Below are positions 1 to 64,000 of a stretch of DNA of 64,000 nt, one piece after another. The stretch is from positions 1 through 64,000 of the IMG/VR virus record IMGVR_UViG_3300027987_000212; one strand, written 5' to 3'. The DNA comes from a virus. Made by a program: the position numbers and the translations under genes. How positions within the stretch are numbered: the stretch's first letter is position 1; each line of letters begins with the position of its first letter. The notes beneath the pieces were generated by a model. That model was not told the DNA's origin. It was given only the letters and a program-made list of their open reading frames with translations, and made no database searches.

Positions 1-177
1 TACCGCCGCCCCGGCGAACGTGCGTGGTACTACACCCCAGAGCTCTGCAAAGTCGAAAGTGCGGAGTACGTACTGAAGCGCTACCAGCAAGCCGGGCTTG
101 AAGCAGAGCGATGCACCGCCGACGATGCGCGTAAAGACTTACGTCGTCGAGGACTACTAAAAGGCAAGAGACGATGA
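1..177 (+). CDS. hypothetical protein, 5'-truncated at window edge
   Basis: Frame 1 is open from base 1 to TGA 175-177 (YRRPGERAWYYTPELC...); ATGA overlap with the next gene. Confidence 0.6.
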   Translation, partial: YRRPGERAWYYTPELCKVESAEYVLKRYQQAGLEAERCTADDARKDLRRRGLLKGKRR

Positions 178-698
178 CCACAGTTACTGCACCTTTCAGT
201 ATTACAGAGCTCATCGAACAGCATCGAGTACAACGAGCAGTGCTGCCTGACGCCCTGTCTGCATTGATGCGGCTAGCGGTGGAGGACGTTCAATACCTCG
301 AGAAGCTACCTTGGGTCAGGCTAGACATGAGCTACTGGGTTCACACGTGGCCCGACACAAGTGACCGAGAAACGTGTACCATCTGCTGGGCTGGTGCCAT
401 GCTGATTCGTAGGGTTGCCAACTGGGAGGAGCACTTACCCAGCATCGGCCAGAACTCTCGCCTAAGCAACACGCTCAGGGCACTAGATGAAGCTCGGCGC
501 GGGAACATCGCACGCGCTCTGGCGTACCTGTCTCCGACTGGCTACGCGCCTACGAGTATGACCGAACAGCAACACAAGGCTGTACGTCAGGCAGGACACC
601 TAATCTCTACAACCCTACGCACTACGGAGGAGGGCTACCACGCTACTTGGTCTGACTACCTAGCTGCGGCTAACATCCTCGAAGCGGTAGGGCTGTAG
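174..698 (+). CDS. hypothetical phage protein (CTICWAGA motif)
   Basis: 174-aa ORF with an overlapping start; the CxxCxAG motif is typical of small phage proteins of unknown function. Confidence 0.8.
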   Translation: MTTVTAPFSITELIEQHRVQRAVLPDALSALMRLAVEDVQYLEKLPWVRLDMSYWVHTWPDTSDRETCTICWAGAMLIRRVANWEEHLPSIGQNSRLSNTLRALDEARRGNIARALAYLSPTGYAPTSMTEQQHKAVRQAGHLISTTLRTTEEGYHATWSDYLAAANILEAVGL

Positions 699-1076
699 AT
701 GCACACGCCTACCTGCCCCATCTGCGGCTCACCTCTAGCCGAAGGCATTCCAGGCGGCTGGTGTACGGGTCGCTACAAGAAGAACGTCCTCTGCAATTTC
801 ACCATCGGCGACGGTGAGCCCATGGAAGAAGCCATCGCGCGGTACCACCAGGAGGAAGCCGCGCGTCAACACGCAGCCAAGGTGCATGCGGCACTCCCCC
901 TAGCACACATGCTGGTAGTCGAAGCGGAGTCTTACGGGCTGCACATCGAGTACCTGCTCGAGTTAGTGCGCAAGCGCCTCCGCAGCATAGTACTGACTGA
1001 AGCCGCAGTGCACTCACTCTGTGCGCGGCTAAGGCTGCGAGACCAGCCACCTACAGGGGATAAGAGCAGCGAGTAA
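699..1076 (+). CDS. hypothetical protein with N-terminal Zn ribbon
   Basis: CPICG...WC...C pattern; abuts upstream stop. Confidence 0.75.
   Translation: MHTPTCPICGSPLAEGIPGGWCTGRYKKNVLCNFTIGDGEPMEEAIARYHQEEAARQHAAKVHAALPLAHMLVVEAESYGLHIEYLLELVRKRLRSIVLTEAAVHSLCARLRLRDQPPTGDKSSE
1056..1065 (+). promoter_or_regulatory. candidate phage promoter element GGNGATAAGA
   Basis: GGGGATAAGA about 20 nt upstream of the GGAGG RBS of gene 1094; the same motif occurs at 5199, 22964, 23762 and 32404. Confidence 0.45.
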
Positions 1077-1093
1077 CCTGCACGGAGGCACAA

Positions 1094-1312
1094 ATGGTTG
1101 TTGGAGAACTACGCGAATTGATTGCCGACCTAGCCGACGACGTCGAGGTTCGCCTCATGTATGACGAGGGCTACCCAAAACACAGCGAGGTACTGGGCAC
1201 CATCTGCCACACCGACCTGCCAGGTAAGGAAGACGAGCAAGAAGCCCTTTACCTCGTTGCTGGCGGTACGGAAGAATACGGGTTCAGAGACGCCTGGAAC
1301 TTGTGCTGCTGA
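1094..1312 (+). CDS. hypothetical acidic protein (MxVGELxExL type)
   Basis: 72 aa, GGAGG RBS at about 1085. Confidence 0.8.
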   Translation: MVVGELRELIADLADDVEVRLMYDEGYPKHSEVLGTICHTDLPGKEDEQEALYLVAGGTEEYGFRDAWNLCC

Positions 1313-1698
1313 GCTGCAGCTGGCACACATGCCGGCATGGTACGATTCTTCTTCACTACTCCTGCCAAGCGCTGGTCAAAGCCGTCATCGAAAGCATCGA
1401 AGCCACCCAACAAGGAGAGGTGCGCCGACTCAAAGCTTGGTACCAGGCCAAGCTTGGTGCGCATGCGCGCCTCTCCAAGTGGATTCGGTGGGCTGTACCT
1501 AAACCGGAAGACCCGTCAGTACCTCACGGCAACGTGACGACGTCTGCCATCGAATCCGCCTACGACATCGGGGCACGCACCCTGCAACTCGCTCGCCTCA
1601 TCCGCGACATCGAGGGTAGCGAGGGCGTGTCCATAGATGCATCGGATTACCACGAGTTTTTGCAGTGGGTTCGTAAGCCACTACCGCCTCTATACTAG
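1303..1698 (+). CDS. hypothetical protein, start uncertain
   Basis: 131-aa ORF filling the gap between neighbours; C-terminal part looks protein-like. Confidence 0.6.
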   Translation: MLLSCSWHTCRHGTILLHYSCQALVKAVIESIEATQQGEVRRLKAWYQAKLGAHARLSKWIRWAVPKPEDPSVPHGNVTTSAIESAYDIGARTLQLARLIRDIEGSEGVSIDASDYHEFLQWVRKPLPPLY

Positions 1699-1710
1699 GA
1701 GTCAACGAGT

Positions 1711-1884
1711 ATGGACGAGATAACCGTACGCATCCTCCGGGATGGGGCACTCTCACAGGTTACTGTGTACAAGAATGGTCGACCCCTCCTTCTGGTAGGC
1801 AGTGCGCAAATCCACAACCTACCTCTTACCGCGAGGGTAGTCATCGAAGCAGTTAACGAATTCATCCTTGCCGAGTCGAGGTAG
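1711..1884 (+). CDS. hypothetical protein (57 aa, not in ORF track)
   Basis: MDEITVRILRDGALSQVTVYKNGRPLLLVG..., AGGAG upstream, fills the intergenic gap. Confidence 0.65.
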   Translation: MDEITVRILRDGALSQVTVYKNGRPLLLVGSAQIHNLPLTARVVIEAVNEFILAESR

Positions 1885-1890
1885 GGCATC

Positions 1891-2304
1891 ATGAACTACA
1901 CGAAACGAGAATGGGTCAAAGGAGCCAAGGTCCCTGTACTCATGCAGGGCGGCAAGATGTTGCCGTGGACCGTACAACAACCGGGACGCGCGTACGTCAC
2001 ACTGCTGCGCAAGGGCAGGCAGTTCAAAGTAGACCTACTCACCGGCAAGCCGCCCATAGCTTTTCAACTACAACCTTCAGAGGCCAAGGAATTCAGGTAC
2101 GGGGGTAGTGCAAACGTCCCAGTGCGCGCTTGGCCCACTGAGGTAGCTTATCTGCACGACGTGCAGCATGAATCGTACAGAGCCGCCATCTGCAACTACG
2201 TACAGCAGACAGGTTGTGTCGGCCTAACCCTGCCGCAACTGGCAACCATCGCCCTCACCCTGAAACTCACCCCAGACTTTGACCCCAAGAAAGTTGGTAG
2301 GTAA
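1891..2304 (+). CDS. paralogue family member 1 (DW-x-x-G...TG...WP...Y family)
   Basis: YTKREWVKGAKV...VDLLTG...RAWPTEVAY; aligns by eye with six neighbours. Confidence 0.85.
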   Translation: MNYTKREWVKGAKVPVLMQGGKMLPWTVQQPGRAYVTLLRKGRQFKVDLLTGKPPIAFQLQPSEAKEFRYGGSANVPVRAWPTEVAYLHDVQHESYRAAICNYVQQTGCVGLTLPQLATIALTLKLTPDFDPKKVGR

Positions 2305-2645
2305 TGCGATATACTAAGGAAGACTGGGTAGTAGGCAGCAAGGTCGTCGTACGTGCCAACAAACTCGGCTATGGGTACGTAGCACGCGTGGGAACAAAGT
2401 ACGTCGTCCTTCGCAGCGGCTTCAAAGTATTCGTCACGACAGGGCAAAGCCACGGCCTACACTTCTACCGAGTATGGCCTACGCTCGAGGCCTATCGCAC
2501 GGAGGTCCGCCGAGCCAAACTCCTGGATGAGCTGCGCGTCTACTTCAACTCCCATCAGCACGAGCCAGACGACCCTCCGCTCGAGTTGGTAGAAGAGCTG
2601 GCCAGGCTGCTCAACATCGTCGTCGTAGTGGAGGACCCGACATGA
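2304..2645 (+). CDS. paralogue family member 2
   Basis: YTKEDWVVGSKV...VGTKYV...VTTG...VWPTLEAY. Confidence 0.85.
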   Translation: MRYTKEDWVVGSKVVVRANKLGYGYVARVGTKYVVLRSGFKVFVTTGQSHGLHFYRVWPTLEAYRTEVRRAKLLDELRVYFNSHQHEPDDPPLELVEELARLLNIVVVVEDPT

Positions 2646-2977
2646 CACTCTACGCGAAGAAAGACTGGGTTGCGGGCGCCAAGGTAGTCGTGAGAGCGTA
2701 CCGTGAAGTACGCTTCAGCACCGTCGCCAGCATTGGCGCCAAATATGTGCAGATAACAGGCCACACACGAGTCTTGTGGAGTACAGGTCAAAACCCGAAA
2801 GCGCATGAGTACCAAGTGTGGCCCAGCCAAGACGCGTACCTAGCGCATATGCGAGCTGAGGACTTGTGGCATAAACTCAAAGCCTTCTTCAGTTCCTGGT
2901 CACCTAAGCCAATACCTCTCACAACGCTAGAGGAGGTCTCCAAACTCCTCGGCGTCAACACAGACACCACGGACTAG
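2642..2977 (+). CDS. paralogue family member 3
   Basis: YAKKDWVAGAKV...IGAKYV...WSTG...VWPSQDAY. Confidence 0.85.
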   Translation: MTLYAKKDWVAGAKVVVRAYREVRFSTVASIGAKYVQITGHTRVLWSTGQNPKAHEYQVWPSQDAYLAHMRAEDLWHKLKAFFSSWSPKPIPLTTLEEVSKLLGVNTDTTD

Positions 2978-2978
2978 A

Positions 2979-3362
2979 ATGGCGACTTACACAAGACAGG
3001 ATTGGCAAGTAGGTAAGTTAGTGCCTGCCGATACTTGGGAAACCGAGTTAACCTACTGGCGTGTGAAAAGCGTTGGTCGCCGCTACATCACATTGACTCG
3101 AGCCAAGCTCACCGTGCAGGTAGAGCTAACCACCGGCAAGCTGCGGGAAGACTGTGCGCCCAAGACATTCCGGGAGCGCGTAGAGTACCCGGCCCGTGTG
3201 TGGCCGACCAAAACAGCCTACAAAGCACACCGCTACCACACTGCGGTGAAATACGTCGTACGCTCGTACTTCCAAACCACGGGAGGTGCAGCCGCAACCC
3301 TCGAGCAGCTGCTAGCCGTTGCCAAAATCCTGAAGCTCCAACTCCCGAAAGCCCCAAAATGA
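2979..3362 (+). CDS. paralogue family member 4
   Basis: YTRQDWQVGKLV...VGRRYI...LTTG...VWPTKTAY. Confidence 0.85.
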   Translation: MATYTRQDWQVGKLVPADTWETELTYWRVKSVGRRYITLTRAKLTVQVELTTGKLREDCAPKTFRERVEYPARVWPTKTAYKAHRYHTAVKYVVRSYFQTTGGAAATLEQLLAVAKILKLQLPKAPK

Positions 3363-3706
3363 CTGCACCGTACAAGAAAGAAGACTGGGTAGTAGGTACA
3401 GGCGCACTCGTCCGGTATCACGACCGTGTTGGCGCCAAGATAGAGACTCGCATCATTGACCGGGTGGGCCGGCAATACGTCCACCTCGGGAATACCTACC
3501 GCGTAGAGATAGCCACCGGAGAGGACCCCAACAATCATGGCTTTCAAGCCTGGCCCAACGCAGACGCGTACGAGGCCTACAAGCACTTGAAACGACTCCA
3601 AAGCACTGTGCATAGGCACTTCTCCCGTACCTGGGCACGCGACCTAACCATAGGCCAAGCAGACGCCATCATCCAACTTCTGGGCATCGACATCGAAGGA
3701 GCATGA
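3359..3706 (+). CDS. paralogue family member 5 (true start ATG 3359, 115 aa)
   Basis: YKKEDWVVGTGA...VGRQYV...IATG...AWPNADAY; ATGA overlap with member 4. Confidence 0.85.
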   Translation: MTAPYKKEDWVVGTGALVRYHDRVGAKIETRIIDRVGRQYVHLGNTYRVEIATGEDPNNHGFQAWPNADAYEAYKHLKRLQSTVHRHFSRTWARDLTIGQADAIIQLLGIDIEGA

Positions 3707-4152
3707 GCATGACCCCCGAGAAAGTCATCGAAGTACTCGCTTCCCTCAAAGACACACTCCTATGCGAGCTGCTGGATGGGACACCACCAGAACAACTGGA
3801 TGCGGAGGACTACAAGAACAGCATCGAGTTCGTCTCCGAGGACAGGGCAATCCAACACTTCGCCTGGATGTGCGACGAGGCCACCAAACTAGTGCAGCAA
3901 GGTCGAATGGAAAAAGCCATGCGCTGGCTGGGATTCATCAATGGCGGCGTCTGGATGTGCGGCCTATTGACCCTGGACGAGGTGAAGCAGCTCAGCGCCC
4001 CGACACCTGTACCGACTACCACGCTTGACCAACCTGACCCAACCGGCATCCACCTCGTCGTGCACGAAGAGGTTGTACTGCCGGAACACCCCAATCTCGA
4101 AGCCATCAGTAAACTTGAGCTGACCTCAGAGATGGGCAAGAAAGATGACTAA
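3703..4152 (+). CDS. hypothetical phage protein
   Basis: 149 aa; HFAWMC...KAMRWLGFI motif resembles a recurrent phage family of unknown function. Confidence 0.75.
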   Translation: MSMTPEKVIEVLASLKDTLLCELLDGTPPEQLDAEDYKNSIEFVSEDRAIQHFAWMCDEATKLVQQGRMEKAMRWLGFINGGVWMCGLLTLDEVKQLSAPTPVPTTTLDQPDPTGIHLVVHEEVVLPEHPNLEAISKLELTSEMGKKDD

Positions 4153-4882
4153 CAGCAAGGACAAAAGGGCCGAGGGCATGCTCTACACGTCTTTCGTCGA
4201 ACGCGAGGGCGGCACTCCCGAGTATGCCTCAGCCGTGCGAGACACGCGCGCATACCTCTTCTTCAAATTGCGTAACATCGGGTTAGTCACTGGCAACTAC
4301 GAAGCGCCAAAGCTCACTGAGGCAGGTAAAGCGGTGTTCGGTAGTTGGTTGCTTCGTACTCCGCAGGACGAGTACATACCAATCCTCCCACACCTACTGA
4401 GTACTGTTCCTGAGCAAGAACACGCAGCAGCCCAACACCAAGTACTGTCCCAAGATACGAAGACTTCCCTCGTAAGCTCCACCCTTCCGCACCTGGAGGA
4501 AGAAGCCCGCGCACTCAACGCGAGCATCCCGAACACAGAGAAGTGCAGACTACTGGCTTGTGAAGAGGTGTTCGTTAACGACTTGGGGTTGAAGCGCGTA
4601 CTCGCATCGACCCAGTTCGGGGGTAACGCCTCGTGGGTAACTACGGGTAGACCCATCGAGAAGGTGAACAACGACGGAGAGACCGCTATGCTCACCTTCC
4701 CCTTCTTCTGGTTCTACTGGAGCGAGCTCACAGACAAACCGCCCTCTAGTCAACAAGTCCTGAAGCCCATCGTTGACTTCGACCCCAAGCCCAGCCAACC
4801 CCCAAGCAAGCTCAAGTTTCCCGATGAAGCACAAGAAGACCGACTGGAAGCTCAAGACGGTAGTACCTGTCGCCCACAATGA
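4145..4882 (+). CDS. hypothetical protein
   Basis: 245-aa ORF overlapping both neighbours. Confidence 0.7.
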   Translation: MTNSKDKRAEGMLYTSFVEREGGTPEYASAVRDTRAYLFFKLRNIGLVTGNYEAPKLTEAGKAVFGSWLLRTPQDEYIPILPHLLSTVPEQEHAAAQHQVLSQDTKTSLVSSTLPHLEEEARALNASIPNTEKCRLLACEEVFVNDLGLKRVLASTQFGGNASWVTTGRPIEKVNNDGETAMLTFPFFWFYWSELTDKPPSSQQVLKPIVDFDPKPSQPPSKLKFPDEAQEDRLEAQDGSTCRPQ

Positions 4883-5195
4883 GGTAGACCCGCCCGAAGA
4901 GCACGAGGTCACTGCCCTCAGTAGTACCTGCGCGCAAGTAGGGCCGTACACCGTACGGCTCCTCACGGGGCGGTCGACGGAAGAGCGTAGGTACAAGACC
5001 CCCAGTGGATACGCGCTGATACCAGCCTCGACTACTGCGTGGCCCTCCTGGGATGCGTACCGGGAGGACATGCTCCGGCGTAGGCTCAAGCTGCGGGTAC
5101 TTCGTTACTTGAACCACGCGTCCGACTCGCAGACAGTCTCGAGCAAAGAACTGCGCGCCATCATGGGCATCTTGCGCATACCAGAAGAACCTTGA
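4824..5195 (+). CDS. paralogue family member 6 (start ATG 4824, 123 aa)
   Basis: HKKTDWKLKTVV...VRLLTG...AWPSWDAY...ELRAIMGIL. Confidence 0.8.
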   Translation: MKHKKTDWKLKTVVPVAHNEVDPPEEHEVTALSSTCAQVGPYTVRLLTGRSTEERRYKTPSGYALIPASTTAWPSWDAYREDMLRRRLKLRVLRYLNHASDSQTVSSKELRAIMGILRIPEEP

Positions 5196-5198
5196 AGC

Positions 5199-5208
5199 GG
5201 GGATAAGT
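5199..5208 (+). promoter_or_regulatory. candidate phage promoter element GGNGATAAG
   Basis: Intergenic GGGGATAAGT followed by TAAGGAG and AAGGAG before gene 5243. Confidence 0.45.
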
Positions 5209-5242
5209 ACTAAGGAGACAGGCTCCCAAGGAGAACAACGCA

Positions 5243-5605
5243 ATGCCATACGACAGGAAGAGCTGGGTAGTGGGGTCCACCATTCCCGTGCAGTACAGTG
5301 GGATGCTGTACGAACACAAGGTATCTCGAGTAAGCCTGAACTGCGTCATCATCGATGAGATGAAGCGGTACCTGACGGTGGACCTCAAGACCGGGAAGAG
5401 CAGCCCCGAAAGGCCACGAGTACGGGCGTGGCCCTCATGGGCGCACTACCGCCGATACCAGCGCACGGCCAAGATACGACAGCAACTAGTTCAACACTTC
5501 TCCGACGAGAAGACCACCGAATCCCCCACAATCTACGAACTGCTCGAAATCCTCCGTCTAGCGGGCTTGAAGGAAGAAAAGGACCCCGACGATGGCCGCC
5601 ACTAA
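5243..5605 (+). CDS. paralogue family member 7
   Basis: YDRKSWVVGSTI...VDLKTG...AWPSWAHY...ELLEILRL. Confidence 0.85.
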   Translation: MPYDRKSWVVGSTIPVQYSGMLYEHKVSRVSLNCVIIDEMKRYLTVDLKTGKSSPERPRVRAWPSWAHYRRYQRTAKIRQQLVQHFSDEKTTESPTIYELLEILRLAGLKEEKDPDDGRH

Positions 5606-5786
5606 ACGACCTACAACCGTAGAGCGTGCAGCGATTGCGTGGTGGGAAGACAAGAGGCCCTGTGTGTTCACCCTAGACGAGCACTTAGCCAACCCCACCA
5701 TCAACACCACGACGGACTCAGAGAAGGAGCTCGCTCTGCGTGTGTCCTTGCTGGTACGCCTCAACCGCCCAGAGAAACGTCGATGA
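5592..5786 (+). CDS. hypothetical protein
   Basis: 64 aa, overlapping coupling on both sides. Confidence 0.65.
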   Translation: MAATKRPTTVERAAIAWWEDKRPCVFTLDEHLANPTINTTTDSEKELALRVSLLVRLNRPEKRR

Positions 5787-6016
5787 CCAAGAAAGAGAAG
5801 CGTCGACTAGCCAAAGCCTACGTTCTTCGCGTCGCGGCCGAGTCCCTCGAGCTCGACTTGGATAGTGGCGCGGAGTACCTCGATAGTGAGGACGAGGTCA
5901 TGTACCGACTGCGCTTGGATGAGCAAACCCTCCTTGCACGAACACTGCGCCGACGAGCTGCAAAGCTTGACGGCAAGGACTTCTTTCACAACGTCACCAA
6001 ACCAACTCAGGAGTAA
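5783..6016 (+). CDS. hypothetical protein (start ATG 5783, 77 aa)
   Basis: MTKKEKRRLAKAYVLRV..., ATGA overlap. Confidence 0.65.
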   Translation: MTKKEKRRLAKAYVLRVAAESLELDLDSGAEYLDSEDEVMYRLRLDEQTLLARTLRRRAAKLDGKDFFHNVTKPTQE

Positions 6017-6018
6017 CC

Positions 6019-6321
6019 ATGTACTGGATTGACCTCTTCGCCCTGTGGTTGGGTCGAAGCATCATGGCATTTGGCGTACTCGCCGTCTTTGCCCTTCTCG
6101 CAGAGAACGGACTCGACAAGATTCTACGCCGCTTTCAGATGTACAGCACGCTACTAGCTGCCATTCGTCTAGTGAGCAACGCAAAGCACCATGAGAAGGT
6201 ACAAAGAGAAGTAGCTCGAATGCGGGCACAACGACGTAAGTCCTCTGGTGCATCCATACGTTGGTTCGACGCTGAGGGAGAGGAGGTACCGTGTCCAGAC
6301 GAGCCAAAAGACAGAGCGTGA
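6019..6321 (+). CDS. small membrane protein
   Basis: Hydrophobic N-terminus LFALWLGRSIMAFGVLAVFALLA; AGGAG RBS. Confidence 0.75.
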   Translation: MYWIDLFALWLGRSIMAFGVLAVFALLAENGLDKILRRFQMYSTLLAAIRLVSNAKHHEKVQREVARMRAQRRKSSGASIRWFDAEGEEVPCPDEPKDRA

Positions 6322-6668
6322 ACACTGCCCGTACCGGCTCCACAACGCGCAAAGCGGTGAGCACTATGTGTCGTTGGTGCGGACGAGCACTCAACACCCA
6401 CATGAACGCGTACTACTTCTCGTTCCGTGCGACCAACATGCCGGAGGTAGACCGCATCTTGTGTGCCGTCGCACACGCGGGTAAGCGCTACACAAACACC
6501 GGTGACTGGCGAGGGTATTCCCACGCTACTACTCCGGACCTCGTAGAGCCCATTCAGCTGGCTGCCGACATCGCAGGTCAAGCACTGCTGGATGCTCAAG
6601 TGAAGGTGAAGCAGCTTCGCAAAGAGGTCGCCCAACTCAAGAAGCAGCTCGCGAGTAAAGAGGACTAG
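6318..6668 (+). CDS. hypothetical protein with CxxC and C-terminal coiled coil
   Basis: GTG 6318 with GTGA overlap; CRWCG; heptad-like tail. Confidence 0.7.
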   Translation: MNTARTGSTTRKAVSTMCRWCGRALNTHMNAYYFSFRATNMPEVDRILCAVAHAGKRYTNTGDWRGYSHATTPDLVEPIQLAADIAGQALLDAQVKVKQLRKEVAQLKKQLASKED

Positions 6669-7406
6669 ATGCCCAAACGACTAGACATAAACCTCGGACC
6701 ACACGGACACCTACAACCTTCGCTTGCAAACAACGAGGATGCCGAGATGACCGAACATCCCATACCAACCCAGTGCCCAGACTGCGGTAGGTCTACTTGC
6801 CCACGCCTTCCACCTACTTGCTTTACGCTCCCACTCAACGCCGCGTTCAAAGTATGCCTGACTACGCAGCGTGACGATGCACTAGAGCAAGTGGAGCGTT
6901 TGAAGGCACTCGTACAAACACTCGAGGAGCAGCTACCAAAAGTCGTAAGTGAGCCAACCGGTAATGACGACTACGATGAAGTCTGCAGCGTGTGTGGAGA
7001 AATCACCGCGGGCACGCACACCCCTCAACAGTGCCACGACGGTGCTATGCGCATTGCCGACGCAGCAATGTCACGTGCGGGGGAACTTGAGGAGGAAAAC
7101 ACGACACTACGAGAAAAGTTGTCGCTCGTCGCACTAAACTCAAGCACGCAGACAAAGAACGTCCTCGAAGAAGCGCGTACTGGCCCAATACACTCGTCAG
7201 ACGTAGGCACCCAAGTAAACACCGCACTGAAGGACTTACTAACACGTACGCGCCTAGCGCTGGCCGCCTGCTTGCCGGACAGTCACATGTACCTCATCAC
7301 TGAGTTCACCCAGTTCGAGCACCGCCTTCTCGATGTAGTGGCACTCGCGCAGTACTCACAAACTCTGCCAGTCAACCACTCGTCAGAGCCCAAGGAGCCA
7401 GAATGA
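6669..7406 (+). CDS. Zn-finger and coiled-coil hypothetical protein
   Basis: CPDCGRSTC, CSVCGE...H...C and heptad segments. Confidence 0.75.
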   Translation: MPKRLDINLGPHGHLQPSLANNEDAEMTEHPIPTQCPDCGRSTCPRLPPTCFTLPLNAAFKVCLTTQRDDALEQVERLKALVQTLEEQLPKVVSEPTGNDDYDEVCSVCGEITAGTHTPQQCHDGAMRIADAAMSRAGELEEENTTLREKLSLVALNSSTQTKNVLEEARTGPIHSSDVGTQVNTALKDLLTRTRLALAACLPDSHMYLITEFTQFEHRLLDVVALAQYSQTLPVNHSSEPKEPE

Positions 7407-7663
7407 CTGAAGGACCGCAACCACGTCTGACGCTCGACATCATCAACACTCTGGTACCCGAGCACAGCATCCTGCGCTACCAAGACAAGGTCATCTGCTC
7501 TGACGACAAGCGAGTAGGTGGCCTTCGCCACGAATTCGCCGACAAGGAATGGCGCTGCAAGCGCTGTGTACTTCTGGACCTGCTAGACGACTACCCTGTG
7601 CCAGAGTGGGCACAAGAAGCAGCGGTAGTGCTGCAAGTACGCTACGTAGGAAACGTGAGGTAA
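7403..7663 (+). CDS. hypothetical Cys-containing protein
   Basis: 86 aa, ICSD...CKRC. Confidence 0.7.
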   Translation: MTEGPQPRLTLDIINTLVPEHSILRYQDKVICSDDKRVGGLRHEFADKEWRCKRCVLLDLLDDYPVPEWAQEAAVVLQVRYVGNVR

Positions 7664-7665
7664 CC

Positions 7666-8136
7666 ATGAACGACCTAGCAACTTTCATCCACTCGCGTGG
7701 ATACACCACCACAACACTAGCCCAGAAGATGGGAATGCACCCTACCCGCCTACAGAACTTGGTGGAGGTACTGCAGAACCCAGAAGCACTGGGAGCGGTG
7801 TTCAGCAAAGACCTCATCGAGTTGGCTGACGTACTCGAATGCAGCATGGACAGACTCTGCGGCAGGAAGATGCCCACGAGTAGCGTAAACCTACTCTCCC
7901 TTGCAGATGCTGAACAAGTTTACGAGGCCACAACTATGCCAGGAGTTGCCCTACCCTGGGCTCAACTACCCGTAGAGTCTCGCCAACACGTGCACAAGTT
8001 ACTCAACGCAGCCCGCCGGTACGAACCGCTCACGTTCGCCGACCGACTTCGTGCAGCCGTCAAACTACTGGGCGACGCACACCCAGATGCTGTGGGCATC
8101 CTACAAAAGGTCATCGATGACAACGAGCAGCAATGA
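7666..8136 (+). CDS. XRE-like helix-turn-helix protein (start ATG 7666, 156 aa)
   Basis: GYTTTTLAQKMGMHPTRL...LIELADVLECSMDRLCG matches the XRE HTH pattern; GAGG RBS. Confidence 0.7.
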   Translation: MNDLATFIHSRGYTTTTLAQKMGMHPTRLQNLVEVLQNPEALGAVFSKDLIELADVLECSMDRLCGRKMPTSSVNLLSLADAEQVYEATTMPGVALPWAQLPVESRQHVHKLLNAARRYEPLTFADRLRAAVKLLGDAHPDAVGILQKVIDDNEQQ

Positions 8137-8282
8137 GGCAGAAGTACAGGTTCTCGCACTCACCATCGACCGCCAGTACTTGCCCGCGGGCTCGTACCAA
8201 ATCATCGCCTTCCTCGTCCAAGAAGGCTCTAGCGACAACCCGTACACGTAAGCCCTTACACTCAACGAGAAAGGACCACCTG

Positions 8283-8678
8283 ATGAGCAATGTGACCTGG
8301 GAGATGATGCACAGAGCCCAAGCCAAAGCATTCACCGAGCTGTTCCTCGAGAAGGACGGGGCAGTACAACTAGTCGTGATGCCCTTCTTGCTAGGCGTAG
8401 AGATTCCTGATGGCGTAAGGGGAGAGGAACTCGTCGTCTTGGACATCGACAGCGCGCACCCCATCCCTCCGCAGGACCTCTCTTGCGACGAGGATGCCCT
8501 GCGCGTAACACTGTCTTTCAACCGAACACCCTTCAAAGTAGTGCTTCCCTGGGGTTCCCTCCGCTCCATCCAGTCCTTGCGCGGAAAAGTTGCCTCAGAA
8601 CAGGACAGCCCTTCTTCCGATACTCCGGCACAACCGAGCCCACTACGAAGCATCAAGGGCGGGAAGTCAGATGCTTGA
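8283..8678 (+). CDS. sspB: SspB-like ClpXP protease adaptor (start ATG 8283, 131 aa)
   Basis: GVEIP...LVVLDI...PPQDLSCDEDALRVTLSFNRTPFKVVLPWGSLRSI resembles the SspB core; disordered tail ends LRSIKGGK, like ClpX-binding LRVVK tails; AAAGGA RBS. Confidence 0.7.
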   Translation: MSNVTWEMMHRAQAKAFTELFLEKDGAVQLVVMPFLLGVEIPDGVRGEELVVLDIDSAHPIPPQDLSCDEDALRVTLSFNRTPFKVVLPWGSLRSIQSLRGKVASEQDSPSSDTPAQPSPLRSIKGGKSDA

Positions 8679-9471
8679 TACCACAGCTGACCAACTACGA
8701 GCATTCTGCAGCTGCGAACGCTGCGAAGGCAGTGGGTCGGGTACATCCTACGACGACCAGGGTATGCCATTCGCAGTACCGTGTACAGCATGCGGCGAGT
8801 CAGGCATCAGTGAGCACAAGCGTGCGCAGCTACTCGAGCTGATTCGACAAGGCAACTTTGCTGCATGGCATACGGGCCACACCCTAGGACTGAGGGACGC
8901 CCACTACCCGCGGAACACGTGGGCAGTGAACCCATTCATGCTATCTCCCGCACAAGTTGACGCAATGGCCGCATCAATTGCAAAAGGCCTCCGGGCAGCC
9001 AACATCACCTTAGGTCCCCCCGAGCAACAGGACAACACTGTCATACGGAACGTAACCATCACACCACACATTGCCCCCGAGCACATCGTGTTGACTTGCA
9101 CTGGCGAAGCCGCTTCTTGGTGCCCCATTCACGGCGACTGCTCTTGCCCGACCAACGGGCAAGGCGAGCGCCTCAGCTACTCCGACAAGTGCTTGTTGCA
9201 CTCTTCGTACAGTGAGCACAACCGAAGTACCGAGGCAGCCAGTCAATCCGCTCCTGACGAAGCTACCCTCGCCGCTGTGCCCGGTGCATACGCCGTACGC
9301 ACCCCAGGTAAGCCGACCGCCTATTACTACTGCCAACACCTAGCCAGAACGGGCAGACACGAGTGGTACCTTACGGAGAGGCGGTCGGTTGGTCCTGGGT
9401 GGGAAGCTGTGGAACGCTGCCGCTCTTGCGGGCACATCCGAACTAAGGACAATGTAGCGGAGAAAAGTTAA
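8671..9471 (+). CDS. Cys-rich protein with DnaJ-type CxxCxGxG Zn finger (start ATG 8671)
   Basis: CERCEGSG and CTACGESG, plus WCPIHGDCSC and C-terminal CRSCGH. Confidence 0.75.
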   Translation: MLDTTADQLRAFCSCERCEGSGSGTSYDDQGMPFAVPCTACGESGISEHKRAQLLELIRQGNFAAWHTGHTLGLRDAHYPRNTWAVNPFMLSPAQVDAMAASIAKGLRAANITLGPPEQQDNTVIRNVTITPHIAPEHIVLTCTGEAASWCPIHGDCSCPTNGQGERLSYSDKCLLHSSYSEHNRSTEAASQSAPDEATLAAVPGAYAVRTPGKPTAYYYCQHLARTGRHEWYLTERRSVGPGWEAVERCRSCGHIRTKDNVAEKS

Positions 9472-9474
9472 TGG
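9414..9474 (+). repeat. about 60-bp direct repeat, copy 1 (copy 2 at 10074-10133)
   Basis: ACGCTGCCGC..TGCGGGCACATC.GA.CTAAGGACAA.GTAG.GGAGAAAAGTTAATGG present twice, 660 nt apart, with one indel. Confidence 0.85.
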
Positions 9475-9680
9475 CTGCACTCACAGACGAGCCGGCACGT
9501 ATTCACTGCCCTTGCCCGTACATTCACTACCGATGGCCCCCACCAGGCGAGTGCAAGGGCTGCCACGGTACCGGCATTGACCCAGGCAGGCGCGCCCAAC
9601 TGGAAGAGCTATTTCGTCGGAGCAACTTCAACGCATGGGCGGGCTGTCGGTCTGGCGCTACCAGAGAGGGAGTGAGTTGA
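9471..9680 (+). CDS. small Zn-finger protein paralogous to the N-terminus of gene 8671
   Basis: CKGCHGTGI...RRAQLEELFRRSNFNAW versus CTACGESGI...KRAQLLELIRQGNFAAW. Confidence 0.75.
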   Translation: MAALTDEPARIHCPCPYIHYRWPPPGECKGCHGTGIDPGRRAQLEELFRRSNFNAWAGCRSGATREGVS

Positions 9681-9946
9681 TGACTGACAACACCTACGGC
9701 GCGCGACTCCGCAAACAGCGCCAGCTTGCCGGCGTGACGAAAAAAGAACTTGCGCCGATTCTGAAGTGCGGCCCAGCTCGCGTTGCCGAGATTGAACGCG
9801 GTGAGATAGGCGCGTTCAATTTCGCTTGGACCAAACTCGTCGCCGACTACCTCGGCTGCGATGTGCGCGACATCTTGCCAGAGCCCGAGCCGCCGAGGCC
9901 GCGGTTTTGCGGGTACTGCGGGGCGGAGTTCAAGGAGCACAAATGA
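9680..9946 (+). CDS. XRE-family HTH regulator with C-terminal CxxC (start ATG 9680, 88 aa)
   Basis: YGARLRKQRQLAGVTKKELAPILKCGPARVAEIERG...LVADYLGCDVRDIL; RFCGYCG. Confidence 0.8.
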   Translation: MTDNTYGARLRKQRQLAGVTKKELAPILKCGPARVAEIERGEIGAFNFAWTKLVADYLGCDVRDILPEPEPPRPRFCGYCGAEFKEHK

Positions 9947-10116
9947 CCGGGTCAAGACAGAGCAAAGAAGGGCATCCCTCGCTGATTGCCGTCAATACTA
10001 CCGCGCAACCACCCTGCCCGCACCTTGCTAAGTATGGAAAGCATGACTGGTTCTCCGCAGCTATTGGAGGCACACGCTGCCGCATCTGCGGGCACATCGA
10101 CCTAAGGACAACGTAG
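9943..10116 (+). CDS. small Cys/His protein (57 aa)
   Basis: ATG 9943 with AAGGAG RBS; CPH...HDW...CRICGH. Confidence 0.6.
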   Translation: MTGSRQSKEGHPSLIAVNTTAQPPCPHLAKYGKHDWFSAAIGGTRCRICGHIDLRTT

Positions 10117-10133
10117 AGGAGAAAAGTTAATGG
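10074..10133 (+). repeat. about 60-bp direct repeat, copy 2
   Basis: Degenerate copy of 9414-9474. Confidence 0.85.
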
Positions 10134-10170
10134 GCATAAGATACTTACACCATCTATCGGGTCAGACAAC

Positions 10171-10281
10171 ATGAACCTACTTCACTGGTGGCGCGGTCTG
10201 CGGCACTTTCGCTTCTTCCTCCTAATCCCTGGTGGATTCATCCTAGCCGCGGCTGTTCTGTGGCTCTCTGGAGTTCGCTGA
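10171..10281 (+). CDS. possible 36-aa membrane peptide
   Basis: MNLLHWWRGLRHFRFFLLIPGGFILAAAVLWLSGVR; one TM-like segment, no clear RBS. Confidence 0.35.
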   Translation: MNLLHWWRGLRHFRFFLLIPGGFILAAAVLWLSGVR

Positions 10282-10618
10282 GTCTCATGGACTTGTTCAC
10301 CTGGGGCTGCGTTTCAATACGGACGAACGTAGCCCAGTCTACGCCCATCGCTGGGTACTAAGCATTGGGTGGGGCTACTTTTGTGCAACTCCCGAGAACT
10401 ACGACGGCACGTGGAGTAAGTACCATCAAAACGTCGGAGTCGGGTTCTCCGAGTTCTGGGAGGGGGATTCAGCCACGTCTACTACGACGGGCCGCACTGC
10501 AGTCTTTGCCTAGGCTGGTTCCGCATCGCTTGGGCGGGCAATCCGTTTACGGGACAGTGCGAGAAGTGCCTAAGTGGTAGGTACTAGCAACTGGTAGCTA
10601 AGAAGAGCCACGTGGGCT

Positions 10619-10900
10619 CTAGGGGCCTCGATTACTCGAGGTCTTCGCGCCTACTGCTCGCTGCACCAGCGCAACTACTTCCCTCGCTAGTACTTTAGGG
10701 TCGCGATTGAAGTCAGCGGGTTCTATCTCCACCTCGTTGTTGCTGTCCTCTACCCGGGTCTGGTGTGGCTTTAGCTCAGAAGTAGTCTCCGCAGCTTTGA
10801 CTAGTAGCTGCAAGCAGGGGCCGAACGTGCGTCGCACACCCACCAGCTTACTGGATGCGCCGAATGAAGCCCCACTGAACCATAGGCCGAAGTTACTCAA
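10619..10900 (-). CDS. hypothetical protein, start uncertain (TTG 10900 used)
   Basis: Open frame downstream of AAGGAG at 10923-10928; contains LLVKAAE, resembling the K-x-A motif of the upstream head-operon proteins. Confidence 0.35.
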   Translation of the reverse strand: MSNFGLWFSGASFGASSKLVGVRRTFGPCLQLLVKAAETTSELKPHQTRVEDSNNEVEIEPADFNRDPKVLAREVVALVQRAVGAKTSSNRGP

Positions 10901-10904
10901 AATC

Positions 10905-11085
10905 GACCGGGGCGCGACGGAACTCCTTTCGCCGCCGACATAGGAGGCGACAGTACAACCCCGCAAAGGCCGACGCCCCGTCAGAGCAGGGCATCGGGAC
11001 AACCACAGCCTGCAGATTACGGCCTGCGTCAGGTACGGGAGTAACCCCTGCGCAGAATCCGCAGGGCGGGTCGTAGTCAGAAACC
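10905..11085 (-). ncRNA. candidate multibranch structured RNA
   Basis: Hairpins CCCUGCG/CGCAGGG, CCGAUGCCC/GGGCGUCGG and CUCCU/AGGAG, with a closing helix UACGACCC/GGGUUGUA; G-U wobbles favour the - strand. Confidence 0.35.
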
Positions 11086-11089
11086 TAGC

Positions 11090-11767
11090 TCACTCGCGTA
11101 TCTCTGCCATGCCTTTCTTCAGAGGAAGTTGGTAGCCAATGAATGGCACGCCAAGTTGTTCATTGGGAACCCAGTCTCGCAAGAACTCTGTAGGGTACTC
11201 ACCGGGAGTAGCGTCTCGCGCAAGTTCAGGCCCCCCATGCTGCTTTCGCCACTTCGCGTAGGCCCTCGGAGCAGTGCGGGCTTCCCTTGCCTGAAACTGA
11301 ACACCCGGCATCTTAGCCCACACATGCTTACCCTGTTCATCTGCTTGAGCTCTGAGCTTAGTGGCCCCCAGTTCTGCTGACGCACCTACGAGTGCCTTGA
11401 ACATCGCTGACCCGATGCCCCGCGCACGCATCTCGGGTCGAAGGTACATGGCGTCGCCTTCCACTGTGTACTTCCCCGATAGCCCTTTGTGGAAAGAAGC
11501 ATCTCCGGTACCGTAGGAGAAACCGTTTCGTGTGAAGATGTTCTTGCCCTCACGGTTCTTGGCACTGATGCGCACATCTGGGGCACCAAGACCAAACCAA
11601 GTAGGGACCGCCTTTACCTTCACACCCTGCAAGTCTGGGTGCAGCGCATCCGTGAAGTACTTGTCGAAAACGCGTTGAGTTTCTTGCACCCGTTCTGAGC
11701 GTTTGACGTCAGAGAGCCCACCTAGCTTGGCGACACCCTCTACGAATGCGCGAAAACTAGGGCGCAC
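11090..11767 (-). CDS. GNAT-family acetyltransferase-like protein
   Basis: YLRPEMRARGIGSAMF fits the acetyl-CoA-binding R/QxxGxG motif, followed by A...GK.VW. Confidence 0.65.
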   Translation of the reverse strand: MRPSFRAFVEGVAKLGGLSDVKRSERVQETQRVFDKYFTDALHPDLQGVKVKAVPTWFGLGAPDVRISAKNREGKNIFTRNGFSYGTGDASFHKGLSGKYTVEGDAMYLRPEMRARGIGSAMFKALVGASAELGATKLRAQADEQGKHVWAKMPGVQFQAREARTAPRAYAKWRKQHGGPELARDATPGEYPTEFLRDWVPNEQLGVPFIGYQLPLKKGMAEIRE

Positions 11768-11773
11768 TCGAAC

Positions 11774-14497
11774 TCACTGCTCCTGAAACGCTAGTGACTT
11801 CAAGCCAGCGAGGGTCTGCTCCGTGCACTTCACCGCACGCTCGAGAGCAGAGACCGGAATCGAGGACTGCCCCAAGCGCGCCGCCAAGAGCAACTCACAC
11901 ATCTTGCGCTGTGCCCCCTCGATTTCGGGCAAGTACGATACGAAGGTGCTGAGGTTCTCGGGGCTGAGGAACCCGAGGGACAGCACGGTGTCGACCGCCG
12001 TCGGGTCGGTGAGCACTGCGGCCTCTTTCCACAGGTTGGTACGTAGGGCCTGCGCCAATTCCACGTTCTGCCGTGCGTGCTCCATCACCGATGCACGCTG
12101 CTCCTCGAGCGGGATGATGCAGCGGGCGACCTTGATGGTCGTCGGCTTCTTGTCGACTATCGACCGCGCAAGCTTCTCGACCCCGTAGTCCCGGGGTACC
12201 CCGAGCGCACCGAGTAGGAACAGGGCTCCGTCGATGTTCGTGAACTCCCGCTCGGCCGCCGCCACCTTGGCCACCGGAGTCCCTTCGAAGCTGAACTGCC
12301 CCGAGCTGTCTCCCCGCACTACGACTTGAGCTTCCTTCTCCGGCATGGGCTCTGGCGTCTCCATGCTCTGCAGCGCTACAGCCTCAGTCCCCTCAGTTGA
12401 GGACCACTGCCAGTTCTCCGGAATCAACAACATTTCACCGTTGCCGATGACGTGCTGCACCCCGGGTTGCTTCGAGACGAGGGCCTGCCGACCATCGAAG
12501 ACCTCCGCCACGAACTGCTGCGGCTCTGCCACGTCGCCGGTGGGCGCCGGTGTCATGGAGCCCGTGATGGTCATCGGTACCGTTGCCTGCATCGTACCGT
12601 CCGCCCCAGGGCCGAAGAAGAACCCCGCACCCTCGAGTCGGGTACTGACCGGCAACTGCGTCGTCTGCCGCATGCGCTGTCCCACGATGTCGGCCTGGAT
12701 GGCCGTCCGCTCCCCATTGGTGAAGAGGGCCAGGGGAACCTGCTCGCCCGTGACATCCCACAAGTCCGGAATGACCACGCCAACGAGCGCTTCCCCGTCA
12801 TCCGTCTGCACCTGGTAGCTGCCAGCCACGTCGACCGGCGTCGGCAAGACCTGCGGAGCATCCCCGACGCCCTCCACCTCGTCGGCCATCGTCGCCGAGC
12901 CGGATGCGTCCGCCGCCAGGACGACCTTCTCTCCGAAGCGCAGGAGCGCCTCCTTGCGCGATAGGCGCTCCTCCCGTGGGTCCCAGCAAGCTGCATTGGC
13001 ACTCTTCACCAGGAACTCCGCAGAGCTCAGACGAACGAGCTGAGTCACCGACGGTGGCAACAGCGCCGCAAGCGTGGAAGCCACCTTCTCCGTAGGGATG
13101 GGGGTCACGTTGAGCACCACGCGCATCGCCGGTAGCAACGCGGTCGCATTCTTCTGCAATGCCGCCTCGTTGTCCCGTACGAATTGGTGGAACTCCTCAC
13201 AAGCGCGCACCCCCAGTGTCGGTGCGATGGCCTCGAGCAGCCGCCCGCCGCCGGAGGCATGCTTGGCGATGAACTCGTCGAGCAGCCCCGGGGCGTACCC
13301 ACCAGAGGCCTCCTTTTTGCCCCAGCGTCCCTCCCGCAGGTGCTGCGCCGTCTCTTCGAGTGCCTGCTCCGACGCCGTCTTCTCCCGACGCAATGCGCCC
13401 GCCAAGCCCCCGACCGCCGCTCCCCCAAGCGAACCGGCCAAACCACCCTTGTAGGCTGCGTCCAATCGATGCCCCCTGGGAGCCAACGCCGCCCCAGCCA
13501 ACGAACCGAGCACGTTTCCAGTACCACTACCTGTGAGCGCTCCGGTGAAGCCCTTCTGCACCCGAGACTCCTCCGCTACCTTCAAGGCCTCGAGCCCCGC
13601 AGTGAACCGCGCCGACGCGTCCTTGGCCAACGCCGCCCCACCTGCAGCGCCTACCGCAGTACCACCGACGGCACCACCCGCCACATGCCGTGCACGCCGA
13701 ACCGCATCTCGCTCCGCAGTGGCCTTGCCCGCAAACTCACGTGCCTTGCCGACATGTGCATCATGCGTCTTCGCGAAGAACTCTGGGCTGTTGAAGTGTT
13801 TTTGGTGCTTTGCCGTAGTCTCTGCCGCACGGTCGAACTTAGTAGCTGCACGTTCCAGTGTCCGAACCTTGCTCCCGCTGAGCAACTCCGCCCCGCGACG
13901 AGCTCCATGAGCAACAGTCTGAGCAAGGTTCGCCTCTTTGGCTAACCAATGCTCGAGTGCAGACCCCTCCTTTCCCATGCCGACATTGGTCATCACGCCA
14001 CCACCGCCAAAGCCCATGTTCTGGCGGTATGGAGGGTAGAGCTGTCCAATCATCGACATGTCGCCCGGCGTCATGCCTGTGACATCGAACATGGTGGGGC
14101 GAAACAAGGCCTCACGAAGACGCTCTTCCGTCAACGGCAGCATCGTTGAATCAACCGTAACGAGAATGTCGAATGGCATCAACTTACCATCACTGATGAC
14201 CACCGGAAGTCGCACGGTCTGAATACCAGCCGCCTGCAGCGCGTCGGGACTCGTACCTAGTTGTGCCTCAGTCTGGTTGCTGACCTCGACTGCGCCGAAG
14301 CCGTACCCTTGTTCACCATCCACGCGTTCCATGACCACATGCGGCGTGAAGTCCGAAATGTAAGGAACTTGCTTGTACAGCTCCTGCAGAATCTCTTGCG
14401 GCCAAGAGTTGGGGTCTTCTGGCAGAGCTACTTCCGCAGCAGTCTTCTCGAAAACCAACTCGGGCGGCGTGAGGAACAGCGGTTCATGGTGTTGCAT
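11774..14497 (-). CDS. large probable head/virion protein with many K-x-A motifs and glycine-zipper inserts
   Basis: 907 aa; EKTAA, AKEAN, AKDAS, EKTAS, KKEAS, AKHAS, EKVAS, EKEAQ, WKEAA; two GxxxG-rich segments; AGGAG RBS. Confidence 0.7.
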   Translation of the reverse strand: MQHHEPLFLTPPELVFEKTAAEVALPEDPNSWPQEILQELYKQVPYISDFTPHVVMERVDGEQGYGFGAVEVSNQTEAQLGTSPDALQAAGIQTVRLPVVISDGKLMPFDILVTVDSTMLPLTEERLREALFRPTMFDVTGMTPGDMSMIGQLYPPYRQNMGFGGGGVMTNVGMGKEGSALEHWLAKEANLAQTVAHGARRGAELLSGSKVRTLERAATKFDRAAETTAKHQKHFNSPEFFAKTHDAHVGKAREFAGKATAERDAVRRARHVAGGAVGGTAVGAAGGAALAKDASARFTAGLEALKVAEESRVQKGFTGALTGSGTGNVLGSLAGAALAPRGHRLDAAYKGGLAGSLGGAAVGGLAGALRREKTASEQALEETAQHLREGRWGKKEASGGYAPGLLDEFIAKHASGGGRLLEAIAPTLGVRACEEFHQFVRDNEAALQKNATALLPAMRVVLNVTPIPTEKVASTLAALLPPSVTQLVRLSSAEFLVKSANAACWDPREERLSRKEALLRFGEKVVLAADASGSATMADEVEGVGDAPQVLPTPVDVAGSYQVQTDDGEALVGVVIPDLWDVTGEQVPLALFTNGERTAIQADIVGQRMRQTTQLPVSTRLEGAGFFFGPGADGTMQATVPMTITGSMTPAPTGDVAEPQQFVAEVFDGRQALVSKQPGVQHVIGNGEMLLIPENWQWSSTEGTEAVALQSMETPEPMPEKEAQVVVRGDSSGQFSFEGTPVAKVAAAEREFTNIDGALFLLGALGVPRDYGVEKLARSIVDKKPTTIKVARCIIPLEEQRASVMEHARQNVELAQALRTNLWKEAAVLTDPTAVDTVLSLGFLSPENLSTFVSYLPEIEGAQRKMCELLLAARLGQSSIPVSALERAVKCTEQTLAGLKSLAFQEQ

Positions 14498-14505
14498 GCA
14501 AACTC

Positions 14506-15153
14506 CTATGTCGTAAGGATAATCCCCATTGCTCCGTATACTGAAGCACCCTTGGTTACTAGGATGACTCCCGAGGCAGGTTCAGCTGGTCCAATACTGT
14601 TGCCTCCGTAGGAGATACCTGAGGAGAACTTGGAGGCAACCAACGCACCAATCGAAGAGAGCGGGGTGTTGTCTGTGATGCCATCGAACGAGAGAGCAAT
14701 CGCGGGACCTGCGCTCAAAGCCGTCGCAAAGCCTGTGACTGCTTGGATTGCGGGGGCTTTGACCGCTACAGCTGCGGCAATGAGCCCCTTCAACACACCA
14801 AGTTTGGCAGAGAGCGCACCAGCAAGTGCAGCTTGTGCACTAATTTGACTCGAAAGGGTCAGTTGTACCGGTGGCAGGGAGAGTGCCGCTTGCAACGAGG
14901 CTTGAAGTAGCCCGATGGAAGCCAGCGCAGCTTGCAGCGCAGCCAAGGGATTTCCTACTTGAAGTGCGAGGTTCGCTTGAAGGGTCAACGCAGAATTGAA
15001 CTGGATACCCAGGTCCACCTGCGCATTACCTAGACCTACACCAACAAGTGCATCGAGTTGTGCACTCAGGGGACCCACAAAGCCAACACTTGCCGCAGCT
15101 GCGACGTTCAGAGAACCCAGAGTTCCGCCTGCAACTTCTGTAACTGCAGCCAT
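14506..15153 (-). CDS. Ala/Leu/Gly-rich charge-poor virion protein
   Basis: 215 aa, no R/H/C/W, directly downstream of the spike-like gene. Confidence 0.75.
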   Translation of the reverse strand: MAAVTEVAGGTLGSLNVAAAASVGFVGPLSAQLDALVGVGLGNAQVDLGIQFNSALTLQANLALQVGNPLAALQAALASIGLLQASLQAALSLPPVQLTLSSQISAQAALAGALSAKLGVLKGLIAAAVAVKAPAIQAVTGFATALSAGPAIALSFDGITDNTPLSSIGALVASKFSSGISYGGNSIGPAEPASGVILVTKGASVYGAMGIILTT

Positions 15154-15154
15154 T

Positions 15155-16405
15155 TCAACCTAAAAGCGTGGGGATACCAGTAGACACCGTACCAGTAACG
15201 ATGGGCGCTGCAACCAGCGTTGCAACTACCGGCGCAGTAGCCGGGGGCACAATCATCGACCACGTCGTTCCCGGCACCAATGTCACGTTCACCTGAGACC
15301 CTACTGTGGCAACTGGGTTCTTGCCGCCGTTGAACGTAATCACCCCACCAACCAGCTCGAGTGCGGATGTAGCTTGTATGCGGCCCGTCCCTGAGAAGTT
15401 GAGCGTGAAGTTCTTCCCGAGGACCTCCATGTCCTCCTTCAGTCGAACGCGCAGCTTCTTGGCATTCAAGTACAGAGTGCCGACCATCCGACTCATGAAG
15501 TTGCCGTCTTTGTCGAAGAAGTAGCGCAGCTTTGTAGCTGCCTTGGTCCCCGACTCGAGCGCGCCCGTTCCCGCGTGGATACTCTCGGGTGCCACAAGCA
15601 CCTCACACACGATGGTATCGTCACTGAACCCCAGTTGGGAGAGGTCACTCCCACTCTCCCCGTCCTCTTTGATGACGTCGGTTACTTTGCCGCAGCTCAC
15701 ACGCACTGTAGCCTTCTCCTGGTCCGACAGAATGCGAAAAGTCTGTCGCCACGTGTTAGCAGGATTCGTCTCCGACTCACTCACGTTGACGAACCAGTTG
15801 ATGGAACCGCCTGCGTTGTGGTGCTCGTAGTTCTGCGAGACGTCCGTGATGATGTTCTCGAGCCCGATGTAGAGCCGTTGCGCAAGCTCAGATGCCCCAA
15901 TCTGCAGCACCCCACCACGGTGTAGTACTACGAAGTTGCCGTCACGGCCGCGCATGTAGATGTCGCCAGGCTTGGCGCGCACGCGCCCACCCGCGTATGT
16001 CGAGGTCCCCGTGTACCGGGTAGTGTTGCCCTCTACGCCCGACGGCGTTTCTTCACTTGTCGTATCTGGGATTGCTTCTTGGGGAGAGATGAAGCTGAGC
16101 ACGAAGGGAGCACTACCATCACCGGGGATGCACACCATACACTTTGCGCCCAAGTCTGGGAAAGCGTAGACCCCCTCACCACGGTTGTAATGGAAGTAGG
16201 AACTGCCGCATTGGATGCCGAAGAACCGCTTTTGGTCGAACTTGCTGATGACATCTACTGTCCAAGTGCTGAGGTTGTGGTCAATGATGATGCCCTCGAA
16301 TACGAACGGGGCCGCCATGCCTTCTGGGGTAAAGAACGACGAGCGGAACGACGACCGCATCATCGGGTCGGCGTTGGCGTAGGTGCGTACTCCAGGCAGC
16401 GGCAT
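15155..16405 (-). CDS. baseplate central spike-like protein (gp5/VgrG/Gp138-type OB fold plus beta repeats)
   Basis: N-terminal FEGIIID...TVDV...PDLGAKCMVC...PFVLSF OB-fold pattern; PGDIYMRGRDGNFVVLHRGG beta-strand repeats; tapering C-terminus. Confidence 0.55.
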   Translation of the reverse strand: MPLPGVRTYANADPMMRSSFRSSFFTPEGMAAPFVFEGIIIDHNLSTWTVDVISKFDQKRFFGIQCGSSYFHYNRGEGVYAFPDLGAKCMVCIPGDGSAPFVLSFISPQEAIPDTTSEETPSGVEGNTTRYTGTSTYAGGRVRAKPGDIYMRGRDGNFVVLHRGGVLQIGASELAQRLYIGLENIITDVSQNYEHHNAGGSINWFVNVSESETNPANTWRQTFRILSDQEKATVRVSCGKVTDVIKEDGESGSDLSQLGFSDDTIVCEVLVAPESIHAGTGALESGTKAATKLRYFFDKDGNFMSRMVGTLYLNAKKLRVRLKEDMEVLGKNFTLNFSGTGRIQATSALELVGGVITFNGGKNPVATVGSQVNVTLVPGTTWSMIVPPATAPVVATLVAAPIVTGTVSTGIPTLLG

Positions 16406-19400
16406 TCAGTAATGATACCCCGGCACACCCTTGAGGTGGCCTAGTCCTGGTTTGCCGCTGTCTTTGCCTGTGTACCCGAACTCGGCGCCGTAGACCATGC
16501 CCGGTACCGGGTTGATTCCGTGCAAGTTGGTGCGCCCGCCCGTCGCAGCCGCCTCGAGTACGGTATCGCGCAAGTTCTTGTGCATCATCTTCGCCAGCCA
16601 GTCCTCTGTAGCATCGAGCGTCACCATGTTCACGCCCTTGAGTACTGGGGAGTGTTCTACAGGACGTTTGCCCTGGCTGACCAGGGTCTTGTTGAGGGCG
16701 CGCAGTCCCGGGGCGTTCGTGAAGATGCCCTTGACTAGTTCGCTGTCGCCCGGGTCCCGCACTTTCGTCACCTGCCCCATGGCGGCGACTACCGTCTCGA
16801 CATGCTGTCGTCGCATGTCTGTGCCCTTGGCCCCGCCGTAGATGCGGTGCAGCTCGTCCGTCAGGAAGTTCTGCACCTTTTCCATGTTGCCCGTCGCTTG
16901 GTACAGCCGGTGTGGGTTGAGGTTGGTTCGGTTTGGGTCGCTCAGGGGTTGGCCTGCCTCGACGCGCATCCCCACCTTCGGCGGCTGCCAGGGAACGAAG
17001 CCCGGGGCCTCTGCTGCTTTCGGTAGTAGTTCGTTCAGCGCGTTGCCCTTACGGTCGCGCCCCACGTGGTGCGTCTTGCCGCCAATCCAGACCTTCACGC
17101 CAGTCGAGTCCTTCTCGACCTTCTCGACCTTACCCGTAGTCCGGGCCAAGACCATCTCATCGGGGATGTTGTCAGGCAAATTGGTTAGCTGCTGCACACG
17201 TTCGAAAGCGTTAAGCAGCGACGAGTTGCCACCACGTACCCCGCCCGTGTGGAACGCCTTCAAGGTTAACTGCACGCTCCTCTCTCCCAAAGACTGAGCT
17301 GCTTGTATCCCCACATTCGTTCCCACCTCGTGTAACTGCCCACTCGGAGACAGACCCGCACACTTCTGGCATACCCCCGCATCGTGCTCACATTTGAGGG
17401 TGGAACGTACTACCGCCTTTCCGTGTTTCTTGGCTAGTCGCATCTGGTCGATGAGGTCGGGAGTGAGGGTAGTCCCGGCGGGTAGGTCTACGTTCTTGGC
17501 CTTGAAGGGCTGAGCGAGAATACGGTCATGGAGGACATTACTGGAGAGGGGTAGGGCCACCCCGCGATTCGTACCGCAATCAGGCCCTGCCACCACCATG
17601 TTCATGGCTGCTTGGACTAGCCCCTTGGAGAAGTACCCGGGCTCTTCTACCTCCTGCACCTTCTTGATGGAACCAGCGCGCGCACCATGCATCTGAGTCC
17701 AGTACCCGGCCACATCCAAACCCTCCGAGTACGAGCTAGTCACGGGGGTCTTGACGGGATTGCCTGCACCATCGTTGAGAACCATCGGCGCTAGTACCAT
17801 CTGCCGGTATTGGTCCACACTCGGCTTGACCCCGGCATGGAGCATGATGGCCAAGTTGGTGGGTTTGGTCTTCATCTTCTCGAGGTGCTCTTTGGTCATG
17901 CCCTCACTTGCTTCGGTCCACGCCTCGATGGTCCGTGCGTCCTTCTCCTTGCGTGACAAGGTAGTCTTCTCGACGGCCTTCACCATGGCCTGCGCTTTGT
18001 CGAGGTGCTTCTGGCGTACGGCGACGTCTGGTGTGAAATCGTCTAGACCAAGTGAATGAACTGGGACTGGGATGAAGTGGCGAGTCTCTTTGGCACGCTC
18101 GGCTGCTGCGATGACTTCGGGTGAGTTGTCCCCTCGCTTGACCACTGCGACAGCTCCCGAGGCAGCCCCATTGCCCAAGTCCTTGAGACGGTCTGCGGTA
18201 ACTGCAAACTCATCTCGGTGGTTCTTGGCAAGTCGCTCGAAGAGCTTGGTGATGCCGCCCTTGTCGATGACTTGGTCGTGCTTGGTGAGGATACCGTTAC
18301 GAAGTGGTTCGGGCACCGCTGCAGCTAGTAGAACACGCCCTGGAGTCGTGCGCACTCCACCGATGGTCGTGAGGTTGTTGACGGTGAGCTTGCCGGCCTT
18401 GACTGCCTCGAGTGCATCGCCCGGGGTCTTGTAGCTCCCCTTCTTCTCCCCGTCGATTCGAGAGAGCTTGTAGAGCCCTAGTGCGCTCTCGAGAGTGGGC
18501 GTGTACATGACCCCTCCGGAGGCCACGTTGTAGAGGTTGTTCGAGGGCCGCATTCGCTGCGCTTCTTCTACCGCCTCCCGCGAGATGGGGACGTACGCAC
18601 TCATGGCATCACCGTCGAAGTCGGCGTTGAAGCCACCCGTTACTAGGGGGTGAATTTGGATGGCCTTGCCGGGGGCTAGTCGAGGGGTGAAAGCCTGTAC
18701 CGAGTGGGCATGTAGCGCGGGGTCGCGCTTGAGTAGTACTGGCCTCTCTTTGAAGACACTCTCTAGTGCGCGCCACACGGCCGGCGTCTTCTTGTCTACT
18801 AGCTCACGGGCCGATAAGGCGGTCGGGGCCGCCCCATTTGCGACTAGCTTCTCCACGACAAAAGGCTTGTACATCGTGAGCGCCTGCTCGTGGGGTAGCC
18901 CAACTTCGTCTAGCCCAAGTGCGGGTTCGGGCACGATGACGGAACGCATCGTGAGGTCTTGCTTGCGGTTGAGCAACACCTTCTGGAGGTACCCCTTCTT
19001 CGGTGAAGAGCTAGTTGCGGTTGAGCCTGCAATCTGTGCAAGGAGGCCTTGCGGCATCGAACCACCAACCACACTGCGTGGGTCCTTGCTGGGGGTGTGC
19101 ACCCCTTGGATGGCAGCCACGGCATCGTACATGCTAGCGCGGAAGTCCTTCTTGCGCTGGTCCGTGAGCTGGTCGAGCAGCGAGGGTGGGTTCTCTGCCA
19201 CCATACTGCCCAAGTCGCTGTACAGGCGATTGACATCCTCCCACTTGGCAGAGCCGTCGGGGAGTAGCGATGGCGTGCGCATGATGGGTGGCATCACCGG
19301 GATGTTCTGCAGCGTGTACGCCTCGACTGGCTTGAGCCCCGTCTCCTTGAGCGCGCGCAGGTACTTCACCTTCTTGATGAGCGCGTCCATCGCCGGTGGG

Positions 19401-22400
19401 TTGCCCTTCTTCTTACCCTTGGCGGTGTACTGCTGCTCAGGTACGGTCATCGCCGCCAAGGCCTTTTCGTGTTGAGCCAGGTCTTTCTCCACATCGATGC
19501 CCTCGAGCATCTTTCGGAAGGCGAGACCGCCCGTCACCGAGCCCTCTGTATCGAGAGGCACGAATTTGCCATCCTTCCATGCACGCTCGCCCGTCGCCAC
19601 CCCGCGGTAGTCCTCCTCAGTCAACCCCAACAACTTGCGCACAGGTACCTCGAACACCGGATTGACTACGGGTTCTGGGAGTTCGATGTGCGTCCACTTC
19701 TTGCCGCCCAGCCCACCAGTAAGTCGCGGGTCGAAGAGCCCACCCGGCTTCGGCTTGAGCGTACCCGTGTTCGGGTCCACCTTCGAGTACGTGTGGTCAC
19801 CCGGGTGTACGAGCTTGCCGCTGCTCATCTCGAGCACCTGCTTATCCGTCAGCGGCGTGAGTTGAATCTCGTTACCCTTCTTCTCGAGGTTGATACCTGC
19901 GCCGCGCAGCATGTCCTCGAACTTGCGGTACGAGAACGTGGGCTTGGGTACTGGCAGTGGTCGCCCTTCCACAATGGCTGTCCACGCATTGATGTGCTGG
20001 GACGGGTAGGGGCGACTAGGCTCGAGCAGTTCTCGGGGACCCTCGCTCTTGAACGTCTGCATCTCCCGGATATTGGCCTTGGCACCATGCGTGAGAAGTG
20101 TAACGAGCCCATAGGGGCCCATCGACTGCCCACCACTCTTTCCGCCCTGTGAGGGCAGCAACGTGGACTGCTCGTAGCCTTCCCCTTCACCACCCATACC
20201 CGAGCGCGCTGCCGTCTTCTTGTCGACCTGGTGGACGAGCTTGAGGATGTGCTGCTCACCAACGAGCGCCTTACCCATCTTCAATCCCGTCTCAGGGTCG
20301 AAGAGCTCCTCTTGGTCAGTGAGACCGTGCTTCTTCAAGTCTGACTTGACCTTCTCCACCAACGACTGCCGCTCGAAGCTGTCGACCACGTATGGCTTTC
20401 CCGTCTTGCGCGCAATCTTGCTGGCAGCAGTCTCGAGCACCTGTCCTGTGTTCATGCGACCGGGCACGCCTGACGGATTGAGCGCCACGTCGATGGGCTT
20501 GCCGTCAGCTGTGCGTGGCATCTTGTCGTCATCCACGATGAGCGTAACCACGCCCTTGTTGCCGTACCGCCCCGCCAGCTTGTCCGCAACCTGCATAGGC
20601 TCCACAGACTTGACGTGAACGCGCACCTCACCTTTCTTGCCACGGTAGACATCCACCACCTCACCCGGTTGGTCCCCATCCCACGTCAGCGAGCTATTGG
20701 TGTGCACACCCAAAAGCACCTTGCGCATGGCATTACCCTCGAGCCTGTTCTTGAACCGGTAAGGGTTGGCCGCCAACACCAGCGGGTCTCCGGGGTCAAC
20801 CTTTTGCCCCACACGAACTACACCCCCTTCATCCAACTTGGAGTACTGAGTCTTCGTGTACGCCTCCGGATGGTGCATCTGGAACTTGCTGGGTGCAGTG
20901 ATAGCGTCTGGGCTGAGTTGCGTCGTTGGCTTGTGTAGGTGCTCACTAGCCAAGCGCTCTGCAGCACTCCTACTGATGACCACGCCGTCCTCGAAGTTGT
21001 ACCCCTTGTAGGGAATGTACGCGACGCGCAGATTGGTACCGAGCGCGAGCTCTCCCTTCTGGGTGAAGTTCGTGTCAGCTATGTGCTGTCCGGCAGCAAC
21101 AGCATCACCCACCTTCACCGTGGGCGTGGAGTGCAGCATGCTCTTCTTGTCGTTGAGTGGGTAGTGGTTGTAGAGGCTCACCTTACTCACGCTGCCGTCT
21201 GCTGCACGTACCTCAATGTAGTTGGGCGTGACGGCAGTTACTTTACCTCCCTTGAGTGCTACATGGCTCGTGTTACGTCCTATGACTTGCTCCCACGACT
21301 TGGATGAGTCGTCCTCCGAACCTGTAGCTACTTGGACGAGCGGCGCTTCTCTACGCTTGAGGGAGATGGACTGCTCGATGTGCTGGTCTGCGTACGTCGC
21401 ACGATTACCGGAGACAGTACTGAGAAAGGGGATGAGGTTCGTAGTGACGTTGAAGAACTGCGAAGGGTGCCTAGCGATGTACTGCACACTATTCGCTGGC
21501 ACATCCGTGAGCTCATTGCCCTTCGCCGACGCCTTGACTGTCTTACCCAAGAATGAAGGCTTCCCCCGCTTCCACTCTACTTGGTCGGGCATAGCTACCA
21601 CCGAATCAGCAAAGACGCGCGGATTGACTAGCTCATACTTGTTCGACTTGACGTTGAACAACGTGATGCGCGGCTCATCCCCCACTTTGGTCACACCTAG
21701 CGGCATCCGTAGGGTCACCCCAGTCTTGTCATTCTCTGGTGTGCGTACGGGGTCCAAGAACCCTAGATGCGAGGGGTTTACCAGCTTCAAGCCCACCATC
21801 GTCTTGAGCTCTTCATCGCTCTGAATTCCACCAGAACCCATGGACGTTGTCTGCGACGCACTAGCTAGCATCTCCACTGGGTTGATTTGGTCAGCTTGGC
21901 GTGCTGCCGCATTCCTGGAGAAGGCTTGCTGAATGGGCCGATTGAACATGTCGTACTTCAACACCTCCCGTACGCTGGTAGCCCGCGAAAGCTTGCCCAT
22001 CACACGTTTGCGGATGCTACGCTTGTTCACCGAGTTGTTGTAGAAGTCCTGGATGTAGTCACCCGTCGAACGTAGTACTTTGAATTCGAGAGAATCCCGG
22101 TCATCCTCAGGTGCACCCGCTTGGACATCCAACATTCTCTTCGTCGCGCGCAGGAAGGTGTCCCCATCCACTGAAGTGGCGGCTTTACCGAGTGTCTTGG
22201 CCGTAACCTCGGGGCGCAACTGCACCTCACCCATCTTCTGCACGAAGTACTTGGCTGCTTCCTCCTGGTTGGGTGGCGCAGTCCTTCGGTCTGCTCGGTA
22301 GAACCGCTCGAGTGCTGTAGATGCGTGCGAGGCACCCTTGTTCGCCTGCAAGATGTCCTTTCCCCAGACCTTTTCAAGAGAATCGTCGTCGACACCGAGC

Positions 22401-22912
22401 GTCCTCAGCAAGTGGTAGATGGGGATACGCTCCGTCTTGCCCCGAGACATCACAAACTCTTTGCTTTCGGGGTCGAACGTAACCCGCACGTTGCGGGTCA
22501 CTGGCGTATTGAAGTGCGACTCGAGCTTACCGTTAGCTCGACGTCGTGTGTAGACACCTGGCATCAACTGCCACTGGTTGTCCACCTGCCACTCTTGCCC
22601 GCCCATGATGTAGCTGTGCCGACGCGTGATGACAGGGATGTCGGCAAGACGAATCTGCTGCTTGTCGACTACCTTACCGTCGTTGCTCTTCAAGACGATA
22701 GTACCCGTGACCGGTACACTCCAACTACGCCCTTCTACCTTTGCTTGATGCTGCCCTTGCACATCATCCGCCAGCGTATTGGTGTCGGGTACATGCAAAT
22801 CCTCCAACTCCAGTGACTGGAGCCCACCCACCATGGGGAACGCCGCCCGAATTCCTTCGAGCGTCTTGTTGTTCAAGTCCTGTTGAGCCTTCGAGTAGTC
22901 CAGGTATGCCAC
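16406..22912 (-). CDS. rpoBC: single-chain fused beta-beta' DNA-directed RNA polymerase
   Basis: Beta motifs: DKLAGRYGNKG, LNPSGVPGRMNTGQVLE, RTPENDKTG, KLVHQVDKKTAARS. Beta' motifs: LLKRDPALH, FNADFDGDAM (catalytic), HGARAG bridge helix, AAQSLGERSVQLTLKAFHTGG trigger loop, C..C..CxxC Zn site. Confidence 0.97.
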   Translation of the reverse strand: MAYLDYSKAQQDLNNKTLEGIRAAFPMVGGLQSLELEDLHVPDTNTLADDVQGQHQAKVEGRSWSVPVTGTIVLKSNDGKVVDKQQIRLADIPVITRRHSYIMGGQEWQVDNQWQLMPGVYTRRRANGKLESHFNTPVTRNVRVTFDPESKEFVMSRGKTERIPIYHLLRTLGVDDDSLEKVWGKDILQANKGASHASTALERFYRADRRTAPPNQEEAAKYFVQKMGEVQLRPEVTAKTLGKAATSVDGDTFLRATKRMLDVQAGAPEDDRDSLEFKVLRSTGDYIQDFYNNSVNKRSIRKRVMGKLSRATSVREVLKYDMFNRPIQQAFSRNAAARQADQINPVEMLASASQTTSMGSGGIQSDEELKTMVGLKLVNPSHLGFLDPVRTPENDKTGVTLRMPLGVTKVGDEPRITLFNVKSNKYELVNPRVFADSVVAMPDQVEWKRGKPSFLGKTVKASAKGNELTDVPANSVQYIARHPSQFFNVTTNLIPFLSTVSGNRATYADQHIEQSISLKRREAPLVQVATGSEDDSSKSWEQVIGRNTSHVALKGGKVTAVTPNYIEVRAADGSVSKVSLYNHYPLNDKKSMLHSTPTVKVGDAVAAGQHIADTNFTQKGELALGTNLRVAYIPYKGYNFEDGVVISRSAAERLASEHLHKPTTQLSPDAITAPSKFQMHHPEAYTKTQYSKLDEGGVVRVGQKVDPGDPLVLAANPYRFKNRLEGNAMRKVLLGVHTNSSLTWDGDQPGEVVDVYRGKKGEVRVHVKSVEPMQVADKLAGRYGNKGVVTLIVDDDKMPRTADGKPIDVALNPSGVPGRMNTGQVLETAASKIARKTGKPYVVDSFERQSLVEKVKSDLKKHGLTDQEELFDPETGLKMGKALVGEQHILKLVHQVDKKTAARSGMGGEGEGYEQSTLLPSQGGKSGGQSMGPYGLVTLLTHGAKANIREMQTFKSEGPRELLEPSRPYPSQHINAWTAIVEGRPLPVPKPTFSYRKFEDMLRGAGINLEKKGNEIQLTPLTDKQVLEMSSGKLVHPGDHTYSKVDPNTGTLKPKPGGLFDPRLTGGLGGKKWTHIELPEPVVNPVFEVPVRKLLGLTEEDYRGVATGERAWKDGKFVPLDTEGSVTGGLAFRKMLEGIDVEKDLAQHEKALAAMTVPEQQYTAKGKKKGNPPAMDALIKKVKYLRALKETGLKPVEAYTLQNIPVMPPIMRTPSLLPDGSAKWEDVNRLYSDLGSMVAENPPSLLDQLTDQRKKDFRASMYDAVAAIQGVHTPSKDPRSVVGGSMPQGLLAQIAGSTATSSSPKKGYLQKVLLNRKQDLTMRSVIVPEPALGLDEVGLPHEQALTMYKPFVVEKLVANGAAPTALSARELVDKKTPAVWRALESVFKERPVLLKRDPALHAHSVQAFTPRLAPGKAIQIHPLVTGGFNADFDGDAMSAYVPISREAVEEAQRMRPSNNLYNVASGGVMYTPTLESALGLYKLSRIDGEKKGSYKTPGDALEAVKAGKLTVNNLTTIGGVRTTPGRVLLAAAVPEPLRNGILTKHDQVIDKGGITKLFERLAKNHRDEFAVTADRLKDLGNGAASGAVAVVKRGDNSPEVIAAAERAKETRHFIPVPVHSLGLDDFTPDVAVRQKHLDKAQAMVKAVEKTTLSRKEKDARTIEAWTEASEGMTKEHLEKMKTKPTNLAIMLHAGVKPSVDQYRQMVLAPMVLNDGAGNPVKTPVTSSYSEGLDVAGYWTQMHGARAGSIKKVQEVEEPGYFSKGLVQAAMNMVVAGPDCGTNRGVALPLSSNVLHDRILAQPFKAKNVDLPAGTTLTPDLIDQMRLAKKHGKAVVRSTLKCEHDAGVCQKCAGLSPSGQLHEVGTNVGIQAAQSLGERSVQLTLKAFHTGGVRGGNSSLLNAFERVQQLTNLPDNIPDEMVLARTTGKVEKVEKDSTGVKVWIGGKTHHVGRDRKGNALNELLPKAAEAPGFVPWQPPKVGMRVEAGQPLSDPNRTNLNPHRLYQATGNMEKVQNFLTDELHRIYGGAKGTDMRRQHVETVVAAMGQVTKVRDPGDSELVKGIFTNAPGLRALNKTLVSQGKRPVEHSPVLKGVNMVTLDATEDWLAKMMHKNLRDTVLEAAATGGRTNLHGINPVPGMVYGAEFGYTGKDSGKPGLGHLKGVPGYHY

Positions 22913-22918
22913 CTAGCC

Positions 22919-22931
22919 AGCGTACCGCACC
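22919..22931 (-). promoter_or_regulatory. candidate late/RNAP promoter element GGTGCGGTACGCT
   Basis: Ends 6 nt before the RNAP GTG; near-identical GGTGAGGTACGCT at 32350-32362. Confidence 0.4.
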
Positions 22932-22963
22932 TAAGCCACTGCCGGCAAGTAACGACAAGCATC

Positions 22964-22973
22964 AGGGATAAGA
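22964..22973 (+). promoter_or_regulatory. candidate phage promoter element (AGGGATAAGA)
   Basis: In the divergent intergenic region, just upstream of the AAGGAGG RBS of gene 22993. Confidence 0.45.
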
Positions 22974-22992
22974 ACCTTGAAGGAGGCTTAGC

Positions 22993-23091
22993 ATGTCCCA
23001 CAACCCTGACGACGACACTGAGTACGACAACTCCGGACAAGTCCTAGAAGAAGAACTGCACAAGCTATTCGGAAGGCCTACGGAGGAATGA
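22993..23091 (+). CDS. 32-aa acidic peptide
   Basis: MSHNPDDDTEYDNSGQVLEEELHKLFGRPTEE, strong AAGGAGG RBS. Confidence 0.55.
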   Translation: MSHNPDDDTEYDNSGQVLEEELHKLFGRPTEE

Positions 23092-23210
23092 CCCTGTTCT
23101 GGCTCGGATTCATCTCTGGCGCACTACTCGGGCTACTCGAGTGGGCCCACGAAGTACTCTACGCCGAATCGTACTACGCCTACTACCAGCAAACGACCAA
23201 TGCTTATTGA
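23088..23210 (+). CDS. 40-aa membrane peptide
   Basis: MTLFWLGFISGALLGLLEW..., GGAGG RBS and ATGA overlap. Confidence 0.55.
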   Translation: MTLFWLGFISGALLGLLEWAHEVLYAESYYAYYQQTTNAY

Positions 23211-23769
23211 CCCGAGACAACCGCTGCAAACAATCCCTGGTACACGGCTGCTTGTCGACCACCTATCTCTATATGGACGCCAGATAGTAGACCCCCTAGA
23301 ACCCTGGCGTCCGTGGGTCGTTCAGTGGGTATACGCGCCAGTCAATCGAATGATAGGCGGTGTGCGCACAAAGCTCATCGATAGCCAAGGCTTCATCACT
23401 TTCTGCAACCAACGAGACCTAGAGGTCCTTCTCGGTCTTGGCGAGCCTGGTCGACGATGCCACTGGTTAGGTAGTGAGTACGTCAGTACGGACAGCCAAG
23501 ACTGGTATGGCCTATGCACAGACAGCAACGACCTAGTCGACGACCTCTTCGATAGAGAGCTGCTGATACGAAACGGCAGCCCACAGCAGCTATGCCCTCC
23601 CATGGAGATAACTAGGCGCATACACCTAGACCACAACAATGATTGCGAAGAGCTGTACACTCTGCTGTGGGATGCAGACCCAGTAACACAGATAGGTCCC
23701 GACTACCGCGTGGAAACGGTGGACTGCCGCTGGTCTCGCGTGGAAAGAACCAAGGTGTACTGGCGATAA
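23200..23769 (+). CDS. hypothetical protein
   Basis: 189-aa ORF. Confidence 0.8.
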   Translation: MLIDPRQPLQTIPGTRLLVDHLSLYGRQIVDPLEPWRPWVVQWVYAPVNRMIGGVRTKLIDSQGFITFCNQRDLEVLLGLGEPGRRCHWLGSEYVSTDSQDWYGLCTDSNDLVDDLFDRELLIRNGSPQQLCPPMEITRRIHLDHNNDCEELYTLLWDADPVTQIGPDYRVETVDCRWSRVERTKVYWR

Positions 23770-23771
23770 GA
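23762..23771 (+). promoter_or_regulatory. candidate phage promoter element (GGCGATAAGA)
   Basis: Overlaps the stop of gene 23200, upstream of gene 23801. Confidence 0.35.
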
Positions 23772-23800
23772 ACCAAGGACACTACTACCGACGAGTAGCC

Positions 23801-24397
23801 ATGGGACAAACTAACTGGGAAGACGACATGAGTAAGACAGGTTACCGTTGCCCATTCGAGGAAGAGCACATCCACTACGCAGAAGAGGTGGTGCTATTCG
23901 AGGTACGCATCGTCAAAGCAGTGCAAGGAAAGGTGGAGTCTCTGCACGTAATGAACGACGCACAGACCACCTTCCGCTACCCACCAATATTCGTCCTGTA
24001 CGATGGCTGGGAGAAAATGGACGAACAACTGCGGCAAGTAGTCGAAGACCTGGAACCCGTGAGAGAACCACACGAGCTCATCCGGTGTGAGTACTGTGGA
24101 AGCAGTATCTGCGAAGGTGAGGTCTACCTGTTGGCAACGATGGGGGCAATCAACCGGTCGCGGCGTATGCCCAACGGCGTCCACGCGGGCAACACCTTCG
24201 AGGATAGGGATTCTCGTCCTACGATAGCTTGCATCGCTTGCGCACTACTCCTGCACCAAGAGGTGCACGCCCTGTGGGGCACGCCCTTGAAGCAGTGGAA
24301 AGAATGCGAAGAAGGGACTACTGGACGCTGTTGGCGCGGAGGTTGTGGCGCTATGCCACAATCTTGCCAACTCACGACTAGACCACACTCAACCTAA
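23801..24397 (+). CDS. Cys-rich probable metal-binding protein
   Basis: CPF..EH, CEYCGSSIC, CIAC, C...CWRGGC. Confidence 0.8.
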   Translation: MGQTNWEDDMSKTGYRCPFEEEHIHYAEEVVLFEVRIVKAVQGKVESLHVMNDAQTTFRYPPIFVLYDGWEKMDEQLRQVVEDLEPVREPHELIRCEYCGSSICEGEVYLLATMGAINRSRRMPNGVHAGNTFEDRDSRPTIACIACALLLHQEVHALWGTPLKQWKECEEGTTGRCWRGGCGAMPQSCQLTTRPHST

Positions 24398-24414
24398 GCA
24401 GCACTAGGAGCAAC

Positions 24415-25701
24415 ATGGCCGCTAGAAAAACAACCCCCAGTACAAGCACCTCAGCAACCGGCGACCTCATCGATGCAGAGGTCCCCGATGCTACCCAGCA
24501 CATCGACGATATCCTCAAGGTAGCCCTGTTCACTCCTTTAGGTAGCCCCAAAGACCCAGAGTGTCGTTGGGGCTTGCCCACAATCTTCTGGGGTGGGTCA
24601 GGTATAGCCAAGTCTGAGCGCATTGAACAAATAGCGGCAGCGGCGGCGTTACCCTACGGAGTAATATTCCCCGCCCAACATCCGCCGGAGGACTTCTCGG
24701 GTGCCTTGGTTCCCGGCAAAGACGGTACCCCCCAAATGTACTGCACACTACCCTACGTTCAACGGCTGGCTGCACTAGGTAAAGGGCTGCTCTTCATTGA
24801 TGAAGCCAGCGGCGCATCGCCAGCCGTGCAAGGCGCAATGCTAGGTTTCGTCAACGACCGACGAGCGGGTGAGTTGGTCCTGCCTGGCAAAGTGCGGTTG
24901 CTGCTTGCAGCTAACCCACCCAAGTACTCGGCAGGTGGATGGCGGCTCTCGGCACCCTCCGCCAATCGCTTGACCCACTTCAAAGTTCGCGCCCCTTCTG
25001 GTGCCGCTTGGGCAGATTGGCTCATCACGGAGGGCATGAAGGAAAGTGTGGCCGTTACGTTATTCGAGCAGACAGTCATCAACAACTGGGCTCGCTGCTA
25101 CTCTCGCATCAAAGGGTTGGGCGCTGGATTCATGCGAGTCAACAGTGCCGCATTGTACCAACAACCCGAACACAACAATCCCCAGTCGGGGTATTGCTGG
25201 CCCTCTCCTCGTACGTGGGTACGTGGGCTACGCGCAGCTGCCACCGCAGAAGCCTTAGGACTATCTGAGGCTGTTCGTGACCTCATGTTGGAGGGGTGCG
25301 TGGGACCGGGCGTCATCACCGAGTTCTTAAAGTGGGTCAAGGCAAACGACTTACCACTACCCGAGCAGGTACTGATTCGGGGTGGCTGGGTCCCTAACCC
25401 GCATCGTGTTGACATCAACTATGCAGTGGTCACCTCCTGTACTTCCTACGTACTCGAGCAACAGCTACCACCAGAGCAGGTAGCCCTAGCTACTAGCTGC
25501 TGGAAACTGGCAAAAGCGCTCGTAGACAACCACTTAGCAGACCTCGCATTCCAAGCGGCTACTACGCTGATACGCGCCAAGTTGGGGACAAACAGCATAC
25601 ACAAGGACCACAACTTGAAGAACGCTGCCTTCGAGTGCATATCCTTGTTCACTGACCCCAAGTACGCCAGCCTGGCAGAGATGGCGGGCAGCGACTCATG
25701 A
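24415..25701 (+). CDS. MoxR-like AAA+ ATPase
   Basis: Walker A variant WGGSGIAKS, Walker B LLFIDE, AANPP sensor, LSAPSANR, PSPRTW; AGGAG RBS. Confidence 0.85.
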   Translation: MAARKTTPSTSTSATGDLIDAEVPDATQHIDDILKVALFTPLGSPKDPECRWGLPTIFWGGSGIAKSERIEQIAAAAALPYGVIFPAQHPPEDFSGALVPGKDGTPQMYCTLPYVQRLAALGKGLLFIDEASGASPAVQGAMLGFVNDRRAGELVLPGKVRLLLAANPPKYSAGGWRLSAPSANRLTHFKVRAPSGAAWADWLITEGMKESVAVTLFEQTVINNWARCYSRIKGLGAGFMRVNSAALYQQPEHNNPQSGYCWPSPRTWVRGLRAAATAEALGLSEAVRDLMLEGCVGPGVITEFLKWVKANDLPLPEQVLIRGGWVPNPHRVDINYAVVTSCTSYVLEQQLPPEQVALATSCWKLAKALVDNHLADLAFQAATTLIRAKLGTNSIHKDHNLKNAAFECISLFTDPKYASLAEMAGSDS

Positions 25702-26972
25702 GAATCGTCCCACATACTGACCCTACGATAGGGGACGCCCAGATAGCGCTTGCCGAGGCCAGGCTATACGTCAGGTCGTACGCTATCTACTTCTTCTCGA
25801 CTGCGCTGCAGTTGGTGCCTGTATGGGTAGAGGGCTTAGGCACCTTAGGCGTCACTAAACAGCTCGTACTCGCCATCGACCCTGTGTGGTTCACGCAGCA
25901 CACCTCCAAGAAAATGCTTGGAGGCCTTCTTGCCCATGAGATACTCCACGTGAAGCAAGACCTTGCGCGCCTAGATGCCCTAGAGGACAAAAACCGCGCA
26001 AACATCGCTGCCGATATCGTAGTCAACGACATGCTCCTGTCCGCGATGGACCGGGACAACTCAGGTATCTTGCACCCTATCTGGGAGTTACCTGAGGGCG
26101 CCTACACCAGCCAGAAGCTGGGGCTACCTCCGAACAAAACCATCGAAGAGTACTACGCTCTGCTGGAAGACACGAGCATCCCAACTCTCGGCGCATGCCA
26201 AGGATGTTGCGGTAGTCTGGCCGGTACCCCTTTTCCAGGTGACTTGGAAGAAGAACTCAACAGCCTTGTAGGTCGCAGTGAAGCTGACGTACGCACAGTC
26301 AAGCAAGAGCTGAACAACGCGCTGAAGGAATACGCAGAAGGTGCTGGGCGCGGGAAGCTGCCAGCAGGGCTGGAGGTCTTCATCGACTACGAAGACACTC
26401 CGAAAGTCGTTCCCTGGCGTGAGTTGCTGAACGCTAGCCTCTATGCGACATTTGGGATACTCATCGCAGGCTCGACTGACTATTCCCGCCGCAGGCCCTC
26501 CAAACGCTCGTACATGCGAGGCATCATCCTGCCCGGGTTAGTCTCGTACATGCCGGTACTGTGCATCATCGAGGATACCTCGGGCTCAATGGGGGAAAGA
26601 CAGCTGCAGGTATCTCGTGCGGAAACCTGCTCAGTACTGGAGCAGTTAGGCCTTACCCACGTTCACCACGTGAACGCAGACGTCGAACCGGACTACTCTG
26701 GCTACCTCACCTTGCAGGAGCTACAGGAGCTACCTGTGGTAGGCCGCGGTGGTACTGACTTCCGGCCGGCCCTCGAAGCAGCCCTCGCACTAGTACCTAA
26801 ACCCCAAGCCATCATCTACATGACAGACGGCGATGGTACTGCTCCTGCGTCGCCGCCTCCAGACGTCGAGGTAATCTGGTGTATCGTCCCCTCACCTCAC
26901 CGCCGCATGCCAGCAAAGTGGGGTACCGTCGTCATCATGAGTGACGACCCAAACGTGCGAAGGGGCTACTAG
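25698..26972 (+). CDS. metallopeptidase-like (HExxH) plus VWA domain protein (DUF2201-type)
   Basis: LAHEILHV and NIAAD in the N-half; DTSGSM MIDAS, GRGGTDF and YMTDGDG in the C-half. Confidence 0.88.
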   Translation: MRIVPHTDPTIGDAQIALAEARLYVRSYAIYFFSTALQLVPVWVEGLGTLGVTKQLVLAIDPVWFTQHTSKKMLGGLLAHEILHVKQDLARLDALEDKNRANIAADIVVNDMLLSAMDRDNSGILHPIWELPEGAYTSQKLGLPPNKTIEEYYALLEDTSIPTLGACQGCCGSLAGTPFPGDLEEELNSLVGRSEADVRTVKQELNNALKEYAEGAGRGKLPAGLEVFIDYEDTPKVVPWRELLNASLYATFGILIAGSTDYSRRRPSKRSYMRGIILPGLVSYMPVLCIIEDTSGSMGERQLQVSRAETCSVLEQLGLTHVHHVNADVEPDYSGYLTLQELQELPVVGRGGTDFRPALEAALALVPKPQAIIYMTDGDGTAPASPPPDVEVIWCIVPSPHRRMPAKWGTVVIMSDDPNVRRGY

Positions 26973-27049
26973 CAACGAAGATACGAACCAGCGTACCACC
27001 CGACGGCATACCGGCACCAAACCAGCCGCCGAAGCGCGCTGCATGATGG

Positions 27050-27072
27050 ACGAGGGGGCAACCCCTCGTTTT
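27050..27072 (+). terminator. intrinsic terminator after the MoxR-VWA operon
   Basis: ACGAGGGG-GCAA-CCCCTCGT followed by TTT. Confidence 0.7.
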
Positions 27073-27081
27073 AGCCCCGCG

Positions 27082-29067
27082 TCACACCGTAGCAGCCGCT
27101 CGACGTGGTGGCAGCTTGTTTGGTAGCGGAGTCATGTTGACCTGGGTCGCCGCCTCACCGGCAGCACCTAGCCCAGCGACTCCCGCAGGCTGGGACTTCT
27201 GCATCTCTCTCGCAAACTGCACTACGAGTTGCGCCAACTCGGGGTTCTGCGACTGTAGGTTCTGGATGACTTGCTCATGATACTCGGGGGGCATCGCGAG
27301 TAGCTGCTGAGCCAAGCTCTGTGCCAAGTCGACGATGGACATGCCCGCCTGCCCCGGCTGACCCTGCCGCGCCGTCTGCCCTCCGCCCCCCAGTTGGTTG
27401 GTCATGTCCTGGCTCAAGCTCAACGCGCTGGTCATATCCGGGGAGATACCGCCCTCGGGGCCCCCAGGCTCCCCAGGCGCATTACCCGCGGTAGCCGCTG
27501 CTTGTAGCGTCTCATTCATCTTGGCTTGTGCCTTGGCCATGATGAGCTGAGCTTCTGCCTGAATCTTGGCTAGAGCCACTTGCTGCCCCTTGGCTGCCTC
27601 GAACCGCTGAGCAGTCTCGGCAAGCATCAATTGGTCTTCATCGGCTTGGTCCAAGTCGATGTCAGCTAGGAGCGTCGTGTCAGATATCTTTTGTGCCTGG
27701 TTGAGCTGGAACAAGTAGGCCTTACGCTGGATGTCATCCGCCATTTTGAATGGCTTGAAGCGAATCTTCACCCGAGGCCAACCCATGTACGAGCACACCA
27801 TCTGCGCTACCCAGTTGGCTTGCTGTCGCTGCCGAAGAATGTAGTTGAGGAACGAGTTCTCCAGCATCCTCATCGAAACGTTGCTACCGGAGTAACTCAA
27901 CCCTCCGTAGATGAATTCACGAGGGACACCTAACCCAGCCAGAATCTGGTCACTGATGGCCTGCATCTCAGGAGTCAACAGCAGTGCGCGCCCATCGCCC
28001 CCGATAGTCTGGTTGCCGATAGGAATGGGCAGGATGGGGATGTAGTTGTTGTCCAGCCGCCAGCGCGCAATCTCTGCAGCCACGTGTTCACGCCAACTTG
28101 TGAGGTCGACGGTAGTGTACGGGTCGCTCGAACCAGAACCCGCCTGAGGAAACACGACGCGTAGCGGTACTATGTGCTCCGCGAGGATAGCCTCATTGGC
28201 CTTCTTCATCAGCTGCAAGTAAAACGTGTCCTTCAGGACCGGCATCACCATAGGGATGCCCCAGCCACGGTCTTGCTGCGCCAATGTCGGGCGCTTCATG
28301 TGGAAGAAGTTGTCCTTACTGAACACCACTCCCTTGTTCTCGCGTATCGCTTGAATGAAGACTTGCGGTATTCCCTCTACCGCTTCTTTCTTCCCGATGA
28401 GCACGTCGTTCCGCACCGTCTGAGGGATGACGTAGAAGTACGTGGACTCGCCGGTGACCTCGTTGTACGAGACCTCCACATGCTCACAGTTCCAACGAAT
28501 CAAACGAATGCCACTCGCATTGCGGTAGAAGTAGTCCTTGGCTTCTGCATCGCCCACCTGGTGGCACCTTGGGCAGGTGAGTCGGAACGTGTTGTTGGTG
28601 AACAGCCAATACTGTCGAATCTTGTCGGCTCGCTCTTGTAGCCCACAAGATGTGCACCGCAGGTACTTCTTGAAGGGGAAGCCGAGACTACTCATGCTGT
28701 TCCCGTAGCAGTGGTAGTCCAGACCGCACTCCACCTGGTAGCTTCGGTAGTTCAGGTGGTCATGAAAGTACTCGTCAACGCGCTCCCGCACACGTCGGTC
28801 GGGATGCTCCACCACCAAGTCAGTGATGGGATACTCTGCGCACTTGAAGATGGCGGCATTGATGAGCGGGTTGGTCAGGCAGTAGTAGCGACACCAGCGA
28901 AAGAGCTGCTTGACCGTAGCGGGCAAGTAGGTGTGCGCGATGTCGAAGTACGGCGAGGGGTAGTTCACCCCATTGGCTAGGCTGCCCTGAATACGCCCGC
29001 GCGAAGGGGCAAAGCGAAGAGCAGACGAGGCTCCCGCGCCGAACGAGAAGTTGCCGGGGATACTCAT
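27082..29067 (-). CDS. portal protein with Zn-ribbon insertion and Gln/Gly-rich tail
   Basis: NPLINAAIFKCAEYP, GWGIPMVMPVL and ILAGLGVPREFI...SYSGSNVSMRML match portal patterns; inserted CTSC...CPRC. Confidence 0.7.
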   Translation of the reverse strand: MSIPGNFSFGAGASSALRFAPSRGRIQGSLANGVNYPSPYFDIAHTYLPATVKQLFRWCRYYCLTNPLINAAIFKCAEYPITDLVVEHPDRRVRERVDEYFHDHLNYRSYQVECGLDYHCYGNSMSSLGFPFKKYLRCTSCGLQERADKIRQYWLFTNNTFRLTCPRCHQVGDAEAKDYFYRNASGIRLIRWNCEHVEVSYNEVTGESTYFYVIPQTVRNDVLIGKKEAVEGIPQVFIQAIRENKGVVFSKDNFFHMKRPTLAQQDRGWGIPMVMPVLKDTFYLQLMKKANEAILAEHIVPLRVVFPQAGSGSSDPYTTVDLTSWREHVAAEIARWRLDNNYIPILPIPIGNQTIGGDGRALLLTPEMQAISDQILAGLGVPREFIYGGLSYSGSNVSMRMLENSFLNYILRQRQQANWVAQMVCSYMGWPRVKIRFKPFKMADDIQRKAYLFQLNQAQKISDTTLLADIDLDQADEDQLMLAETAQRFEAAKGQQVALAKIQAEAQLIMAKAQAKMNETLQAAATAGNAPGEPGGPEGGISPDMTSALSLSQDMTNQLGGGGQTARQGQPGQAGMSIVDLAQSLAQQLLAMPPEYHEQVIQNLQSQNPELAQLVVQFAREMQKSQPAGVAGLGAAGEAATQVNMTPLPNKLPPRRAAATV

Positions 29068-30122
29068 GAGAACGCCTCACTGTCGATGTTGCCGGTAGTC
29101 CGGTCGGAGTATGTCCGCTCAGCCGGTACCGCCGCGGAGCCCTCGGCGACCAACGAAGCACTACTGTGCGCAGGTGACGTCTGGTGTGCCAGCCGTCGGC
29201 GAGCCTTGTCCCCCACCTTCCCCACCAAACCCCCAAGTACGCCAGCTACGGGTGCAGCAACTAGCGTAGCTGCCGTCGGAAGCGGCCCAGCCATCAACGG
29301 CAACGACGTCCCCACAGCCTCCCCAACGCGCTCGAGCCTTCCCTTCGAACCGTTGTCAGACCCTCGCGCAGCACCCAGCGCTTGAACCCCTGTCCCGCCG
29401 TACACCAATGCGCGCATGCCCGGACTAGTCGAGTGCCACTGCTCTCCAAATCCAGCCTTCAAGGCATCAACGGGGGAGCTACGCAGGGCTCGCGCGTACC
29501 CAGGCAAACTCGTGAGCCCCATGTTCTCAGCCTTCACCGCTGCCTCGTGGGCTTTGGCTGCCCTGTGAAGGCCCTTCGTAGCGCCAGACACCCCCTGCCC
29601 GGCACCCCGCGCCTTTCGCAGAGCATCAGCGGCCGAAACCAGCTCTCGTGCGCTCGCGTCTCCACCCCCGCCGATAGCACGTAAGCCCTTTTGTGGCAAC
29701 CAGCCGGTCAAGCCATGTACCTGCCGCTGTCCGAAGCGCGCGCCAGCGCCCAGACCTGGTGCCCGCAGAAGCGTTTCCGCAGCCCCTGGAGCTGCCGCAC
29801 CTGCCGCGGTACCCACCAAACCGCCCACAGCTCCGCCACGCACGGCGCCCCGCACACCGCTGTCCAACGCCTGTAGCGCCGCATCCCCCACACCTGCCCC
29901 CTGCCGTCGCGCCGTCGCGTAACCCTGCACGCCTCCGCCGACCGCCCCCAACCCCGCCCCGGCCAAAGCTCCCGCACCCAAGCCACTACCAGCACCCCAC
30001 ACGCCACGACGTAGGCCCGGAGAGGTTGCCAAGCGTTTGGCTGTCGCCAAAAGAGCGGCACCCCCTGCCTGCTTCACCAACGATTGGCTGAACCCTTCAA
30101 TGAACTCAACCGACAACGTCAT
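29064..30122 (-). CDS. Gly/Ala-rich probable virion protein with glycine zippers
   Basis: N-terminal FIEGFSQSLVKQAG motif; GAGSGLGAGALAGAGLGAVGG and GAVRGGAVGGLVG segments. Confidence 0.7.
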   Translation of the reverse strand: MTLSVEFIEGFSQSLVKQAGGAALLATAKRLATSPGLRRGVWGAGSGLGAGALAGAGLGAVGGGVQGYATARRQGAGVGDAALQALDSGVRGAVRGGAVGGLVGTAAGAAAPGAAETLLRAPGLGAGARFGQRQVHGLTGWLPQKGLRAIGGGGDASARELVSAADALRKARGAGQGVSGATKGLHRAAKAHEAAVKAENMGLTSLPGYARALRSSPVDALKAGFGEQWHSTSPGMRALVYGGTGVQALGAARGSDNGSKGRLERVGEAVGTSLPLMAGPLPTAATLVAAPVAGVLGGLVGKVGDKARRRLAHQTSPAHSSASLVAEGSAAVPAERTYSDRTTGNIDSEAFS

Positions 30123-30985
30123 CGTAGTACCGCCGATTGCCGAAGAAATCGACTACGGCTGTCTTCTAGCTCTCGATGAATGGAGAGTAGTCGCCGCAGT
30201 TGCTCATCCTCTACCGTAGCACGGGTAGGGGAGGTACCGGCTACCGCCTGTGGCCAACGTCGCATCACCTCAGCACAATCCACGACCAAGTCATGTGTAT
30301 CGATGGTGATGAAATCTGCAGGAGGGATAGTGCAAAGAATACCATCGAGCTTCCAAGCTATCGCCAGGAAAGCCTTGACCTCCTCTGACCACTCAACGTC
30401 CTGTCGTACCCTGTTGAAGAGGTCAATGGCTACCAGACTCTGAGCAGCCGTTGGCGCCTGCATGACATCGAAGTCTGGGAGCACTCCCGTCAAGGCCATA
30501 CAGCACCAGGTAAACACCTCCCACTCCGTCCAAGGTGAGGTAGCTAGATGCAGCGTCCGCACTGCCTGAAGCTTGTGCAGGTTCAACTCACTCACCTCGG
30601 ACGTACTAAAGTCCCGAGGCAGTGCGACTGCCAACGTCTCAGGCTCCCAGTAGAACCACTCCGGCCCATACCGCCTGAGAAGCAGTATGTCCAAAATCAG
30701 CGGATGGGTATCTGGACGCTGGAAGAGCCCAGACGTACTTGCCGTCTTCTCCTCGACTTCTTCCGTGGGCTCCTCATCACTTTCGGTAGTCTCGATGAGC
30801 TCAGTGGTTCCCTCGAGTTCATCGACATCCCCCTCATCGTCCTCCAGACCCACGGCGGGCATCCTCGCTACTGCTTCCTTCAACGTCTCAGTAGTAGCAT
30901 CTCGAGACAGCCCGCGCAGGGCCTGAAGGAAGCTCTCTTCAGGAGTCACAGCACGCTCATGCAGATGTTGGGTCTCGTCCAGCAT
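30119..30985 (-). CDS. hypothetical probable virion protein
   Basis: 288 aa; acidic linker ending EEKTAS, then a globular domain. Confidence 0.8.
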   Translation of the reverse strand: MLDETQHLHERAVTPEESFLQALRGLSRDATTETLKEAVARMPAVGLEDDEGDVDELEGTTELIETTESDEEPTEEVEEKTASTSGLFQRPDTHPLILDILLLRRYGPEWFYWEPETLAVALPRDFSTSEVSELNLHKLQAVRTLHLATSPWTEWEVFTWCCMALTGVLPDFDVMQAPTAAQSLVAIDLFNRVRQDVEWSEEVKAFLAIAWKLDGILCTIPPADFITIDTHDLVVDCAEVMRRWPQAVAGTSPTRATVEDEQLRRLLSIHRELEDSRSRFLRQSAVLR

Positions 30986-31844
30986 TGTCGGTAGCTAGTC
31001 TAGCTACCACCTTTTTCTGCGGCGCGGGGAGGGAATTGAAGATGCTTACCGGGTCTTTCTGGAACTCTCGAGCGAAGTCCTCGCCCCACACGGAAGCAAC
31101 CGCGCGGAATCCGCGCTTGGCGTACGCGTGTAACTGCTCCGAAGTCAGAAACTCGTTGCTCAGTAGGACTGACCCTTTTGGGGTGTCCGCCATGGACGTC
31201 TGCGCCGCCGTCTTCTCTCCGTAAACGGAGTAGTAGGGGTCGACTAGTGCCCGGTCGTACAGCTCACTCAACCCGGCAAGTTTGTCGTACTCCTCGATGA
31301 GGCAACACAGACTCTCTGGGTCGAGCGCACCTTCCTGCACCAGCACACTCGCCGTCTTTACCGCACCCAAAGCAGCCAAGTACATCTCGTCCGTGGTAAG
31401 CCGCTCCCGTGCCTCGAGGGCCGCGCTCAACTCTACTGCAGGTGCGACACCCTCCGACCCGTACTTGCGTACATCCGCAGAAACAGGGATACCCAAGGCA
31501 CCCGCACGCTTGACCAAGTTCACGCAGTACTCACGTCGGTGCACCGGAGCAAACGACCCCCGGTATTCCTCGAAGTAAGCTGCCGCCGTCTTGACCTGCT
31601 CATAGCTGTCCAAGGGGTAGCGCGAACAACTGGGCAGCGCATAGTGCTGCGCATCCCGCAGGGAAGCAAGATGCGGCGCCTCTCCCTCGTCCAAGTTCAC
31701 GTAGGGGGTCACCGACGCCTCCTTGCGCACGGTATACGTGGGTGCCGTGGTCACCTTCTCTTTGGGTGGCGGAGCCCCGACAGGTGCTATGGGGGTACCT
31801 GACACCTCCGCACCCTTCAACAAGTACTGCTCGAGCTCGCTCAT
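30957..31844 (-). CDS. probable head protein, DUF6582-like domain, many K-x-A motifs (start ATG 31844, 295 aa)
   Basis: YALP..RYPLDSYEQVKTAAAYF...RREYCVNLVKRAGALGI; AAGGAG RBS. Confidence 0.7.
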   Translation of the reverse strand: MSELEQYLLKGAEVSGTPIAPVGAPPPKEKVTTAPTYTVRKEASVTPYVNLDEGEAPHLASLRDAQHYALPSCSRYPLDSYEQVKTAAAYFEEYRGSFAPVHRREYCVNLVKRAGALGIPVSADVRKYGSEGVAPAVELSAALEARERLTTDEMYLAALGAVKTASVLVQEGALDPESLCCLIEEYDKLAGLSELYDRALVDPYYSVYGEKTAAQTSMADTPKGSVLLSNEFLTSEQLHAYAKRGFRAVASVWGEDFAREFQKDPVSIFNSLPAPQKKVVARLATDNAGRDPTSA

Positions 31845-31845
31845 T

Positions 31846-32334
31846 TCAAACTCCTTGCTGCGCCCGCCGCGCTTTGAGCTCAGCAGGAGTGAGGACAATA
31901 CCACCTGCACCCTTTGCCGCCTGAAGATTCGCCTTCGTCTCGCGCACAGCGCCGGGCCCCATCAATGCCGCGTTCACAAGACCGATAGTACCAAGAGCCA
32001 CCTTAGTGAGAAGTTCCGGCGCCTGAACGTCGTACCAATCGCAGCCCACGAGGAGGTTAGCCGCAGCTAGCTTCTGTACTTCGAGCGGTAGTCGGTGACC
32101 TGTGCGCAAGAAGTAAGCAACGCTCAGCTTCGTCTCATCCTCCGTCGCCATTGCGAACTTCCGCATCTGCGACTTTCCGGTGTCCACCAGCGCAAACAAG
32201 TCATCCGGTAAATAGCTGCGCTCCTCCGACGATAAGAGCGTTGCGTGCTTGACTAGCCCTTCCTCTGGAGTGCCCGTCAACAGCGCCCCTCCATCATCGT
32301 AGTAGTCCAGAATCAATCCACTGAGCTTGTCCAT
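31846..32334 (-). CDS. probable head protein, DUF6582-like domain (start ATG 32334, 162 aa)
   Basis: LSSEERSYLPDDLFAL...RKFAM...TKLSVAYF; GGAGG RBS. Confidence 0.7.
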   Translation of the reverse strand: MDKLSGLILDYYDDGGALLTGTPEEGLVKHATLLSSEERSYLPDDLFALVDTGKSQMRKFAMATEDETKLSVAYFLRTGHRLPLEVQKLAAANLLVGCDWYDVQAPELLTKVALGTIGLVNAALMGPGAVRETKANLQAAKGAGGIVLTPAELKARRAQQGV

Positions 32335-32349
32335 GTGGTCTCCTCCGTA

Positions 32350-32362
32350 AGCGTACCTCACC
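32350..32362 (-). promoter_or_regulatory. candidate late promoter element GGTGAGGTACGCT
   Basis: Immediately upstream of the RBS of the first head-operon gene; matches 22919-22931. Confidence 0.4.
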
Positions 32363-32403
32363 CGCCCCCAGACAGGAAGTGTCCGGTATTCGCAGAACAG
32401 AAC

Positions 32404-32413
32404 GGAGATAAGA
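32404..32413 (+). promoter_or_regulatory. candidate phage promoter element (GGAGATAAGA)
   Basis: In the divergent region before the AGGAGG RBS of the first replication-block gene. Confidence 0.45.
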
Positions 32414-32449
32414 ATGTGGGTAGAAACGACTGCTAGGAGGTAGCACAGT

Positions 32450-33118
32450 ATGACCACACCCGAGTCCTGGTCTTGTTACGGCAAAGACTGGGATGGTTCG
32501 AGCTCAGAGTGCGCGGGAGGGCTAGACCCCGTGTACAAACATCCCAATGGAACACAGCGACGTACTCGTTGTGCAGCTTTCGATAATTGCCGAGCCGCAA
32601 CGGAGCGCCAGAGAGTGCAACAACCACAAGTCCGAGCCCCCTACTTTCACCAACCCACGAACGTAGTTCCTTCCACAAACCTAGTGCGGCCCCAACACTC
32701 CGCCCCTCCAGTACCTCCGCCGCACCCGTTCCAACCAACGTTTACCCACTACCAAACACAATTCCAGCCTCCGCCAGTGATGCCCCCCATGATGCCCCCA
32801 ACCATGATGGCCCAACCGGGCAACCATGCAACCTGGGTACCGCCCCACGTAGCGCAATTTGGCCCTACGTATGTTCCGGCACAACAGCAGCAGTTTGGTG
32901 CGCAGATGCCGCACTACCTAACCGTGCCCGAACCAGTAGACGGAAGACCGTGGTATATACGACTGATTGCAGAGATAACACGTTCGATGCTCAAAGCAGC
33001 AGGCCACTCAACAGCGTCATTCTTTGACCACAATCCAATGAGGCACCATACCACTCCGCCACAGACAGCTGCGCAACAGCCCATTAGTCTGGCACAGACG
33101 GTAAACCCACAGAAGTAG
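32450..33118 (+). CDS. Cys-rich N-terminus plus Gln/Pro-rich low-complexity protein
   Basis: SCYGKDWD...EC...C..FDNC followed by a long Q/P/H/M-rich tract. Confidence 0.8.
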   Translation: MTTPESWSCYGKDWDGSSSECAGGLDPVYKHPNGTQRRTRCAAFDNCRAATERQRVQQPQVRAPYFHQPTNVVPSTNLVRPQHSAPPVPPPHPFQPTFTHYQTQFQPPPVMPPMMPPTMMAQPGNHATWVPPHVAQFGPTYVPAQQQQFGAQMPHYLTVPEPVDGRPWYIRLIAEITRSMLKAAGHSTASFFDHNPMRHHTTPPQTAAQQPISLAQTVNPQK

Positions 33119-33121
33119 GAA

Positions 33122-33146
33122 GGGCCCTTCGGGGCCCCCACTTTTT
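33122..33146 (+). terminator. intrinsic terminator
   Basis: GGGCCC-TTCG-GGGCCC followed by CCACTTTTT. Confidence 0.7.
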
Positions 33147-33152
33147 CATGCT

Positions 33153-34898
33153 ATGCGAATCGTAACCCGTAACCCACACTCCGCCTACCTCGACAACTGG
33201 CTCTGGTTACCGAAGTTCTTCGTCAATGTAGACGGTACCAAAAACGCACTGACCTTCGGATTCCCTGACGGCCGGTCAGAGAAGAAGATGCGCTTTGTTT
33301 ACCTATGGAAGGAGACACAGCACCACCTACTCGTCCCACGTCACTTCTGGGACCTAGGAAGCCTGCCCTTCCCCGTACTCGACTGCCGACCTGCGACTAC
33401 TCCTCGAGCCAACATCCGCAGCCGCATCAAGCTGGACCACCGCCCTGTAGACGTGCGCGGAGTCACGACACTGCAGCCAACTGGCAGCACCGTTCAACGT
33501 GACTCACTCGCGGCACTTGCTGCCTGCGCCAGCGGTATTCTGCAATTAGCTTGCGGCAAGGGCAAAAGTGTCGTCGCCCTAGAACGTATAGCTCAGTCTG
33601 GTGGACGTGGCTTAATCGTCGTCGACAATACCCAACTCGTCGAGCACTGGAAGCGAGAGATAGCTACCATGCTAGACGTCCCCACAGGCGTCGGAGAGCT
33701 CTACGGGGGCAAGGTCGATTGGGACAAGGACATCGTCATTGCGACGTACCAAACACTGGCTGCCTACATTCCTGAGGCCCCCGAGGAGTTTCGCCGGATG
33801 TGGGCCGTAGTGGTCTGGGACGAGGGCCACCACATTAGTGCCCCTACATTCGCACCCGGTGCCGAGTACTTCTTCTGCCAACGTATCGCACTCACCGCTA
33901 CTCCCAAGCGACAGGACGGTACTCATGTCATCTACAACATGCATATCGGCCCAGTGGTTTTCAAGGACCTGAAACAAGACCTGGTGGCCCGGGTAGCCTT
34001 CGACTGGACGGGGCTCTCCCCAGAAGAGACACGCCCCAACTGCGCAATCCGAGACAAGAGCGGAGAAATCCATCTCGGCATGCTCAGCGTGTACTTCGGC
34101 AAGTGGGTAGAGCACCTCAACCACGTACTTCGCCGAGTGTGGGAGGCGGTACAAGAAGGTCGCCGCATCCTTGTGCTGTGTGATGCAGTAGATGAAGCCG
34201 TTAACCTTTGTGCGCTGTGGAACCGCTACTCCTCCCTGTACACAGACGTACCAATCCCAACGCCCCAAGATGTCGGCGAGACCCTACAACCCATAGCCCT
34301 CGAGCCCAAGCAGCGTGAAGCACGAGAACAGGCCATACTTCATGGGCGCGCTGCCATCAGCGCAGGAAAGCTATCCAACGAACGCGCACAGCAATTAGCC
34401 CTAGAGCTATACCAGTACGAGCAAGAGCTCAAGCAATGTGACGTCCACGACAAAGTGCAGAAAGAGCTACGCCGCAGACAGCGGGAGTACTTGAAAGCCA
34501 TGCAGTCCCACGGCGGTACTGGCGGACTGATGATATACAAAGTCCCCCCTGAAAAACGCCAGAGTAACCTGGACACCAAGCAAGTTGTCTTCGCCATCAA
34601 GAAGTACGGCCGCGAAGGCTTGAACAATCGCCACCTGGATACCGTGATAACCACCATGCCCTTCTCCCAGGATGGCACGCTACAGCAGGTGCGCGGTCGA
34701 GTAGAGCGGTTTGCCTCTGGGAAGCGCGAGCCACTTCTGCTAGTCATCGAGCACAACGTCGGTCCCATCATTGGTATGTGTCAGAAGCTACGCAAGCACT
34801 TGCGCGAATGGCCAGTCGAAGAAGGCGGACCATTTACCTACGAACTCCACAATCATCCGAGGTCAGCATGCAACAAGAAGCTCTTTGGCTCATCCTAG
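33153..34898 (+). CDS. superfamily 2 helicase (UvsW/DExH-like)
   Basis: LACGKGKS, WDEGHH, LTAT, GREGLN and QVRGRVER motifs. Confidence 0.9.
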   Translation: MRIVTRNPHSAYLDNWLWLPKFFVNVDGTKNALTFGFPDGRSEKKMRFVYLWKETQHHLLVPRHFWDLGSLPFPVLDCRPATTPRANIRSRIKLDHRPVDVRGVTTLQPTGSTVQRDSLAALAACASGILQLACGKGKSVVALERIAQSGGRGLIVVDNTQLVEHWKREIATMLDVPTGVGELYGGKVDWDKDIVIATYQTLAAYIPEAPEEFRRMWAVVVWDEGHHISAPTFAPGAEYFFCQRIALTATPKRQDGTHVIYNMHIGPVVFKDLKQDLVARVAFDWTGLSPEETRPNCAIRDKSGEIHLGMLSVYFGKWVEHLNHVLRRVWEAVQEGRRILVLCDAVDEAVNLCALWNRYSSLYTDVPIPTPQDVGETLQPIALEPKQREAREQAILHGRAAISAGKLSNERAQQLALELYQYEQELKQCDVHDKVQKELRRRQREYLKAMQSHGGTGGLMIYKVPPEKRQSNLDTKQVVFAIKKYGREGLNNRHLDTVITTMPFSQDGTLQQVRGRVERFASGKREPLLLVIEHNVGPIIGMCQKLRKHLREWPVEEGGPFTYELHNHPRSACNKKLFGSS

Positions 34899-35317
34899 CC
34901 ACCCCCAAAGGTAACCTCCTTGCCCAGGTAGCTTTCTTCGCCGGAGCAGACTCTGGCTACAAGGATGGGCCAGTAGCTAAGGCACAGTTGGTGGCTTACT
35001 TAGCCGAGACAATCGAGCGGCACACACCCGTGAAGTGCATGCCGTACTACATCTACATCGATGCATTGCAGCGTGTGCAGACACCAGATGGTCAGCGGGG
35101 CTACGCTCGAGAGCAAACTGTCCTGGCACCCGTACTGGAGCCAACTTGCCCGCTGTACACCACCGTGCTCGCGTTTCAGTTCGTCCAAGACCTCACCGCG
35201 GAAGAACAGCGCATCATCCGTGAAGGGATAAACCACGCAAATCAAGCAGCCCTAGAGCAGCGCTTGAGCAGCGTGGGTATCGTGACAGCTTCCCAGATTC
35301 CGCCCGGGCAGTCATGA
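34868..35317 (+). CDS. hypothetical protein (start ATG 34868, 149 aa)
   Basis: GAGG RBS; overlaps the end of the helicase gene. Confidence 0.7.
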   Translation: MQQEALWLILATPKGNLLAQVAFFAGADSGYKDGPVAKAQLVAYLAETIERHTPVKCMPYYIYIDALQRVQTPDGQRGYAREQTVLAPVLEPTCPLYTTVLAFQFVQDLTAEEQRIIREGINHANQAALEQRLSSVGIVTASQIPPGQS

Positions 35318-36150
35318 GAGACGCACGAAAGCCCTTACCGGTACTCTACGATGAATGGAGAGACTGTACTCGCTGCAGCCTCTCCGAACGACGAATCGAA
35401 GAGGGAGCGCCCGTGGTCTTCGGTGAAGGCGCTCCTCGAGGCATTCTCTTCGTTGGTGAAGGCCCTGGTCGAGAGGAAGAGAGAGCTGGGCGGCCCTTCG
35501 TCGGCAAGTCGGGGCACCTACTACGCGACGCGCTACGCCAGCTAGGCTTAGTCGACTTTTTCATCACCAATGCTGTTGCCTGTAGGAGCTGCGGACCTGC
35601 CTACAACGGTGAGGGGAAACTCGTACTACGCCCAGACTTCAGGACTGGCATCCCCACTCCAATCATCGTAGACAAGCCACCCACAGCCGAGCATGTCAAC
35701 GCGTGCCGACCACGGCTGCACGAGCTCATCTACCTGCTCGACCCTGTTCTCATCGTGTCCCTAGGAGCAGAGGCCACCCGGGCACTGACCAACAAGTCTG
35801 CCCCTATCACTGCCATACGCGGCGACATCATCACCATCGAAATCGAGGGGGCGTGGTCCGTCCCCCAATTCACTGAAAAAGGACGCTGGGCACGCGTAGT
35901 GCGGGGGAAGCTTACGCGCCCAACCCAGCCCAACAAAGTGCGGTACAGCCTCCTACCTGTACTGCACCCAGCTTACGTGCTTAGGTCGCTGCACGACAAA
36001 AAACAGGGTAACCCAGTACAGTTGTTTGCTCAAGACATGCAACGAGTGGCAACTCTGTACGACCGCTACATGCAGATGACTTTCAACGTATCACCAACCG
36101 AACGAGCAATGTTGTCTGACGACTTCATTCGCGAGCTAGGCGAAGAGTAA
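35314..36150 (+). CDS. udg: uracil-DNA glycosylase family 4 (Fe-S)
   Basis: CTRC, FVGEGPG.EE...GRPFVG.SG, TNAVAC, CRPRL and HPAYVLR. Confidence 0.9.
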   Translation: MRDARKPLPVLYDEWRDCTRCSLSERRIEEGAPVVFGEGAPRGILFVGEGPGREEERAGRPFVGKSGHLLRDALRQLGLVDFFITNAVACRSCGPAYNGEGKLVLRPDFRTGIPTPIIVDKPPTAEHVNACRPRLHELIYLLDPVLIVSLGAEATRALTNKSAPITAIRGDIITIEIEGAWSVPQFTEKGRWARVVRGKLTRPTQPNKVRYSLLPVLHPAYVLRSLHDKKQGNPVQLFAQDMQRVATLYDRYMQMTFNVSPTERAMLSDDFIRELGEE

Positions 36151-36169
36151 CCACAAGGAGCAGCCAAAA

Positions 36170-36595
36170 ATGGGACTGAAACGAGTACCACCAGATGACA
36201 TCCCCGAAGTCAGAGACTTCATGGAAGCAGACGAAGTCCTCCAACAATTCATGCGCAACAGACCTGAGGTGTTCGACACGATGCGCACACTGCTCGAGGA
36301 GCGCAACAGCAAGCTACAAGCTGCCGACAAGGTAATACGTGCACGTGGCGTCGTCTCGGGGCCATGGAAGGTGCACAGCACAAAAGTCGTCGTCGATGGC
36401 GCGGCCATGTTCGAAGCACTGGGAGAGGCAGGATTCCTCGCTGCAGGAGGCACCTTCACTACAGTTACGCAGTACACGGTGGACAAGGCAGCCCTGGACC
36501 TTGCCATCGCTGGCAATAAGGTCCCCGCGGAAAAAGTGGACACGTTCCGTACAGTCTCGGTCAGCGTCTCCTCCCCCAAAGAAATCAAGCTGTAG
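36170..36595 (+). CDS. hypothetical protein
   Basis: 141 aa, AAGGAG RBS. Confidence 0.8.
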   Translation: MGLKRVPPDDIPEVRDFMEADEVLQQFMRNRPEVFDTMRTLLEERNSKLQAADKVIRARGVVSGPWKVHSTKVVVDGAAMFEALGEAGFLAAGGTFTTVTQYTVDKAALDLAIAGNKVPAEKVDTFRTVSVSVSSPKEIKL

Positions 36596-36903
36596 TGCCT
36601 ACGCGCGGGACGCCAAAAGCAGATGCCCTCGCATTGGCAGAACTAAGCGCCAACTTGCTGGGCTCCACCGTAGTGCTGCATGGCAAGGCAGCTCTCGTCA
36701 ATACCAAAACCGGCGACACGCACGGATGGACTACCGGCTCCGGAAGTACGTGGTCGAAGCAAACGCTCCAGCTCCTGCTAGAGCTCTGTGAATCCATGGA
36801 ACGAGACATCGCACGGCGTGACTTCGACAGTGTAGAGGGTCCCGGTGCGGAAGCAGCCCCCGAAGGTTTGGGCGAGCACCTATCCGACGCTCGCCAAGCA
36901 TAA
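36595..36903 (+). CDS. hypothetical protein
   Basis: 102 aa, GTG start overlapping the upstream stop. Confidence 0.7.
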   Translation: MPTRGTPKADALALAELSANLLGSTVVLHGKAALVNTKTGDTHGWTTGSGSTWSKQTLQLLLELCESMERDIARRDFDSVEGPGAEAAPEGLGEHLSDARQA

Positions 36904-36989
36904 CCACAAGCAGTTGGGCCCAGGTATCTCCCTTCCTACGAGGGATTGTGGTACCTGGGCCACGCTTGACTCCGTCGGTATGTGGCGGA
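36903..36989 (+). ncRNA. candidate structured leader upstream of dnaB
   Basis: GGCCCAGGUA/UACCUGGGCC stem with inner UCCCU/AGGGA; ACCACAA can pair with the internal-loop UUGUGGU; second hairpin UCCGUC/GGCGGA. Confidence 0.4.
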
Positions 36990-37018
36990 CAATCACCAGC
37001 TCGCCCTGAAAGACGATA

Positions 37019-38518
37019 ATGGCATCACGTGAGGCACAGCTACTTTCTCGAATCATACGCACCGGCGACATCTACGGTGCCCTCGAATGGGGTATATCCT
37101 CGGCGGACTTCACCGCCGCAGAGAACCGAGCTATCTTCGAACATCTGGTAGCCTATCACCAGCAATACAAGGGGTCCGTAGTTGGTCCGGAAGCAGCCAA
37201 GAACATCTACCCATCCTTCCAGCTATGCGACGACCCCAGCATGGCTACTGCCGCGCTCTGTAGGGAGACCCGCAACCACCGGCTAGCCATCGAAGGCCAA
37301 ACACGCCTCAAAGACGTACAAGCCCTATTCGCCGCCGACCCGCTACGCGCAGTAGAGCTCCTGGGCACATTGTCGACAGACCTTTCGGCCTTAGCGGGCA
37401 GCAACAACACCGACATTCGAGCAGGCGACGCCTTCACCCAGATATGGAACAAGTACCAGCTGAAGAAGCAAGGGGTCAGCTTCTCCGTGTGCCCCTGGCC
37501 ATGGTTTCCGATAGAGCTTGAGACGAGCGGCATTCAGCCGCGAGACTACATCGTGTTCTACGGTAGACCCAAGAGCAAGAAGTCTTGGGTACTAGCGTAT
37601 CTCATTGCGTGGTGCTACAACAAGCGACGCCGGGCAGTCATCTACACCAAGGAGATGGGTGCAGACGACATCTTCTCGCGAATCCTTGCTTGCTTAGCAC
37701 AAGTTGACGCCCGCGGGCTGCGGCTAGGCCACCTAGAGCCGTACGCAGAATGGTCAGTGTCCACCGCGATACGCATGATGCAGGCTGCCCATGAAGACGG
37801 CTACCTCATCTGCCTATCTGGTCAGGACTGCCGCGACGGGGAAGACACCGTGCCTTGGCTTGCCTCAAAGCTCGAGAAGTACAAACCTGACCTATGCTTC
37901 ATCGATGGCATGTACTTGATGAGTGACGTGCGCCGCGCAAAGAAGGACCACGAGAAGGTCCAAAACATCTCCCGGATGTTACGGCAGGTAACCCTCAACA
38001 CGAACATCCCAATCATCGCCACAGTACAAGCAAACCGCAAAGCTGCTGGGCACCAAGAAGCCAACCTCGACGAACTAGCCTTCTCCGACTCCATTGGCCA
38101 GGATGCCACGCACATCTTTCGTGTCATCAACGAGAAGAACACACCCACCATTGCCCTACTTACAGCAGGTGGTCGCGAGTTCAACCTGAGTGGCTGGCGC
38201 ATCTACGGCATTCCCGCTACCAACTTCGGGGTCTACGGGGATGGAACCATCACCGCCAAAGAGGCCGAGAAAGCGAAGGAGAACGACGTTGGAGATGGAG
38301 ACGACCCTGCCCACACTCAGCAGGTTCAAACTCAACACAGCCAGGCACGGCGAATGCAGCCGCAACCAGCGCCGCCCGCCCAGTTACCTCCCGGCGCAGC
38401 TGAGCAAATGGTCTCTCCAGCCTCCAGCAGCCAAATGCCTCCGCCACCAGAACCAAGGTACAACCCAACCAACTACGACATAAGCCGAGTCCTCCGGGGC
38501 TGGATGAATCCTCCGTGA
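37019..38518 (+). CDS. dnaB: DnaB-like replicative helicase
   Basis: Walker A variant YGRPKSKKS, EM, FIDGMYLM, VQANR, FSDSIGQDA; Q/P-rich C-terminal tail. Confidence 0.85.
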   Translation: MASREAQLLSRIIRTGDIYGALEWGISSADFTAAENRAIFEHLVAYHQQYKGSVVGPEAAKNIYPSFQLCDDPSMATAALCRETRNHRLAIEGQTRLKDVQALFAADPLRAVELLGTLSTDLSALAGSNNTDIRAGDAFTQIWNKYQLKKQGVSFSVCPWPWFPIELETSGIQPRDYIVFYGRPKSKKSWVLAYLIAWCYNKRRRAVIYTKEMGADDIFSRILACLAQVDARGLRLGHLEPYAEWSVSTAIRMMQAAHEDGYLICLSGQDCRDGEDTVPWLASKLEKYKPDLCFIDGMYLMSDVRRAKKDHEKVQNISRMLRQVTLNTNIPIIATVQANRKAAGHQEANLDELAFSDSIGQDATHIFRVINEKNTPTIALLTAGGREFNLSGWRIYGIPATNFGVYGDGTITAKEAEKAKENDVGDGDDPAHTQQVQTQHSQARRMQPQPAPPAQLPPGAAEQMVSPASSSQMPPPPEPRYNPTNYDISRVLRGWMNPP

Positions 38519-39498
38519 GCAACGAGATATTCGCGATTGCCCAACAGTACCTACAGAAGGTATCGACAGCAGGGGCGCACAACCTCAAAGCCATCTGCCC
38601 GTTCCACGTGAACGCGAGAGGCACCGTTGAGCGCAACCCCTCCTTCTACATGTCTACGGACACGGGGTTGTTCTTCTGCCATTCGTGCGGCACCAAAGGC
38701 AACCTACGCTCCTTCTTGAGCATGATGGGAGTAAGTCCCGTCCTGCTCGACTCGATGTACAAAGGTGCTCTCGAGTCCGTAGCGCGCAACGTAGCACCCC
38801 CACCGGACCCTCTTCGCCCAAAGGTCTTCTCGGCCTTCCCCATCGAAGAGAAGCTGCTCGGCTTGTTTCAGTACGCGCCAACCGACTTACTGCGTGCAGG
38901 ATTCGCAGAACAGACCCTGCAACACTTTGAGGTAGGCTTCGACGTCTCGCACAATCGCATCACCTTTCCGATACGCGACCTGATGGGGCAGCTCGTAGCC
39001 ATCAGCGGTCGAGCAGTCCTCAGCTACCAAGAACCTCGCTACAAAATCTACGATAAGGAGTACGAGACCTGGCAGCTACCCATACGTGATAGCTGGGAAA
39101 AGAGCACCGTCCTGTACAACGCCAACCGGGTATACCCGGAAGTCTACTTCAACGTCAGCCCCCCTCCCGTGGTAGTAGTTGAAGGATTCAAGGCCTGTAT
39201 GTGGGTCTGGCAAGCTGGTTTCCGGAACGTAGTCGCCACACTAGGCACATACCTGTCCTGGGAACAGAAATGGATACTTGAACGTCTCGGCGCGCCCGTG
39301 TACTTGTTCTTGGACAACAACCGAGCTGGACGGAGAGGAGCGTACACAGCAGGCAACCAACTGTGCAAGAGCCTTCACACAAGCTTAGTCCGCTACCCAG
39401 AGCGACTTCGTGATGACGACGGAGCACAACCAGATTCCTGCACTATCGAAGAGGTCCAAGAGCAGCTCGCCAACCCGCTGCCATGGTACTTAGTCTAG
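38515..39498 (+). CDS. dnaG: DnaG-like primase
   Basis: CPFH...PSF...FFCHSCG Zn domain, FPIRD...SGR and TOPRIM VVEG...LFLDN. Confidence 0.88.
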   Translation: MSNEIFAIAQQYLQKVSTAGAHNLKAICPFHVNARGTVERNPSFYMSTDTGLFFCHSCGTKGNLRSFLSMMGVSPVLLDSMYKGALESVARNVAPPPDPLRPKVFSAFPIEEKLLGLFQYAPTDLLRAGFAEQTLQHFEVGFDVSHNRITFPIRDLMGQLVAISGRAVLSYQEPRYKIYDKEYETWQLPIRDSWEKSTVLYNANRVYPEVYFNVSPPPVVVVEGFKACMWVWQAGFRNVVATLGTYLSWEQKWILERLGAPVYLFLDNNRAGRRGAYTAGNQLCKSLHTSLVRYPERLRDDDGAQPDSCTIEEVQEQLANPLPWYLV

Positions 39499-39504
39499 AG
39501 ACGG

Positions 39505-39576
39505 TTGGCAGGCCTCGTTGCCAAGAGAGACCCCGGCCATTGTTGCCAAGAGAGACCGGCCCTTGTTGCCAGAAAG
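39505..39576 (+). repeat. short direct/inverted repeat cluster upstream of the SSB-like gene
   Basis: GTTGCCAAGAGAGACC at 39517 and 39542, partial GTTGCCAG at 39565; TTGGCA-N8-TGCCAA inverted pair at 39505-39524. Confidence 0.8.
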
Positions 39577-39585
39577 TGAACGGAC

Positions 39586-40992
39586 ATGAGTTTCGGTAAA
39601 GACCCTAATCAGCTAGCCACTATTGGCGGTTACGGCGCCAGCATGACCCAACAGATGGGAAATGCCACCCGCAAGCAGCCATCCAGCAGGAACGGCGCCC
39701 CCTTCTGGGCGAACACGTTCAAGCCAAGTACCGGCACGCCCGACGAGATTCGGGTAATCCCCGGTAGTTATACCATCCAGCGTGTCAACGAGGGGGTGGT
39801 CTACGAAGAGCAACTACCTTGGTTCGAGTGCACCGAACACTACCACGGCGGACTGAGCCGCAGTGTCCTTTGTAGTGCCGGCGTACATCGTATGGACCGC
39901 AACAAACGCGAACCCTGTTGCGGATGTGAGATGTACTGGGAAGACTACATGATTCGAAAGGAGCGAGAGAAGGAGACAGGCAACAAGGTAACCAAGCCAA
40001 ATCGCGTATCGATGCGTAGCCTCTACGTGTTCAACGTCCTTGACTTGGGCTACTTCTTCAAAGCACCCCAGCGCGACGAGAACGGCCACCTCAAGCTGAA
40101 CCCGCAAGACGGCAAACCCTACATGGTCTGGACCAAGTATGTAGGGCAGCATCAAGCAGCCGAAGCTAATGCGCAAGGTGCTGAGGGCCACTGGGGTCAC
40201 GTCATGAGTTGGCCACTGGGGCGCGACCACTTCAACATGCTGAGCAGCTACAGCGACCTCATCAGCAAGAACTGCCTATCCTGCGGCGGACACTCCACCA
40301 TCGTCACGCGCCACTGGTCATGCAACAACTGCCACGCGGTGCTGCTGGACCCTTGGACGGCCAACATGCCTCCAGAGAAGGTTCAAGAGTTCACTCAACA
40401 GCCGGTAAGGTGCGGCACCTGCGGTACTACGGCTTACCCGCACGAAGAGCATCATTGCTCGAATTGCCAGTACCCGCGACCCGCCACCATCTTCGACGTG
40501 AACCTGCACGTGAAAAGGCAGAAGGACCCGTCCACCCAACGTGTGCAGCTCATCATCCCCCAGTTCTCCAACCCACAGGGGCTCCCACCTCACTTCGCCG
40601 ATGCCCTGCAGAAGTTACCAGACCTCGCAAAGCGTTACGCCCCCACACCCTACAACGAGCAGCTCACCCTGTTCCAGCAAGCCTCAGCGCATGACCAAGC
40701 ACAGGCAGGGCAGACTCCCACGCACCAAGCATACGGAGCAGGGATGGCCCCTCCAGGTGGCTATGGCGCCCCTCCACCGGCGCAGGGAAGCCCTGGGGAA
40801 GCTCCAAGCTACCAGCAACCTGGTCCGTTCACGCCGCCAGGGCAATTCGCCGCTCCGGGGCAGTACCAAGCCCCCGCGCAACAACCGTACCAGAACTACG
40901 GACAGCCGACAGCGGCACAACCAGTAGCCACCGGGCACCAGGCAACGGTGGGTACGCCACAAGGTTGGGGAAACGGTAACTACGGGCAGTGA
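39586..40992 (+). CDS. probable single-stranded DNA-binding protein (gp32-like) with Zn ribbons and prion-like tail
   Basis: Located between primase and polymerase; IRVIP, EHYH...C...CCGC and RSLYVFNVLD resemble gp32-like SSBs; four CxxC pairs; Q/G/P/Y-rich last ~110 aa. Confidence 0.6.
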   Translation: MSFGKDPNQLATIGGYGASMTQQMGNATRKQPSSRNGAPFWANTFKPSTGTPDEIRVIPGSYTIQRVNEGVVYEEQLPWFECTEHYHGGLSRSVLCSAGVHRMDRNKREPCCGCEMYWEDYMIRKEREKETGNKVTKPNRVSMRSLYVFNVLDLGYFFKAPQRDENGHLKLNPQDGKPYMVWTKYVGQHQAAEANAQGAEGHWGHVMSWPLGRDHFNMLSSYSDLISKNCLSCGGHSTIVTRHWSCNNCHAVLLDPWTANMPPEKVQEFTQQPVRCGTCGTTAYPHEEHHCSNCQYPRPATIFDVNLHVKRQKDPSTQRVQLIIPQFSNPQGLPPHFADALQKLPDLAKRYAPTPYNEQLTLFQQASAHDQAQAGQTPTHQAYGAGMAPPGGYGAPPPAQGSPGEAPSYQQPGPFTPPGQFAAPGQYQAPAQQPYQNYGQPTAAQPVATGHQATVGTPQGWGNGNYGQ

Positions 40993-40999
40993 AAGGATG

Positions 41000-41025
41000 A
41001 ACGGGCCTGCGGAAGCGGGCCCGTT
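41000..41025 (+). terminator. strong hairpin after the SSB-like gene (terminator or stabiliser)
   Basis: AACGGGCCTGC-GGAA-GCGGGCCCGTT, 11 bp with GNRA loop, weak U tract. Confidence 0.5.
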
Positions 41026-41036
41026 CTGCGTCTACT

Positions 41037-43043
41037 ATGGCTTCTGCTGGTTGGAACATAGATGTACCTGTTGCGGAGTACTACGGACCCGTACCAGATG
41101 CGTGGTCTACTCGAGTGCGCTCTCGAGACCTTCAGCCGTTAATGAACGAGCTGTACGATACCCCCGAGGTAGCAATTGACACAGAGACTACCGGATTGGT
41201 GGTGTGGCGAGACCTACCTCTGTACTTCTCTTTGGCGTGGCAAAATCGTCGAGCAACCCTGCACAGGTCATTGCTCCCGTACTTCAAACCCATGTTCGAC
41301 CACCCAGAGCGCCGCTGGGTTCTCGCGAACGCCAAGTACGACAACCACATCCTGGCGAACGAAGGCTACCCCCTCGAGGGATTACTAGTCGACACGCAGG
41401 TTGCACACGCGCTGCTCTACGAGGAGCAGCCACATGGCCTCAAGGAGATGGCAGGGTCTTTACTTGGTTGGAAGTGGTTGGACTTCCAAGACACCTTCGG
41501 ACGCATCAACAAGATGCAGTCCCCCGCACAGCTCATTGCGCGCGCAGAGTACGAGAACTTCCCCCTGCTCATCGAGTACGCAGCTAACGACGCATGGGGT
41601 ACCAAAAACGTCCACAACGTTCTGCAGAAGCAGCTGTTGGAGGCACGGACACACAGCCTCTTCAACAACATGCCGCCGTACATCAACACGCTGCATGACC
41701 TCTTCTGGAAAGTCGAAGTACCGTACACGAAGGTGCTGTGGAAGAACGAGCGCAACGGCATACTCATCGACCTACCGTTGTTGGAGCAGGCCAAGCCGGT
41801 CGCCGAAGCGGAAATCAAACAACACGAAAAGAACCTCGCCCAACTAGCAGGTACCCCGCACTTCAACCCCAACAGTACCCCCCAGTTGAAGGCATTCTTC
41901 TTCGATGTCTGCCAAGTAAAGCCGACTAAGATGACCAAGGGTGGCAAGAGTGGCAAGGTCAGCCCCTCTGTCGACGCCTCATTCTTGGAGCACTACGCGG
42001 AGCTGAACCTCACCGGCGCCGAGCCGAACTTTCAAGGAGAGTCTCGAGCTAAAGCCATGGCACAAGCTTTGGTGAAGTACCGAGACGTCAGTAAACTGTA
42101 CGGTACGTACATCGTAGGACTGAGCTCCAAGGTCGACCCTACGGGGAGGATACACACTCGGTTCAACCAAGACGTTGCGCGAACCGGTCGTCTCTCCTCA
42201 GCAGACCCAAACCTCCAGAACATCCCCAACCCAGAGAACGACAGCTGGAAGATTCGACGCGCATTCATTGCCCCGCCTGGCTACAAGCTAATCGTTGCTG
42301 ACTATCGGCAACTAGAGATGCGCTTGTTGGCTTGCGCCGCGATGGAGAAAGACATGGTCGACATCTTCCTTCGTGGTTGGGACATCCACATGGGCAACGC
42401 CTCGCTCATGTACGGCATCCCGTACGAGGAAATCTACGCAGCTAAGAAGAAGTCCGGTGACCTCTTCGCGAAGATGCTCCCCGCACGCATTGCCCAATGC
42501 GTTCAAGTGCGTAGTGACGCCAAAGCAATTGGCTTCGGTCTGAACTACGGTATGCGCGAGGCGAAGCTGGCAGCAACACTCGGCTGTACCGTAGAAGAAG
42601 CCATCAAGAAAATTGAGCAGTACAAGGCCACCTACCCTGCCGTCACCCACTTCTACGAAGAGGCCATCCGCGAAACAGAACTGACAGGCTATGCGTTCAC
42701 CATCCTAGGACGCCGCCGCAACGTTCCTGAGATTCGCTCCCCTCGTCGCATGGAGCGAATGAAGGCTGAGCGCATCTCCGTCAACACGCAGATTCAAGGC
42801 TCAGCAGCCGACGTCGTGAAGATGGCGCAAATCGTCTTGGACAAACTGGGAATGGACCGTCGATTCGACTGCCGTAGTAACCTGCAAGTACATGATGAAC
42901 TCGTACACACCTGCCCAGAGTTGTACGTACCTGAGTGCAAGTCGCTCATCATCGAGTTCATGGAGCACCCATTCCACATAGACCTAGCAGTTCCCTTGGA
43001 GGTAGACTGCGGCGTTCACCAAACATGGTTTGACGCCAAGTAA
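41037..43043 (+). CDS. polA: family A DNA polymerase with 3'-5' exonuclease
   Basis: IDTETTG, NAKYD and YAANDA exo motifs; RTGRLSS..PNLQNIP, ADYRQLEMR, AKAIGFGLNYG, IQGSAAD, QVHDEL. Confidence 0.97.
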   Translation: MASAGWNIDVPVAEYYGPVPDAWSTRVRSRDLQPLMNELYDTPEVAIDTETTGLVVWRDLPLYFSLAWQNRRATLHRSLLPYFKPMFDHPERRWVLANAKYDNHILANEGYPLEGLLVDTQVAHALLYEEQPHGLKEMAGSLLGWKWLDFQDTFGRINKMQSPAQLIARAEYENFPLLIEYAANDAWGTKNVHNVLQKQLLEARTHSLFNNMPPYINTLHDLFWKVEVPYTKVLWKNERNGILIDLPLLEQAKPVAEAEIKQHEKNLAQLAGTPHFNPNSTPQLKAFFFDVCQVKPTKMTKGGKSGKVSPSVDASFLEHYAELNLTGAEPNFQGESRAKAMAQALVKYRDVSKLYGTYIVGLSSKVDPTGRIHTRFNQDVARTGRLSSADPNLQNIPNPENDSWKIRRAFIAPPGYKLIVADYRQLEMRLLACAAMEKDMVDIFLRGWDIHMGNASLMYGIPYEEIYAAKKKSGDLFAKMLPARIAQCVQVRSDAKAIGFGLNYGMREAKLAATLGCTVEEAIKKIEQYKATYPAVTHFYEEAIRETELTGYAFTILGRRRNVPEIRSPRRMERMKAERISVNTQIQGSAADVVKMAQIVLDKLGMDRRFDCRSNLQVHDELVHTCPELYVPECKSLIIEFMEHPFHIDLAVPLEVDCGVHQTWFDAK

Positions 43044-43052
43044 GGAGGAAGC

Positions 43053-43241
43053 ATGGACAAGCCAGACGAAGAAGGTATGTCGAAGTTCGGGGTAGACGAG
43101 ACTCTTCCCGAGGAGAAGCTCGCATTCATGCAGTACGATGAGCAGGGTAACGCTACCTGCCCACTCTGCAAACAAAAAGCAGAACGGCATGGTAGCGTGT
43201 TCATCTGTCCCACACATGGTACGGAGCCATTCGAAAAGTGA
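43053..43241 (+). CDS. small Zn-ribbon protein
   Basis: CPLC...CPTHG; AAGGAGG RBS. Confidence 0.75.
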   Translation: MDKPDEEGMSKFGVDETLPEEKLAFMQYDEQGNATCPLCKQKAERHGSVFICPTHGTEPFEK

Positions 43242-44596
43242 CCAAGAAAGCCGCCAAGAAAAAGAAGGCGGGCAAGGCAAGTAAAACCAACGCGGCGGCG
43301 GGTACCCCCGTCGCCGTTGCGGCACCTGCGTTACCGTCTATGCCCGCCCCCGCCCAACGAGGAGGTGTCGTCACTCGCGAAGAAGTCACCTCCACAAGTC
43401 GACTCCCCGCCAAGCGCAGAGCCATCAGTGAGTGGATGGGGCAGTTCAACACAGCCGAGAGTACTGTGGCAGCCTTCGCTGACCAGGTACAAAACATCAC
43501 CGAACTCAGACGTCCGAGCGGCATCATCTCACTGGACATCGATTGTGGTGGCGGGCTCCCGGCAAACCGCATGTCCATCATCTCTGGGCCAGACAACGCC
43601 GGCAAGTCGTTCCTACTCGCAAAGTACATGGCGATGCACCAACGGCTGTACGGGCCCAACAGTTCCCTCGCCATCTTGAATGTAGAACCATTCAACTACA
43701 AGCGTGCGCTACGCGTAGGTATGGTCATCGCCATACCCGACAACGTCATCGCTCAGTGGAACCAAGAACGCGCTCAGATTGGTCTCCCTGCCTACAACGC
43801 TGACGAGGTCGCCTACTTCAAACGTCAGATTGGTGAAGTAGTGATGCTACGCGGGGACACCGGGGAAGAGGCAATGAACATCGCACTCCAAGCCGTCAAG
43901 TCACGCCACTTCGGCATCGTCGCTATCGACAGCCTCAGCGCCATGCTGCCCGAGAAGAACATGGAGAAAGATGTCGGCGAAACGCCGGCAATGGCCGCAC
44001 AAGCGTTACTTCTGACGGACTTCGCGCAGAAGTACATGCCCACTATGAACATACTCAACGAGCGTGCCAACGAAACAACACTCATCGGCATCGCACAAGT
44101 CCGGTCGAACAAGGACAAAGCTACCGCAGGGCCAGCCGCCAAGTACATGAAGGACTGGGCAGCGACCGGCGCTTGGGCCACAAAACACCTGAAGAGCATC
44201 GACATCCAAATCTGGGACGCTGCCAAGATACGTAAAACGATTGGCGGCGTGCAGCATACCGTAGGCAAGGAGCTCAAGTGGGCCATCGAAAAGGGCAAAG
44301 ACGGTACGCACGATGGACGCACTGGCTCTACCGAGTTCTACTACGAGGGCTACTTACCCGCTGGCACGGATGACTTGGGCGGGCTCTACGTCGAAGGCTT
44401 CCGCCAAAGAGTGTTCGTGCCAACCGGGAAAGGCACCTCCTTCGACATCATACATCCAGTGACCCGCGTGAAGCAGGAGACCATCCAGAACCCCACCCAG
44501 TTCCAGAAGATGATGGCGGCGGACTTCGCCTACGAACTTCGCATGCGCTACTACATCCTTCGCGCTGCAGGAATCGAATGTCTGTATCAACCCTAA
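43238..44596 (+). CDS. recA: RecA/UvsX-like recombinase
   Basis: SGIISLDIDCGGGLP, GPDNAGKS, NVE, VAIDSL, IAQVR and GKELKWAIEKGK. Confidence 0.9.
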   Translation: MTKKAAKKKKAGKASKTNAAAGTPVAVAAPALPSMPAPAQRGGVVTREEVTSTSRLPAKRRAISEWMGQFNTAESTVAAFADQVQNITELRRPSGIISLDIDCGGGLPANRMSIISGPDNAGKSFLLAKYMAMHQRLYGPNSSLAILNVEPFNYKRALRVGMVIAIPDNVIAQWNQERAQIGLPAYNADEVAYFKRQIGEVVMLRGDTGEEAMNIALQAVKSRHFGIVAIDSLSAMLPEKNMEKDVGETPAMAAQALLLTDFAQKYMPTMNILNERANETTLIGIAQVRSNKDKATAGPAAKYMKDWAATGAWATKHLKSIDIQIWDAAKIRKTIGGVQHTVGKELKWAIEKGKDGTHDGRTGSTEFYYEGYLPAGTDDLGGLYVEGFRQRVFVPTGKGTSFDIIHPVTRVKQETIQNPTQFQKMMAADFAYELRMRYYILRAAGIECLYQP

Positions 44597-45105
44597 ACGT
44601 TGACTACGAATACCGCCAAGAGGGCTCGTACATCACCGTGCACACTCCGGAGGGGCCCGTCACTGTCGGCCCCTTCAATCCCTTCCAAGACCATTGCCTG
44701 CATGGTGTAAAGCCGGCTGCAATGAAGAGCATGCCCCCTATCACGTCGAAGTCAGCCAAGACACAGCGACGCCGCGCTATGCGGCAAGAAGACGAGATTG
44801 CCTCACGCTACGAGGGAGGTCGTCGTGTACGTGGGTCTGGCTCAGTCAAGGGAAACAAGGGTGACGTTCGCGTCCACGGCCTCTTCCGCATCGAAGCCAA
44901 GTACACCCAACACGACTCCTACCGAATCACACTCGAACTACTGCGCAAGCTACGAGGGGAGGCTGCCGGCTTAGAACTACCCATGTTCGAGATTCACTTT
45001 CTAGACGAGTGCCGCCAAGCACGCGAACGCTGGGTGCTGTTCGATGCCCGTTACCTGCACTTCATGAAGTACGAGCCACCCTATGCAACTACTGTCCATA
45101 GCTGA
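44578..45105 (+). CDS. PD-(D/E)XK nuclease, Holliday junction resolvase-like
   Basis: QEDEIA...GSG...KGDV...IEAKYT. Confidence 0.7.
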   Translation: MSVSTLNVDYEYRQEGSYITVHTPEGPVTVGPFNPFQDHCLHGVKPAAMKSMPPITSKSAKTQRRRAMRQEDEIASRYEGGRRVRGSGSVKGNKGDVRVHGLFRIEAKYTQHDSYRITLELLRKLRGEAAGLELPMFEIHFLDECRQARERWVLFDARYLHFMKYEPPYATTVHS

Positions 45106-46006
45106 CCTAGCACGCCCACCCGACCAACTAGCTCCCATCATCCAGCAAGTAGGGCAACTGGGTAACCTGTACAAGCGCTTCATCGAAGAAGACGACGAGA
45201 CGTACAGCTACACCGTGACAGACTACTCCGAGAAGTCGCGCAAGCCAGGGTTTCATGCCTCGGAACTATCTGGGTGCTTTCGGCGGCTGGTTTACAGTAG
45301 GTGGAATACAGAGAAGAGGCCCAACCACAAGTTGGACGTCAACATGAAGATGCGCTTCCGTATCGGCACGGCAACGCATGGGATGGTGCAGGCTGACTTC
45401 CACCGCATGGTTGCGAAGCTTGGTACCACAACGTACCACGGAGTACCCATCTCCATCACGTTCCAAGACGAGGTAATCGTCAGTACGGAGAACTCCGCTA
45501 CCGCTGCTCGGTGGGACATCAGCTCGAGCTGTGACGGGCTGTTCACCTACTGGTACTGGGCTGGCGCCCAGTGGTTGCCCTACATCCGTGTTGGTTTGGA
45601 AATCAAAACGCAGTCTGACGCAGACTTCGGTAAGACTACCGAACCCAAATCAGACCACCGTGACCAGATAGCCACCTACATGCAATGCCTGGACATCCCG
45701 CTCTTCTGGACCTTCTACTACAACAAAAGCAACAGCAACTTCACCCAGCCCGAAGCCCCCTGGCTCATGCAGTTCGATGCGCCTCGCTGGGCTAAGCTGG
45801 AGAACCGCATGGTCTCCGCAGTAGAGCACGTGCAGCACGCTACCTTACCCGCACGTGAGGAGGGCAAGCCCTGCGGTTGGTGCCCCTACGCGTGGCACTG
45901 CCAACCCAACATCCTCAAACGTAAGTCGTACAACAACCAACCAAACGTATCACCAACCATGCTCAATAGGAGGAATCGCCATGAGTGGGCTAGAGCTTCC
46001 GCATAG
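45083..46006 (+). CDS. Cas4-like PD-(D/E)XK exonuclease
   Basis: ASELSGCFRR, GTATH, SCDG, LEIKT, QIATYM and CGWCPYAWHC. Confidence 0.8.
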   Translation: MQLLSIADLARPPDQLAPIIQQVGQLGNLYKRFIEEDDETYSYTVTDYSEKSRKPGFHASELSGCFRRLVYSRWNTEKRPNHKLDVNMKMRFRIGTATHGMVQADFHRMVAKLGTTTYHGVPISITFQDEVIVSTENSATAARWDISSSCDGLFTYWYWAGAQWLPYIRVGLEIKTQSDADFGKTTEPKSDHRDQIATYMQCLDIPLFWTFYYNKSNSNFTQPEAPWLMQFDAPRWAKLENRMVSAVEHVQHATLPAREEGKPCGWCPYAWHCQPNILKRKSYNNQPNVSPTMLNRRNRHEWARASA

Positions 46007-46589
46007 CATGGGTGTTGAAACCCTCACTTGGGGAGCGCAGCAACACCATGCTCTCTACACGCAAATGAACACCGCGGCGGCAATCGAGCAGGAGCTCACC
46101 TCCTGGGGGTTCGAAGCCACCCCACGGCCAGTTCAAACCTACCCCAGCATCACTACGGAGGGGCTCACCAGCAGCAACACCGACCTCATCATCGAGCTCT
46201 TGGCTAGGGTCACCGCCTGGCACAACTACTCGGAGAACACCGCAACGCGGGTCAAGATAGTACTTGCCCAGCTCAAGCGGATACAGGCCAACGTAGAACG
46301 CGAGATACGAGCAGCGGCCGTTGCCGCTGCCAAACGAGACAAGCAGAAGAAGCCATCTGAGGCTACCCTCAAGGTACTGCCAGAGACCAACCCTCACTGG
46401 CAGCAACTCGACTTGGAGATACTGCAGTACGAACAACGCAAAGCACTGCTAGACTCCGCCGTCAATCGAGCCACCCGCGACTACACCATGGTCTCCCGCT
46501 CGGTAGAGCTACGCAAAATCGATATCGAAGCAGGGCGCAGAACTGGTAACGCCCCGTACGCCGGTGCAGGGATGCGGCCCCACCAATGA
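45981..46589 (+). CDS. coiled-coil protein, possibly UvsY-like recombination mediator (start ATG 45981)
   Basis: AGGAGG RBS; helical, ends MVSRSVELRK; near recA. The function is a guess. Confidence 0.5.
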   Translation: MSGLELPHSMGVETLTWGAQQHHALYTQMNTAAAIEQELTSWGFEATPRPVQTYPSITTEGLTSSNTDLIIELLARVTAWHNYSENTATRVKIVLAQLKRIQANVEREIRAAAVAAAKRDKQKKPSEATLKVLPETNPHWQQLDLEILQYEQRKALLDSAVNRATRDYTMVSRSVELRKIDIEAGRRTGNAPYAGAGMRPHQ

Positions 46590-47044
46590 GCCAGTTACAC
46601 ATGGTCTTCGAGGGCGTGCCCCCTACCACCAACCACGCCTATATCGATAAAGTAGTCCCCGCAGCAAACCAGCCAAAGGGTGGGAAGGGGAAAGGCGGCG
46701 GCAAGCGCTGGGTAGTCAAGCGAATACTAAGTCCTGAGGGGGAGGCGTACAAGCTCGGCATCTCGACGCAAGTAGCTCAGCGCTACGGAGCCCAGACAAC
46801 CTGGGTACGGAAGGATGTTCCTTACGGGCTACTCATTCAGGTCGAAATGGTCATCGAAAATTCAGGGTGGCCAAAAGATGCCGAAAGCCGGTATAAGAAG
46901 CTCGACGCCAGCAACCGCTGCAAACTGCTGGAGGATGCCCTAGCGCCGAGTTTGGGTATCGACGACAGGCAGTTCCTCACCGTGACCGTACACAAGGTGC
47001 ACTCGCTCGTAGAACGCACCCAAGTCTGGATTTGGACCCTCTAG
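46586..47044 (+). CDS. rusA: RusA-like Holliday junction resolvase
   Basis: PPTTNHAY...KLDASNRCKLLEDAL...GIDDRQF. Confidence 0.75.
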   Translation: MSQLHMVFEGVPPTTNHAYIDKVVPAANQPKGGKGKGGGKRWVVKRILSPEGEAYKLGISTQVAQRYGAQTTWVRKDVPYGLLIQVEMVIENSGWPKDAESRYKKLDASNRCKLLEDALAPSLGIDDRQFLTVTVHKVHSLVERTQVWIWTL

Positions 47045-47056
47045 TCTGGAGCTAGC

Positions 47057-47407
47057 GTGACCTTCGACGAAGCCACTCGGCTAAACCACACAGAAGCCTA
47101 CCAACTCTGCCGACACGCTGGTATCCCGTGTCTCCCCAGCGAGCCGAAGGAAGCACTCATCGAGTACCTACTAGGTTTGCGCCAACCTCTTGCTGTAACG
47201 GAGAGCAATCACCCATTCGACACCTGGCGGCACGGCCTCGCTGGCTTCGTACTGGACCACTGGGAAGTGGTTCAGGCGCAACTTCGTTGTCCTCTGCGCA
47301 GCAAAGACCCGCGTTCGTGCTTCGGTTGCCTCGACACGCGCGTAGTCGAATGCCTAGTCAAGAACCCCCGCAATGAGCACCTCATTCAACTACACAGGAA
47401 GACATGA
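47057..47407 (+). CDS. Rho-N/HeH-like N-terminus plus Cys-rich domain
   Basis: LNHTEAYQLCRHAGIP...PKEALIEYLL; CPL...CFGC...C. Confidence 0.7.
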   Translation: MTFDEATRLNHTEAYQLCRHAGIPCLPSEPKEALIEYLLGLRQPLAVTESNHPFDTWRHGLAGFVLDHWEVVQAQLRCPLRSKDPRSCFGCLDTRVVECLVKNPRNEHLIQLHRKT

Positions 47408-48387
47408 CGGACTACATCACAATCGACAACGCACCGCGCAGTAGCGAAGAGCTATTCAAGTTAGGCCGGTCTGCACGCTACCGACTAGCCTGCGCCATCC
47501 CTGGGTTCATCATCGATACCGCGGGGCAAGTCATCGCGTCGGCAGACGCCGCATACTTGCAGGCCACCGAAGAGCAGCAAACTCAAATGCTGCTCGAGGC
47601 CTTCCAAACCTACGACACTCAGCAAGGACACACGCCCGCAGGGCATCAGCAGCAAGGACACCCATCAATGAGCAACCCCCAGCAACCAGGCAACCCCCCT
47701 CCCGGCTACGGAGCTCCGCCCCCCGGCTACGCGCCTCAGCCAGGATACGGTGCTCCGCCACCTGGCTACGGCGCCCCACCCCCCGGATACGTTGCACCAC
47801 CCCCCGGGGCGCCACAACCCGGGTACGCTGCTCCACCTCCCGGCGCCCCACCAACGGCACCGCCACAGCCCGGCTACGGAGCTCCCCCTCCAGGCTACGG
47901 AGCTCCCCCTCCCGGTGCACCTCAACCAGGATACGGGGCCCCGCCGCCAAACGCCCCGCCTCCCGGGTATGCACCCCAGCCCGGATACGGCGCGCCGCCC
48001 GGCGCACCTCCCGGACCGCCCACAGCTGCCCCAGGCGCGCCCCCACCCCATGGTGCCCCGCCTCCCGGCGGCTTCGCTCCTCCGCCCCCCGGGGCCCCGC
48101 CTCCGGGAGCCCCGCCGCCTCCCATGGCTCCACCAGGACCCCCGCAGAATCACCTACCCCCTGCGCCCCCGCCACCTCCAAATGCCGGGGCCCCGATGGT
48201 TGACTTCGGCGTCTACGCGGCAGGGTCGATGAGCCTGCTCAACACCATTGGGCTGCTCGTCCTCTACGTCGCCGAACGCGTGTTGCAAACGCCCAAAGAA
48301 CAGCTCATTCCCGCCATCGAGAATGACCTGAAGAACGGGGCTCTGCAGCAACTCCTCGCGAAGAGCGCTCCGCCGGGAAACGGGTAA
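47404..48387 (+). CDS. Pro-Gly-Tyr repeat low-complexity protein (0-frame product, 327 aa)
   Basis: Globular N-terminus, about 165 aa of PPPGYGA/PQPGYGA repeats, helical C-terminus. Confidence 0.85.
   Translation: MTDYITIDNAPRSSEELFKLGRSARYRLACAIPGFIIDTAGQVIASADAAYLQATEEQQTQMLLEAFQTYDTQQGHTPAGHQQQGHPSMSNPQQPGNPPPGYGAPPPGYAPQPGYGAPPPGYGAPPPGYVAPPPGAPQPGYAAPPPGAPPTAPPQPGYGAPPPGYGAPPPGAPQPGYGAPPPNAPPPGYAPQPGYGAPPGAPPGPPTAAPGAPPPHGAPPPGGFAPPPPGAPPPGAPPPPMAPPGPPQNHLPPAPPPPPNAGAPMVDFGVYAAGSMSLLNTIGLLVLYVAERVLQTPKEQLIPAIENDLKNGALQQLLAKSAPPGNG
47690..48180 (+). repeat. coding tandem repeat (P)PPGYGA / PQPGYGA
   Basis: Recurring CCCGGCTACGGAGCTCC / CCAGGATACGG units. Confidence 0.85.
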
Positions 48388-48407
48388 GCGCACTCTGGCC
48401 AGGGTGC
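48375..48407 (+). other. candidate programmed -1 ribosomal frameshift signal
   Basis: In-phase G GGA AAC at 48375-48381, one codon before TAA; hairpin GCACUCU-GGCC-AGGGUGC 8 nt downstream. Confidence 0.6.
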
Positions 48408-48572
48408 AGATTCCCTCACCCCCACGAGTACGTGGAACTGGACAACCGAGCCCTGGAGGCGATGACGCCTCTGGGGCTTTGGCAACTGGCCGAACAACTA
48501 GGCATCGGACATCCCTCCGATACCAGCACTAGTGGACTGCTACGGCACATCAGAAGCTTCTCTGTCGACTGA
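48381..48572 (+). CDS. -1 frame extension (63 aa) of gene 47404, Rho-N/HeH-like
   Basis: Frame open from the slippery site to TGA 48570-48572: RVSALWPGCRFPHPHEYVELDNRALEAMTPLGLWQLAEQLGIGHPSDTSTSGLLRHIRSFSVD. Confidence 0.55.
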   Translation, partial: RVSALWPGCRFPHPHEYVELDNRALEAMTPLGLWQLAEQLGIGHPSDTSTSGLLRHIRSFSVD

Positions 48573-48589
48573 AGAGCGTCGGAGACAAG

Positions 48590-48991
48590 ATGCGTGCACA
48601 CGAGTTAGCTCAGCTCGAGCCCTGGCGACAAAACCTGGGGCAGTCCGAAAGCATCCTAGCTCCTGCGTGGCGCCCCGAAGTACGGGAGCTATGTATGGGC
48701 GAAGTCACTTACGAGATGTCAGAGGGGGCAAGTACTGGGTGGTGGTGTTGCAGGGTCTGCGGGTTCTGCAGCAACGCAACAACACACAGCCACCACAAGG
48801 TACAGCACCCAGAGAACTACTACCACGACAGCTACGACGCGTTCTTCGAACACCGACGACAGCAAGGCGTGGATGAGGACACTGCCAAGCGTCAGGCGCT
48901 GTTCCTCATTGGGGTAGCTCTTCGGGCAGCAACAGCAACCCCACCGAACAAACTCACCGAGTTCGTCAACCGACTCTTGTCGATGACGTGA
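48590..48991 (+). CDS. hypothetical protein with CxxC...HxxxH Zn finger
   Basis: CRVCGFC...HHKVQH. Confidence 0.75.
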   Translation: MRAHELAQLEPWRQNLGQSESILAPAWRPEVRELCMGEVTYEMSEGASTGWWCCRVCGFCSNATTHSHHKVQHPENYYHDSYDAFFEHRRQQGVDEDTAKRQALFLIGVALRAATATPPNKLTEFVNRLLSMT

Positions 48992-48996
48992 TGCGG

Positions 48997-49026
48997 GGCA
49001 GGGGCTGACTACCAGTCCCTGCCTTT
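48997..49026. terminator. hairpin terminator between convergent blocks
   Basis: GGCAGGGGCTG-ACTAC-CAGTCCCTGCC followed by TTT. Confidence 0.65.
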
Positions 49027-49028
49027 AG

Positions 49029-49562
49029 CTACCTGTTTACCGCCCAGACTCCCACCCCTACCAGAGCCCCCGCAGTAACCACACCCAGCCCATAGTAAAA
49101 CGCCGGTGAGTCGAAGAAGCCCGGTTCGCGCTCACGCTCTTCTGCGGCTAAACGTGCTTGCTCCGCACGAAGCAACCGCTGGTTAAGGTCACTCTCTACT
49201 TGTGCTGCACGGTAGCGCTCCGCGTTCAACACACGTAGCTGATAGTGCTGCTGTACTGCGCAAAGGTTACGCTCTCGAGCCAAGTCTGCTTGGTACCGGT
49301 AGCGCCATTGCTGCAACCAGAACCCCCAACGGATGGCAGTGTCCACGTCGAACAGGTGCCCCTCGAATGGGGCAACCGCCCCTTTCGTCAACTCGACGAT
49401 GTTGTCCTCGCCGTCGGGCAAGGTCTGCAGCGGGGGGTCGAGAACAATACTCTCGGGGGCTACCAGCTTCAACTCAGGCACCTTTTCCAACGTCGGCACC
49501 ACGGATTGAGCCAGTACCTGCGCAGGCATCAGCACGCACGCAGCGAACACCTGGTACTTCAT
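49029..49562 (-). CDS. secreted/membrane coiled-coil protein, spanin-like
   Basis: Signal peptide MKYQVFAACVLMPAQVLAQ, coiled coil and C-terminal TM segment. Confidence 0.55.
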   Translation of the reverse strand: MKYQVFAACVLMPAQVLAQSVVPTLEKVPELKLVAPESIVLDPPLQTLPDGEDNIVELTKGAVAPFEGHLFDVDTAIRWGFWLQQWRYRYQADLARERNLCAVQQHYQLRVLNAERYRAAQVESDLNQRLLRAEQARLAAEEREREPGFFDSPAFYYGLGVVTAGALVGVGVWAVNR

Positions 49563-50179
49563 CCAAACAGCTCCTCACGCAGGCGGTCCCTGATGTGCTC
49601 AGCAGCTGCACGAGGCGTCACACCAACAGCCGCCTGAGTAACTCGCTGCACAGCCTTGTGCGCATCTTGAAAACGCCGCCGGGCGTCCTCCTCCCCAAGC
49701 TTGTCCAAGTGAGTGAGGCAGCTGACGAGTACCATTGCCGTCTTCACCCTCCCCGTCGGTTCGATGCGCAGCATGGACTTCATCATGTCGAGGCTGAGTG
49801 TGGCCATACCGTCCAGCAGCTTTCGCGGGATGTGCTCTACGTACGCTGCAGTCGCCTCCTCACGGGAGTTGAAGCCGAGGAAGACCTTGTACTCGTCAAA
49901 AGTCCCATCATCCTTCTTCTGCGTCACCCAATACGCTTGCCCAGCCTTCGCATTGGGCCCAAGGAAGACGTCCAAGCCATCACCATCTCCGCCAAGTGTC
50001 TTTGGAATGAAGCCGTAGTCGTACTTGTAGACCCGCTTCCAGGGAGTACCAGACGCATCGGTACCCTCCATCACAAACCCCTTGGGGCGGTCCACACAGA
50101 TGGGGATGCCTTGGAACTCGAGGCGCTTCTTGACGGTATCTGCCGAACAAGCCTTGCCCTGGTACGTACCGGTTGCCAC
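49559..50179 (-). CDS. inorganic-pyrophosphatase-fold (InPase-like) protein
   Basis: PKG...YDYGFIPKTLGGDGDGLDVFLG...FDEYKVFLGF; C-terminal VKTA and DKLG motifs. Confidence 0.7.
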   Translation of the reverse strand: MATGTYQGKACSADTVKKRLEFQGIPICVDRPKGFVMEGTDASGTPWKRVYKYDYGFIPKTLGGDGDGLDVFLGPNAKAGQAYWVTQKKDDGTFDEYKVFLGFNSREEATAAYVEHIPRKLLDGMATLSLDMMKSMLRIEPTGRVKTAMVLVSCLTHLDKLGEEDARRRFQDAHKAVQRVTQAAVGVTPRAAAEHIRDRLREELFG

Positions 50180-50182
50180 AGC

Positions 50183-50755
50183 TCAGTCTACCAAAAGAGT
50201 GAGACGCCCGTCACGCAGCTCTTCACGCAACTGCTGCACTACACCAGCGTACCACCGCAGCAGCGACTTCCGGAAAGGCCACATCCAGAAGTACTCAGCT
50301 GAAGTGAAGTGGTGCAAGACGTAGTCTCGATATTCATCGTTGTCCAACACACGTACCCCGTACACTTGCACTAGCCCGCGCAACGACTCTGTATACGCTT
50401 CCTTCTCGAACTTGGCTCGGTAGAAGGCAAGCCCGCCTGGAAGTACGAAAAGGTAGAGCAGCCGAAACAGCAGCGACCCGTAGCGCCGCTCCTGTTCCAT
50501 GTGCACCATCTCGTGCCGAAGAGTCACTGCCCGCAACTTGCTGTCGCGCTTGTCCCACCCATCAGGTACGTACACAGTTGCGCCGATAGTTGTGACGAAC
50601 GAGGTCATGAACGACCGCATCAAACCGAATGTGATGATACGTAGTACGACATCGATGGTCTTCATGAGCCTGCTGGACCGCTTGGGCTTGACGCTCCCAC
50701 CATAGTGCTTCGCCATGTAGCCGAGCACATCACCATACTTCGTACTGAGTATCAT
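50183..50755 (-). CDS. zincin-like metallopeptidase (HExxH)
   Basis: TTIGATVY...LRHEMVHMEQ...FEKEAY; hydrophobic flanks. Confidence 0.7.
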   Translation of the reverse strand: MILSTKYGDVLGYMAKHYGGSVKPKRSSRLMKTIDVVLRIITFGLMRSFMTSFVTTIGATVYVPDGWDKRDSKLRAVTLRHEMVHMEQERRYGSLLFRLLYLFVLPGGLAFYRAKFEKEAYTESLRGLVQVYGVRVLDNDEYRDYVLHHFTSAEYFWMWPFRKSLLRWYAGVVQQLREELRDGRLTLLVD

Positions 50756-51132
50756 CGCTTGCTCCTACCGCGCATGTCGTCCCCCACCCCCTTCAAGAAC
50801 CGATTACGCACACTGGGGTCCTTCCGCAGCTGCTCGAGCTGAGCCCTCTGACCTTCCTCGTACTCGCGCACACGCTGGCTGTGCGCCCCGATTACCTGGT
50901 CATGCGCCTGGTCGCGGTCTGCCGCAGCTGCGGCTACCTCCTTGTCCCTCTCCTCTGCAGCCTCTCTCTGCACTTCTGCCGCACCCACTACCTCGGGGGC
51001 AACAACTGCAGGCGGTTGCCGGCGAAGGCGCAGGAAGAGCACCACCAGCCCCACAGGAAAGAGCACCACCAGGTACCAGTGCTTCTTCAGCCAAGGCTTG
51101 GCGAGCAAGCGCCACCATACCGCGAAGGGCAC
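50752..51132 (-). CDS. inner-membrane anchored coiled-coil protein, i-spanin-like
   Basis: N-terminal TM WYLVVLFPVGLVVLFL, then a charged coiled coil. Confidence 0.55.
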   Translation of the reverse strand: MPFAVWWRLLAKPWLKKHWYLVVLFPVGLVVLFLRLRRQPPAVVAPEVVGAAEVQREAAEERDKEVAAAAADRDQAHDQVIGAHSQRVREYEEGQRAQLEQLRKDPSVRNRFLKGVGDDMRGRSKR

Positions 51133-51133
51133 C

Positions 51134-51535
51134 TCAAGCCTCCGGAGGGAGAATGGAGTCGCTCAAGCCCAGGCGCTTCACAGCAGCCTTGCGCACAAGC
51201 TTGTAGAGGAAGCTCGAGAACCACCCTACGCCACCCCCGAACATCACACAGACGACACCTGCCTCGTGCATGGGGCCAAATAGGTACTCATTGTGCGACA
51301 GCCCCGCCAGCATCCCGTACGCCACCGGAACAGCGTAAAGGACCACACCATTCCACCAACGAGACCACGTTGTCGCGTACATCGGTGCCGCCTCCAAGTC
51401 CGTCGCAGCCTGCCTGGACGATGGCACCAAGAGCTCGACTACCCTCCGGGTAAAGAACGTCGCAATGAAAACAGCAATCCCCAGTACGAACGTACCCGTA
51501 CGGAGTAGTACTTCCAGAATACCCAAGGCTTCCAT
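51134..51535 (-). CDS. holin-like membrane protein (start ATG 51535)
   Basis: Three hydrophobic segments and basic C-terminus; AAGGAG RBS; follows the tail fibre gene. Confidence 0.55.
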   Translation of the reverse strand: MEALGILEVLLRTGTFVLGIAVFIATFFTRRVVELLVPSSRQAATDLEAAPMYATTWSRWWNGVVLYAVPVAYGMLAGLSHNEYLFGPMHEAGVVCVMFGGGVGWFSSFLYKLVRKAAVKRLGLSDSILPPEA

Positions 51536-51568
51536 GTGAACTCCTTCTAGTACCACTCTACCACGGCA

Positions 51569-54500
51569 TCAGGGGTAGGTCTTCCTCTGCGCAAACCAAC
51601 GTGGGGCTCCGATGGCGGTATCCTTCACCAATCTGAAAGAGAAGAAGTAGTACAAAGAACTGCCCGTGGCGTTACTGGTGGGTATGGTACTGTCCCCAGT
51701 TGCAAAGAAGAACGTATTTGACTCAAAGGCCACAGTGCAGTTAGACGCGCCGTTCTCCAACTCGATGAGCACGAGGAACTCATCACCAGCAACCGCCTCC
51801 GAGTCAAACCCTGCTGCCGTCTCAATAGTGATGGTACGCACTGTCGCACCAGCCCCTGTGCGAACGAGTTTGAACGGCTCCGTTCTCGGGTCTATCGACA
51901 CGGTGACCGTTGCTGCGACACTCTGAGTAGTCTGCGGGCGGTTCACTACACGTAGCGCTTGGCGACCGCCCAAGCAACGAATCCCACCGTCACCTTCTAG
52001 GTACCCGTTAACTGCATACTGCAGCAATCCGCCCGCATCTACCGCGGTACCGAACCCTCCCCACGCAAACGCAGCCCTACCTTGCTGCACCGTCAACGTG
52101 CTGCTCGAGGAAGAGTCAACCCGCGAGGACAGGAAGAGGGGCGGGTAACGCGGTACCTCCGAGTTTGGCACAGCCGTCAAGTACCCCTCATTCAACACCG
52201 TGAAGAAGTGCGGATGCTGCATAGGCGGGGTATCGCCGTGAAAGAACTGCGCACCATTCCTAACTACACCGCCAAGCCACATTGTCGGCTGCAGCCAGCG
52301 ATACGTCACAAACTGAATACTGGTGCCGAAGTCAGCATAGGTGGCAACATCAACGGGGGTCAGGTACGCACGCCTAGGCTGGCCGGGTACCAACGCGGCT
52401 ACCCTGAAGGTCCCCAAAAAGGTCCCCACAGTGTTCCACACTTCCAGTAAGTCGCACGTGCGGAAGCGAGTAGACCCTCCAGATTGGAAGTAGTCGTTGA
52501 CCCCCACCTCTATCGTAGCCTTGTCTGTGGCAGAGCTACCACTATCTGGGTTCAGCGACCCCTGGCTGTTCGTGGATAACCTAGTCCAGACCGCGCCCCC
52601 ATTTAAGGTAGATGCACGAATATCCCTTTTCGTAGCCTCAGCTACGAGAGGCCCAGTAGTAAACTCGAGAGCAGCCTCGTTGCTGTCGCCAACTGACAGC
52701 TGCTCCACCGTTTGGAAAAGCCCAGCCACTCCACCATAGCGACTGTTGGGCCAACCGGTACCGCTGCCGGTCTCATCCTGCTGCACGTGTATAGCGTAAG
52801 GACGCTTGAAGATATTGGGTGTTGAGCTGTTAATCCGCGGATACTTGAAGACACCGTGCCTGCCAAAGAAATTGGCGCCCTCGATGCTACCATCATCGAA
52901 CAACCTGCCTACGATATCCATCGCGCCACTGGAGGTCCAACCACCCCAACCAAAGGCACGCGTGTACGAGTCCAGCGTACTTCCGAGTGTTGGGGGCCCC
53001 GCATCAGTAGAGGTTGCGCCGAAGTTGCCCCCAGCCAGAAACACCGCTGTATCTCCCCGACGTTCGGCCCCGTCCCCAGTAAGCGGGCTAGGCGTAGTGA
53101 CCAGGAATGGGTGCATGCCGTAGGCTGTCTGCCCACCCCCGTTACCACCAAGTGCCACGGTCACTTGATGCCAATACACATAAACTGCCGTGGTTACCCC
53201 GGAGGGGAACACAGCGGTACTACTGGTCCCGCTAATCTCTAGTCGGACGACCCTAACCCGTGTGTTAGTGGGCCGTGTAGCAGCATCCACAGGTACGCGG
53301 AACATGCCGTAAGAGTCACCCGTAGCGACATTCACTACTTCAAGCAAGTCCATGTCACGCAAAGCGGACTTACCGCTCGCAGTGTGGAAGTCCCCGGCAG
53401 CCAATTCTATGGTGGCGCGCGCGTTATTTGACGTACCTGCGTCAGGATTGGCAGTCGCTGCCGCCGTAGGTGTAATGCGCGTGAACGTAGCATTACCCGC
53501 TAACGTTGACGCGCGCACATCTCGAGCAATAGCCTCCAGCACAAGCGGCCCCATATGGTGGCGCCCTTGCATCTTCTCATTCGTATCCCCGGTATTCGTG
53601 TGGTTTCGGTTGCGGTACAAACCAACTGATGGGTGCAGTGAAGCAGTAAGGCTACTAAACACTGCAGGCGGGTCACTCACTCGAAGCGCTGCAAACATGC
53701 CGTCCGGGGCAGTACTTCCGTAAGACACATCCTGCTGCTGCAACTCCACAGCCCGGCCATCTCGAATGATGAGTGAACCGCCGCCAGCAACGTTGAAGTC
53801 AGCTGTGGTAAAGCCAGCAGGTTGCGTAGTTGAACGTCGATAGCGCTCGTTGAGCCCAGAAGAAGCCAACGACCGAATAGTGGAATCGAAGGCGTCGTTC
53901 CACAATTGTCCTACGGAAGTCTCTGCGTGGAGTAACCGTAGAAGCTTACGTACCTCGTAGTTCACTTGATGCCCGTACAACAGGGGCGCCTCAAACAACG
54001 CCCCCAAGTACGTAGAAGACATCTCCTTGTAGTTCGTGCGAGTACCGTACACGATAGTGTACGTACCAGCAGGGATACTGGGGGAGAAGTCGAACGTCGG
54101 GCTATCGTAGAAGCCCTCCGCGGCCGTACCAACTACGTTCACTGAGGTGCCATCATGCAGCAGAGAACAGCGCACCTTGGAACCGCTGACCTCCAACTCA
54201 TTGCCCGCACTGTCCAGTACACGAATCAGTCTATCGCGGTTGTCTGCGGTATTCGCGGTACCGAACACACCAACATAGACCCAACCCGCAGCTGCATAAC
54301 TACTGACTGGCGCACCGCTAGTGGCGGTCACCTCCACCCTCTTCGGGATAGAGCGCATCACGACGTTATCTAGCTCATCGGTATTCTCTGCGAGAGCGTA
54401 CATCCCGCGGTTAACGGCACCACTTCGCCCCTTCTCCGAAAAAGCTACGAAGTACGTACCGTCATTCACCCCACCTGCCTTGATGGGGTCTACGACGGCA

Positions 54501-54619
54501 GGAACCCCCGCCCCGCCCACGGTGGCATCCGAGGGGGTGTTGAGTCGGTCGTACCCAGAAGATGGTACGGTGCCACCACCGGTAAAAAAGTACGGAGCAC
54601 TAGTTAACCTATGAAACAT
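51569..54619 (-). CDS. tail fibre/spike protein with internal duplication
   Basis: 1016 aa, G/T/S-rich; RDVRASTL...NPD...ATIE...DLLEV repeated as RDIRASTL...NPD...ATIE...DLLEV. Confidence 0.65.
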   Translation of the reverse strand: MFHRLTSAPYFFTGGGTVPSSGYDRLNTPSDATVGGAGVPAVVDPIKAGGVNDGTYFVAFSEKGRSGAVNRGMYALAENTDELDNVVMRSIPKRVEVTATSGAPVSSYAAAGWVYVGVFGTANTADNRDRLIRVLDSAGNELEVSGSKVRCSLLHDGTSVNVVGTAAEGFYDSPTFDFSPSIPAGTYTIVYGTRTNYKEMSSTYLGALFEAPLLYGHQVNYEVRKLLRLLHAETSVGQLWNDAFDSTIRSLASSGLNERYRRSTTQPAGFTTADFNVAGGGSLIIRDGRAVELQQQDVSYGSTAPDGMFAALRVSDPPAVFSSLTASLHPSVGLYRNRNHTNTGDTNEKMQGRHHMGPLVLEAIARDVRASTLAGNATFTRITPTAAATANPDAGTSNNARATIELAAGDFHTASGKSALRDMDLLEVVNVATGDSYGMFRVPVDAATRPTNTRVRVVRLEISGTSSTAVFPSGVTTAVYVYWHQVTVALGGNGGGQTAYGMHPFLVTTPSPLTGDGAERRGDTAVFLAGGNFGATSTDAGPPTLGSTLDSYTRAFGWGGWTSSGAMDIVGRLFDDGSIEGANFFGRHGVFKYPRINSSTPNIFKRPYAIHVQQDETGSGTGWPNSRYGGVAGLFQTVEQLSVGDSNEAALEFTTGPLVAEATKRDIRASTLNGGAVWTRLSTNSQGSLNPDSGSSATDKATIEVGVNDYFQSGGSTRFRTCDLLEVWNTVGTFLGTFRVAALVPGQPRRAYLTPVDVATYADFGTSIQFVTYRWLQPTMWLGGVVRNGAQFFHGDTPPMQHPHFFTVLNEGYLTAVPNSEVPRYPPLFLSSRVDSSSSSTLTVQQGRAAFAWGGFGTAVDAGGLLQYAVNGYLEGDGGIRCLGGRQALRVVNRPQTTQSVAATVTVSIDPRTEPFKLVRTGAGATVRTITIETAAGFDSEAVAGDEFLVLIELENGASNCTVAFESNTFFFATGDSTIPTSNATGSSLYYFFSFRLVKDTAIGAPRWFAQRKTYP

Positions 54620-54631
54620 TGTCGTGACCTT

Positions 54632-55252
54632 TCAGAACTGCAGCGTCCAGACAATCTCTACTGCGATAACCGGCGTCTTCGACAATGTATCGAAAGTCTC
54701 ATACGCAATGAGGGTGTTCTGGTAGTTGGCTATATCCGCATTGCTCGTTAGTAGCCCTACTTCTGACAACGGCACGCTGCTGTAGGTGTTGTAGCTTACC
54801 TCATCCTCGCTGAACACGCGTGTGTAGGTCACCTGACGGTCAACAGAGAAGTCTGGCGGAGCCTGAACCTGCCCCACCCAAACATCCCCAGCAAGTCCCG
54901 GATAGTTGGACTGCGACCCAGAGATGCGAACAGGGCGCTCGAGTGTGGTAACCAGCGGGTCGTCGTCTGTCTGGGTGTTGGTACCACTGTACGAAGGCAC
55001 CATGGGGGCAGCATTAGCGATGCCCAACGACGTCTGCGCAGTGCTACCTATGCCCACCCCCATGTACTTGATGCGCGCATTCTCTGAGGGGGTATCCGGA
55101 GAAAAGCTGCTGTACGAGAGTACCCGCGCTAGGTACGTCCGGCCTAGATTCAGCCAGATGTTGTGCCCTTCTCTCCGAGCAACAATCTTCCCACGCTCAC
55201 GCGCAGTGATGCGCACGTTCTGTTTGACTTCGATGTAATCTTGAAACATCAC
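54632..55252 (-). CDS. tail fibre proximal/baseplate attachment-type protein, paralogue A
   Basis: EGHNIWLNLGR...YMGVGIG...LERPVRISG...VPLSEVGL. Confidence 0.6.
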   Translation of the reverse strand: MMFQDYIEVKQNVRITARERGKIVARREGHNIWLNLGRTYLARVLSYSSFSPDTPSENARIKYMGVGIGSTAQTSLGIANAAPMVPSYSGTNTQTDDDPLVTTLERPVRISGSQSNYPGLAGDVWVGQVQAPPDFSVDRQVTYTRVFSEDEVSYNTYSSVPLSEVGLLTSNADIANYQNTLIAYETFDTLSKTPVIAVEIVWTLQF

Positions 55253-55259
55253 ACACCTA

Positions 55260-55901
55260 CTAGAAGTTCACGGTCCACCCAATGGTGAGCTCGGAGGAAG
55301 AGTCGAATTGTATAGGCGTAAAGTTAACGTACGCCACAATGGCGTTGTAGGCTTCATGCACGTCTGCAGTACCCCCTACAACCAAACCAGCTTCACTCAA
55401 CGGCACGACACCGAAGGGAGCATACGCAACATCCCCTGCTCCGCCGGCAAGGACATGCCACACAGTGAAAGAACTAGTGGAAGGGTACGTAAAGAACGTC
55501 TTCGGGGGTAAGTGGTCCGTCAGCCACACGTCCGAAGCCGCCGCAGAGGCATACGGATTGGACCCACCACTTATGCGTACGGGACGCTCGAGCGTCCCAA
55601 TGGGGGGAGATACCGCAAGCTCGTGGTTGTACTCCTTACCACTAGTAGCGTTGGGGTCGAACCCCGCTGGGTAGGAGGTGTCTACCTGCGCGGGTACCGT
55701 GCCTTGCAGCACTCCGCCGACACCAAACTGCACATGCTTGAGGTGCGACCCGTACAACGTTGGCGTGTCCGGCTCTATCGTGTTCAGGGAACAGACACGG
55801 CGAAGGTAATCTCTACCAACATCTGTCCACGTATTGTGCCCTTCCCAACGGTAGGCTAGTTTGCCTTGCTGGCGAACTGTGATGAAGACGTTCGGTTTCA
55901 T
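55260..55901 (-). CDS. tail fibre proximal/baseplate attachment-type protein, paralogue B
   Basis: EGHNTWTDVGR...VQFGVGG...LERPVRISG...VPLSEAGL. Confidence 0.6.
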   Translation of the reverse strand: MKPNVFITVRQQGKLAYRWEGHNTWTDVGRDYLRRVCSLNTIEPDTPTLYGSHLKHVQFGVGGVLQGTVPAQVDTSYPAGFDPNATSGKEYNHELAVSPPIGTLERPVRISGGSNPYASAAASDVWLTDHLPPKTFFTYPSTSSFTVWHVLAGGAGDVAYAPFGVVPLSEAGLVVGGTADVHEAYNAIVAYVNFTPIQFDSSSELTIGWTVNF

Positions 55902-58900
55902 GGAGTGAACTCCACCACTGTCTTGCCGCAGATGACCCCTGCTGGCAACGGGTCATCGAAGGTAAGCCCAGTCAGTGTGACCTCCACCCACGCACGCACG
56001 TACGTCCAATCGGGACTGCGTGCACTGCCTCCGCCATGCCTTATCCGAACTGACAACACATCGGTGGCCACTACGGCCGTAGCTGGCGCCCACTGCACTT
56101 CTGCGTAGTCTGCCGTTGCAGTGAAGGCTTGCGTCGCTTGCACTGTCCCATTCACCGCTAAGGCCACCTCATAGTCGTCTGGGTCAGCTCCGGGCCCCCC
56201 GGCAATCAACACCAATACGCGCGCCACCGTGCCAACCGCGACGACCGTACCAGAATCAGTGATGGTCAGGACCAGGCCAGTAGAGCCCGCCACCACTGAA
56301 AGCGGCCCAGCATCCAAAGTACTAACTCGCTGGTACACGGTAGCGCCAACCCGAAAGCTAGCATCGGAAGGAGGGACCCCGCCCGCAAAGTTCTCGCAGA
56401 CAGCCACCTCAGCAGAGTCGAGGGGGCACAGCTGCTCTTGGTCGAAGGCCCACTCAATCGTACTGTCGGACGTCGGGAAGGTGGGTAGGGCCCCTCCCTG
56501 AGCAGTATCGAAGTAGTTCCAGTAGTCCCCGCCAGTGGCCTTCGCATCATCGAAGATGGCTGCACTGAAGGGTTGGCAAGGACTATCCACCAGTCGGAGG
56601 CTTGCCCTAACGTGCACAGTGTCCGCAACATCGACTTCAGTGACCTGCACTTGCTTAGACACCACGAAGAGCGGGTACGTGTACCGTGGCTTCAGCTGCA
56701 ATACGAAGTTGCGCGCAACTACAAGAGCCGCTACATCGAACGCGTTCGCATCGATGCGCACCAAGAATCGATGGAACTTCTCTACCTCTACGAGCAGCCC
56801 TTGGTTCAACAAGCCCTCGAACCACTTAGGCTCAGATACCCAGTCTTCAACTTCTACGCCTTGGATGAGCGGAGAAAACTGCGTAACGGTATCTCCTACC
56901 GCGTAGGGGACGCCCGTCGCTGGGTTAACCTCTACACTCAACGTTGTGGGGAACGTATACGAACGTACTATCTCCGCACGAGCAGTATCGCGAATCAGTA
57001 TCCGCCCATTCGTCGGCGAGAAGTCAGTACGAATCTCCTCGATGATACCCTCCTCCTCTGCGAAGGGCAGTCCCAGAAGAATCTGACTACCCACGCGCAG
57101 GTTGCGCAAAGAGGGCCCATTCGCATAGGCATACCAAAGTCCGCGTACTGCCGACAGGTAGTCGACATTCCCGGGCAGCTCCGACACCTGGTCCAAGGTG
57201 AGCCCCGCAGGAATGCCAAAGTACTCCTCGATGAGAGGGTTGTTGTTCAGGTAGGTGTACTCTGCCCACAACCGCAGCGGAGGGTCATCGGCATCCACCC
57301 AGACACTAGCACCGCCGTTCACTCCAGAGACAAAACGAATGCAAGGCGTACCACGGTACACCTCGATGAAGTAGTCTAGGTTGTTACGTAGCGTCGTAGC
57401 GTCGTCAGAGAGCTGGATGTCCTTCACCAACGTCGGGACATCGATGACTAGCTCATCTATCGGCACATAGGTGCGTCGCACCACCTTAGCTAGTCGAACT
57501 GCCCGGTCAGACCTATAGAACGCATCGCCAAGCGGTACTGGGTCAAACGGCACGGCGCCCGGTGCGCCTGCACAAGCACCCAACACCGTTGTGGCTACCA
57601 ACTCGCTAAACACCTGCGTCTGCGCAGCAGTACTGACTGTGTCAACAACCTCAAAGTACACGTCGTCACCGAACGACACCAGGCCAGCATAGAAGTCCAG
57701 CAGCTCTGATGTTGCGTACCCAGAAATCATCCAATCGCTGGATGTACTCAACGGAACATCCGCTTTCACCGTCACGCGCTGCTGAGGAATGGTATCCGTA
57801 GCATCGTCTACGACGGCAGCGATTCGATAAGCCACGCCGTCTACTACCAACAAGTCGTCTTCTTTAATACCTCTCCCTAGAAGACTGGTAGTAATGCGGT
57901 AGCTACGGGAGGTGAGTCGAGTACCTCCCGTACCCATCAAAATCTCACTAGTGCTGTCAGCTACGAACGCGGCACAAGTGCTACTAACTACGGAGAAGGG
58001 GAAAGGAGCATCGATACGCACCAGTTCAGTACTGTCACGTAGCGTTACTACCTGCACAGTGAACGCCGTACTCACTTCTGCAAGTCTATTACGCAGCTCA
58101 GCAGCAAACGTCGCTGCCGTGTACGGGTCAGTCCCCACGAAGTTGACGGTAGCCGTACTTAGTAGAGCCGTGCTCGACAACACAAAGCCCGTGCCCGCGA
58201 CACCAGCCAAACCAGCCAAAGGAAAACTAGTAGACTCCACACCACTGTAGATAATGCGTGTCTTAGTCAGTTCTGGTAATGGCTCGCCCAGCACCAAGTC
58301 GTAGTGCAGCCACCGTCGGATGAAGAAACGCTGCACATCCCGCAAGCTCTTCGAGAACTCGAGTTGCCACAGCGTAAACAACTCTGTCGCAGCAACCTGC
58401 GCGAGCGAACTCCAGAACACACTGAGTCGGTCCCGGTCTTCAACCATGTTCCAGAAATCTGACAGGTACGAGAAGATAAACGTGAGGTCCGGTGTGATGC
58501 CACGAGGCAGCGGTGACTCGACTACGTTCAGTACTGCGATGGACTCGGCGCTGTCTATCTGCCCATCATTGACGATTAACCCGAAGCGGTAGAAGCCCAG
58601 CACATCGGGCAGAAAGGTGCAACGCACCATATCTGCCGCATTCAACCCGTACTGGCGTAGAAGTTTGAAGGACTGCCCAGTGTAGTCATCTGGAATGGAC
58701 TCTGTAGCTATCAAAGCGTAGAAGCCGTTCCCATCCACACCAGTGGACACAACCTCGTAGGCAAGCCCTCCTATTGCCAGAACATCGCCAGCCTGAATAG
58801 CTTGTACTGCGTGGGCATTTCCTAGTTCGACGGAGTGCCACTTGTCTGTAAAGCCTGTGGGCACCGCTAATGGGTAGCTGTTGCCGTCATCCAACGCCTC

Positions 58901-59836
58901 GACAAACTCACTAGTACTTGGGCCATCCAACAGGCGCCAAGCGTACACAAGCGGCGCCCCTTCCGGGTCGAAGCTAGCACTGCCATCCAGACGCACAATG
59001 GAGCAAGCACGTACGGCTTGGTCGATACCAGCGTTTGCAACAGGCGGTAGATTTGGTACAACTGCCGCAGATGCCAGGCACCATTGGTCTACAGCAACAC
59101 GCGACGGTCGTGCCGTAGTACCCTTCACGCTCATCAGCGCCTGGTCGATTGGTGGGTACGTAGCGCTACTCGCGTCGATACTCGGTAAGACTGCCACGAG
59201 GGTCTGACCCACTGCACCTATATCCGCCGTCGGTGTGACGAACAGGAAGGCCGCACCAGTGTCCCCGTCTACGGCCAACCGGAACGTAGTGTACTGCCCG
59301 GTGACGATGAGGCTAGCGCTGTCCGGCAGCACCTGCACCGGCGTGTCTAGAATGAGCGTCCCGGTGTCATAGTGGACTGAACCGGTGTAGGCGATACCGG
59401 CCTGCGAGATGAACACACCAGCTACCGGCCCCAACGCGTCACTCGCACCAAAGAACACGTGGTTGTTAACTAGGTCAGTAAAGTCAGCTGGCAGTCGCTC
59501 AAACCGAACAGTCCACTCCATCGTCCACTTGTTGGGAATATCGGAGAAGGGTACTGCCGAGATACTCGCGACATCCGTTAGAAACCCGCTGTCCGAGAGG
59601 TCACCACTGAGTAAGCCCAGGTCACACGACCCAGAGCTTGTCGGGTACTCAAGAGGAAGTTGTTCTGCGGCACCTGTTGGCGTCGTGATTGGCGACTCCA
59701 ACACATACAACATACTGGCACAATGGGTGAAACAAAAGAGGTCGAACGGGCTTGGCTCAATCGACGTGACAAAACCTGTGTCGCTGCCACCCCATGGAGC
59801 GCCTCCATACGCACCAGCGCCGATACCACCAGGCAT
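55898..59836 (-). CDS. large baseplate/tail protein with PKD-like Ig domain
   Basis: 1312 aa; PPVANAGIDQ...LDGSASFDPEG.PLVYAW and YRFGLIVNDG PKD halves; LSDFW and LKPRYT wedge-like segments. Confidence 0.65.
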   Translation of the reverse strand: MPGGIGAGAYGGAPWGGSDTGFVTSIEPSPFDLFCFTHCASMLYVLESPITTPTGAAEQLPLEYPTSSGSCDLGLLSGDLSDSGFLTDVASISAVPFSDIPNKWTMEWTVRFERLPADFTDLVNNHVFFGASDALGPVAGVFISQAGIAYTGSVHYDTGTLILDTPVQVLPDSASLIVTGQYTTFRLAVDGDTGAAFLFVTPTADIGAVGQTLVAVLPSIDASSATYPPIDQALMSVKGTTARPSRVAVDQWCLASAAVVPNLPPVANAGIDQAVRACSIVRLDGSASFDPEGAPLVYAWRLLDGPSTSEFVEALDDGNSYPLAVPTGFTDKWHSVELGNAHAVQAIQAGDVLAIGGLAYEVVSTGVDGNGFYALIATESIPDDYTGQSFKLLRQYGLNAADMVRCTFLPDVLGFYRFGLIVNDGQIDSAESIAVLNVVESPLPRGITPDLTFIFSYLSDFWNMVEDRDRLSVFWSSLAQVAATELFTLWQLEFSKSLRDVQRFFIRRWLHYDLVLGEPLPELTKTRIIYSGVESTSFPLAGLAGVAGTGFVLSSTALLSTATVNFVGTDPYTAATFAAELRNRLAEVSTAFTVQVVTLRDSTELVRIDAPFPFSVVSSTCAAFVADSTSEILMGTGGTRLTSRSYRITTSLLGRGIKEDDLLVVDGVAYRIAAVVDDATDTIPQQRVTVKADVPLSTSSDWMISGYATSELLDFYAGLVSFGDDVYFEVVDTVSTAAQTQVFSELVATTVLGACAGAPGAVPFDPVPLGDAFYRSDRAVRLAKVVRRTYVPIDELVIDVPTLVKDIQLSDDATTLRNNLDYFIEVYRGTPCIRFVSGVNGGASVWVDADDPPLRLWAEYTYLNNNPLIEEYFGIPAGLTLDQVSELPGNVDYLSAVRGLWYAYANGPSLRNLRVGSQILLGLPFAEEEGIIEEIRTDFSPTNGRILIRDTARAEIVRSYTFPTTLSVEVNPATGVPYAVGDTVTQFSPLIQGVEVEDWVSEPKWFEGLLNQGLLVEVEKFHRFLVRIDANAFDVAALVVARNFVLQLKPRYTYPLFVVSKQVQVTEVDVADTVHVRASLRLVDSPCQPFSAAIFDDAKATGGDYWNYFDTAQGGALPTFPTSDSTIEWAFDQEQLCPLDSAEVAVCENFAGGVPPSDASFRVGATVYQRVSTLDAGPLSVVAGSTGLVLTITDSGTVVAVGTVARVLVLIAGGPGADPDDYEVALAVNGTVQATQAFTATADYAEVQWAPATAVVATDVLSVRIRHGGGSARSPDWTYVRAWVEVTLTGLTFDDPLPAGVICGKTVVEFTP

Positions 59837-62037
59837 TACCCGTAGACCTCTACAGTTACCCCATGCCAGTACACTGGGTTAACCGAAGTATCGGTTCCGT
59901 CTGCCGCTGCACGTCCAATATGTATCTCGCACAGTTGCCCCGCACTCAGCCCAAATACGGTTACTGTCGTAGCGAACACCAAACGAGTAGACACTGAACC
60001 CGCGAAGAACCCATCGTTAGGTATCAGTACCTGTTGCAGCGTACCGTAACTTGTCTCCGCGGGGCGCCCAACTGCTTCCCATAGCACGTTACCCCCCGAA
60101 CCAACTCGACTAGCATGAATGAACACATTCACAAACTTAGCCCCCGTAGGGACAAGGAGCATAAACACACCAGCATTCGCCGTGGCGGGGTCCAACTCCC
60201 ATCGCTGCATCCTCGTATCATCTGCAACACCAAACGCAGGTACCGTAGTAGCAGCTACCGGACTAGCAGCATTAGGTGCATTTAAGGCAGTGACTGGCCA
60301 GTACACCTGCCTCTCCAGCAACTTGTACACACCCACACTACGCTTTGCAGAATCGTATATTGCAGAGTCAGTCTTGGTCACATCATAGATGCGGACAGAA
60401 TGAATATAGCCCGTAAAGGGTAAGTCAATGCCAGCCCTACGACCAACACATAGGGGAGACGTCGTACCACCTGTAGGAACGGTAGAAGTACCCTGATGTA
60501 CGCAAATACCATTGACGAAGAATCGAATATCAGTACCAGACCTAGTGACCGCTATGTGCTGCCAAACACCTGTAGTAATCACCCCCGCAGCCGTCGAAAT
60601 CAGAGCGTCTACGCCAGCACCTGACTCACTGACAAAGGTTAACCCTAGTGTAGTCAGAACTCTAAGCTCGTACAAGCAATTGTCTGCTTCTAGCTCACTG
60701 GCACCACTGCAAGAAAGCACGGCGGCTGTCGACCCAGGCGCACTCGGCAAGTAGACAACAGCTTCAATAGTCAGCTGCCCAGTTATCTGCAGGTCTACTG
60801 AAGTTACCAGCCCATAGTTCGTCCCAGCCTGGGTGGTGAACGCACTACTTCCTGGTATAGGCCCTGGAACGTACTGTGCGGTTGTGTTGAACGTCAAGTT
60901 GGGTCCTGGCGCCCCTAACCCATCACTAAAGAACCACTGGGCCACAGGGGTCGTCCCGCTGTCCCCCCGCGCATTCAACTGACGCGCCGTTCCAGCCCGA
61001 CCTAAGTTGTTGACTACCGCACTGCCCGACCAGTTAGTAAACGCAACCCCAGAAATCTCCGTAGGGCCATAGTAGTACAGGTGCATCTCTCCACCCGACC
61101 CTGTGGCAAAGTTCACCCCTACCTCAGCTAGGTCACCTGTAACGAGTACTTCCAGGGTAGTTCCTGCGGCATGGTACAACAACCTACTATCCCCAACACC
61201 CTCCGTAGAACTGAGCGTAGTGACGTTGTGAAATACTACAGCACTAGGTCCGTTAATACGCGTTAAGAAGTTGCCACCAGCGCGTCTGAACTGCACATCC
61301 TCTATACGTGCGACTAACTCTGAGTCAGTGAGGTCGAATACCCAGTCGTTGGTACTCGTAGTGACCACAGGTCTACGACCATCCAGTGACCTAGTGCGCA
61401 GAGGGTTAGTTACTGCCACGCTACCTGAAGTAGCCAAGGCGCTGAGCTCGGAAAACGCCAACGAAATACGGCTCTGCAAGTCTACATTGACTGTAATGGT
61501 GGCTGTACCCCCATTCTGACTCCCATCTATCACTAGCTCCGGGCATCCCGGTACTAACTGGACTGCAGCCACTGCCTCGCTCAACGATGTGTACACGTCC
61601 TTAGTAGCAGTTCCGCCAGGCTGCCACACCACCACTCTCTCGACACGACGGGGGTCCCCCGTAGTTGTCCACGTACCGCTGCCTCCGGAGGAAACACGGT
61701 GAACTGTCGTGGCGTCTCTTCCAGCTCGGAGCCGCTGAGATGCCTTGTTGTCAATTAGTCCAGCCCCACTTGCTGCCGTTAGTACTAGTACATTTGCCGC
61801 ATCCACTGATGCGCTGTCGATAACAGTTACGGCGTAGTACCCGTTGTCTCCTGGGTTGGGTAAGTCTACCGTACGTACGCCGGTACCGCTCACGATGATG
61901 AAGTCAGATACCTGGTCCCAGGTACCACTGCCAGCGAGAGTCTGAACCTTAGTACCCGGCACACTACGGAGACCCCAGCGAGTACCGTTCCAGTACTCTT
62001 GGTCGTGTATGCTTACGCCTTTGCCTTTGTACGTCAC
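59836..62037 (-). CDS. tail fibre/receptor-binding protein with LamG (ConA-like) domain
   Basis: LTIEAVVY...WQHIAVTR...FFVNG...LCVG...FTGYIHSVRIYD. Confidence 0.75.
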   Translation of the reverse strand: MTYKGKGVSIHDQEYWNGTRWGLRSVPGTKVQTLAGSGTWDQVSDFIIVSGTGVRTVDLPNPGDNGYYAVTVIDSASVDAANVLVLTAASGAGLIDNKASQRLRAGRDATTVHRVSSGGSGTWTTTGDPRRVERVVVWQPGGTATKDVYTSLSEAVAAVQLVPGCPELVIDGSQNGGTATITVNVDLQSRISLAFSELSALATSGSVAVTNPLRTRSLDGRRPVVTTSTNDWVFDLTDSELVARIEDVQFRRAGGNFLTRINGPSAVVFHNVTTLSSTEGVGDSRLLYHAAGTTLEVLVTGDLAEVGVNFATGSGGEMHLYYYGPTEISGVAFTNWSGSAVVNNLGRAGTARQLNARGDSGTTPVAQWFFSDGLGAPGPNLTFNTTAQYVPGPIPGSSAFTTQAGTNYGLVTSVDLQITGQLTIEAVVYLPSAPGSTAAVLSCSGASELEADNCLYELRVLTTLGLTFVSESGAGVDALISTAAGVITTGVWQHIAVTRSGTDIRFFVNGICVHQGTSTVPTGGTTSPLCVGRRAGIDLPFTGYIHSVRIYDVTKTDSAIYDSAKRSVGVYKLLERQVYWPVTALNAPNAASPVAATTVPAFGVADDTRMQRWELDPATANAGVFMLLVPTGAKFVNVFIHASRVGSGGNVLWEAVGRPAETSYGTLQQVLIPNDGFFAGSVSTRLVFATTVTVFGLSAGQLCEIHIGRAAADGTDTSVNPVYWHGVTVEVYG

Positions 62038-62038
62038 G

Positions 62039-62515
62039 TTAGGTTACCTTCCACTCAGTGCCGTTGTAGATTACCGACACAGCCGCGTAGGGCAGGTTCA
62101 CCGGATGTGTTGCAGACCCATCAACCGTGTTCCCGTTCCCATTGACCGTTATCGACTTGACGTTTGCATTCCCCGCGGAGTCTTTCACCGTGACTCTGCA
62201 CCCAACTTGAGGGCTAGCCGGTAGGGCGATTGCATCAGCGTCATTCCAGCTAGCGTGTGCGGTATTCACGAATACCGTGTTGTGCCCAATGCCTGGGTCG
62301 TCGGATGTCACTGCCACATTTGTGCTTTGAAGGTAGGGCACCTCATCCAGCCTTTCTTGAATCACCTGGTCCACGTCCCAAGGCGGCAGCGCTACTGCAG
62401 AGCCTCCGAGAATAGCCTCGGGGGCATCCACACCCGTGAAGTCATCTGTAGCACTAGTCCAGCTCACGTAAGCGCTGTTCGCTGCGTTGCGCGCCCGCAT
62501 TGCGTAAGTAGCCAC
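62039..62515 (-). CDS. small tail fibre-associated protein
   Basis: IALPASPQVGCRVTVKD...ITVNGNG.TVDG...VIYNGTEW module, like long-tail-fibre repeats. Confidence 0.7.
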   Translation of the reverse strand: MATYAMRARNAANSAYVSWTSATDDFTGVDAPEAILGGSAVALPPWDVDQVIQERLDEVPYLQSTNVAVTSDDPGIGHNTVFVNTAHASWNDADAIALPASPQVGCRVTVKDSAGNANVKSITVNGNGNTVDGSATHPVNLPYAAVSVIYNGTEWKVT

Positions 62516-62517
62516 CG

Positions 62518-63720
62518 TTACACCTGAAACCAGTCGATGATGAACTGCGCCTGCGAGCAGAATGCCCGGTTAGGGCTACCCGTAGTCTGTAGCCGAAGCT
62601 GCGCCTCGTACATATTAGCCCCCGCCGGCAGAGTCAGGTTGGCACTCTTCTGCGTAGGAATGGTCTCCGTGAACACCAGGTTGGAGCCAACCACCGCAGA
62701 TGCGGTAGTGATGTTGAACAACCGTATCTCCGCTGCGTCGGCCGCATCAGTCGTGTGGCAAATGGCTAAAAAGGGGACCAACCCGCCACTGTAGTTGAGT
62801 AGGTCGGAAGGGTTGAATGTAGCAGCACCAATTGCCGTCCACCCGGTGAGGTCCGTGTTCTGTACACCACCCACGATAGTACGCTCGTAGATGTTGTACT
62901 TGCCGCCTATGACCGACCATACATTGCTGCCACGATGCACGAGGTCCACGCTGCCGCCACCCAGCATCTTCAACGTGGACAAGGTATTGATGCTACCTCC
63001 CACGCCCGGCACAATGGTGAGAACTTGCGTATTGTCTTTCGGACCTAGCGCGCTCACTCGTTGCGTGTACCCAGCTGGAGGAGCCGTCGGCAAAGTCAAC
63101 TGCGCTACGCCAGCAATAGTAGGTAGGTCGACTATAGCGTGGGGCTTGGAAGTGACCGTCAGCGTGATGGGGGTAGTCGCGAATACCTGAAAGATGGAGT
63201 AGTCGTACTGACGGAAGAACTGCTCGAGCTGCCCCGAGACCCCATCACCGGCCCACCCACGTGGGTTGACCCCATAGTTCTGCTCGTCTGGTTTGTACGG
63301 CCGAGGGTCCTCTGTGATGATTCCTGGCAATGCCACCGGCAGTGGGTCTGGGTTCTTCTGGTAAGGCGGACGCACGAACCCGTGACGGTCGGGAATACCG
63401 AACACCCTAATGTCCCTATCCAACGTGCCGCCGGCATCACGTACTTCCAGCATGCACCGATAACTGCCGGCCACGTCGACAGCCATACTGTGCGTCGGGG
63501 AGTTGTCGGATGCTTCTGCAAGTACCTGTGGCTGTGCCCCGAGTGCGTACAACGCGCTATCTGGAGGGGCGTCCAGCAGGTAAATTTTCCAAGATGCGAC
63601 ATCAGTGTTGTTGCCGTTGGTGATGGTGACGCTACCATCCGTCAGGGTACCCAGTACGGCTATGCCTGCCGCGGCGGTATTCGGCCCCTGCGTGAACTTG
63701 ATGAGTGCGGTTGCTGCCAT
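62518..63720 (-). CDS. tail fibre-associated structural protein
   Basis: 400 aa; TLPTAPPAGYTQRV...TIVP...SVDLV...W module. Confidence 0.7.
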   Translation of the reverse strand: MAATALIKFTQGPNTAAAGIAVLGTLTDGSVTITNGNNTDVASWKIYLLDAPPDSALYALGAQPQVLAEASDNSPTHSMAVDVAGSYRCMLEVRDAGGTLDRDIRVFGIPDRHGFVRPPYQKNPDPLPVALPGIITEDPRPYKPDEQNYGVNPRGWAGDGVSGQLEQFFRQYDYSIFQVFATTPITLTVTSKPHAIVDLPTIAGVAQLTLPTAPPAGYTQRVSALGPKDNTQVLTIVPGVGGSINTLSTLKMLGGGSVDLVHRGSNVWSVIGGKYNIYERTIVGGVQNTDLTGWTAIGAATFNPSDLLNYSGGLVPFLAICHTTDAADAAEIRLFNITTASAVVGSNLVFTETIPTQKSANLTLPAGANMYEAQLRLQTTGSPNRAFCSQAQFIIDWFQV

Positions 63721-63754
63721 TGACTACCTGCCTGCTGTCTCGTAAGGTCTGACG

Positions 63755-64000
63755 ATGCCTGTGTTCAAAGAGATGGACCCGGAAGTACTACGTCGACTAG
63801 TCGAAGGGTACGAAGACGTCCTGACTGGGGAAGCAGCAGGTAACGATGCCTTCTACAGAACGTTCCGCTGCCCCCGTGGGTGCGGGCCACTTCAGAAAGA
63901 GTTCGATACCCGGCACACATTCAGCGACCCCGATACGCTCACGCCACGAGCACTGCTCCGCTGCGGGCAATGCGGCTATCTCGTCGAACCACACACCAAC
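63755..64000 (+). CDS. Zn-ribbon protein, 3'-truncated at window edge
   Basis: MPVFKEMDPEVLRRLVEGYE...FRCPRGCG...LRCGQCGY, open to base 64000. Confidence 0.7.
   Translation, partial: MPVFKEMDPEVLRRLVEGYEDVLTGEAAGNDAFYRTFRCPRGCGPLQKEFDTRHTFSDPDTLTPRALLRCGQCGYLVEPHTN

Follow-up and report, generated by a model that had tools for sequence, protein, structure and literature searches.

A Lys-x-Ala motif in phage head proteins as the likely cutting signal of a previously unclassified prohead protease

The head proteins of a large uncultivated phage (185-kb genome, 237 predicted proteins, including the window of 64,000 nucleotides) share the short motif phi-x-K-x-A-(S/A/G), which is probably the cleavage motif of the phage's own prohead protease and would represent a new specificity in a T4/phiKZ-type system. 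As in systems of that type, it recurs across capsid, scaffold and internal proteins, both in N-terminal propeptides and at the borders of domains. The data support K-x-A as a selected functional signal of head proteins, and its most likely role is that of the cutting signal of a previously unclassified protease encoded in the same genome. No published description of the motif in phage heads was found in the literature.

Enrichment of K-x-A in head proteins

Against circularity, the head set was picked by position only and comprised 19 proteins (7,022 aa). When all residue pairs with gaps of 0-3 were scanned in this set, with expectations corrected for the composition of each protein, K-x-A ranked first in 1,420 tests (81 occurrences versus 39.3 expected, p 3.8e-9), whereas the controls were flat, both for the block of tail and other structural genes (79 vs 76.1 expected) and for the plus-strand genes (69 vs 71.1). 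The minus-strand block of the window contains 17 copies of the strict pattern K[TEVQHDL][AG][SAG], versus 3.2 expected from within-protein shuffles (z 7.8); the density of 4.95 per 1000 aa, compared with 0.84 per 1000 aa in the rest of the genome, agrees with the original prediction that the motif is commoner in head proteins. Seven copies of KTAS were found genome-wide (0.9 expected), every one in a head-module protein. Ranking of the 237 predicted proteins by the share of Lys residues followed by x-Ala placed a 907-aa protein at the top (16 of 36, p 5e-6), followed by two proteins of the terminase-capsid block (12 of 20 and 14 of 28) and, at rank 4, the 317/295-aa protein (7 of 17); scaffold-like proteins carry 8-14 copies each.

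The logo pooled from 30 sites consists of a hydrophobic residue at -2, Lys, a free position, Ala (0.75), then Ser, Ala or Gly (0.32, 0.28 and 0.11, respectively, at position +3), then Ala. It contains no conserved acidic position, unlike the motifs of T4 and phiKZ with their Glu at P1. Its location is strongly biased: in ten head proteins, including the major capsid protein, K-x-A is found at residues 14-41, behind a short helix. Placement of the motif near N-termini and at domain borders is supported by indirect, convergent evidence.

Motif-bearing genes of the minus-strand block

All genes described in this section lie on the minus strand, and every motif instance quoted in the original prediction for the 907, 317/295, 288, 352, 203/162 and 225-aa proteins is present; the examples VKTAM and LTHLDKLG, assigned to an InPase, also exist, albeit beyond the range of 11,090 to 32,334 given for the system, near 49.7 kb of the minus strand. 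The K-x-A-richest protein of the genome, the 907-aa protein (11774-14497), gave no match in Pfam, PHROG or NCBIfam. In about 70 relatives its gene is located directly upstream of the head-module 306-aa, 155-aa and TerL genes, and its 260 homologues (662-917 aa) carry a median of eight K-x-A-[SAGT] each. Two conserved parts of the protein, an N-domain of residues 19-176 and a C-terminal region, enclose a hypervariable linker (about 177-449). Site 18, F-E-K-T-A-A (14435-14446), is of the N-terminal propeptide type, with Lys conserved at 0.99 and Ala/Gly at 0.84 in 69 homologues, and site 176, G-K-E-G-S (13961-13972; Lys 0.99), marks the end of the N-domain; the segment 18-176 measures 157-163 aa in all homologues and is almost devoid of internal motifs. 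The following segment, 176-373, spans 197 aa here versus a median of 12 aa in relatives, and holds a Gly/Ala-rich, lineage-specific insert (residues about 190-370; 13388-13930) with K-x-A copies of its own (LAKDAS, LKVA), which corresponds to 91-99% gaps in relatives and is glycine-zipper-like by Atlas structure rows. Site 373, R-E-K-T-A-S (13370-13381), lies within the hypervariable linker and retains Lys at 0.72, with a flank identity of 0.07 and 66% gap cells. Sites 471 (E-K-V-A-S) and 498 (V-K-S-A-N; 12995-13087 for both) show Lys at 1.00 and Ala at 0.99-1.00, with a flank identity of 0.29 and a variable middle residue. Sites 744, 775 and 824 of the C-terminal region (12017-12268) are equally strict (Lys 1.00, Ala/Gly 0.96-1.00), and cleavage there is less certain because the segments around them are length-invariant. 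As had been anticipated for indels, length variation in this family is concentrated between conserved motif sites, but the inserts in the 907-aa protein are Gly/Ala-rich low-complexity linkers in which no foreign module is recognisable.

The block encodes five further motif carriers. Directly downstream of the 907-aa gene lies that of a GNAT-like acetyltransferase of 225 aa (11090-11767; weak Pfam and PHROG GNAT matches), absent from this locus in relatives, whose N-terminal F-V-E-G-V-A-K-L-G-G (11717-11728) makes it a candidate tagged cargo; its Lys14 is invariant in the only two homologues found, one of which reads F-F-E-T-L-T-K-E-A-S. The 352-aa Gly/Ala-rich protein (29064-30122), encoded directly upstream of the portal gene, begins with an N-terminal helix followed by L-V-K-Q-A-G (30063-30074), and its relatives keep phi-x-K-x-A/G at the matching N-terminal place (LVKEAL, LTKEAL, LEKLGM). 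In the 288-aa protein (30119-30985), E-E-K-T-A-S (30737-30748) is situated at the border of an acidic, variable N-region and a conserved domain, with K-T/L-S/A there in three of four relatives. The 295-aa protein (30957-31844; 317 aa, 30957-31910, from an upstream GTG) has five strict sites, among them R-K-E-A-S near the N-terminus; its relatives keep sites of the DKLAG and GEKTAA types, and all have a K-T/V-G/A-A/S site in the variable N-region. Finally, the 162-aa protein (31846-32334; 203 aa from an upstream GTG) contains G-L-V-K-H-A-T at residue 29 (32239-32250) and T-K-V-A-L-G (31993-32004), both conserved in relatives, as is the start M-D/E-K-L-S-G-L. Two other genes of the block provide context rather than motif: the fused beta/beta' RNA polymerase of 2168 aa (16406-22912; Pfam Rpb2 and Rpb1 domains) has only two strict motifs, the chance level, and the portal protein of 661 aa (27082-29067; tblastn match to the portals annotated in Salmonella phage Arash and Bacillus phage G) lacks the strict motif. 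The Arash homologues of the fused polymerase are the most abundant proteins of its virion (PMC10585845).

Conservation of the sites in relatives

In 60-80 metagenomic relatives (IMG/VR), the motif Lys and Ala are about 90-100% conserved at a flank identity of 0.13-0.55 and with a variable middle residue, and this holds inside disordered, indel-rich, non-helical linkers too, as well as for the sites at residues 14-41 of the ten head proteins. In particular, Lys conservation among these relatives reaches 0.93-1.00 at sites 30, 301, 324 and 509 of the 545-aa protein described below, 0.88-0.98 at six sites of a 430-aa protein, 0.95 at site 146 of a 422-aa protein, 0.96 at site 27 of a ferritin-like protein and 0.99-1.00 at seven sites of the 907-aa protein. 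A comparison across seven families gave a conservation of 0.59 for the Ala of K-x-A versus 0.32 for other Ala residues (p 1e-7). The capsid-protein site is not discriminating, since G, S or N frequently occupies its third motif position and conservation extends over the entire N-terminus. Enrichment, conservation and position of K-x-A are direct observations.

A candidate prohead protease

The original prediction expected a prohead protease elsewhere in the genome, and a 545-aa candidate is indeed encoded outside the window (genome positions 142432-144069, minus strand), between the terminase and major capsid genes; the gene order TerL, 430 aa, 185 aa, protease, 422 aa, capsid protein is found here and in about 70 relatives. 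Searches of the protein against Pfam, PHROG, NCBIfam and PDB sequences gave no match, and hhalign profile comparison with T4 gp21 returned a probability of 0.1. The model of residues 33-300 (pLDDT 82.5) aligned best with T4 gp21 in VIA-align (Z 8.6, rmsd 2.7 over 127 of 165 residues), while unrelated structures reached at most Z 6.2; the four herpesvirus proteases listed in all include those of varicella-zoster virus (Z 6.4), cytomegalovirus (Z 4.5) and KSHV (Z 3.7). The top three Foldseek matches were gp21 chains (probability 0.93-0.98), and language-model neighbours with a Pfam name include Peptidase_S77, S80 and S78 clusters (0.89-0.91), an unrelated peptide-synthetase cluster also reaching 0.91. 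His117, His118 and Ser174 are invariant in 33 homologues and probably are the catalytic residues: judged by sequence context, the putative His-Ser spacing is 56-57 versus 55 in T4 (His85, Ser140), and Ser174 lies in P-D-V-S-M versus P-G-V-S-S in gp21. Residues 33-300 are accordingly modelled as a predicted serine protease domain of the T4 gp21/herpesvirus-assemblin fold, an assignment based on fold, local motif resemblance and gene position, among which fold and synteny were observed directly. This domain continues into a fused helical C-terminal domain of about 245 aa.

Motif sites stand on both sides of the catalytic domain. Sites 30, 301, 319 and 324 fall in segments of pLDDT <50 flanking the folded domain, whereas sites 474 and 509, also invariant, are in confident helices or length-invariant segments. 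Many conserved copies in disordered linkers, together with copies exactly at both ends of the catalytic domain, form the pattern expected of autoprocessing sites.

The protease family comprises 2,750 cluster representatives; K-x-[AGS]-[SAGT] precedes the domain in 71 of 88 representatives with an intact N-terminus, at a fixed distance in 57 of those 71. One homologue is Bacillus phage G gp19 (tblastn E 8e-7; Foldseek E 7e-7), which is annotated as a head maturation protease (PMC12484599) and has LVKTAA before its catalytic domain and EKVAS and LLKIAS after it. Among syntenic head genes of cultured phages, Salmonella phage Arash gp220 and gp223 have 10 of 21 and 8 of 16 Lys residues in the motif and its capsid protein has LVKEAG at 27; in Vibrio phage D69, 0271 has 10 of 17 and the capsid protein LTKEAG at 27. 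The K-x-A tag is therefore testable in cultured Salmonella and Vibrio phages. The published Arash virion proteome is based on tryptic searches and includes no analysis of cleavage (PMC10585845), and its 'coverage' column is unusable, since it lists 100% with two peptides.

Proposed mechanism and alternative explanations

From these observations we infer cleavage at K-x-A, the bond cut and any targeting role. Head proteins would co-assemble into the prohead, perhaps helped by the short N-terminal amphipathic helix that precedes the first K-x-A. The protease would free itself at sites 30 and 301-324, remove propeptides of 14-41 residues from the capsid, 185-aa, 352-aa, 162-aa, 295-aa, 907-aa and ferritin-like proteins, and probably from the GNAT-like protein, and fragment the scaffold-like 430-aa and 422-aa proteins and the linker of the 907-aa protein. 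The cut would most likely follow Ala (P3 Lys, P2 free, P1 Ala, P1' small), the alternative being a cut after Lys. The original prediction gains indirect, convergent support in that K-x-A is a selected functional signal of head proteins. Several invariant copies, however, lie in helices modelled with confidence or in segments of invariant length (sites 474 and 509 of the protease; 744, 775 and 824 of the 907-aa protein) and may stay uncut and serve another purpose.

The most durable alternative, with a rather small share of the probability, is that K-x-A and its amphipathic helix form an uncut docking motif recruiting proteins into the prohead through the capsid shell, the scaffold or the protease C-terminal domain. 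In its favour are the strong concentration of sites at residues 14-41, after a short helix, in ten head proteins, the invariant sites in folded helices and the marking of would-be cargo enzymes (ferritin-like and GNAT-like). Against it stand the many conserved copies found within disordered linkers prone to indels and exactly at either end of the catalytic domain, which is the pattern of autoprocessing, and the 8-14 copies in scaffold-like proteins, which exceed what docking needs. Docking and cleavage are mutually compatible.

Modification or cross-linking of the motif Lys, for example by GNAT-like acetylation or an HK97-type isopeptide bond, is improbable: the conserved residue is a Lys and the GNAT-like gene adjoins the most motif-rich protein, yet relatives keep the motif without that gene at the locus, only two GNAT-like homologues were found, and three features would be left unexplained: an Ala at +2 no less strict than the Lys, a small residue at +3, and sites on either side of the protease domain. 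Just as improbable is cutting by a host protease. Host proteases do trim phage capsid proteins in known precedents, and the presumed bond, with small residues on its two sides, looks like many bacterial processing sites; against this, the motif is common to phages of very different hosts (Salmonella, Vibrio, the Bacillus group, soil metagenomes) and accompanies the phage protease family, whose members bear it themselves. Least likely of all is a functionless by-product of Lys/Ala/Glu-rich helical or coiled-coil scaffold sequence, since, even though the richest proteins are 13-19% Ala and partly helical, expectations were composition-corrected per protein, the head set shows no enrichment of helical patterns such as A-x-x-x-A, conservation of Lys and Ala greatly exceeds that of their flanks in non-helical linkers as well, and the site keeps a fixed position across relatives of the 2,750-cluster protease family.

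Under the preferred reading of K-x-A as a protease signal, the term 'polyprotein' is an overstatement: such a layout is recognisable in the 545-aa protein (protease and C-terminal domain) and in the 907-aa protein (N-domain, linker, C-region), but the inserts are low-complexity and the overall pattern resembles T4/phiKZ-type propeptide removal and scaffold degradation. The idea of a polyprotein of foreign modules is only partly supported. The related suggestion of enzymes tagged as cargo finds some support in the conserved site 27 of the ferritin-like protein, and at site 14 of the GNAT-like protein in two homologues only. It is conceivable, though doubtful, that the N-terminal helix and K-x-A constitute a portable 'load into capsid, then cut' tag for unrelated enzymes. 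If so, the ferritin-like, GNAT-like and glycine-zipper proteins would enter the host along with the DNA as cargo of the capsid and be processed by a gp21-fold protease that has exchanged a Glu rule for a Lys-x-Ala one, amounting to an encapsulin-like cargo system in a tailed phage, across thousands of protease clusters.

Comparison with known systems

T4 gp21, the best structural match to the catalytic domain, resembles the 545-aa protein in the order and spacing of the presumed catalytic His and Ser and in the P-x-V-S context. Both T4 L/I-x-E and K-x-A are three-residue signals with a free middle and a small residue next, K-x-A replacing Leu/Ile with Lys and Glu with Ala, and in both systems scaffold proteins carry several sites while capsid and internal proteins begin with short propeptides, their cleavage being putative here. 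The systems differ in that no sequence-profile similarity is detectable and that a helical C-terminal domain is fused here. A cut after Ala would reproduce the P3-x-P1 geometry of T4 L/I-x-E and phiKZ/SPN3US A-x-E. The proteases phiKZ gp175 and SPN3US gp245 (Peptidase_S80) recognize S/A/G-x-E or A-x-E (PMC10052503). Shared with the present phage are large size, a virion RNA polymerase, many internal head proteins, multiple motif copies in propeptide regions of several proteins and, presumably here too, Ser favoured at P1' and self-processing of the protease; P1 is Glu in phiKZ/SPN3US, whereas K-x-A requires no acidic residue, and the proteases belong to families of distinct sequence.

Herpesvirus assemblin pUL26 (Peptidase_S21; release and maturational sites) shares its fold with the catalytic domain and its layout with the whole protein, namely a protease domain, a site at its end and a scaffold-like C-terminal part, with K509 as a further site about 35 residues from the C-terminus. 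The assemblin sites of pseudorabies virus are YLQA-T and VQA-S (PMC4498786), which P1 Ala and P1' Ser/Thr would match if the cut follows Ala; P3 is an invariant Lys here versus Leu or Val two residues before Ala in the herpesvirus examples, and the 545-aa protease, unlike assemblin, would have an N-terminal propeptide of about 30 residues. Phage G gp19 belongs to the same family by sequence and fold and has K-x-A-[AS] flanking its catalytic domain, but is only 300 aa long, lacks the long C-terminal domain and serves a phage whose capsid protein has no K-x-A motif; no reported specificity for gp19 was found. The likeness to encapsulin cargo-loading peptides lies in a ferritin-like protein with a conserved terminal tag, encoded beside an HK97-fold shell protein; here, the tag is N-terminal, probably cleaved and of unrelated consensus, and the shell is the phage capsid.

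Gene organization of the head module

The window is taken from the start of one 185,327-bp contig, of which it covers the first 64 kb; the contig has the look of a large tailed phage. Among cultured phages, those nearest to it are Vibrio phages D69, D181 and D148 and Salmonella phage Arash (portal protein ~30% identity), Bacillus phage G being a remoter one. Two groups of minus-strand genes lie between window positions 11090 and 32334. The first encodes a GNAT-like protein (225 aa, 11090-11767), proteins of 907 aa (11774-14497), 215 aa (14506-15153) and 416 aa, and a fused beta/beta' RNA polymerase (2168 aa, 16406-22912); the second consists of the portal gene (661 aa) and, ahead of it, genes of 352 (29064-30122), 288, 295 (317) and 162 (203) aa. 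A second motif-rich block, also on the minus strand, was located at 132.8-145.9 kb of the genome, between the genes for the large terminase (TerL, 146638-148458) and the HK97-fold major capsid protein (138315-139433), in the order TerL, 430 aa, 185 aa, 545 aa (142432-144069), 422 aa and capsid protein, with a 616-aa ferritin-like protein (133615-135465) slightly beyond. In ~70 relatives, the RNA polymerase, 416-aa, 215-aa, 907-aa, 306-aa, 155-aa, TerL, 430-aa, 185-aa, 545-aa, 422-aa and capsid protein genes are arranged in this order, which makes the block in the window a part of the head module. In the present genome, ~47 kb including the GNAT-like gene separate the 907-aa gene from the rest of this module; this stretch (window 1-11774 plus genome 150039-185327) is inserted with respect to the ~70 relatives, where the 306-aa, 155-aa and TerL genes directly follow the 907-aa gene, and its GNAT-like gene has only two homologues in a collection of 5.8 billion proteins.

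Several genes of the window are unusual in their own right. The two RNA polymerase subunits are fused into one ORF within a head-associated gene block, and this protein has no K-x-A excess. Arash encodes the two subunits separately, as gp206 and gp216, and both products are among the most abundant virion proteins (PMC10585845); by analogy with these counterparts the fused enzyme is probably a packaged virion RNA polymerase. The 215-aa protein has hardly any charged residues, nearly its whole sequence being built from Ala, Gly, Leu, Ser, Val and Gln. It has no family match; a conserved counterpart (~40% identity) lies between the genes of 416 and 907 aa in 72 relatives. Finally, long ORFs overlap on opposite strands at 49559-50179 (minus) and 49202-50302 (plus), the former being the "InPase" protein of the original prediction (VKTAM, LTHLDKLG).

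Enrichment of the K-x-A motif in head proteins

The original prediction described a recurrent motif, K[TEVQHDL][AG][SAG], in the minus-strand proteins of the head region. All motif strings quoted there are present in these proteins, and the pattern is over-represented (17 occurrences against 3.2 expected from shuffled sequences, z 7.8) and six times as dense as elsewhere in the genome. Because this pattern had been defined after inspection of the proteins, unbiased scans of every residue pair separated by 0-3 positions (1,420 tests) were run on a head set fixed by gene position only. K-x-A was the top over-represented pair in this set (81 vs 39.3 expected, p 3.8e-9); neither the tail and other structural block (79 vs 76.1) nor the plus-strand genes (69 vs 71.1) had an excess of it. 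When all predicted proteins were ranked by the share of Lys residues followed by x-Ala, the 907-aa protein came first (16/36), followed by two proteins of another region and, in fourth place, the 317-aa protein of the window; the corresponding shares were 12/20 in the 430-aa and 14/28 in the 422-aa protein. A bias of the motif towards N-termini was found within the head proteins only, the genome-wide test over all 237 proteins being not significant.

GxxxG was the second most enriched pair pattern of the head set (97 vs 68.5). Gly/Ala-rich, glycine-zipper-like GxxxG stretches occur in the 352-aa protein (29064-30122, minus strand), in an insert of the 907-aa protein (13388-13930, minus strand) and in the ferritin-like protein, and such proteins may be membrane-active ejection proteins.

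Position and conservation of the sites

Counted from start codons supported by relatives, the first site has its Lys at residue 14 in the GNAT-like protein, 15 in both the capsid and the 185-aa protein, 17 in the 352-aa, 18 in the 907-aa, 27 in the ferritin-like and 29 in the 162-aa protein, 30 in the 545-aa protein, 36 in the 430-aa and 41 in the 295-aa protein, usually after a short amphipathic helix. The conservation of these and later sites was assessed in IMG/VR loci, 80 around homologues of the 545-aa protein and 79 around homologues of the 907-aa protein, with each gene family aligned; the latter loci were collected with an alignment query, a single-sequence query for related loci having returned none. 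At many sites Lys and Ala/Gly are conserved at 0.9-1.0, with a flank identity of 0.13-0.55 and a free middle residue. Such conserved sites are 30, 301, 324, 474 and 509 of the 545-aa protein, 36, 59, 86, 177, 208 and 290 of the 430-aa protein, 146 and 362 of the 422-aa protein, 27 of the ferritin-like protein, and 18, 176, 471, 498, 744, 775 and 824 of the 907-aa protein, in which sites 373 and 412 are also ~0.7 conserved within a nearly unalignable linker. In the four proteins whose genes precede that of the portal, the N-terminal and border sites are retained in the four available relatives. The terminase has a single K-x-A, which shows no conservation whatever. Across seven head families, the conservation of Ala in K-x-A was 0.59 against 0.32 for other Ala residues (p 1e-7), and the median conservation of motif Lys was 0.72 against 0.28. 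The pooled logo reads hydrophobic at -2, Lys, a free residue, Ala (0.75), Ser/Ala/Gly and Ala.

Sites 18 and 176 of the 907-aa family enclose an N-domain that measures 157-163 aa in every member and is essentially free of motifs inside, and nearly all length variation falls in the segments 176-373 (3-197 aa), 373-412 and 412-449, where additional motif copies are also frequent; a 180-residue Gly/Ala-rich stretch of the present protein is lineage-specific. An Atlas search with the 907-aa protein returned no usable relative, and the Atlas's own model has a pLDDT of 0.34. Since this variation lies between motif sites, the proposal that the motifs sit at domain borders and enclose variable inserts holds for the 907-aa protein; its further part, a polyprotein carrying foreign modules, is supported only in part, the inserts being low-complexity linkers with no recognisable foreign domains. 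Among the invariant sites, 474 and 509 of the 545-aa protein lie in confidently modelled helices, and some others in parts of the 907-aa protein whose length does not vary. Not every K-x-A copy need be a cut site, and the motif may have a docking role alongside cleavage.

The 616-aa head-module protein (L001:3615-5465 in its locus, minus strand, outside the window) has a Pfam ferritin-like domain at residues 54-173 (E 2e-8), a weak glycine-zipper match and the conserved site M-K-T-A-S (residue 27). It is a possible ferritin-like cargo of the capsid, which would recall encapsulin systems.

A candidate prohead protease

The original prediction called for a prohead protease elsewhere in the genome, and a candidate was found in the 545-aa protein, which is modelled with a gp21-like fold and encoded between the terminase and capsid genes. 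It has more than 1,000 metagenomic homologues at ~55% identity, on contigs of 185-200 kb, some of them interrupted by inteins. Its own sites include residue 30 (F-E-K-T-A-S) and residue 301 (T-K-T-A-S), on either side of the catalytic domain (residues 33-300). In an alignment of 33 homologues, Glu29, Lys30 and Ala32 are invariant, with T, V, L, I, C, S or F between Lys and Ala; the second site is retained within a linker rich in insertions and deletions, and His117, His118, Ser174 and other residues between the two sites are invariant. In the AlphaFold model, a folded domain is flanked by disordered segments, and sites 30, 301, 319 and 324 fall within these segments.

Modelled alone (pLDDT 82.5), this domain had gp21, the prohead protease of T4, as its best match among 48,161 PDB representatives (Z 8.6, rmsd 2.7 Å, 127/165 residues), with varicella-zoster virus protease at Z 6.4, the cytomegalovirus and KSHV proteases lower, and the best unrelated match at Z 6.2; these matches required the domain-only model, the whole 545-aa model giving weak fold matches only. 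Foldseek independently placed three gp21 chains on top. Ser174 lies in P-D-V-S-M, 56-57 residues past the invariant His pair, and T4 gp21 has His85 and Ser140 in P-G-V-S-S at a spacing of 55. Among the language-model neighbours with a Pfam name are Peptidase_S77, S80 and S78 clusters, together with one unrelated cluster, and Foldseek against viral models retrieved Bacillus phage G gp19 (E 7e-7), phiRSL1 and PaBG proteins, and numerous further proteins that bear the name prohead protease; gp19, which was also matched by tblastn (E 8e-7), is annotated as a head maturation protease (PMC12484599). No match was obtained in Pfam, PHROG, NCBIfam or a PDB sequence search, and hhalign of the family profile against T4 gp21 found nothing. 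The assignment is accordingly based on the fold, the position of the gene and a local resemblance in motif.

Many relatives have portal genes with large insertions (963-1108 aa vs 661 aa here; loci L010:237-3128, L011:6941-10225 and L012:7001-10327) and likewise interrupted protease genes (900-1700 aa, e.g. homologues P0057 and P0076), in which LAGLIDADG and Hint domains indicate intein-like elements. The phage studied here has neither insertion.

Distribution among phages

The catalytic-domain profile retrieved 2,750 cluster representatives at 50% identity, 974 with E < 1e-30, mostly from uncultivated phages of 185-200 kb. K-x-[AGS]-[SAGT] precedes the domain in 71 of the 88 representatives with an intact N-terminus, at a fixed distance in 57. 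In phage G gp19 the catalytic domain is preceded by L-V-K-T-A-A and followed by E-K-V-A-S and L-L-K-I-A-S; the capsid protein of this phage is without the motif. In syntenic genes of Arash, the fraction of Lys in K-x-A is 10/21 (gp220), 8/16 (gp223) and 7/13 (gp225), its protease homologue gp222 has L-T-K-Q-A-A at ~30, and its capsid protein gp226 has L-V-K-E-A-G at 27. The corresponding fractions in Vibrio phage D69 are 10/17 (0271) and 11/30 (0268), with L-T-K-E-A-G at residue 27 of the capsid protein.

The literature searched contained neither cleavage nor specificity data on the proteases of phage G, phiRSL1, PaBG and Arash. The Arash virion proteome paper lists virion proteins, with no protease or cleavage analysis and with a supplement organized by gene and not by peptide (PMC10585845), and its "coverage" values are implausible and hence unusable for judging processing. 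As Arash and D69 are both cultured and motif-bearing, the prediction is directly testable in both.

Proposed maturation system and comparison with known systems

To our knowledge, prohead proteases with a readable cleavage code are confined to a few phage groups, namely T4 (L/I-x-E) and phiKZ/SPN3US (A-x-E). The literature searched contained the T4, phiKZ and SPN3US motifs and no K-x-A prohead motif. The core of the original prediction, a Lys-x-Ala maturation signal read by a prohead protease, is well supported, if indirectly, by enrichment, conservation, fold and synteny, and the data are most simply read as a maturation system of the T4/phiKZ type whose specificity is new, with cleavage inferred. 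The protease would enter the prohead, free itself, and then trim N-terminal propeptides and degrade scaffold-like proteins at phi-x-K-x-A-(S/A/G), where phi is hydrophobic. We favour a scissile bond after the Ala, because K-x-A plus a small residue has the P3-x-P1 geometry of T4 L/I-x-E and SPN3US A-x-E, the latter followed by Ser (PMC10052503), because strictly small P1 and P1' residues match the herpesvirus sites YLQA-T and VQA-S (PMC4498786), and because a cut after Lys would give the unusual combination of a free P1' and a strict P2'.

Taken as a whole, the K-x-A system suggests a new specificity in a known kind of system, attached to a large unannotated protease family of ~2,750 clusters at 50% identity outside the coverage of Pfam, PHROGs and NCBIfam. 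If confirmed, it would make mature ends, scaffolds and packaged or ejected cargo predictable from sequence across the clade, and would offer a tag for putting foreign proteins into large capsids. Lys-x-Ala plus a small residue would be a third prohead code, chemically distinct from those of T4 and phiKZ/SPN3US. The layout of the protease resembles that of herpesvirus pUL26: a catalytic domain that ends with a predicted cut site is followed by a helical region of scaffold-like character, and another conserved predicted site, K509, lies ~35 residues from the C-terminus. The system, if confirmed, would represent a change of specificity inside the gp21/assemblin fold, with an Ala-Ser chemistry recalling that of herpesviruses.

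What the first reader, a model, noticed from the sequence alone, without database searches (positions are those of the whole stretch)
16406..22912. Compact single-chain beta-beta' RNA polymerase lacking the clamp Zn-binding domain
All catalytic beta and beta' motifs are in one 2168-aa ORF, about 580 aa shorter than E. coli beta plus beta'. Where cellular beta' has the N-terminal Cys4 zinc domain, this protein runs GGLFDPRLTGGLGGKKWTHIEL with no cysteines; the second Zn site is kept. The rifampicin-pocket region (ARQADQINPVEMLASASQTTSMGSGG) departs from SQFMDQ..PLSEITHKRR, predicting rifampicin insensitivity. No alpha, omega or sigma gene is in the window. Phages with deep-branching multi-subunit RNAPs have been reported from metagenomes, so the lineage is probably not new, but how such enzymes assemble and find promoters is, to my knowledge, not established.
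Basis: partly seen in the sequence, partly recalled or inferred. Interest (0 to 1): 0.72.

Follow-up and report, generated by a model that had tools for sequence, protein, structure and literature searches.

The report
Single-chain phage RNA polymerase with own sigma
A complete 185-kb uncultured phage makes both large subunits of a bacterial-type RNA polymerase as one protein that has lost a zinc domain, and it carries its own sigma factors but no alpha or omega subunit, so it probably runs a largely self-contained two-protein transcription machine that has hardly been studied.

Summary
Window 16406-22912 (-) is one 2168-aa ORF, with beta (residues 1-1014) joined directly to beta' (1015-2168). 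All catalytic motifs are present. It has only four cysteines, and these form the second beta' zinc site. The 40-residue Cys4 zinc-binding domain is replaced by an 8-residue Gly-rich loop in every relative examined.

The interpretation needs correcting:
- "Compact" mostly means the E. coli-specific insertions SI1, SI2 and SI3 are absent.
- The complete genome has no alpha or omega gene, but it has two sigma-70-family genes outside the window. One, of 260 aa, is present in 18 of 19 related genomes and is modelled onto the clamp helices.
- The published metagenomic lineage (mReC) has separate beta and beta' genes. Its probable members keep the zinc domain and fall outside this clade in my small beta tree.
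- The true relatives are hundreds of ~2150-aa metagenomic proteins. More distant relatives are Salmonella phage Arash and three Vibrio phages. Arash particle preparations contained the polymerase and the sigma.

The gene heads a tail-spike operon, behind a conserved promoter of sigma-70 geometry. The enzyme is most likely a sigma-dependent phage polymerase. Packaging in the virion is plausible but unproven. This scan met the same lineage earlier in at least 14 other genomes.

The parts
16406..22912 (-). Single ORF of 2168 aa: fused beta-beta' RNA polymerase (P0001), GTG start, stop at 16406-16408
19871..22912 (-). Beta module, residues 1-1014. It ends ...GINLEKKGN, which aligns with the C-terminus of Salmonella beta.
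   Evidence: 27.5% identity to Salmonella beta
16409..19870 (-). Beta' module, residues 1015-2168. It begins EIQLTPLTDK, which aligns with beta' residues ~20-30. There is no linker.
   Evidence: AlphaFold model of residues 969-2168: pLDDT 87.6, pTM 0.85. Best structural matches are bacterial beta' chains, TM 0.78/0.81.
19691..19717 (-). Gly-rich loop GGLGGKKWT (residues 1066-1074), which stands where the beta' Cys4 zinc-binding domain sits in bacteria
   Evidence: T1065, G1066, G1067, G1070 and W1073 are invariant in 25 homologues.
18608..18628 (-). NADFDGD catalytic Mg-binding motif (residues 1429-1435)
17360..17578 (-). Second zinc site: C1779, C1841, C1848 and C1851, the only cysteines in the protein
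21836..21910 (-). Rifampicin-pocket region (residues 335-359, E. coli beta 510-534), substituted at most classic resistance positions
19121..19273 (-). Beta' clamp helices (residues 1214-1264), the surface on which the phage 260-aa sigma is modelled
22919..22948 (-). Promoter-like element TTGCCG-N18-TACGCT. The -10 ends 6 nt before the GTG and there is no Shine-Dalgarno sequence, so the mRNA is probably leaderless.
   Evidence: The element occurs in 24 of 43 related loci against 0 of 860 random windows.
22945..22972 (+). Divergent phage-type promoter-like site GCAA-N16-GGGATAAG. Its GCAA is the same four base pairs as the TTGC of the RNAP promoter.
15155..16405 (-). Gene directly after the RNAP stop (416 aa): baseplate central spike of the gpV/gp5/VgrG type
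   Evidence: A homologue follows the RNAP gene in 72 related loci.
11774..15153 (-). Two further genes of the same operon (215 aa and 907 aa). In the 907-aa protein, 16 of 36 lysines lie in K-x-A.

Best explanation
The ORF encodes the catalytic core of the phage's own bacterial-type RNA polymerase, with beta and beta' made as one chain. I infer that the covalent fusion replaces the alpha dimer as the assembly platform. The enzyme would take a phage sigma-70-family factor (the clade-conserved 260-aa group-3-like protein at genome 91694-92476, and perhaps the 180-aa ECF-like one at 176073-176615) on its clamp helices. It would then read phage-specific promoters of sigma-28 geometry (GCAA-N15/16-G(G/A)GATAAG) in front of the non-structural gene cassettes. 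Loss of the beta' zinc-binding domain trims the RNA-exit and upstream-DNA face. From what is known of that domain in bacteria, this should change termination and make the enzyme blind to host factors that dock there. The substituted rifampicin pocket predicts drug insensitivity. The gene heads a tail-spike operon, and a distant cultured relative has the polymerase and sigma in particle preparations, so the enzyme is probably made late, packed in the virion and delivered with the DNA to start early transcription. Shown: the gene, its fusion, its motifs, the missing domain, the absence of alpha and omega genes, the conserved sigma, and the synteny. Inferred: alpha-independent assembly, the sigma pairing, the promoter assignment and the packaging.
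For: Enzyme: Pfam domains. Bacterial beta' is the best sequence match, E 4e-104, and the best fold match, TM 0.78/0.81. Catalytic motifs are invariant across homologues. Fusion is the rule in the clade: 120 of the best 120 protein clusters are ~2130-2670 aa. 216 IMG/VR contigs encode a relative, and nearly all the loci I examined have one ORF of 2020-2250 aa, or longer with inteins. Zinc domain lost. No alpha or omega in the complete genome with direct terminal repeats, and no alpha in 19 related genomes. Sigma: r2+r4 and r3+r4 hits. The profile matches SigA, SigF, FliA and SigB. The sigma is present in 18 of 19 related genomes, including Arash gp10. Docking model: ipSAE 0.74 against a best control of 0.00. 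That mark was reached by 58 of 80 solved complexes and 2 of 110 mismatched pairs. The runs share at least 32% of contacts and the partner's pLDDT is at least 70. The interface is RNAP 1214-1264 with sigma 42-82. Sigma-clamp-helix complexes have been solved, so this result shows likeness, not binding. Promoter motif: 18 of 30 G[GA]GATAA sites lie within 150 nt upstream of co-oriented starts, p 9e-12. Virion link: the spike gene abuts the RNAP stop, and this holds in 72 related loci. In Arash particle MS, gp206 gave 3516 spectra (the top protein), gp216 1210 and sigma gp10 467 (PMC10585845). Arash and D69 fall in the same RNAP clade with SH-aLRT 100. There is no sigma-70 consensus promoter in window 1-11000, where 3.5 are expected.
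Against: There is no direct evidence of packaging for this phage. The Arash MS used a phage-only database and scored 116 of 272 proteins as particle proteins, including ribonucleotide reductases and RNA ligases, so lysate carry-over is possible and host alpha could not have been seen. The RNAP gene's own conserved promoter has sigma-70 geometry, which fits early transcription by the host enzyme equally well. The RNAP has no N-terminal extension, and K-x-A is rare in it (8 of 169 Lys), unlike the putative head-processed proteins. Absence of alpha and omega genes does not exclude use of the host's subunits. The GATAA motif precedes the sigma gene in only 2 of 12 relatives. The ECF-like sigma is sporadic, present in 4 of 20 genomes.
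Confidence: 0.6

Rival explanations
1. T7-like cascade without packaging. The host RNA polymerase reads the conserved TTGC-N18-TACGCT promoter soon after infection and makes the phage polymerase. That enzyme then takes a phage sigma and transcribes the rest of the genome. Detection in Arash particles would be carry-over.
For: A promoter of sigma-70 geometry lies upstream of the RNAP gene in 24 of 43 related loci against 0 of 860 random windows. It is one of only two such sites I found in this genome. The Arash particle list is very inclusive.
Against: The same transcript would carry the tail spike and other virion genes, which are late functions. The second copy of the promoter heads another operon of large proteins whose gene string also holds a polyvalent-type protein and the sigma gene. 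The sigma gene itself sits behind a GATAA-type site, not a sigma-70-type site, so sigma would have to come from somewhere else first. Gp206 was the most abundant protein in Arash particles, above the capsid protein.
Confidence: 0.25
2. Hybrid enzyme. The fused beta-beta' chain recruits host alpha2 and omega, and perhaps host sigma, so it is a replacement catalytic core inside an otherwise host-built holoenzyme.
For: The sequence and fold are bacterial-type throughout. Natural and engineered beta-beta' fusions in bacteria still use alpha (established knowledge of Helicobacter RpoBC and tethered E. coli subunits). The phage genome offers no alpha substitute that I could recognise.
Against: Identity to bacterial beta and beta' is only ~27%. 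The clade appears across very different environments and compositions, GC 38-58%, which makes conserved docking to many hosts' alpha less likely. The phiKZ and AR9 enzymes show that alpha-less assembly is possible (PMC7598289). I could not test the alpha-contact surfaces.
Confidence: 0.12
3. The ORF is a decaying or repurposed polymerase homologue with no role in phage transcription.
For: None found, apart from the loss of one domain.
Against: Active-site, bridge-helix, trigger-loop and zinc-site residues are invariant over 57 homologues down to about 34% identity to this protein. Intact ~6.5-kb ORFs occur in hundreds of contigs. Inteins and homing endonucleases target the gene in relatives; from general knowledge such elements favour essential genes.
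Confidence: 0.03

Closest known systems
RNA polymerase of Salmonella phage Arash (gp206 + gp216, with sigma gp10; OQ632216, PMC10585845) and of Vibrio phages D69, D148 and D181
   Same: They share the RNAP clade in the beta tree, SH-aLRT 100, at 31-33% identity. The zinc-binding domain is replaced by the same kind of Gly-rich loop. An orthologous ~240-260-aa sigma is present. Genomes are ~180-187 kb, and Arash is a myovirus. No alpha is found.
   Different: There the gene is cut at about residue 1530 into a 1525-aa beta+beta'N protein and a ~610-aa beta'C protein, separated by other genes. The RNAP sits beside the portal gene rather than the spike gene. I found no homologues of the spike-like or 907-aa neighbours.
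mReC: multi-subunit-RNAP-encoding Caudovirales (Weinheimer and Aylward 2020, PMC7481178)
   Same: Uncultured tailed phages with RNAP large subunits that can be aligned with cellular ones and that branch apart from bacteria.
   Different: In the part of Supplementary Data 2 that I read, every phage row lists beta and beta' as two proteins, and Supplementary Data 1 gives about 30% GC for some contigs. Their capsid and terminase match PF07068 and PF03237, which this genome does not. Probable representatives (L199, L139, L165) keep the Cys4 domain and share 23-25% identity. They fall outside this clade in the tree.
phiKZ and AR9 virion and non-virion RNAPs
   Same: Phage-encoded enzymes of the multisubunit type without alpha or omega. 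One set is carried in the virion, and infection is rifampicin-resistant (PMC7598289).
   Different: Those enzymes are split into four or five polypeptides, come in two sets, have no sigma homologue and use a phage-specific fifth subunit. They are far more divergent: structural TM to phage beta' fragments is ~0.4, against 0.8 to bacterial beta'. Here there is one chain, one set and sigma factors.
Cellular RpoBC fusions (Helicobacter, Wolbachia)
   Same: Beta C-terminus joined to beta' N-terminus in one polypeptide (from established knowledge).
   Different: The cellular fusions are ~2900 aa, keep the zinc-binding domain and work with alpha2 and omega (from established knowledge; not tested here).
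crAss-like gp66 and YonO single-chain two-barrel RNAPs
   Same: Single polypeptide carrying both catalytic barrels.
   Different: Those proteins are barely alignable with cellular subunits (PMC7481178). This protein matches bacterial beta' at E 4e-104 and carries the full set of bacterial modules.
Coliphage N4 virion RNAP
   Same: Functional analogy only: a very large polymerase packed in the capsid and injected for early transcription (PMC7824862).
   Different: N4 vRNAP is a T7-like single-subunit enzyme of an unrelated fold.

Membership tests
Bacterial-type multisubunit RNAP catalytic core | Beta' NADFDGD Mg site and beta' double-psi barrel | tested here: met
   Residues 1429-1435; Rpb1_2 E 8e-26
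Bacterial-type multisubunit RNAP catalytic core | Beta catalytic barrel (Rpb2_6) with the GNKG lysine motif | tested here: met
   Rpb2_6 E 7e-59; R782, G784, K786 and G787 invariant
Bacterial-type multisubunit RNAP catalytic core | Bridge helix, trigger loop and overall beta' fold | tested here: met
   Rpb1_5 E 5e-19. Model pLDDT 87.6. TM 0.78/0.81 to C. thermocellum beta'; E 1e-66 to T. thermophilus beta'.
Bacterial-type multisubunit RNAP catalytic core | Second beta' zinc site (Cys4) | tested here: met
   C1779, C1841, C1848 and C1851 align with the Salmonella cysteines and are conserved in 108-111 of 111 homologues
Bacterial-type multisubunit RNAP catalytic core | N-terminal beta' zinc-binding domain (Cys4) | tested here: not met
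   40 residues replaced by 8; no other cysteine in the protein
Bacterial-type multisubunit RNAP catalytic core | Alpha dimer and omega as partners | tested here: not met
   No PF01000, PF01193, PF03118 or PF01192 hit in the complete genome, while the controls matched in 13-14 of 14 genomes. Use of the host's subunits cannot be tested with these tools.
Bacterial-type multisubunit RNAP catalytic core | Sigma-70-family initiation factor | tested here: met
   Two genes in the genome. One is conserved in 18 of 19 relatives. Docking model 0.74 against a best control of 0.00, a textbook-like pair.
mReC (PMC7481178) | Beta and beta' encoded as separate genes | tested here: not met
   One ORF here. Every phage row in the part of Supplementary Data 2 that I read names two proteins.
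mReC (PMC7481178) | T4-type capsid protein (PF07068) | tested here: inconclusive
   No hit, but the control matched in no genome. The capsid candidate matches phrog_2522 instead.
mReC (PMC7481178) | Large terminase of PF03237 | tested here: not met
   No hit at E 0.01. The terminase matches phrog_675.
mReC (PMC7481178) | Placement inside the mReC RNAP clade | tested here: inconclusive
   Presumed representatives L199 and L139 (same metagenome, 27% GC, separate genes) group with bacteria and not with this clade. Their identity as mReC is presumed, the tree is small and quick, and the authors' sequences were not at hand.
phiKZ/AR9-type phage RNAP | Beta and beta' each split into two or more polypeptides, two enzyme sets, no sigma | tested here: not met
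   One chain and one copy in the genome; sigma genes present
Arash-type RNAP clade | Same RNAP clade and the same conserved sigma | tested here: met
Arash-type RNAP clade | Polymerase and sigma present in particles | not testable with these tools
   Known only for Arash, with caveats

The most novel reading that the evidence does not exclude
This is a minimal bacterial-type holoenzyme of two polypeptides (fused beta-beta' plus a phage sigma). It assembles with no alpha or omega, rides in the capsid and is injected to read phage-specific early promoters. The host polymerase reads the structural operons, including the polymerase gene itself, from leaderless sigma-70-type promoters. That would be a transcription cascade running in the opposite direction to T7.
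Probability: 0.35. Interest if true: 0.8.

Novelty: new variant of a known kind. Interest (0 to 1): 0.6.

Why it matters
Two recent reviews of jumbo-phage transcription state that the polymerase-encoding groups they cover have no recognisable initiation factor, and that the sigma-encoding groups have no polymerase (PMC7598289, PMC7824862). This clade has both, in hundreds of uncultured genomes and a few cultured ones.

If the fused chain and a 260-aa sigma are sufficient, it would be the simplest bacterial-type holoenzyme known. That would make two questions directly testable:
- What are alpha, omega and the beta' zinc domain really needed for?
- How can a 240-kDa enzyme be delivered through a contractile tail?

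The cultured relatives (Arash and the Vibrio phages) make these experiments feasible now.

Tried and rejected
- A search of residues 1000-1330 alone against PDB sequences found nothing. A longer piece was needed to anchor the beta' N-terminus.
- PHROGs and Pfam gave nothing for the genes flanking the RNAP. tblastn of the 416-aa and 907-aa neighbours against cultured phages gave nothing.
- The 215-aa neighbour stayed unexplained: the Atlas search gave no usable hit.
- I first filed the protein under mReC. I withdrew that after reading its supplementary tables and finding that probable members retain the zinc domain.
- An apparently separate 898-aa beta (P0148) turned out to be a fused gene interrupted by a frameshift inside beta. 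A 1173-aa form is cut just before NADFDGD, beside homing-endonuclease signatures.
- The strict TTGC...TAC.CT pattern is not enriched genome-wide: 3 sites against 3.4 expected. Its weight comes only from conservation in relatives.
- The GATAA motif is not conserved upstream of the sigma gene in relatives.
- Literature searches for a described fused phage beta-beta' enzyme of this type found none.
- I did not build a beta' tree, because too few diverse bacterial beta' sequences were at hand.

Full report
**The object**

Window 16406-22912 on the minus strand is one uninterrupted ORF of 2168 codons starting with GTG. The window is the first 64 kb of a 185,327-bp IMG/VR virus record with 144-bp direct terminal repeats, rated 100% complete. 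The ORF is the only polymerase of this type in the record.

Pfam finds the beta barrel (Rpb2_6, E 7e-59) followed by the beta' barrel (Rpb1_2) and the bridge-helix/trigger-loop region (Rpb1_5). The best matches among solved structures are bacterial beta' chains, at E 4e-104.

**The junction and the missing domain**

I aligned the protein with Salmonella beta and beta', taken from a contig that sits in the phage collection. The beta C-terminus (...GINLEKKGN) runs straight into the beta' N-terminus (EIQLTPLTDK...) at residue 1014/1015, with no linker. Identity to both Salmonella subunits is about 27.5%.

The shortfall of 581 aa against 1342 + 1407 aa is largely made up of these absences:
- blocks of 82 and 39 aa in beta (the SI1 region);
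- 103 aa in beta (SI2);
- 35 aa more in beta;
- about 160 aa in the beta' trigger loop (SI3);
- 25 aa near beta' residue 127;
- 32 aa net at the zinc-binding domain.

SI1, SI2 and SI3 are E. coli lineage features, so "compact" is not remarkable in itself. The beta' part is the size of Firmicute beta' chains.

The zinc-domain loss is real and clean. Forty Salmonella residues that carry the four cysteines correspond to GLGGKKWT here. The whole protein has only four cysteines, all at the second zinc site, and they are conserved in 108-111 of 111 homologues. The replacing loop, TGGxGGxxW, is itself conserved, also in phages Arash and D69.

An AlphaFold model of residues 969-2168, built on 57 homologues, has pLDDT 87.6 and pTM 0.85. 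It shows only a short confident loop at that place. The model superposes on bacterial beta' chains at TM 0.78/0.81. Phage beta' fragments of the phiKZ type match far less well.

**The rifampicin pocket**

Against E. coli numbering the protein reads V146D, Q513R, H526S, R529Q, S531T, L533M, I572T and R687E. D516 and Q517 are kept. Most of these states are shared by the family. Insensitivity to rifampicin is a fair prediction from sequence, nothing more.

**Relatives**

A search of 5.8 billion proteins returned, as its best 120 clusters, proteins of about 2130-2670 aa at 50-60% identity. They lie on contigs of up to 200 kb, and some carry LAGLIDADG or intein domains.

IMG/VR holds 216 contigs with a relative. 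Of the 80 loci fetched, 74 hold an open frame of at least 1500 aa: most are single ORFs of 2020-2250 aa, nine are intein-bearing frames of 2477-3259 aa, and three are cut at a contig end. Identity falls to 33%.

Apparent split forms proved to be a frameshift inside beta, or cuts next to homing-endonuclease signatures.

Among cultured phages only Salmonella phage Arash and Vibrio phages D69, D148 and D181 match along the full length, at 31-33%. In them the gene is cut near residue 1530 into two genes that lie apart.

In two quick maximum-likelihood trees of the beta part, the fused proteins plus Arash and D69 form one group with SH-aLRT 100. A long branch separates it from the 11-15 bacterial beta sequences sampled.

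**Not mReC**

The paper is Weinheimer and Aylward 2020 (PMC7481178). In the part of its Supplementary Data 2 that I read, every metagenomic phage row lists beta and beta' as two different proteins. The capsids match PF07068 and the terminases PF03237, and Supplementary Data 1 gives roughly 30% GC for some contigs.

This genome is 57% GC. It has no PF03237 hit, and its capsid and terminase match other families. The PF07068 test was uninformative, because the control matched in no genome.

AT-rich IMG/VR contigs that are probably mReC come from the same metagenome as a listed contig, have 27% GC and carry separate genes. They share 23-25% identity with this protein. Three of them (L139, L165, L199) keep the Cys4 domain. 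Two (L199, L139) fall with the bacterial sequences rather than with this clade in the tree.

A different AT-rich beta' type (L140, L146) also lacks the domain, so the loss is not unique to this clade.

These placements rest on few sequences, a quick search, and a presumed identification of those contigs as mReC.

**Partners**

No alpha N-terminal domain, alpha C-terminal domain or omega model hits the genome, while the controls matched in 13-14 of 14 reference genomes. Alpha is also absent from 19 related, mostly complete genomes.

Sigma is present, outside the window:
- A 180-aa ECF-like protein with regions 2 and 4 lies at genome 176073-176615.
- A 260-aa protein with region 3 and a weak region 4 lies at 91694-92476.

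A profile of the 260-aa family matches SigA/RpoD regions 2.4-4 and full-length SigF, FliA and SigB.

A homologue of the 260-aa protein is found in 18 of 19 related genomes. These include D69 and Arash, where it is gp10, annotated as a sigma factor. The ECF-like sigma is sporadic.

A complex prediction of RNAP residues 1010-1500 with the 260-aa sigma scored 0.74, against 0.00 for the best of three controls. That mark was reached by 58 of 80 solved complexes and 2 of 110 mismatched pairs. The runs share at least 32% of contacts, and the partner's pLDDT is at least 70. The contacts put sigma residues 42-82 on RNAP 1214-1264, the clamp helices. Sigma-clamp-helix complexes are solved many times over, so the pass shows that the canonical interface is preserved in form. 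It does not show that this pair binds.

**Promoters**

Eighteen of 30 lie within 150 nt upstream of a co-oriented gene start (binomial p 9e-12). Many have GCAA or TCAA 15-16 nt upstream, which recalls the sigma-28 layout. They precede cassettes of small genes and the 260-aa sigma gene itself.

A second element stands upstream of the RNAP gene: TTGCCG-N18-TACGCT. It ends 6 nt before the GTG and has no Shine-Dalgarno sequence. The same arrangement (TTGC, 19-21 nt, TAnnnT) occurs within 100 nt of the RNAP start in 24 of 43 related loci and in none of 860 random windows. Its -10 ends 6-27 nt from the start codon.

Its TTGC is the reverse complement of the GCAA of the divergent GATAA-type site.

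A second copy of this back-to-back layout heads the operon of a 1192-aa protein at genome 107691. That operon's gene string includes a polyvalent-type pyrophosphatase protein and the sigma gene.

So there are two promoter classes. Which polymerase reads which class is not shown.

**Virion link**

The gene that abuts the RNAP stop (416 aa) is a baseplate central spike. The evidence:
- Atlas feature and structure neighbours are gp5/gpV/VgrG families.
- All seven weak profile hits in the PDB are spikes.
- An AlphaFold model (pLDDT 72.5) finds VgrG, P2 gpV, pyocin, PVC and phage baseplate spikes with Foldseek probability 0.99-1.0.

A homologue follows the polymerase gene in 72 related loci.

Two genes further on is a 907-aa protein in which 16 of 36 lysines sit in K-x-A (p 5e-6). 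Earlier notes read this motif as a head-protease site. The sigma family has a conserved K-x-A near its N-terminus.

In Arash, particle proteomics found gp206 as the most abundant protein (3516 spectra), gp216 with 1210 spectra and sigma gp10 with 467. That analysis used a phage-only database and accepted 116 of 272 proteins, including metabolic enzymes. It is suggestive only.

**Reading**

The protein is a functional, phage-owned, sigma-dependent polymerase core. I put about 0.8 on that part.

Packaging and delivery for early transcription is the best-fitting scenario, at about even odds. It explains three things:
- the gene's place at the head of a tail operon;
- the sigma gene's place among putative injected proteins;
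- the Arash particle data.

The main rival is a T7-like scheme in which the host enzyme first reads the sigma-70-type promoter. Use of host alpha and omega cannot be excluded.

What loss of the zinc domain does is inferred only from what that domain does in bacteria: it contributes to the RNA exit channel, to contacts with upstream DNA, and to docking of termination and antitermination factors.

**Prior art**

I found no paper that describes the fusion, the domain loss or the conserved sigma of this clade. Two reviews state that jumbo phages encoding multisubunit polymerases lack recognisable initiation factors, and that sigma-encoding groups lack polymerases.

This scan itself met the lineage before, in at least 14 other genomes, and earlier follow-up reports reached much the same reading. 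I reached mine from my own tests. I took from those notes only the promoter, K-x-A and leaderless leads, which I then checked.

Noticed in passing
window 22919-22972: Back-to-back promoter-like pair that shares four base pairs. TTGCCG-N18-TACGCT faces the RNAP gene, probably giving a leaderless mRNA with no Shine-Dalgarno sequence. GCAA-N16-GGGATAAG faces the other way. The layout is conserved in relatives, and a second copy heads the operon at genome position 107691.
   Followed up: partly
window 22996-23199 (+): Two small uncalled ORFs (about 32 and 40 codons) with strong AAGGAGG/GGAGGA ribosome sites. They lie between the GATAA-type site and the 189-aa gene at 23200. The second looks like a membrane peptide.
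   Followed up: no
window 11774-14497 (-): A 907-aa protein of the RNAP operon has 16 of its 36 lysines in K-x-A (p 5e-6). The RNAP itself has few (8 of 169). This may be a head-protease cleavage code, as earlier notes of the scan proposed.
   Followed up: partly
genome G000:91694-92476 (outside the window; L006:1471-2253): The clade-conserved 260-aa sigma has an N-terminal extension with a conserved K-x-K-x-A motif that bacterial group-3 sigmas lack. It is a candidate capsid-targeting or cleavage signal.
   Followed up: no
genome G000:96625-98583 (L131:8626-10584): A 652-aa protein with InPase (PF18823) and DUF5661 domains. To my knowledge these occur in injected polyvalent phage proteins. 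It lies in the same gene string as the sigma gene. ThyX lies at 89613-90425.
   Followed up: no
window 16406-16450 (-): The RNAP ends in a conserved tail, HLKxVPxHxY, and the final Tyr is invariant in 25 homologues. Its function is unknown; it may be a docking motif.
   Followed up: no
window 24415-26972 (+): An AAA ATPase (phrog_1297) followed by a DUF2201 metallopeptidase/VWA protein. The pair is conserved divergently from the RNAP gene in a relative (L008).
   Followed up: no
loci L041, L043, L064-L066, L069, L084, L085, L089: RNAP genes of relatives are lengthened to 2477-3259 aa by inteins or LAGLIDADG elements. In D148 and D181 a homing endonuclease is annotated under the match. In L129 the gene is cut just before NADFDGD.
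   Followed up: partly
loci L140, L146: A separate AT-rich phage beta' type (~1010 aa, 27-30% GC) also lacks the Cys4 zinc domain. AT-rich L139, L165 and L199 keep it. The domain therefore appears to have been lost in more than one phage RNAP lineage.
   Followed up: partly
loci L103, L104: Two contigs binned into Myxococcales and Deltaproteobacteria MAGs carry the fused polymerase at 49-51% identity. These may be phage contigs that were mis-binned, or they may be a weak hint at the host.
   Followed up: no

Follow-up and report, generated by a model that had tools for sequence, protein, structure and literature searches.

A programmed -1 ribosomal frameshift very likely operates at the 3' end of a gene for a proline-rich protein in a phage genome, and yields two proteins from it. 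The gene lies in the 64-kb stretch of DNA analysed here (the window), which is the start of a single 185,327-bp contig with a G+C content of 58%. The comparative sequence data are consistent with the following course of events. Most ribosomes would read GGA AAC GGG and stop at the TAA, which would give a protein of 327 aa. A fraction would slip back by one base with GGA and AAC in the P and A sites, the tRNAs would re-pair on GGG and AAA, and the -1 frame would then be read as far as 48572, giving a protein of 389 aa with the junction ...PPGN-RVSALWPGC.... According to the predicted folds, the short form would consist of one N-terminal Rho-N/SAP-like domain, a long disordered proline-rich linker and a helical C-terminal region, and the long form would carry a second Rho-N/SAP-like domain at its C-terminus. 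The efficiency of frameshifting would then set the ratio of one-headed to two-headed protein.

The plus-strand block around the gene encodes replication and recombination functions, namely a SNF2/ResIII helicase, UDG, DnaB, a DnaG-type primase, a family A polymerase, a RecA-like protein and RusA. The proline-rich gene is part of this module, following RusA, and is not part of a tail module. The sequence-only reading had placed the frameshift outside the tail-chaperone context, and the neighbours (RusA, RecA-like, PolA, primase and DnaB) bear this out. Apart from RusA, the four genes of the locus (Table 1) could not be assigned to a Pfam or PHROG family. Likewise, neither the proline-rich gene nor the extension had a Pfam or PHROG match or a sequence link to tail chaperones. 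Searches of the 185-kb genome identified no paralogues and no tRNA genes. The usual junction between genes in this genome is an overlapping stop-start ATGA, and many genes of the phage lack a recognisable Shine-Dalgarno site. The TGA of the upstream syntenic gene overlaps the ATG of the proline-rich gene; in one of the related lineages described below (L008), the two genes are fused in frame.

Table 1. Features of the frameshift locus, with positions counted in the window
Feature	Position	Strand	Basis or remark
RusA-like resolvase	46586..47044	+	Pfam PF05866 E 5.5e-07, phrog_140; synteny marker in every lineage
Upstream syntenic gene, 116 aa	47057..47407	+	HeH-like N-terminus and Cys cluster
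Zero-frame proline-rich gene, 327 aa	47404..48387	+	ORF list; alignment with four homologues; AlphaFold model
N-terminal helix-extended-helix-like domain, residues ~12-75 (predicted)	47437..47628	+	Structural match to Rho
Low-complexity PPPGYGA-type linker, predicted disordered	47638..48189	+	Length differs among lineages
Conserved C-terminal helical region	48196..48366	+	Helices 265-294, 298-310 and 313-321 (alignment, model)
Slippery heptamer G_GGA_AAC (candidate)	48375..48381	+	In phase with the zero frame
-1 frame extension, 63 codons and TGA	48381..48572	+	No canonical start before GTG 48432
Zero-frame stop TAA	48385..48387	+	One codon past the heptamer
A-L-W-P-G-C motif codons, same 18 nt as the 7-bp hairpin	48390..48407	+	Synonymous changes across lineages
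Helix-extended-helix (Rho-N/SAP/LEM-like) domain of the extension (predicted)	48441..48557	+	Helices at extension residues 22-27, 30-40 and 50-59
Downstream syntenic gene, 133 aa, Cys/His-rich	48590..48991	+	Final gene of the plus-strand block

The proline-rich gene ends in CCG GGA AAC GGG TAA. The GGA codon starts at 48376, and 48376 - 47404 = 972 = 3 x 324, which puts the heptamer in the X_XXY_YYZ phase. No stop interrupts the -1 frame between 48327 and the TGA at 48570-48572; it has 63 sense codons after the AAC and reads RVSALWPGCRF...LEAMTPLGLWQLAEQLGI... past the heptamer. A recheck thus confirmed all the sequence statements of the sequence-only reading, including the in-phase G_GGA_AAC, the 63-codon -1 frame and the predicted product sizes of 327 and 389 aa. 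In this genome, 45 of 97 long genes have a -1 frame that stays open beyond the stop, a common situation explained by the ATGA overlaps between neighbours. In-phase XXXYYYZ motifs at most 5 codons from the stop, combined with a -1 extension of at least 60 codons, were found in only two of the 97 genes, and both of these sites are conserved in relatives. The G+C content by codon position (0.67/0.49/0.65) matches that of real genes and favours the -1 frame at 48432-48569, as does a codon model trained on the 97 long ORFs. The model does not favour this frame at 48381-48431, which are the first 17 codons, a small sample rich in His and Pro. A look-up of sequencing runs listed none with RNA, and the contigs of two DNA runs with small shares did not extend over the heptamer. 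Taken by itself, the window genome provides evidence that goes only partly beyond chance.

Relatives of the locus were distant. Using the region, the extension and the downstream gene as queries, blastn and tblastn searches did not identify a real match among GenBank phages. Single-protein scans of IMG/VR and a word-indexed protein search with the C-terminal 78 residues also gave no match. No in-frame fusion was found when the extension profile was compared with longer proteins, which by the tool's own note is weak evidence. An exhaustive HMMER search with the 63-aa extension identified a protein of 65 aa (P0003), which begins with MKLWPGCELP and is 52% identical to the window over extension residues 5-50. 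The match shows that the LWPGC segment is conserved protein sequence, even though in the window this segment precedes the first start codon. Three other candidates were set aside. The similarity of P0001 (TPR repeats with EQLGINHP) and P0002 (a repeat protein) to the query is confined to short motifs that recur in them, and the ALWPGCRFP of a Sphingopyxis MAG (L010) is a chance match in an off-frame of an unrelated bacterial gene.

Scans with small alignments recovered syntenic loci, namely L001/L002 and L003/L004 (both pairs from metagenomes), L005 (a 184,901-bp viral contig), L006, L007 and L008. Together with the window, they represent nine contigs from independent assemblies and six lineages (the window, L001/L002, L003/L004, L005, L006/L007 and L008), which share ancestry and are not fully independent samples. 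The gene order common to all lineages is a gene of about 200 aa, RusA, a Cys-cluster gene of 110-130 aa, the P/Q-rich gene, the gap ORF, and a Cys/His-rich gene of about 135 aa. Identity to the window is 17-33% for the proline-rich proteins and 23-45% for the extensions.

In spite of this divergence, an in-phase G_GGA_AAN is present at the end of the proline-rich gene, 0-2 codons before the stop, in all six lineages. The heptamer is G_GGA_AAC in the window and G_GGA_AAA in the others, as in GAG GGA AAA TCC TGA (L001), CAG GGA AAA GCC GGG TAG (L003), CCG GGA AAA GCC GGG TAG (L005), GAG GGA AAA TAG (L006) and TCG GGA AAA GGC TGA (L008). The residue preceding the Gly varies (P, E, Q, P, E and S), yet its codon ends in G in every lineage. 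Third positions flanking the heptamer are near saturation between lineages. Among the Gly codons of the window genome, GGA is the least used (13.6%), AAA accounts for the smaller share of Lys codons (21.6%), and codons ending in G make up 32%. The -1 ORF is conserved as well. It extends over 59-76 codons from the heptamer and ends just short of the next syntenic gene in 6/6 lineages. The sequence-only reading had named the lack of the heptamer or of the -1 ORF in homologues as a refutation. The comparison did not refute it, as both are present in every one of these diverged lineages.

The first ATG, GTG or TTG of the -1 frame is located 9-39 codons past the heptamer, at positions that are not homologous across lineages. 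In five of the six lineages, an (A/S)LWPG(C/S) motif lies upstream of every canonical -1 start. The block is absent from L008, where the first canonical start is still far downstream of the heptamer. In a comparison of L001 with L003 over the 12-codon block before the starts, seven codons differ synonymously and two non-synonymously, and the differences by codon position are 0/2/9. Between L003 and L005, the corresponding figures for the entire extension are 12/9/21. Judged from these substitution patterns, purifying selection acts on the -1 ORF even in the part that precedes any start codon. The place of the frame switch can be narrowed down in L001, where a TGA closes the -1 frame directly before the GGG and the zero-frame stop follows one codon past the heptamer. 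The flanking stops confine the switch to 13 nt, which is essentially the heptamer. Together, these features of the six lineages form the signature by which a programmed -1 frameshift is classically recognised in sequence comparisons.

Alternatively, ribosomes could terminate and then reinitiate at the -1 codon overlapping the stop, which is not a canonical start, in which case the extension would be made as a protein of its own, about 60 aa long. We regard this as unlikely. The ATGA stop-start coupling typical of the genome speaks for it, as does the fact that the conserved motif begins only past the stop. Three lineages have a near-cognate start as the overlapping codon (CTG in L001 and L008, ATA in L006), and P0003 has a Met near the beginning of the motif (M-K-LWPGC). 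However, the overlapping codon is GTA in the window, L003 and L005, so that reinitiation would require a GTA start in three lineages, and GTA is not known as a start codon. Reinitiation would also leave unexplained the strict conservation of G_GGA_AAN, the use of the rare GGA and AAA, and the preceding codon ending in G. Moreover, GGGAAA is a poor match to the anti-Shine-Dalgarno sequence and is too near the candidate restart codon. As for P0003, it may represent a lineage in which the domain has its own start, or its start may be the choice of the gene caller inside a ...GGG AAA ATG A... overlap. A second option, which appears very unlikely, is an independent small gene that starts at GTG 48432 (46 aa) or at ATG 48462 (36 aa), with the upstream part conserved for a non-coding reason. 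In its favour, the codon model points to coding only from about 48432 onwards, and a GGAGG (48455-48459) is found just upstream of ATG 48462. The sequence-only reading had held the distance between these two, 2 nt, against independent initiation. The spacing is correct, but the argument is weak, since a poor site is no obstacle in a phage that has many genes without a Shine-Dalgarno sequence. What does speak against the independent gene is that its start is not conserved: the aligned Val is encoded by GTC in L005 and replaced by Glu in L001, and the aligned Met is a Leu (CTA) in L003. Furthermore, the block before the start, ALWPGCELPK, varies almost solely at third positions of the -1 frame, and a start at ATG 48462 would drop the first helix of the modelled domain.

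Two further explanations do not involve separate initiation. RNA polymerase could add one base at GGGAAA(A) and thereby place the extension in frame in some of the mRNAs. One inserted base would indeed give the same fusion as a ribosomal slip, but the runs are only 3-4 bases long, whereas known transcriptional slippage sites require runs of at least about 6-9 identical bases, and both at this gene and at the second gene described below the form and phase of the motif are exactly those of a ribosomal tandem-slip site. Transcriptional slippage is therefore extremely unlikely. That an assembly indel or a recently broken gene left a -1 ORF open by chance would be difficult to dismiss from a single genome, but the two-frame arrangement is shared by nine contigs from six diverged lineages, with both parts under selection, and the probability of an artefact or of gene decay is practically negligible.

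Returning to the programmed frameshift, the sequence-only reading had pointed to a hairpin 8 nt downstream of the heptamer. This hairpin, GCACUCU-GGCC-AGGGUGC, is present at 48390-48407, separated from the heptamer by the 8-nt spacer GGGTAAGC. As a conserved stimulator it is not supported, because it coincides with the ALWPGC codons. Across five lineages there is no compensatory change, and pairing is kept only via wobble changes that are also synonymous. In L006 the hairpin loses three of its seven pairs, and in L001 it sits 38 nt from the heptamer. The region in the window does not fold more stably than shuffled sequences (z -0.16). Some hairpin is possible 3-18 nt downstream of the heptamer in each lineage, and only the one in L001 exceeds the shuffles (z -3.2). 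Across the lineages, neither a conserved downstream structure at stimulator distance nor a consistent upstream Shine-Dalgarno-like element was seen. The hairpin may help in the window genome, but it is not a conserved requirement. The feature near the heptamer that is conserved is the close zero-frame stop, at 0-2 codons, and this nearby stop may contribute as a stimulator. In E. coli, G_GGA_AAG is highly shift-prone, and a final AAC or AAA makes a heptamer less efficient than a final AAG, the drop being large for AAC (PMC5009743). The efficiency in the window may be low, since its heptamer ends in AAC and not in AAA or AAG. Haloarchaeal viruses use G_GGA_AAC for g-t frameshifting (PMC5009743).

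For the 327-aa protein, AlphaFold predicts a confident N-terminal domain (pLDDT about 90 for residues 10-75), followed by a region with pLDDT below 55 (residues 79-260) and a C-terminal part with pLDDT 58-68 (residues 265-321). Among solved structures, the N-terminal domain matches 1a62_A best, the N-terminal subdomain of Rho (Z 6.1, rmsd 2.2, 48 residues aligned), and its structure neighbours in the Atlas include clusters that contain Rho_N. The hydrophobic residues at about 265-290 were considered as a membrane anchor. This was rejected, as the same stretch is amphipathic in homologues, and the C-terminal helical region is probably no membrane helix.

The extension was modelled from a seven-sequence alignment as three short helices with a pLDDT of 84. 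In an exhaustive structural search (VIA), the top match was again 1a62_A (residues 1-44; Z 5.0, rmsd 2.2, 44 residues aligned), ahead of more than 10 SAP and LEM domains. Foldseek against the PDB gave no match at E <1, with Rho, MANF/CDNF and SAP entries near the top of the list. Sequence-based searches were less informative. The extension profile retrieved only weak IF2-N and uS4 matches from the PDB (E >=0.16). With Rho_N (PF07498), the window extension had no match at E up to 1, and P0003 scored 15.9 bits, below the gathering cutoff of 24.9. When the extension was set against the N-terminal domain and against the upstream gene in profile-profile comparisons, the alignments were in register and not significant. 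A helix-extended-helix fold of the Rho-N/SAP/LEM type is a reasonable reading of the model; the Z-scores are modest, as expected for 40 residues. The SAP domains among the structural matches include those of MANF, CDNF, Ku70, Hcc-1, SLX4 and PIAS, and the LEM domains those of emerin and LAP2. The extension also carries the L..M....L..LA..LGI motif. In contrast to the domains of this group, it has a conserved LWPGC leader for which they have no counterpart, and it is not markedly basic. The Rho-N-like domain of the sequence-only reading is thus retained as a predicted fold, but not as membership in the Pfam family. The suggestion that the two products are mono- and bivalent is plausible, as the N-terminal domain also matches Rho-N best.

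Textbook cases of frameshifting in phages concern structural genes, namely tail chaperones, capsid proteins and Ig-like extensions. The lambda G/GT tail assembly chaperone, which has many analogues, also depends on a -1 slip at a G_GGA_AAN heptamer close to the upstream ORF's 3' end (G_GGA_AAG in lambda), and likewise makes two products with a common N-terminal part, of which the longer gains a C-terminal domain. A further similarity is that very diverged phages keep the arrangement despite the drift of their sequences (PMC5009743). In contrast to lambda G/GT, the proline-rich gene is outside the tail module, its 327-aa product is largely disordered, and the final base of the heptamer is C or A instead of G. 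It is not located between the genes for the major tail protein and the tape measure, and does not belong to the chaperone family. The bacterial dnaX gene, with its tau and gamma products, is similar in being associated with replication and in giving, by a -1 slip, two isoforms with different C-terminal domains (PMC5009743). In a minority arrangement of dnaX, frameshifting produces the long form, and the site is immediately followed by the zero-frame stop (PMC5009743), as in the proline-rich gene. The proline-rich gene has no homology to dnaX, and differs in the heptamer (A_AAA_AAG in E. coli dnaX) and in having no evident conserved upstream Shine-Dalgarno-like element or downstream stem-loop. 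In gene 10A/10B of phages T7 and T3 and in the Ig-like extensions, low-level -1 frameshifting adds a small accessory domain to some of the molecules (PMC5009743). Those are virion proteins with Ig-like or other domains, whereas the gene described here is non-structural and the added domain would be of the Rho-N/SAP type.

A second gene in the same genome has a similar 3' end. It is located on the minus strand (G000:C1 118062..116842, 406 aa) and ends in CTG GGA AAT GGT TGA. The heptamer G_GGA_AAT (G000:C1 116848-116854) is in phase and one codon before the stop, and the -1 ORF has 125 codons. Homologues in two related contigs end in TTG GGA AAT GGC TAA and GTG GGA AAT GGC TGA, with conserved -1 ORFs of more than 140 codons. 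In the relatives, CTA or CTG overlaps the stop; only in the window genome is the overlapping codon a start (TTG). No known family was found for either the gene or its -1 ORF. The neighbourhood is non-structural, with a dNMP kinase nearby. These data suggest that the phage group uses a G_GGA_AAN-type site at least twice.

The mechanism proposed here is canonical, and the understanding of frameshifting is unchanged. The novelty is in the unusual gene of the replication block, which provides a comparatively well-supported case of frameshifting in a phage group that is known only from metagenomes. For annotation, the finding means that the 202-nt 'gap' is coding, and that the gene should be annotated as a joined feature. 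Tools that were trained on tail chaperones gain a non-chaperone test case, with six diverged examples and a second site. For the biology of the phage, the frameshift predicts two isoforms that differ by one small domain of a nucleic-acid-binding type. A more far-reaching interpretation, which is conceivable though on balance doubtful, is that this group of large phages uses G_GGA_AAY/A at two or more non-structural genes, that the slip in the proline-rich gene sets a fixed ratio of one-headed to two-headed protein, and that the two-headed form cross-links nucleic acid or partner proteins and thereby tunes the material state of a replication compartment. If true, the protein would be a scaffold with a prion-like linker of Pro, Gly and Tyr, and translational recoding would act as its valency dial.

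The genome (whole 185,327-bp contig) contains a second candidate -1 frameshift site. A 406-aa gene ends in CTG GGA AAT GGT TGA and is followed by a 125-codon -1 ORF. Homologues of the gene in two related phage contigs keep the in-phase G_GGA_AAT one codon ahead of the stop, and the -1 ORF behind them is conserved, at more than 140 codons. No known family was found for the 406-aa gene or its -1 ORF. Across the whole genome, many long ORFs lack a Shine-Dalgarno-like site, a motif like CTCGTGGTAGAGT is repeated immediately 5' of several minus-strand genes (e.g. ending at 81230 and 107691), and tRNA genes are absent from the 185 kb.

Positions of the features discussed
Feature	Location	Strand	Details
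Second candidate -1 frameshift	whole contig (G000:C1) 116471-118062, outside window	minus	loci L011, L012, L013
Pro-rich gene linker difference	L006 vs L007, about 3831-4600 / 4657		open frames 256 and 275 codons
206-aa ORF	window 49559-50179	minus	matches several PHROGs, among them phrog_4272 and phrog_4660, with a best E of 9e-25
Upstream syntenic gene	window 47057-47407		Cys-rich, with CPLRSKDPRSCFGC
Downstream syntenic gene	window 48590-48991		Cys-rich, WWCCRVCGFC then His residues
Fused frame	L008:3465-4532		355 aa

The linker length of the Pro-rich gene is polymorphic: the low-complexity linker differs between the near-identical viral contigs L006 and L007, in which the extension is identical. 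The domain matched by the 206-aa ORF stands alone here, whereas in PHROGs it occurs inside much longer sequences, namely very large proteins of virion or polyvalent type.

Neither gene flanking the Pro-rich gene matched a known family. The start of the upstream one contains a motif similar to the helix-extended-helix of the extension. In the syntenic metagenome locus L008, the upstream 116-aa-type gene and the Pro-rich gene form one open frame; in the other lineages they abut or overlap as ATGA. This natural fusion suggests that the two proteins act together.
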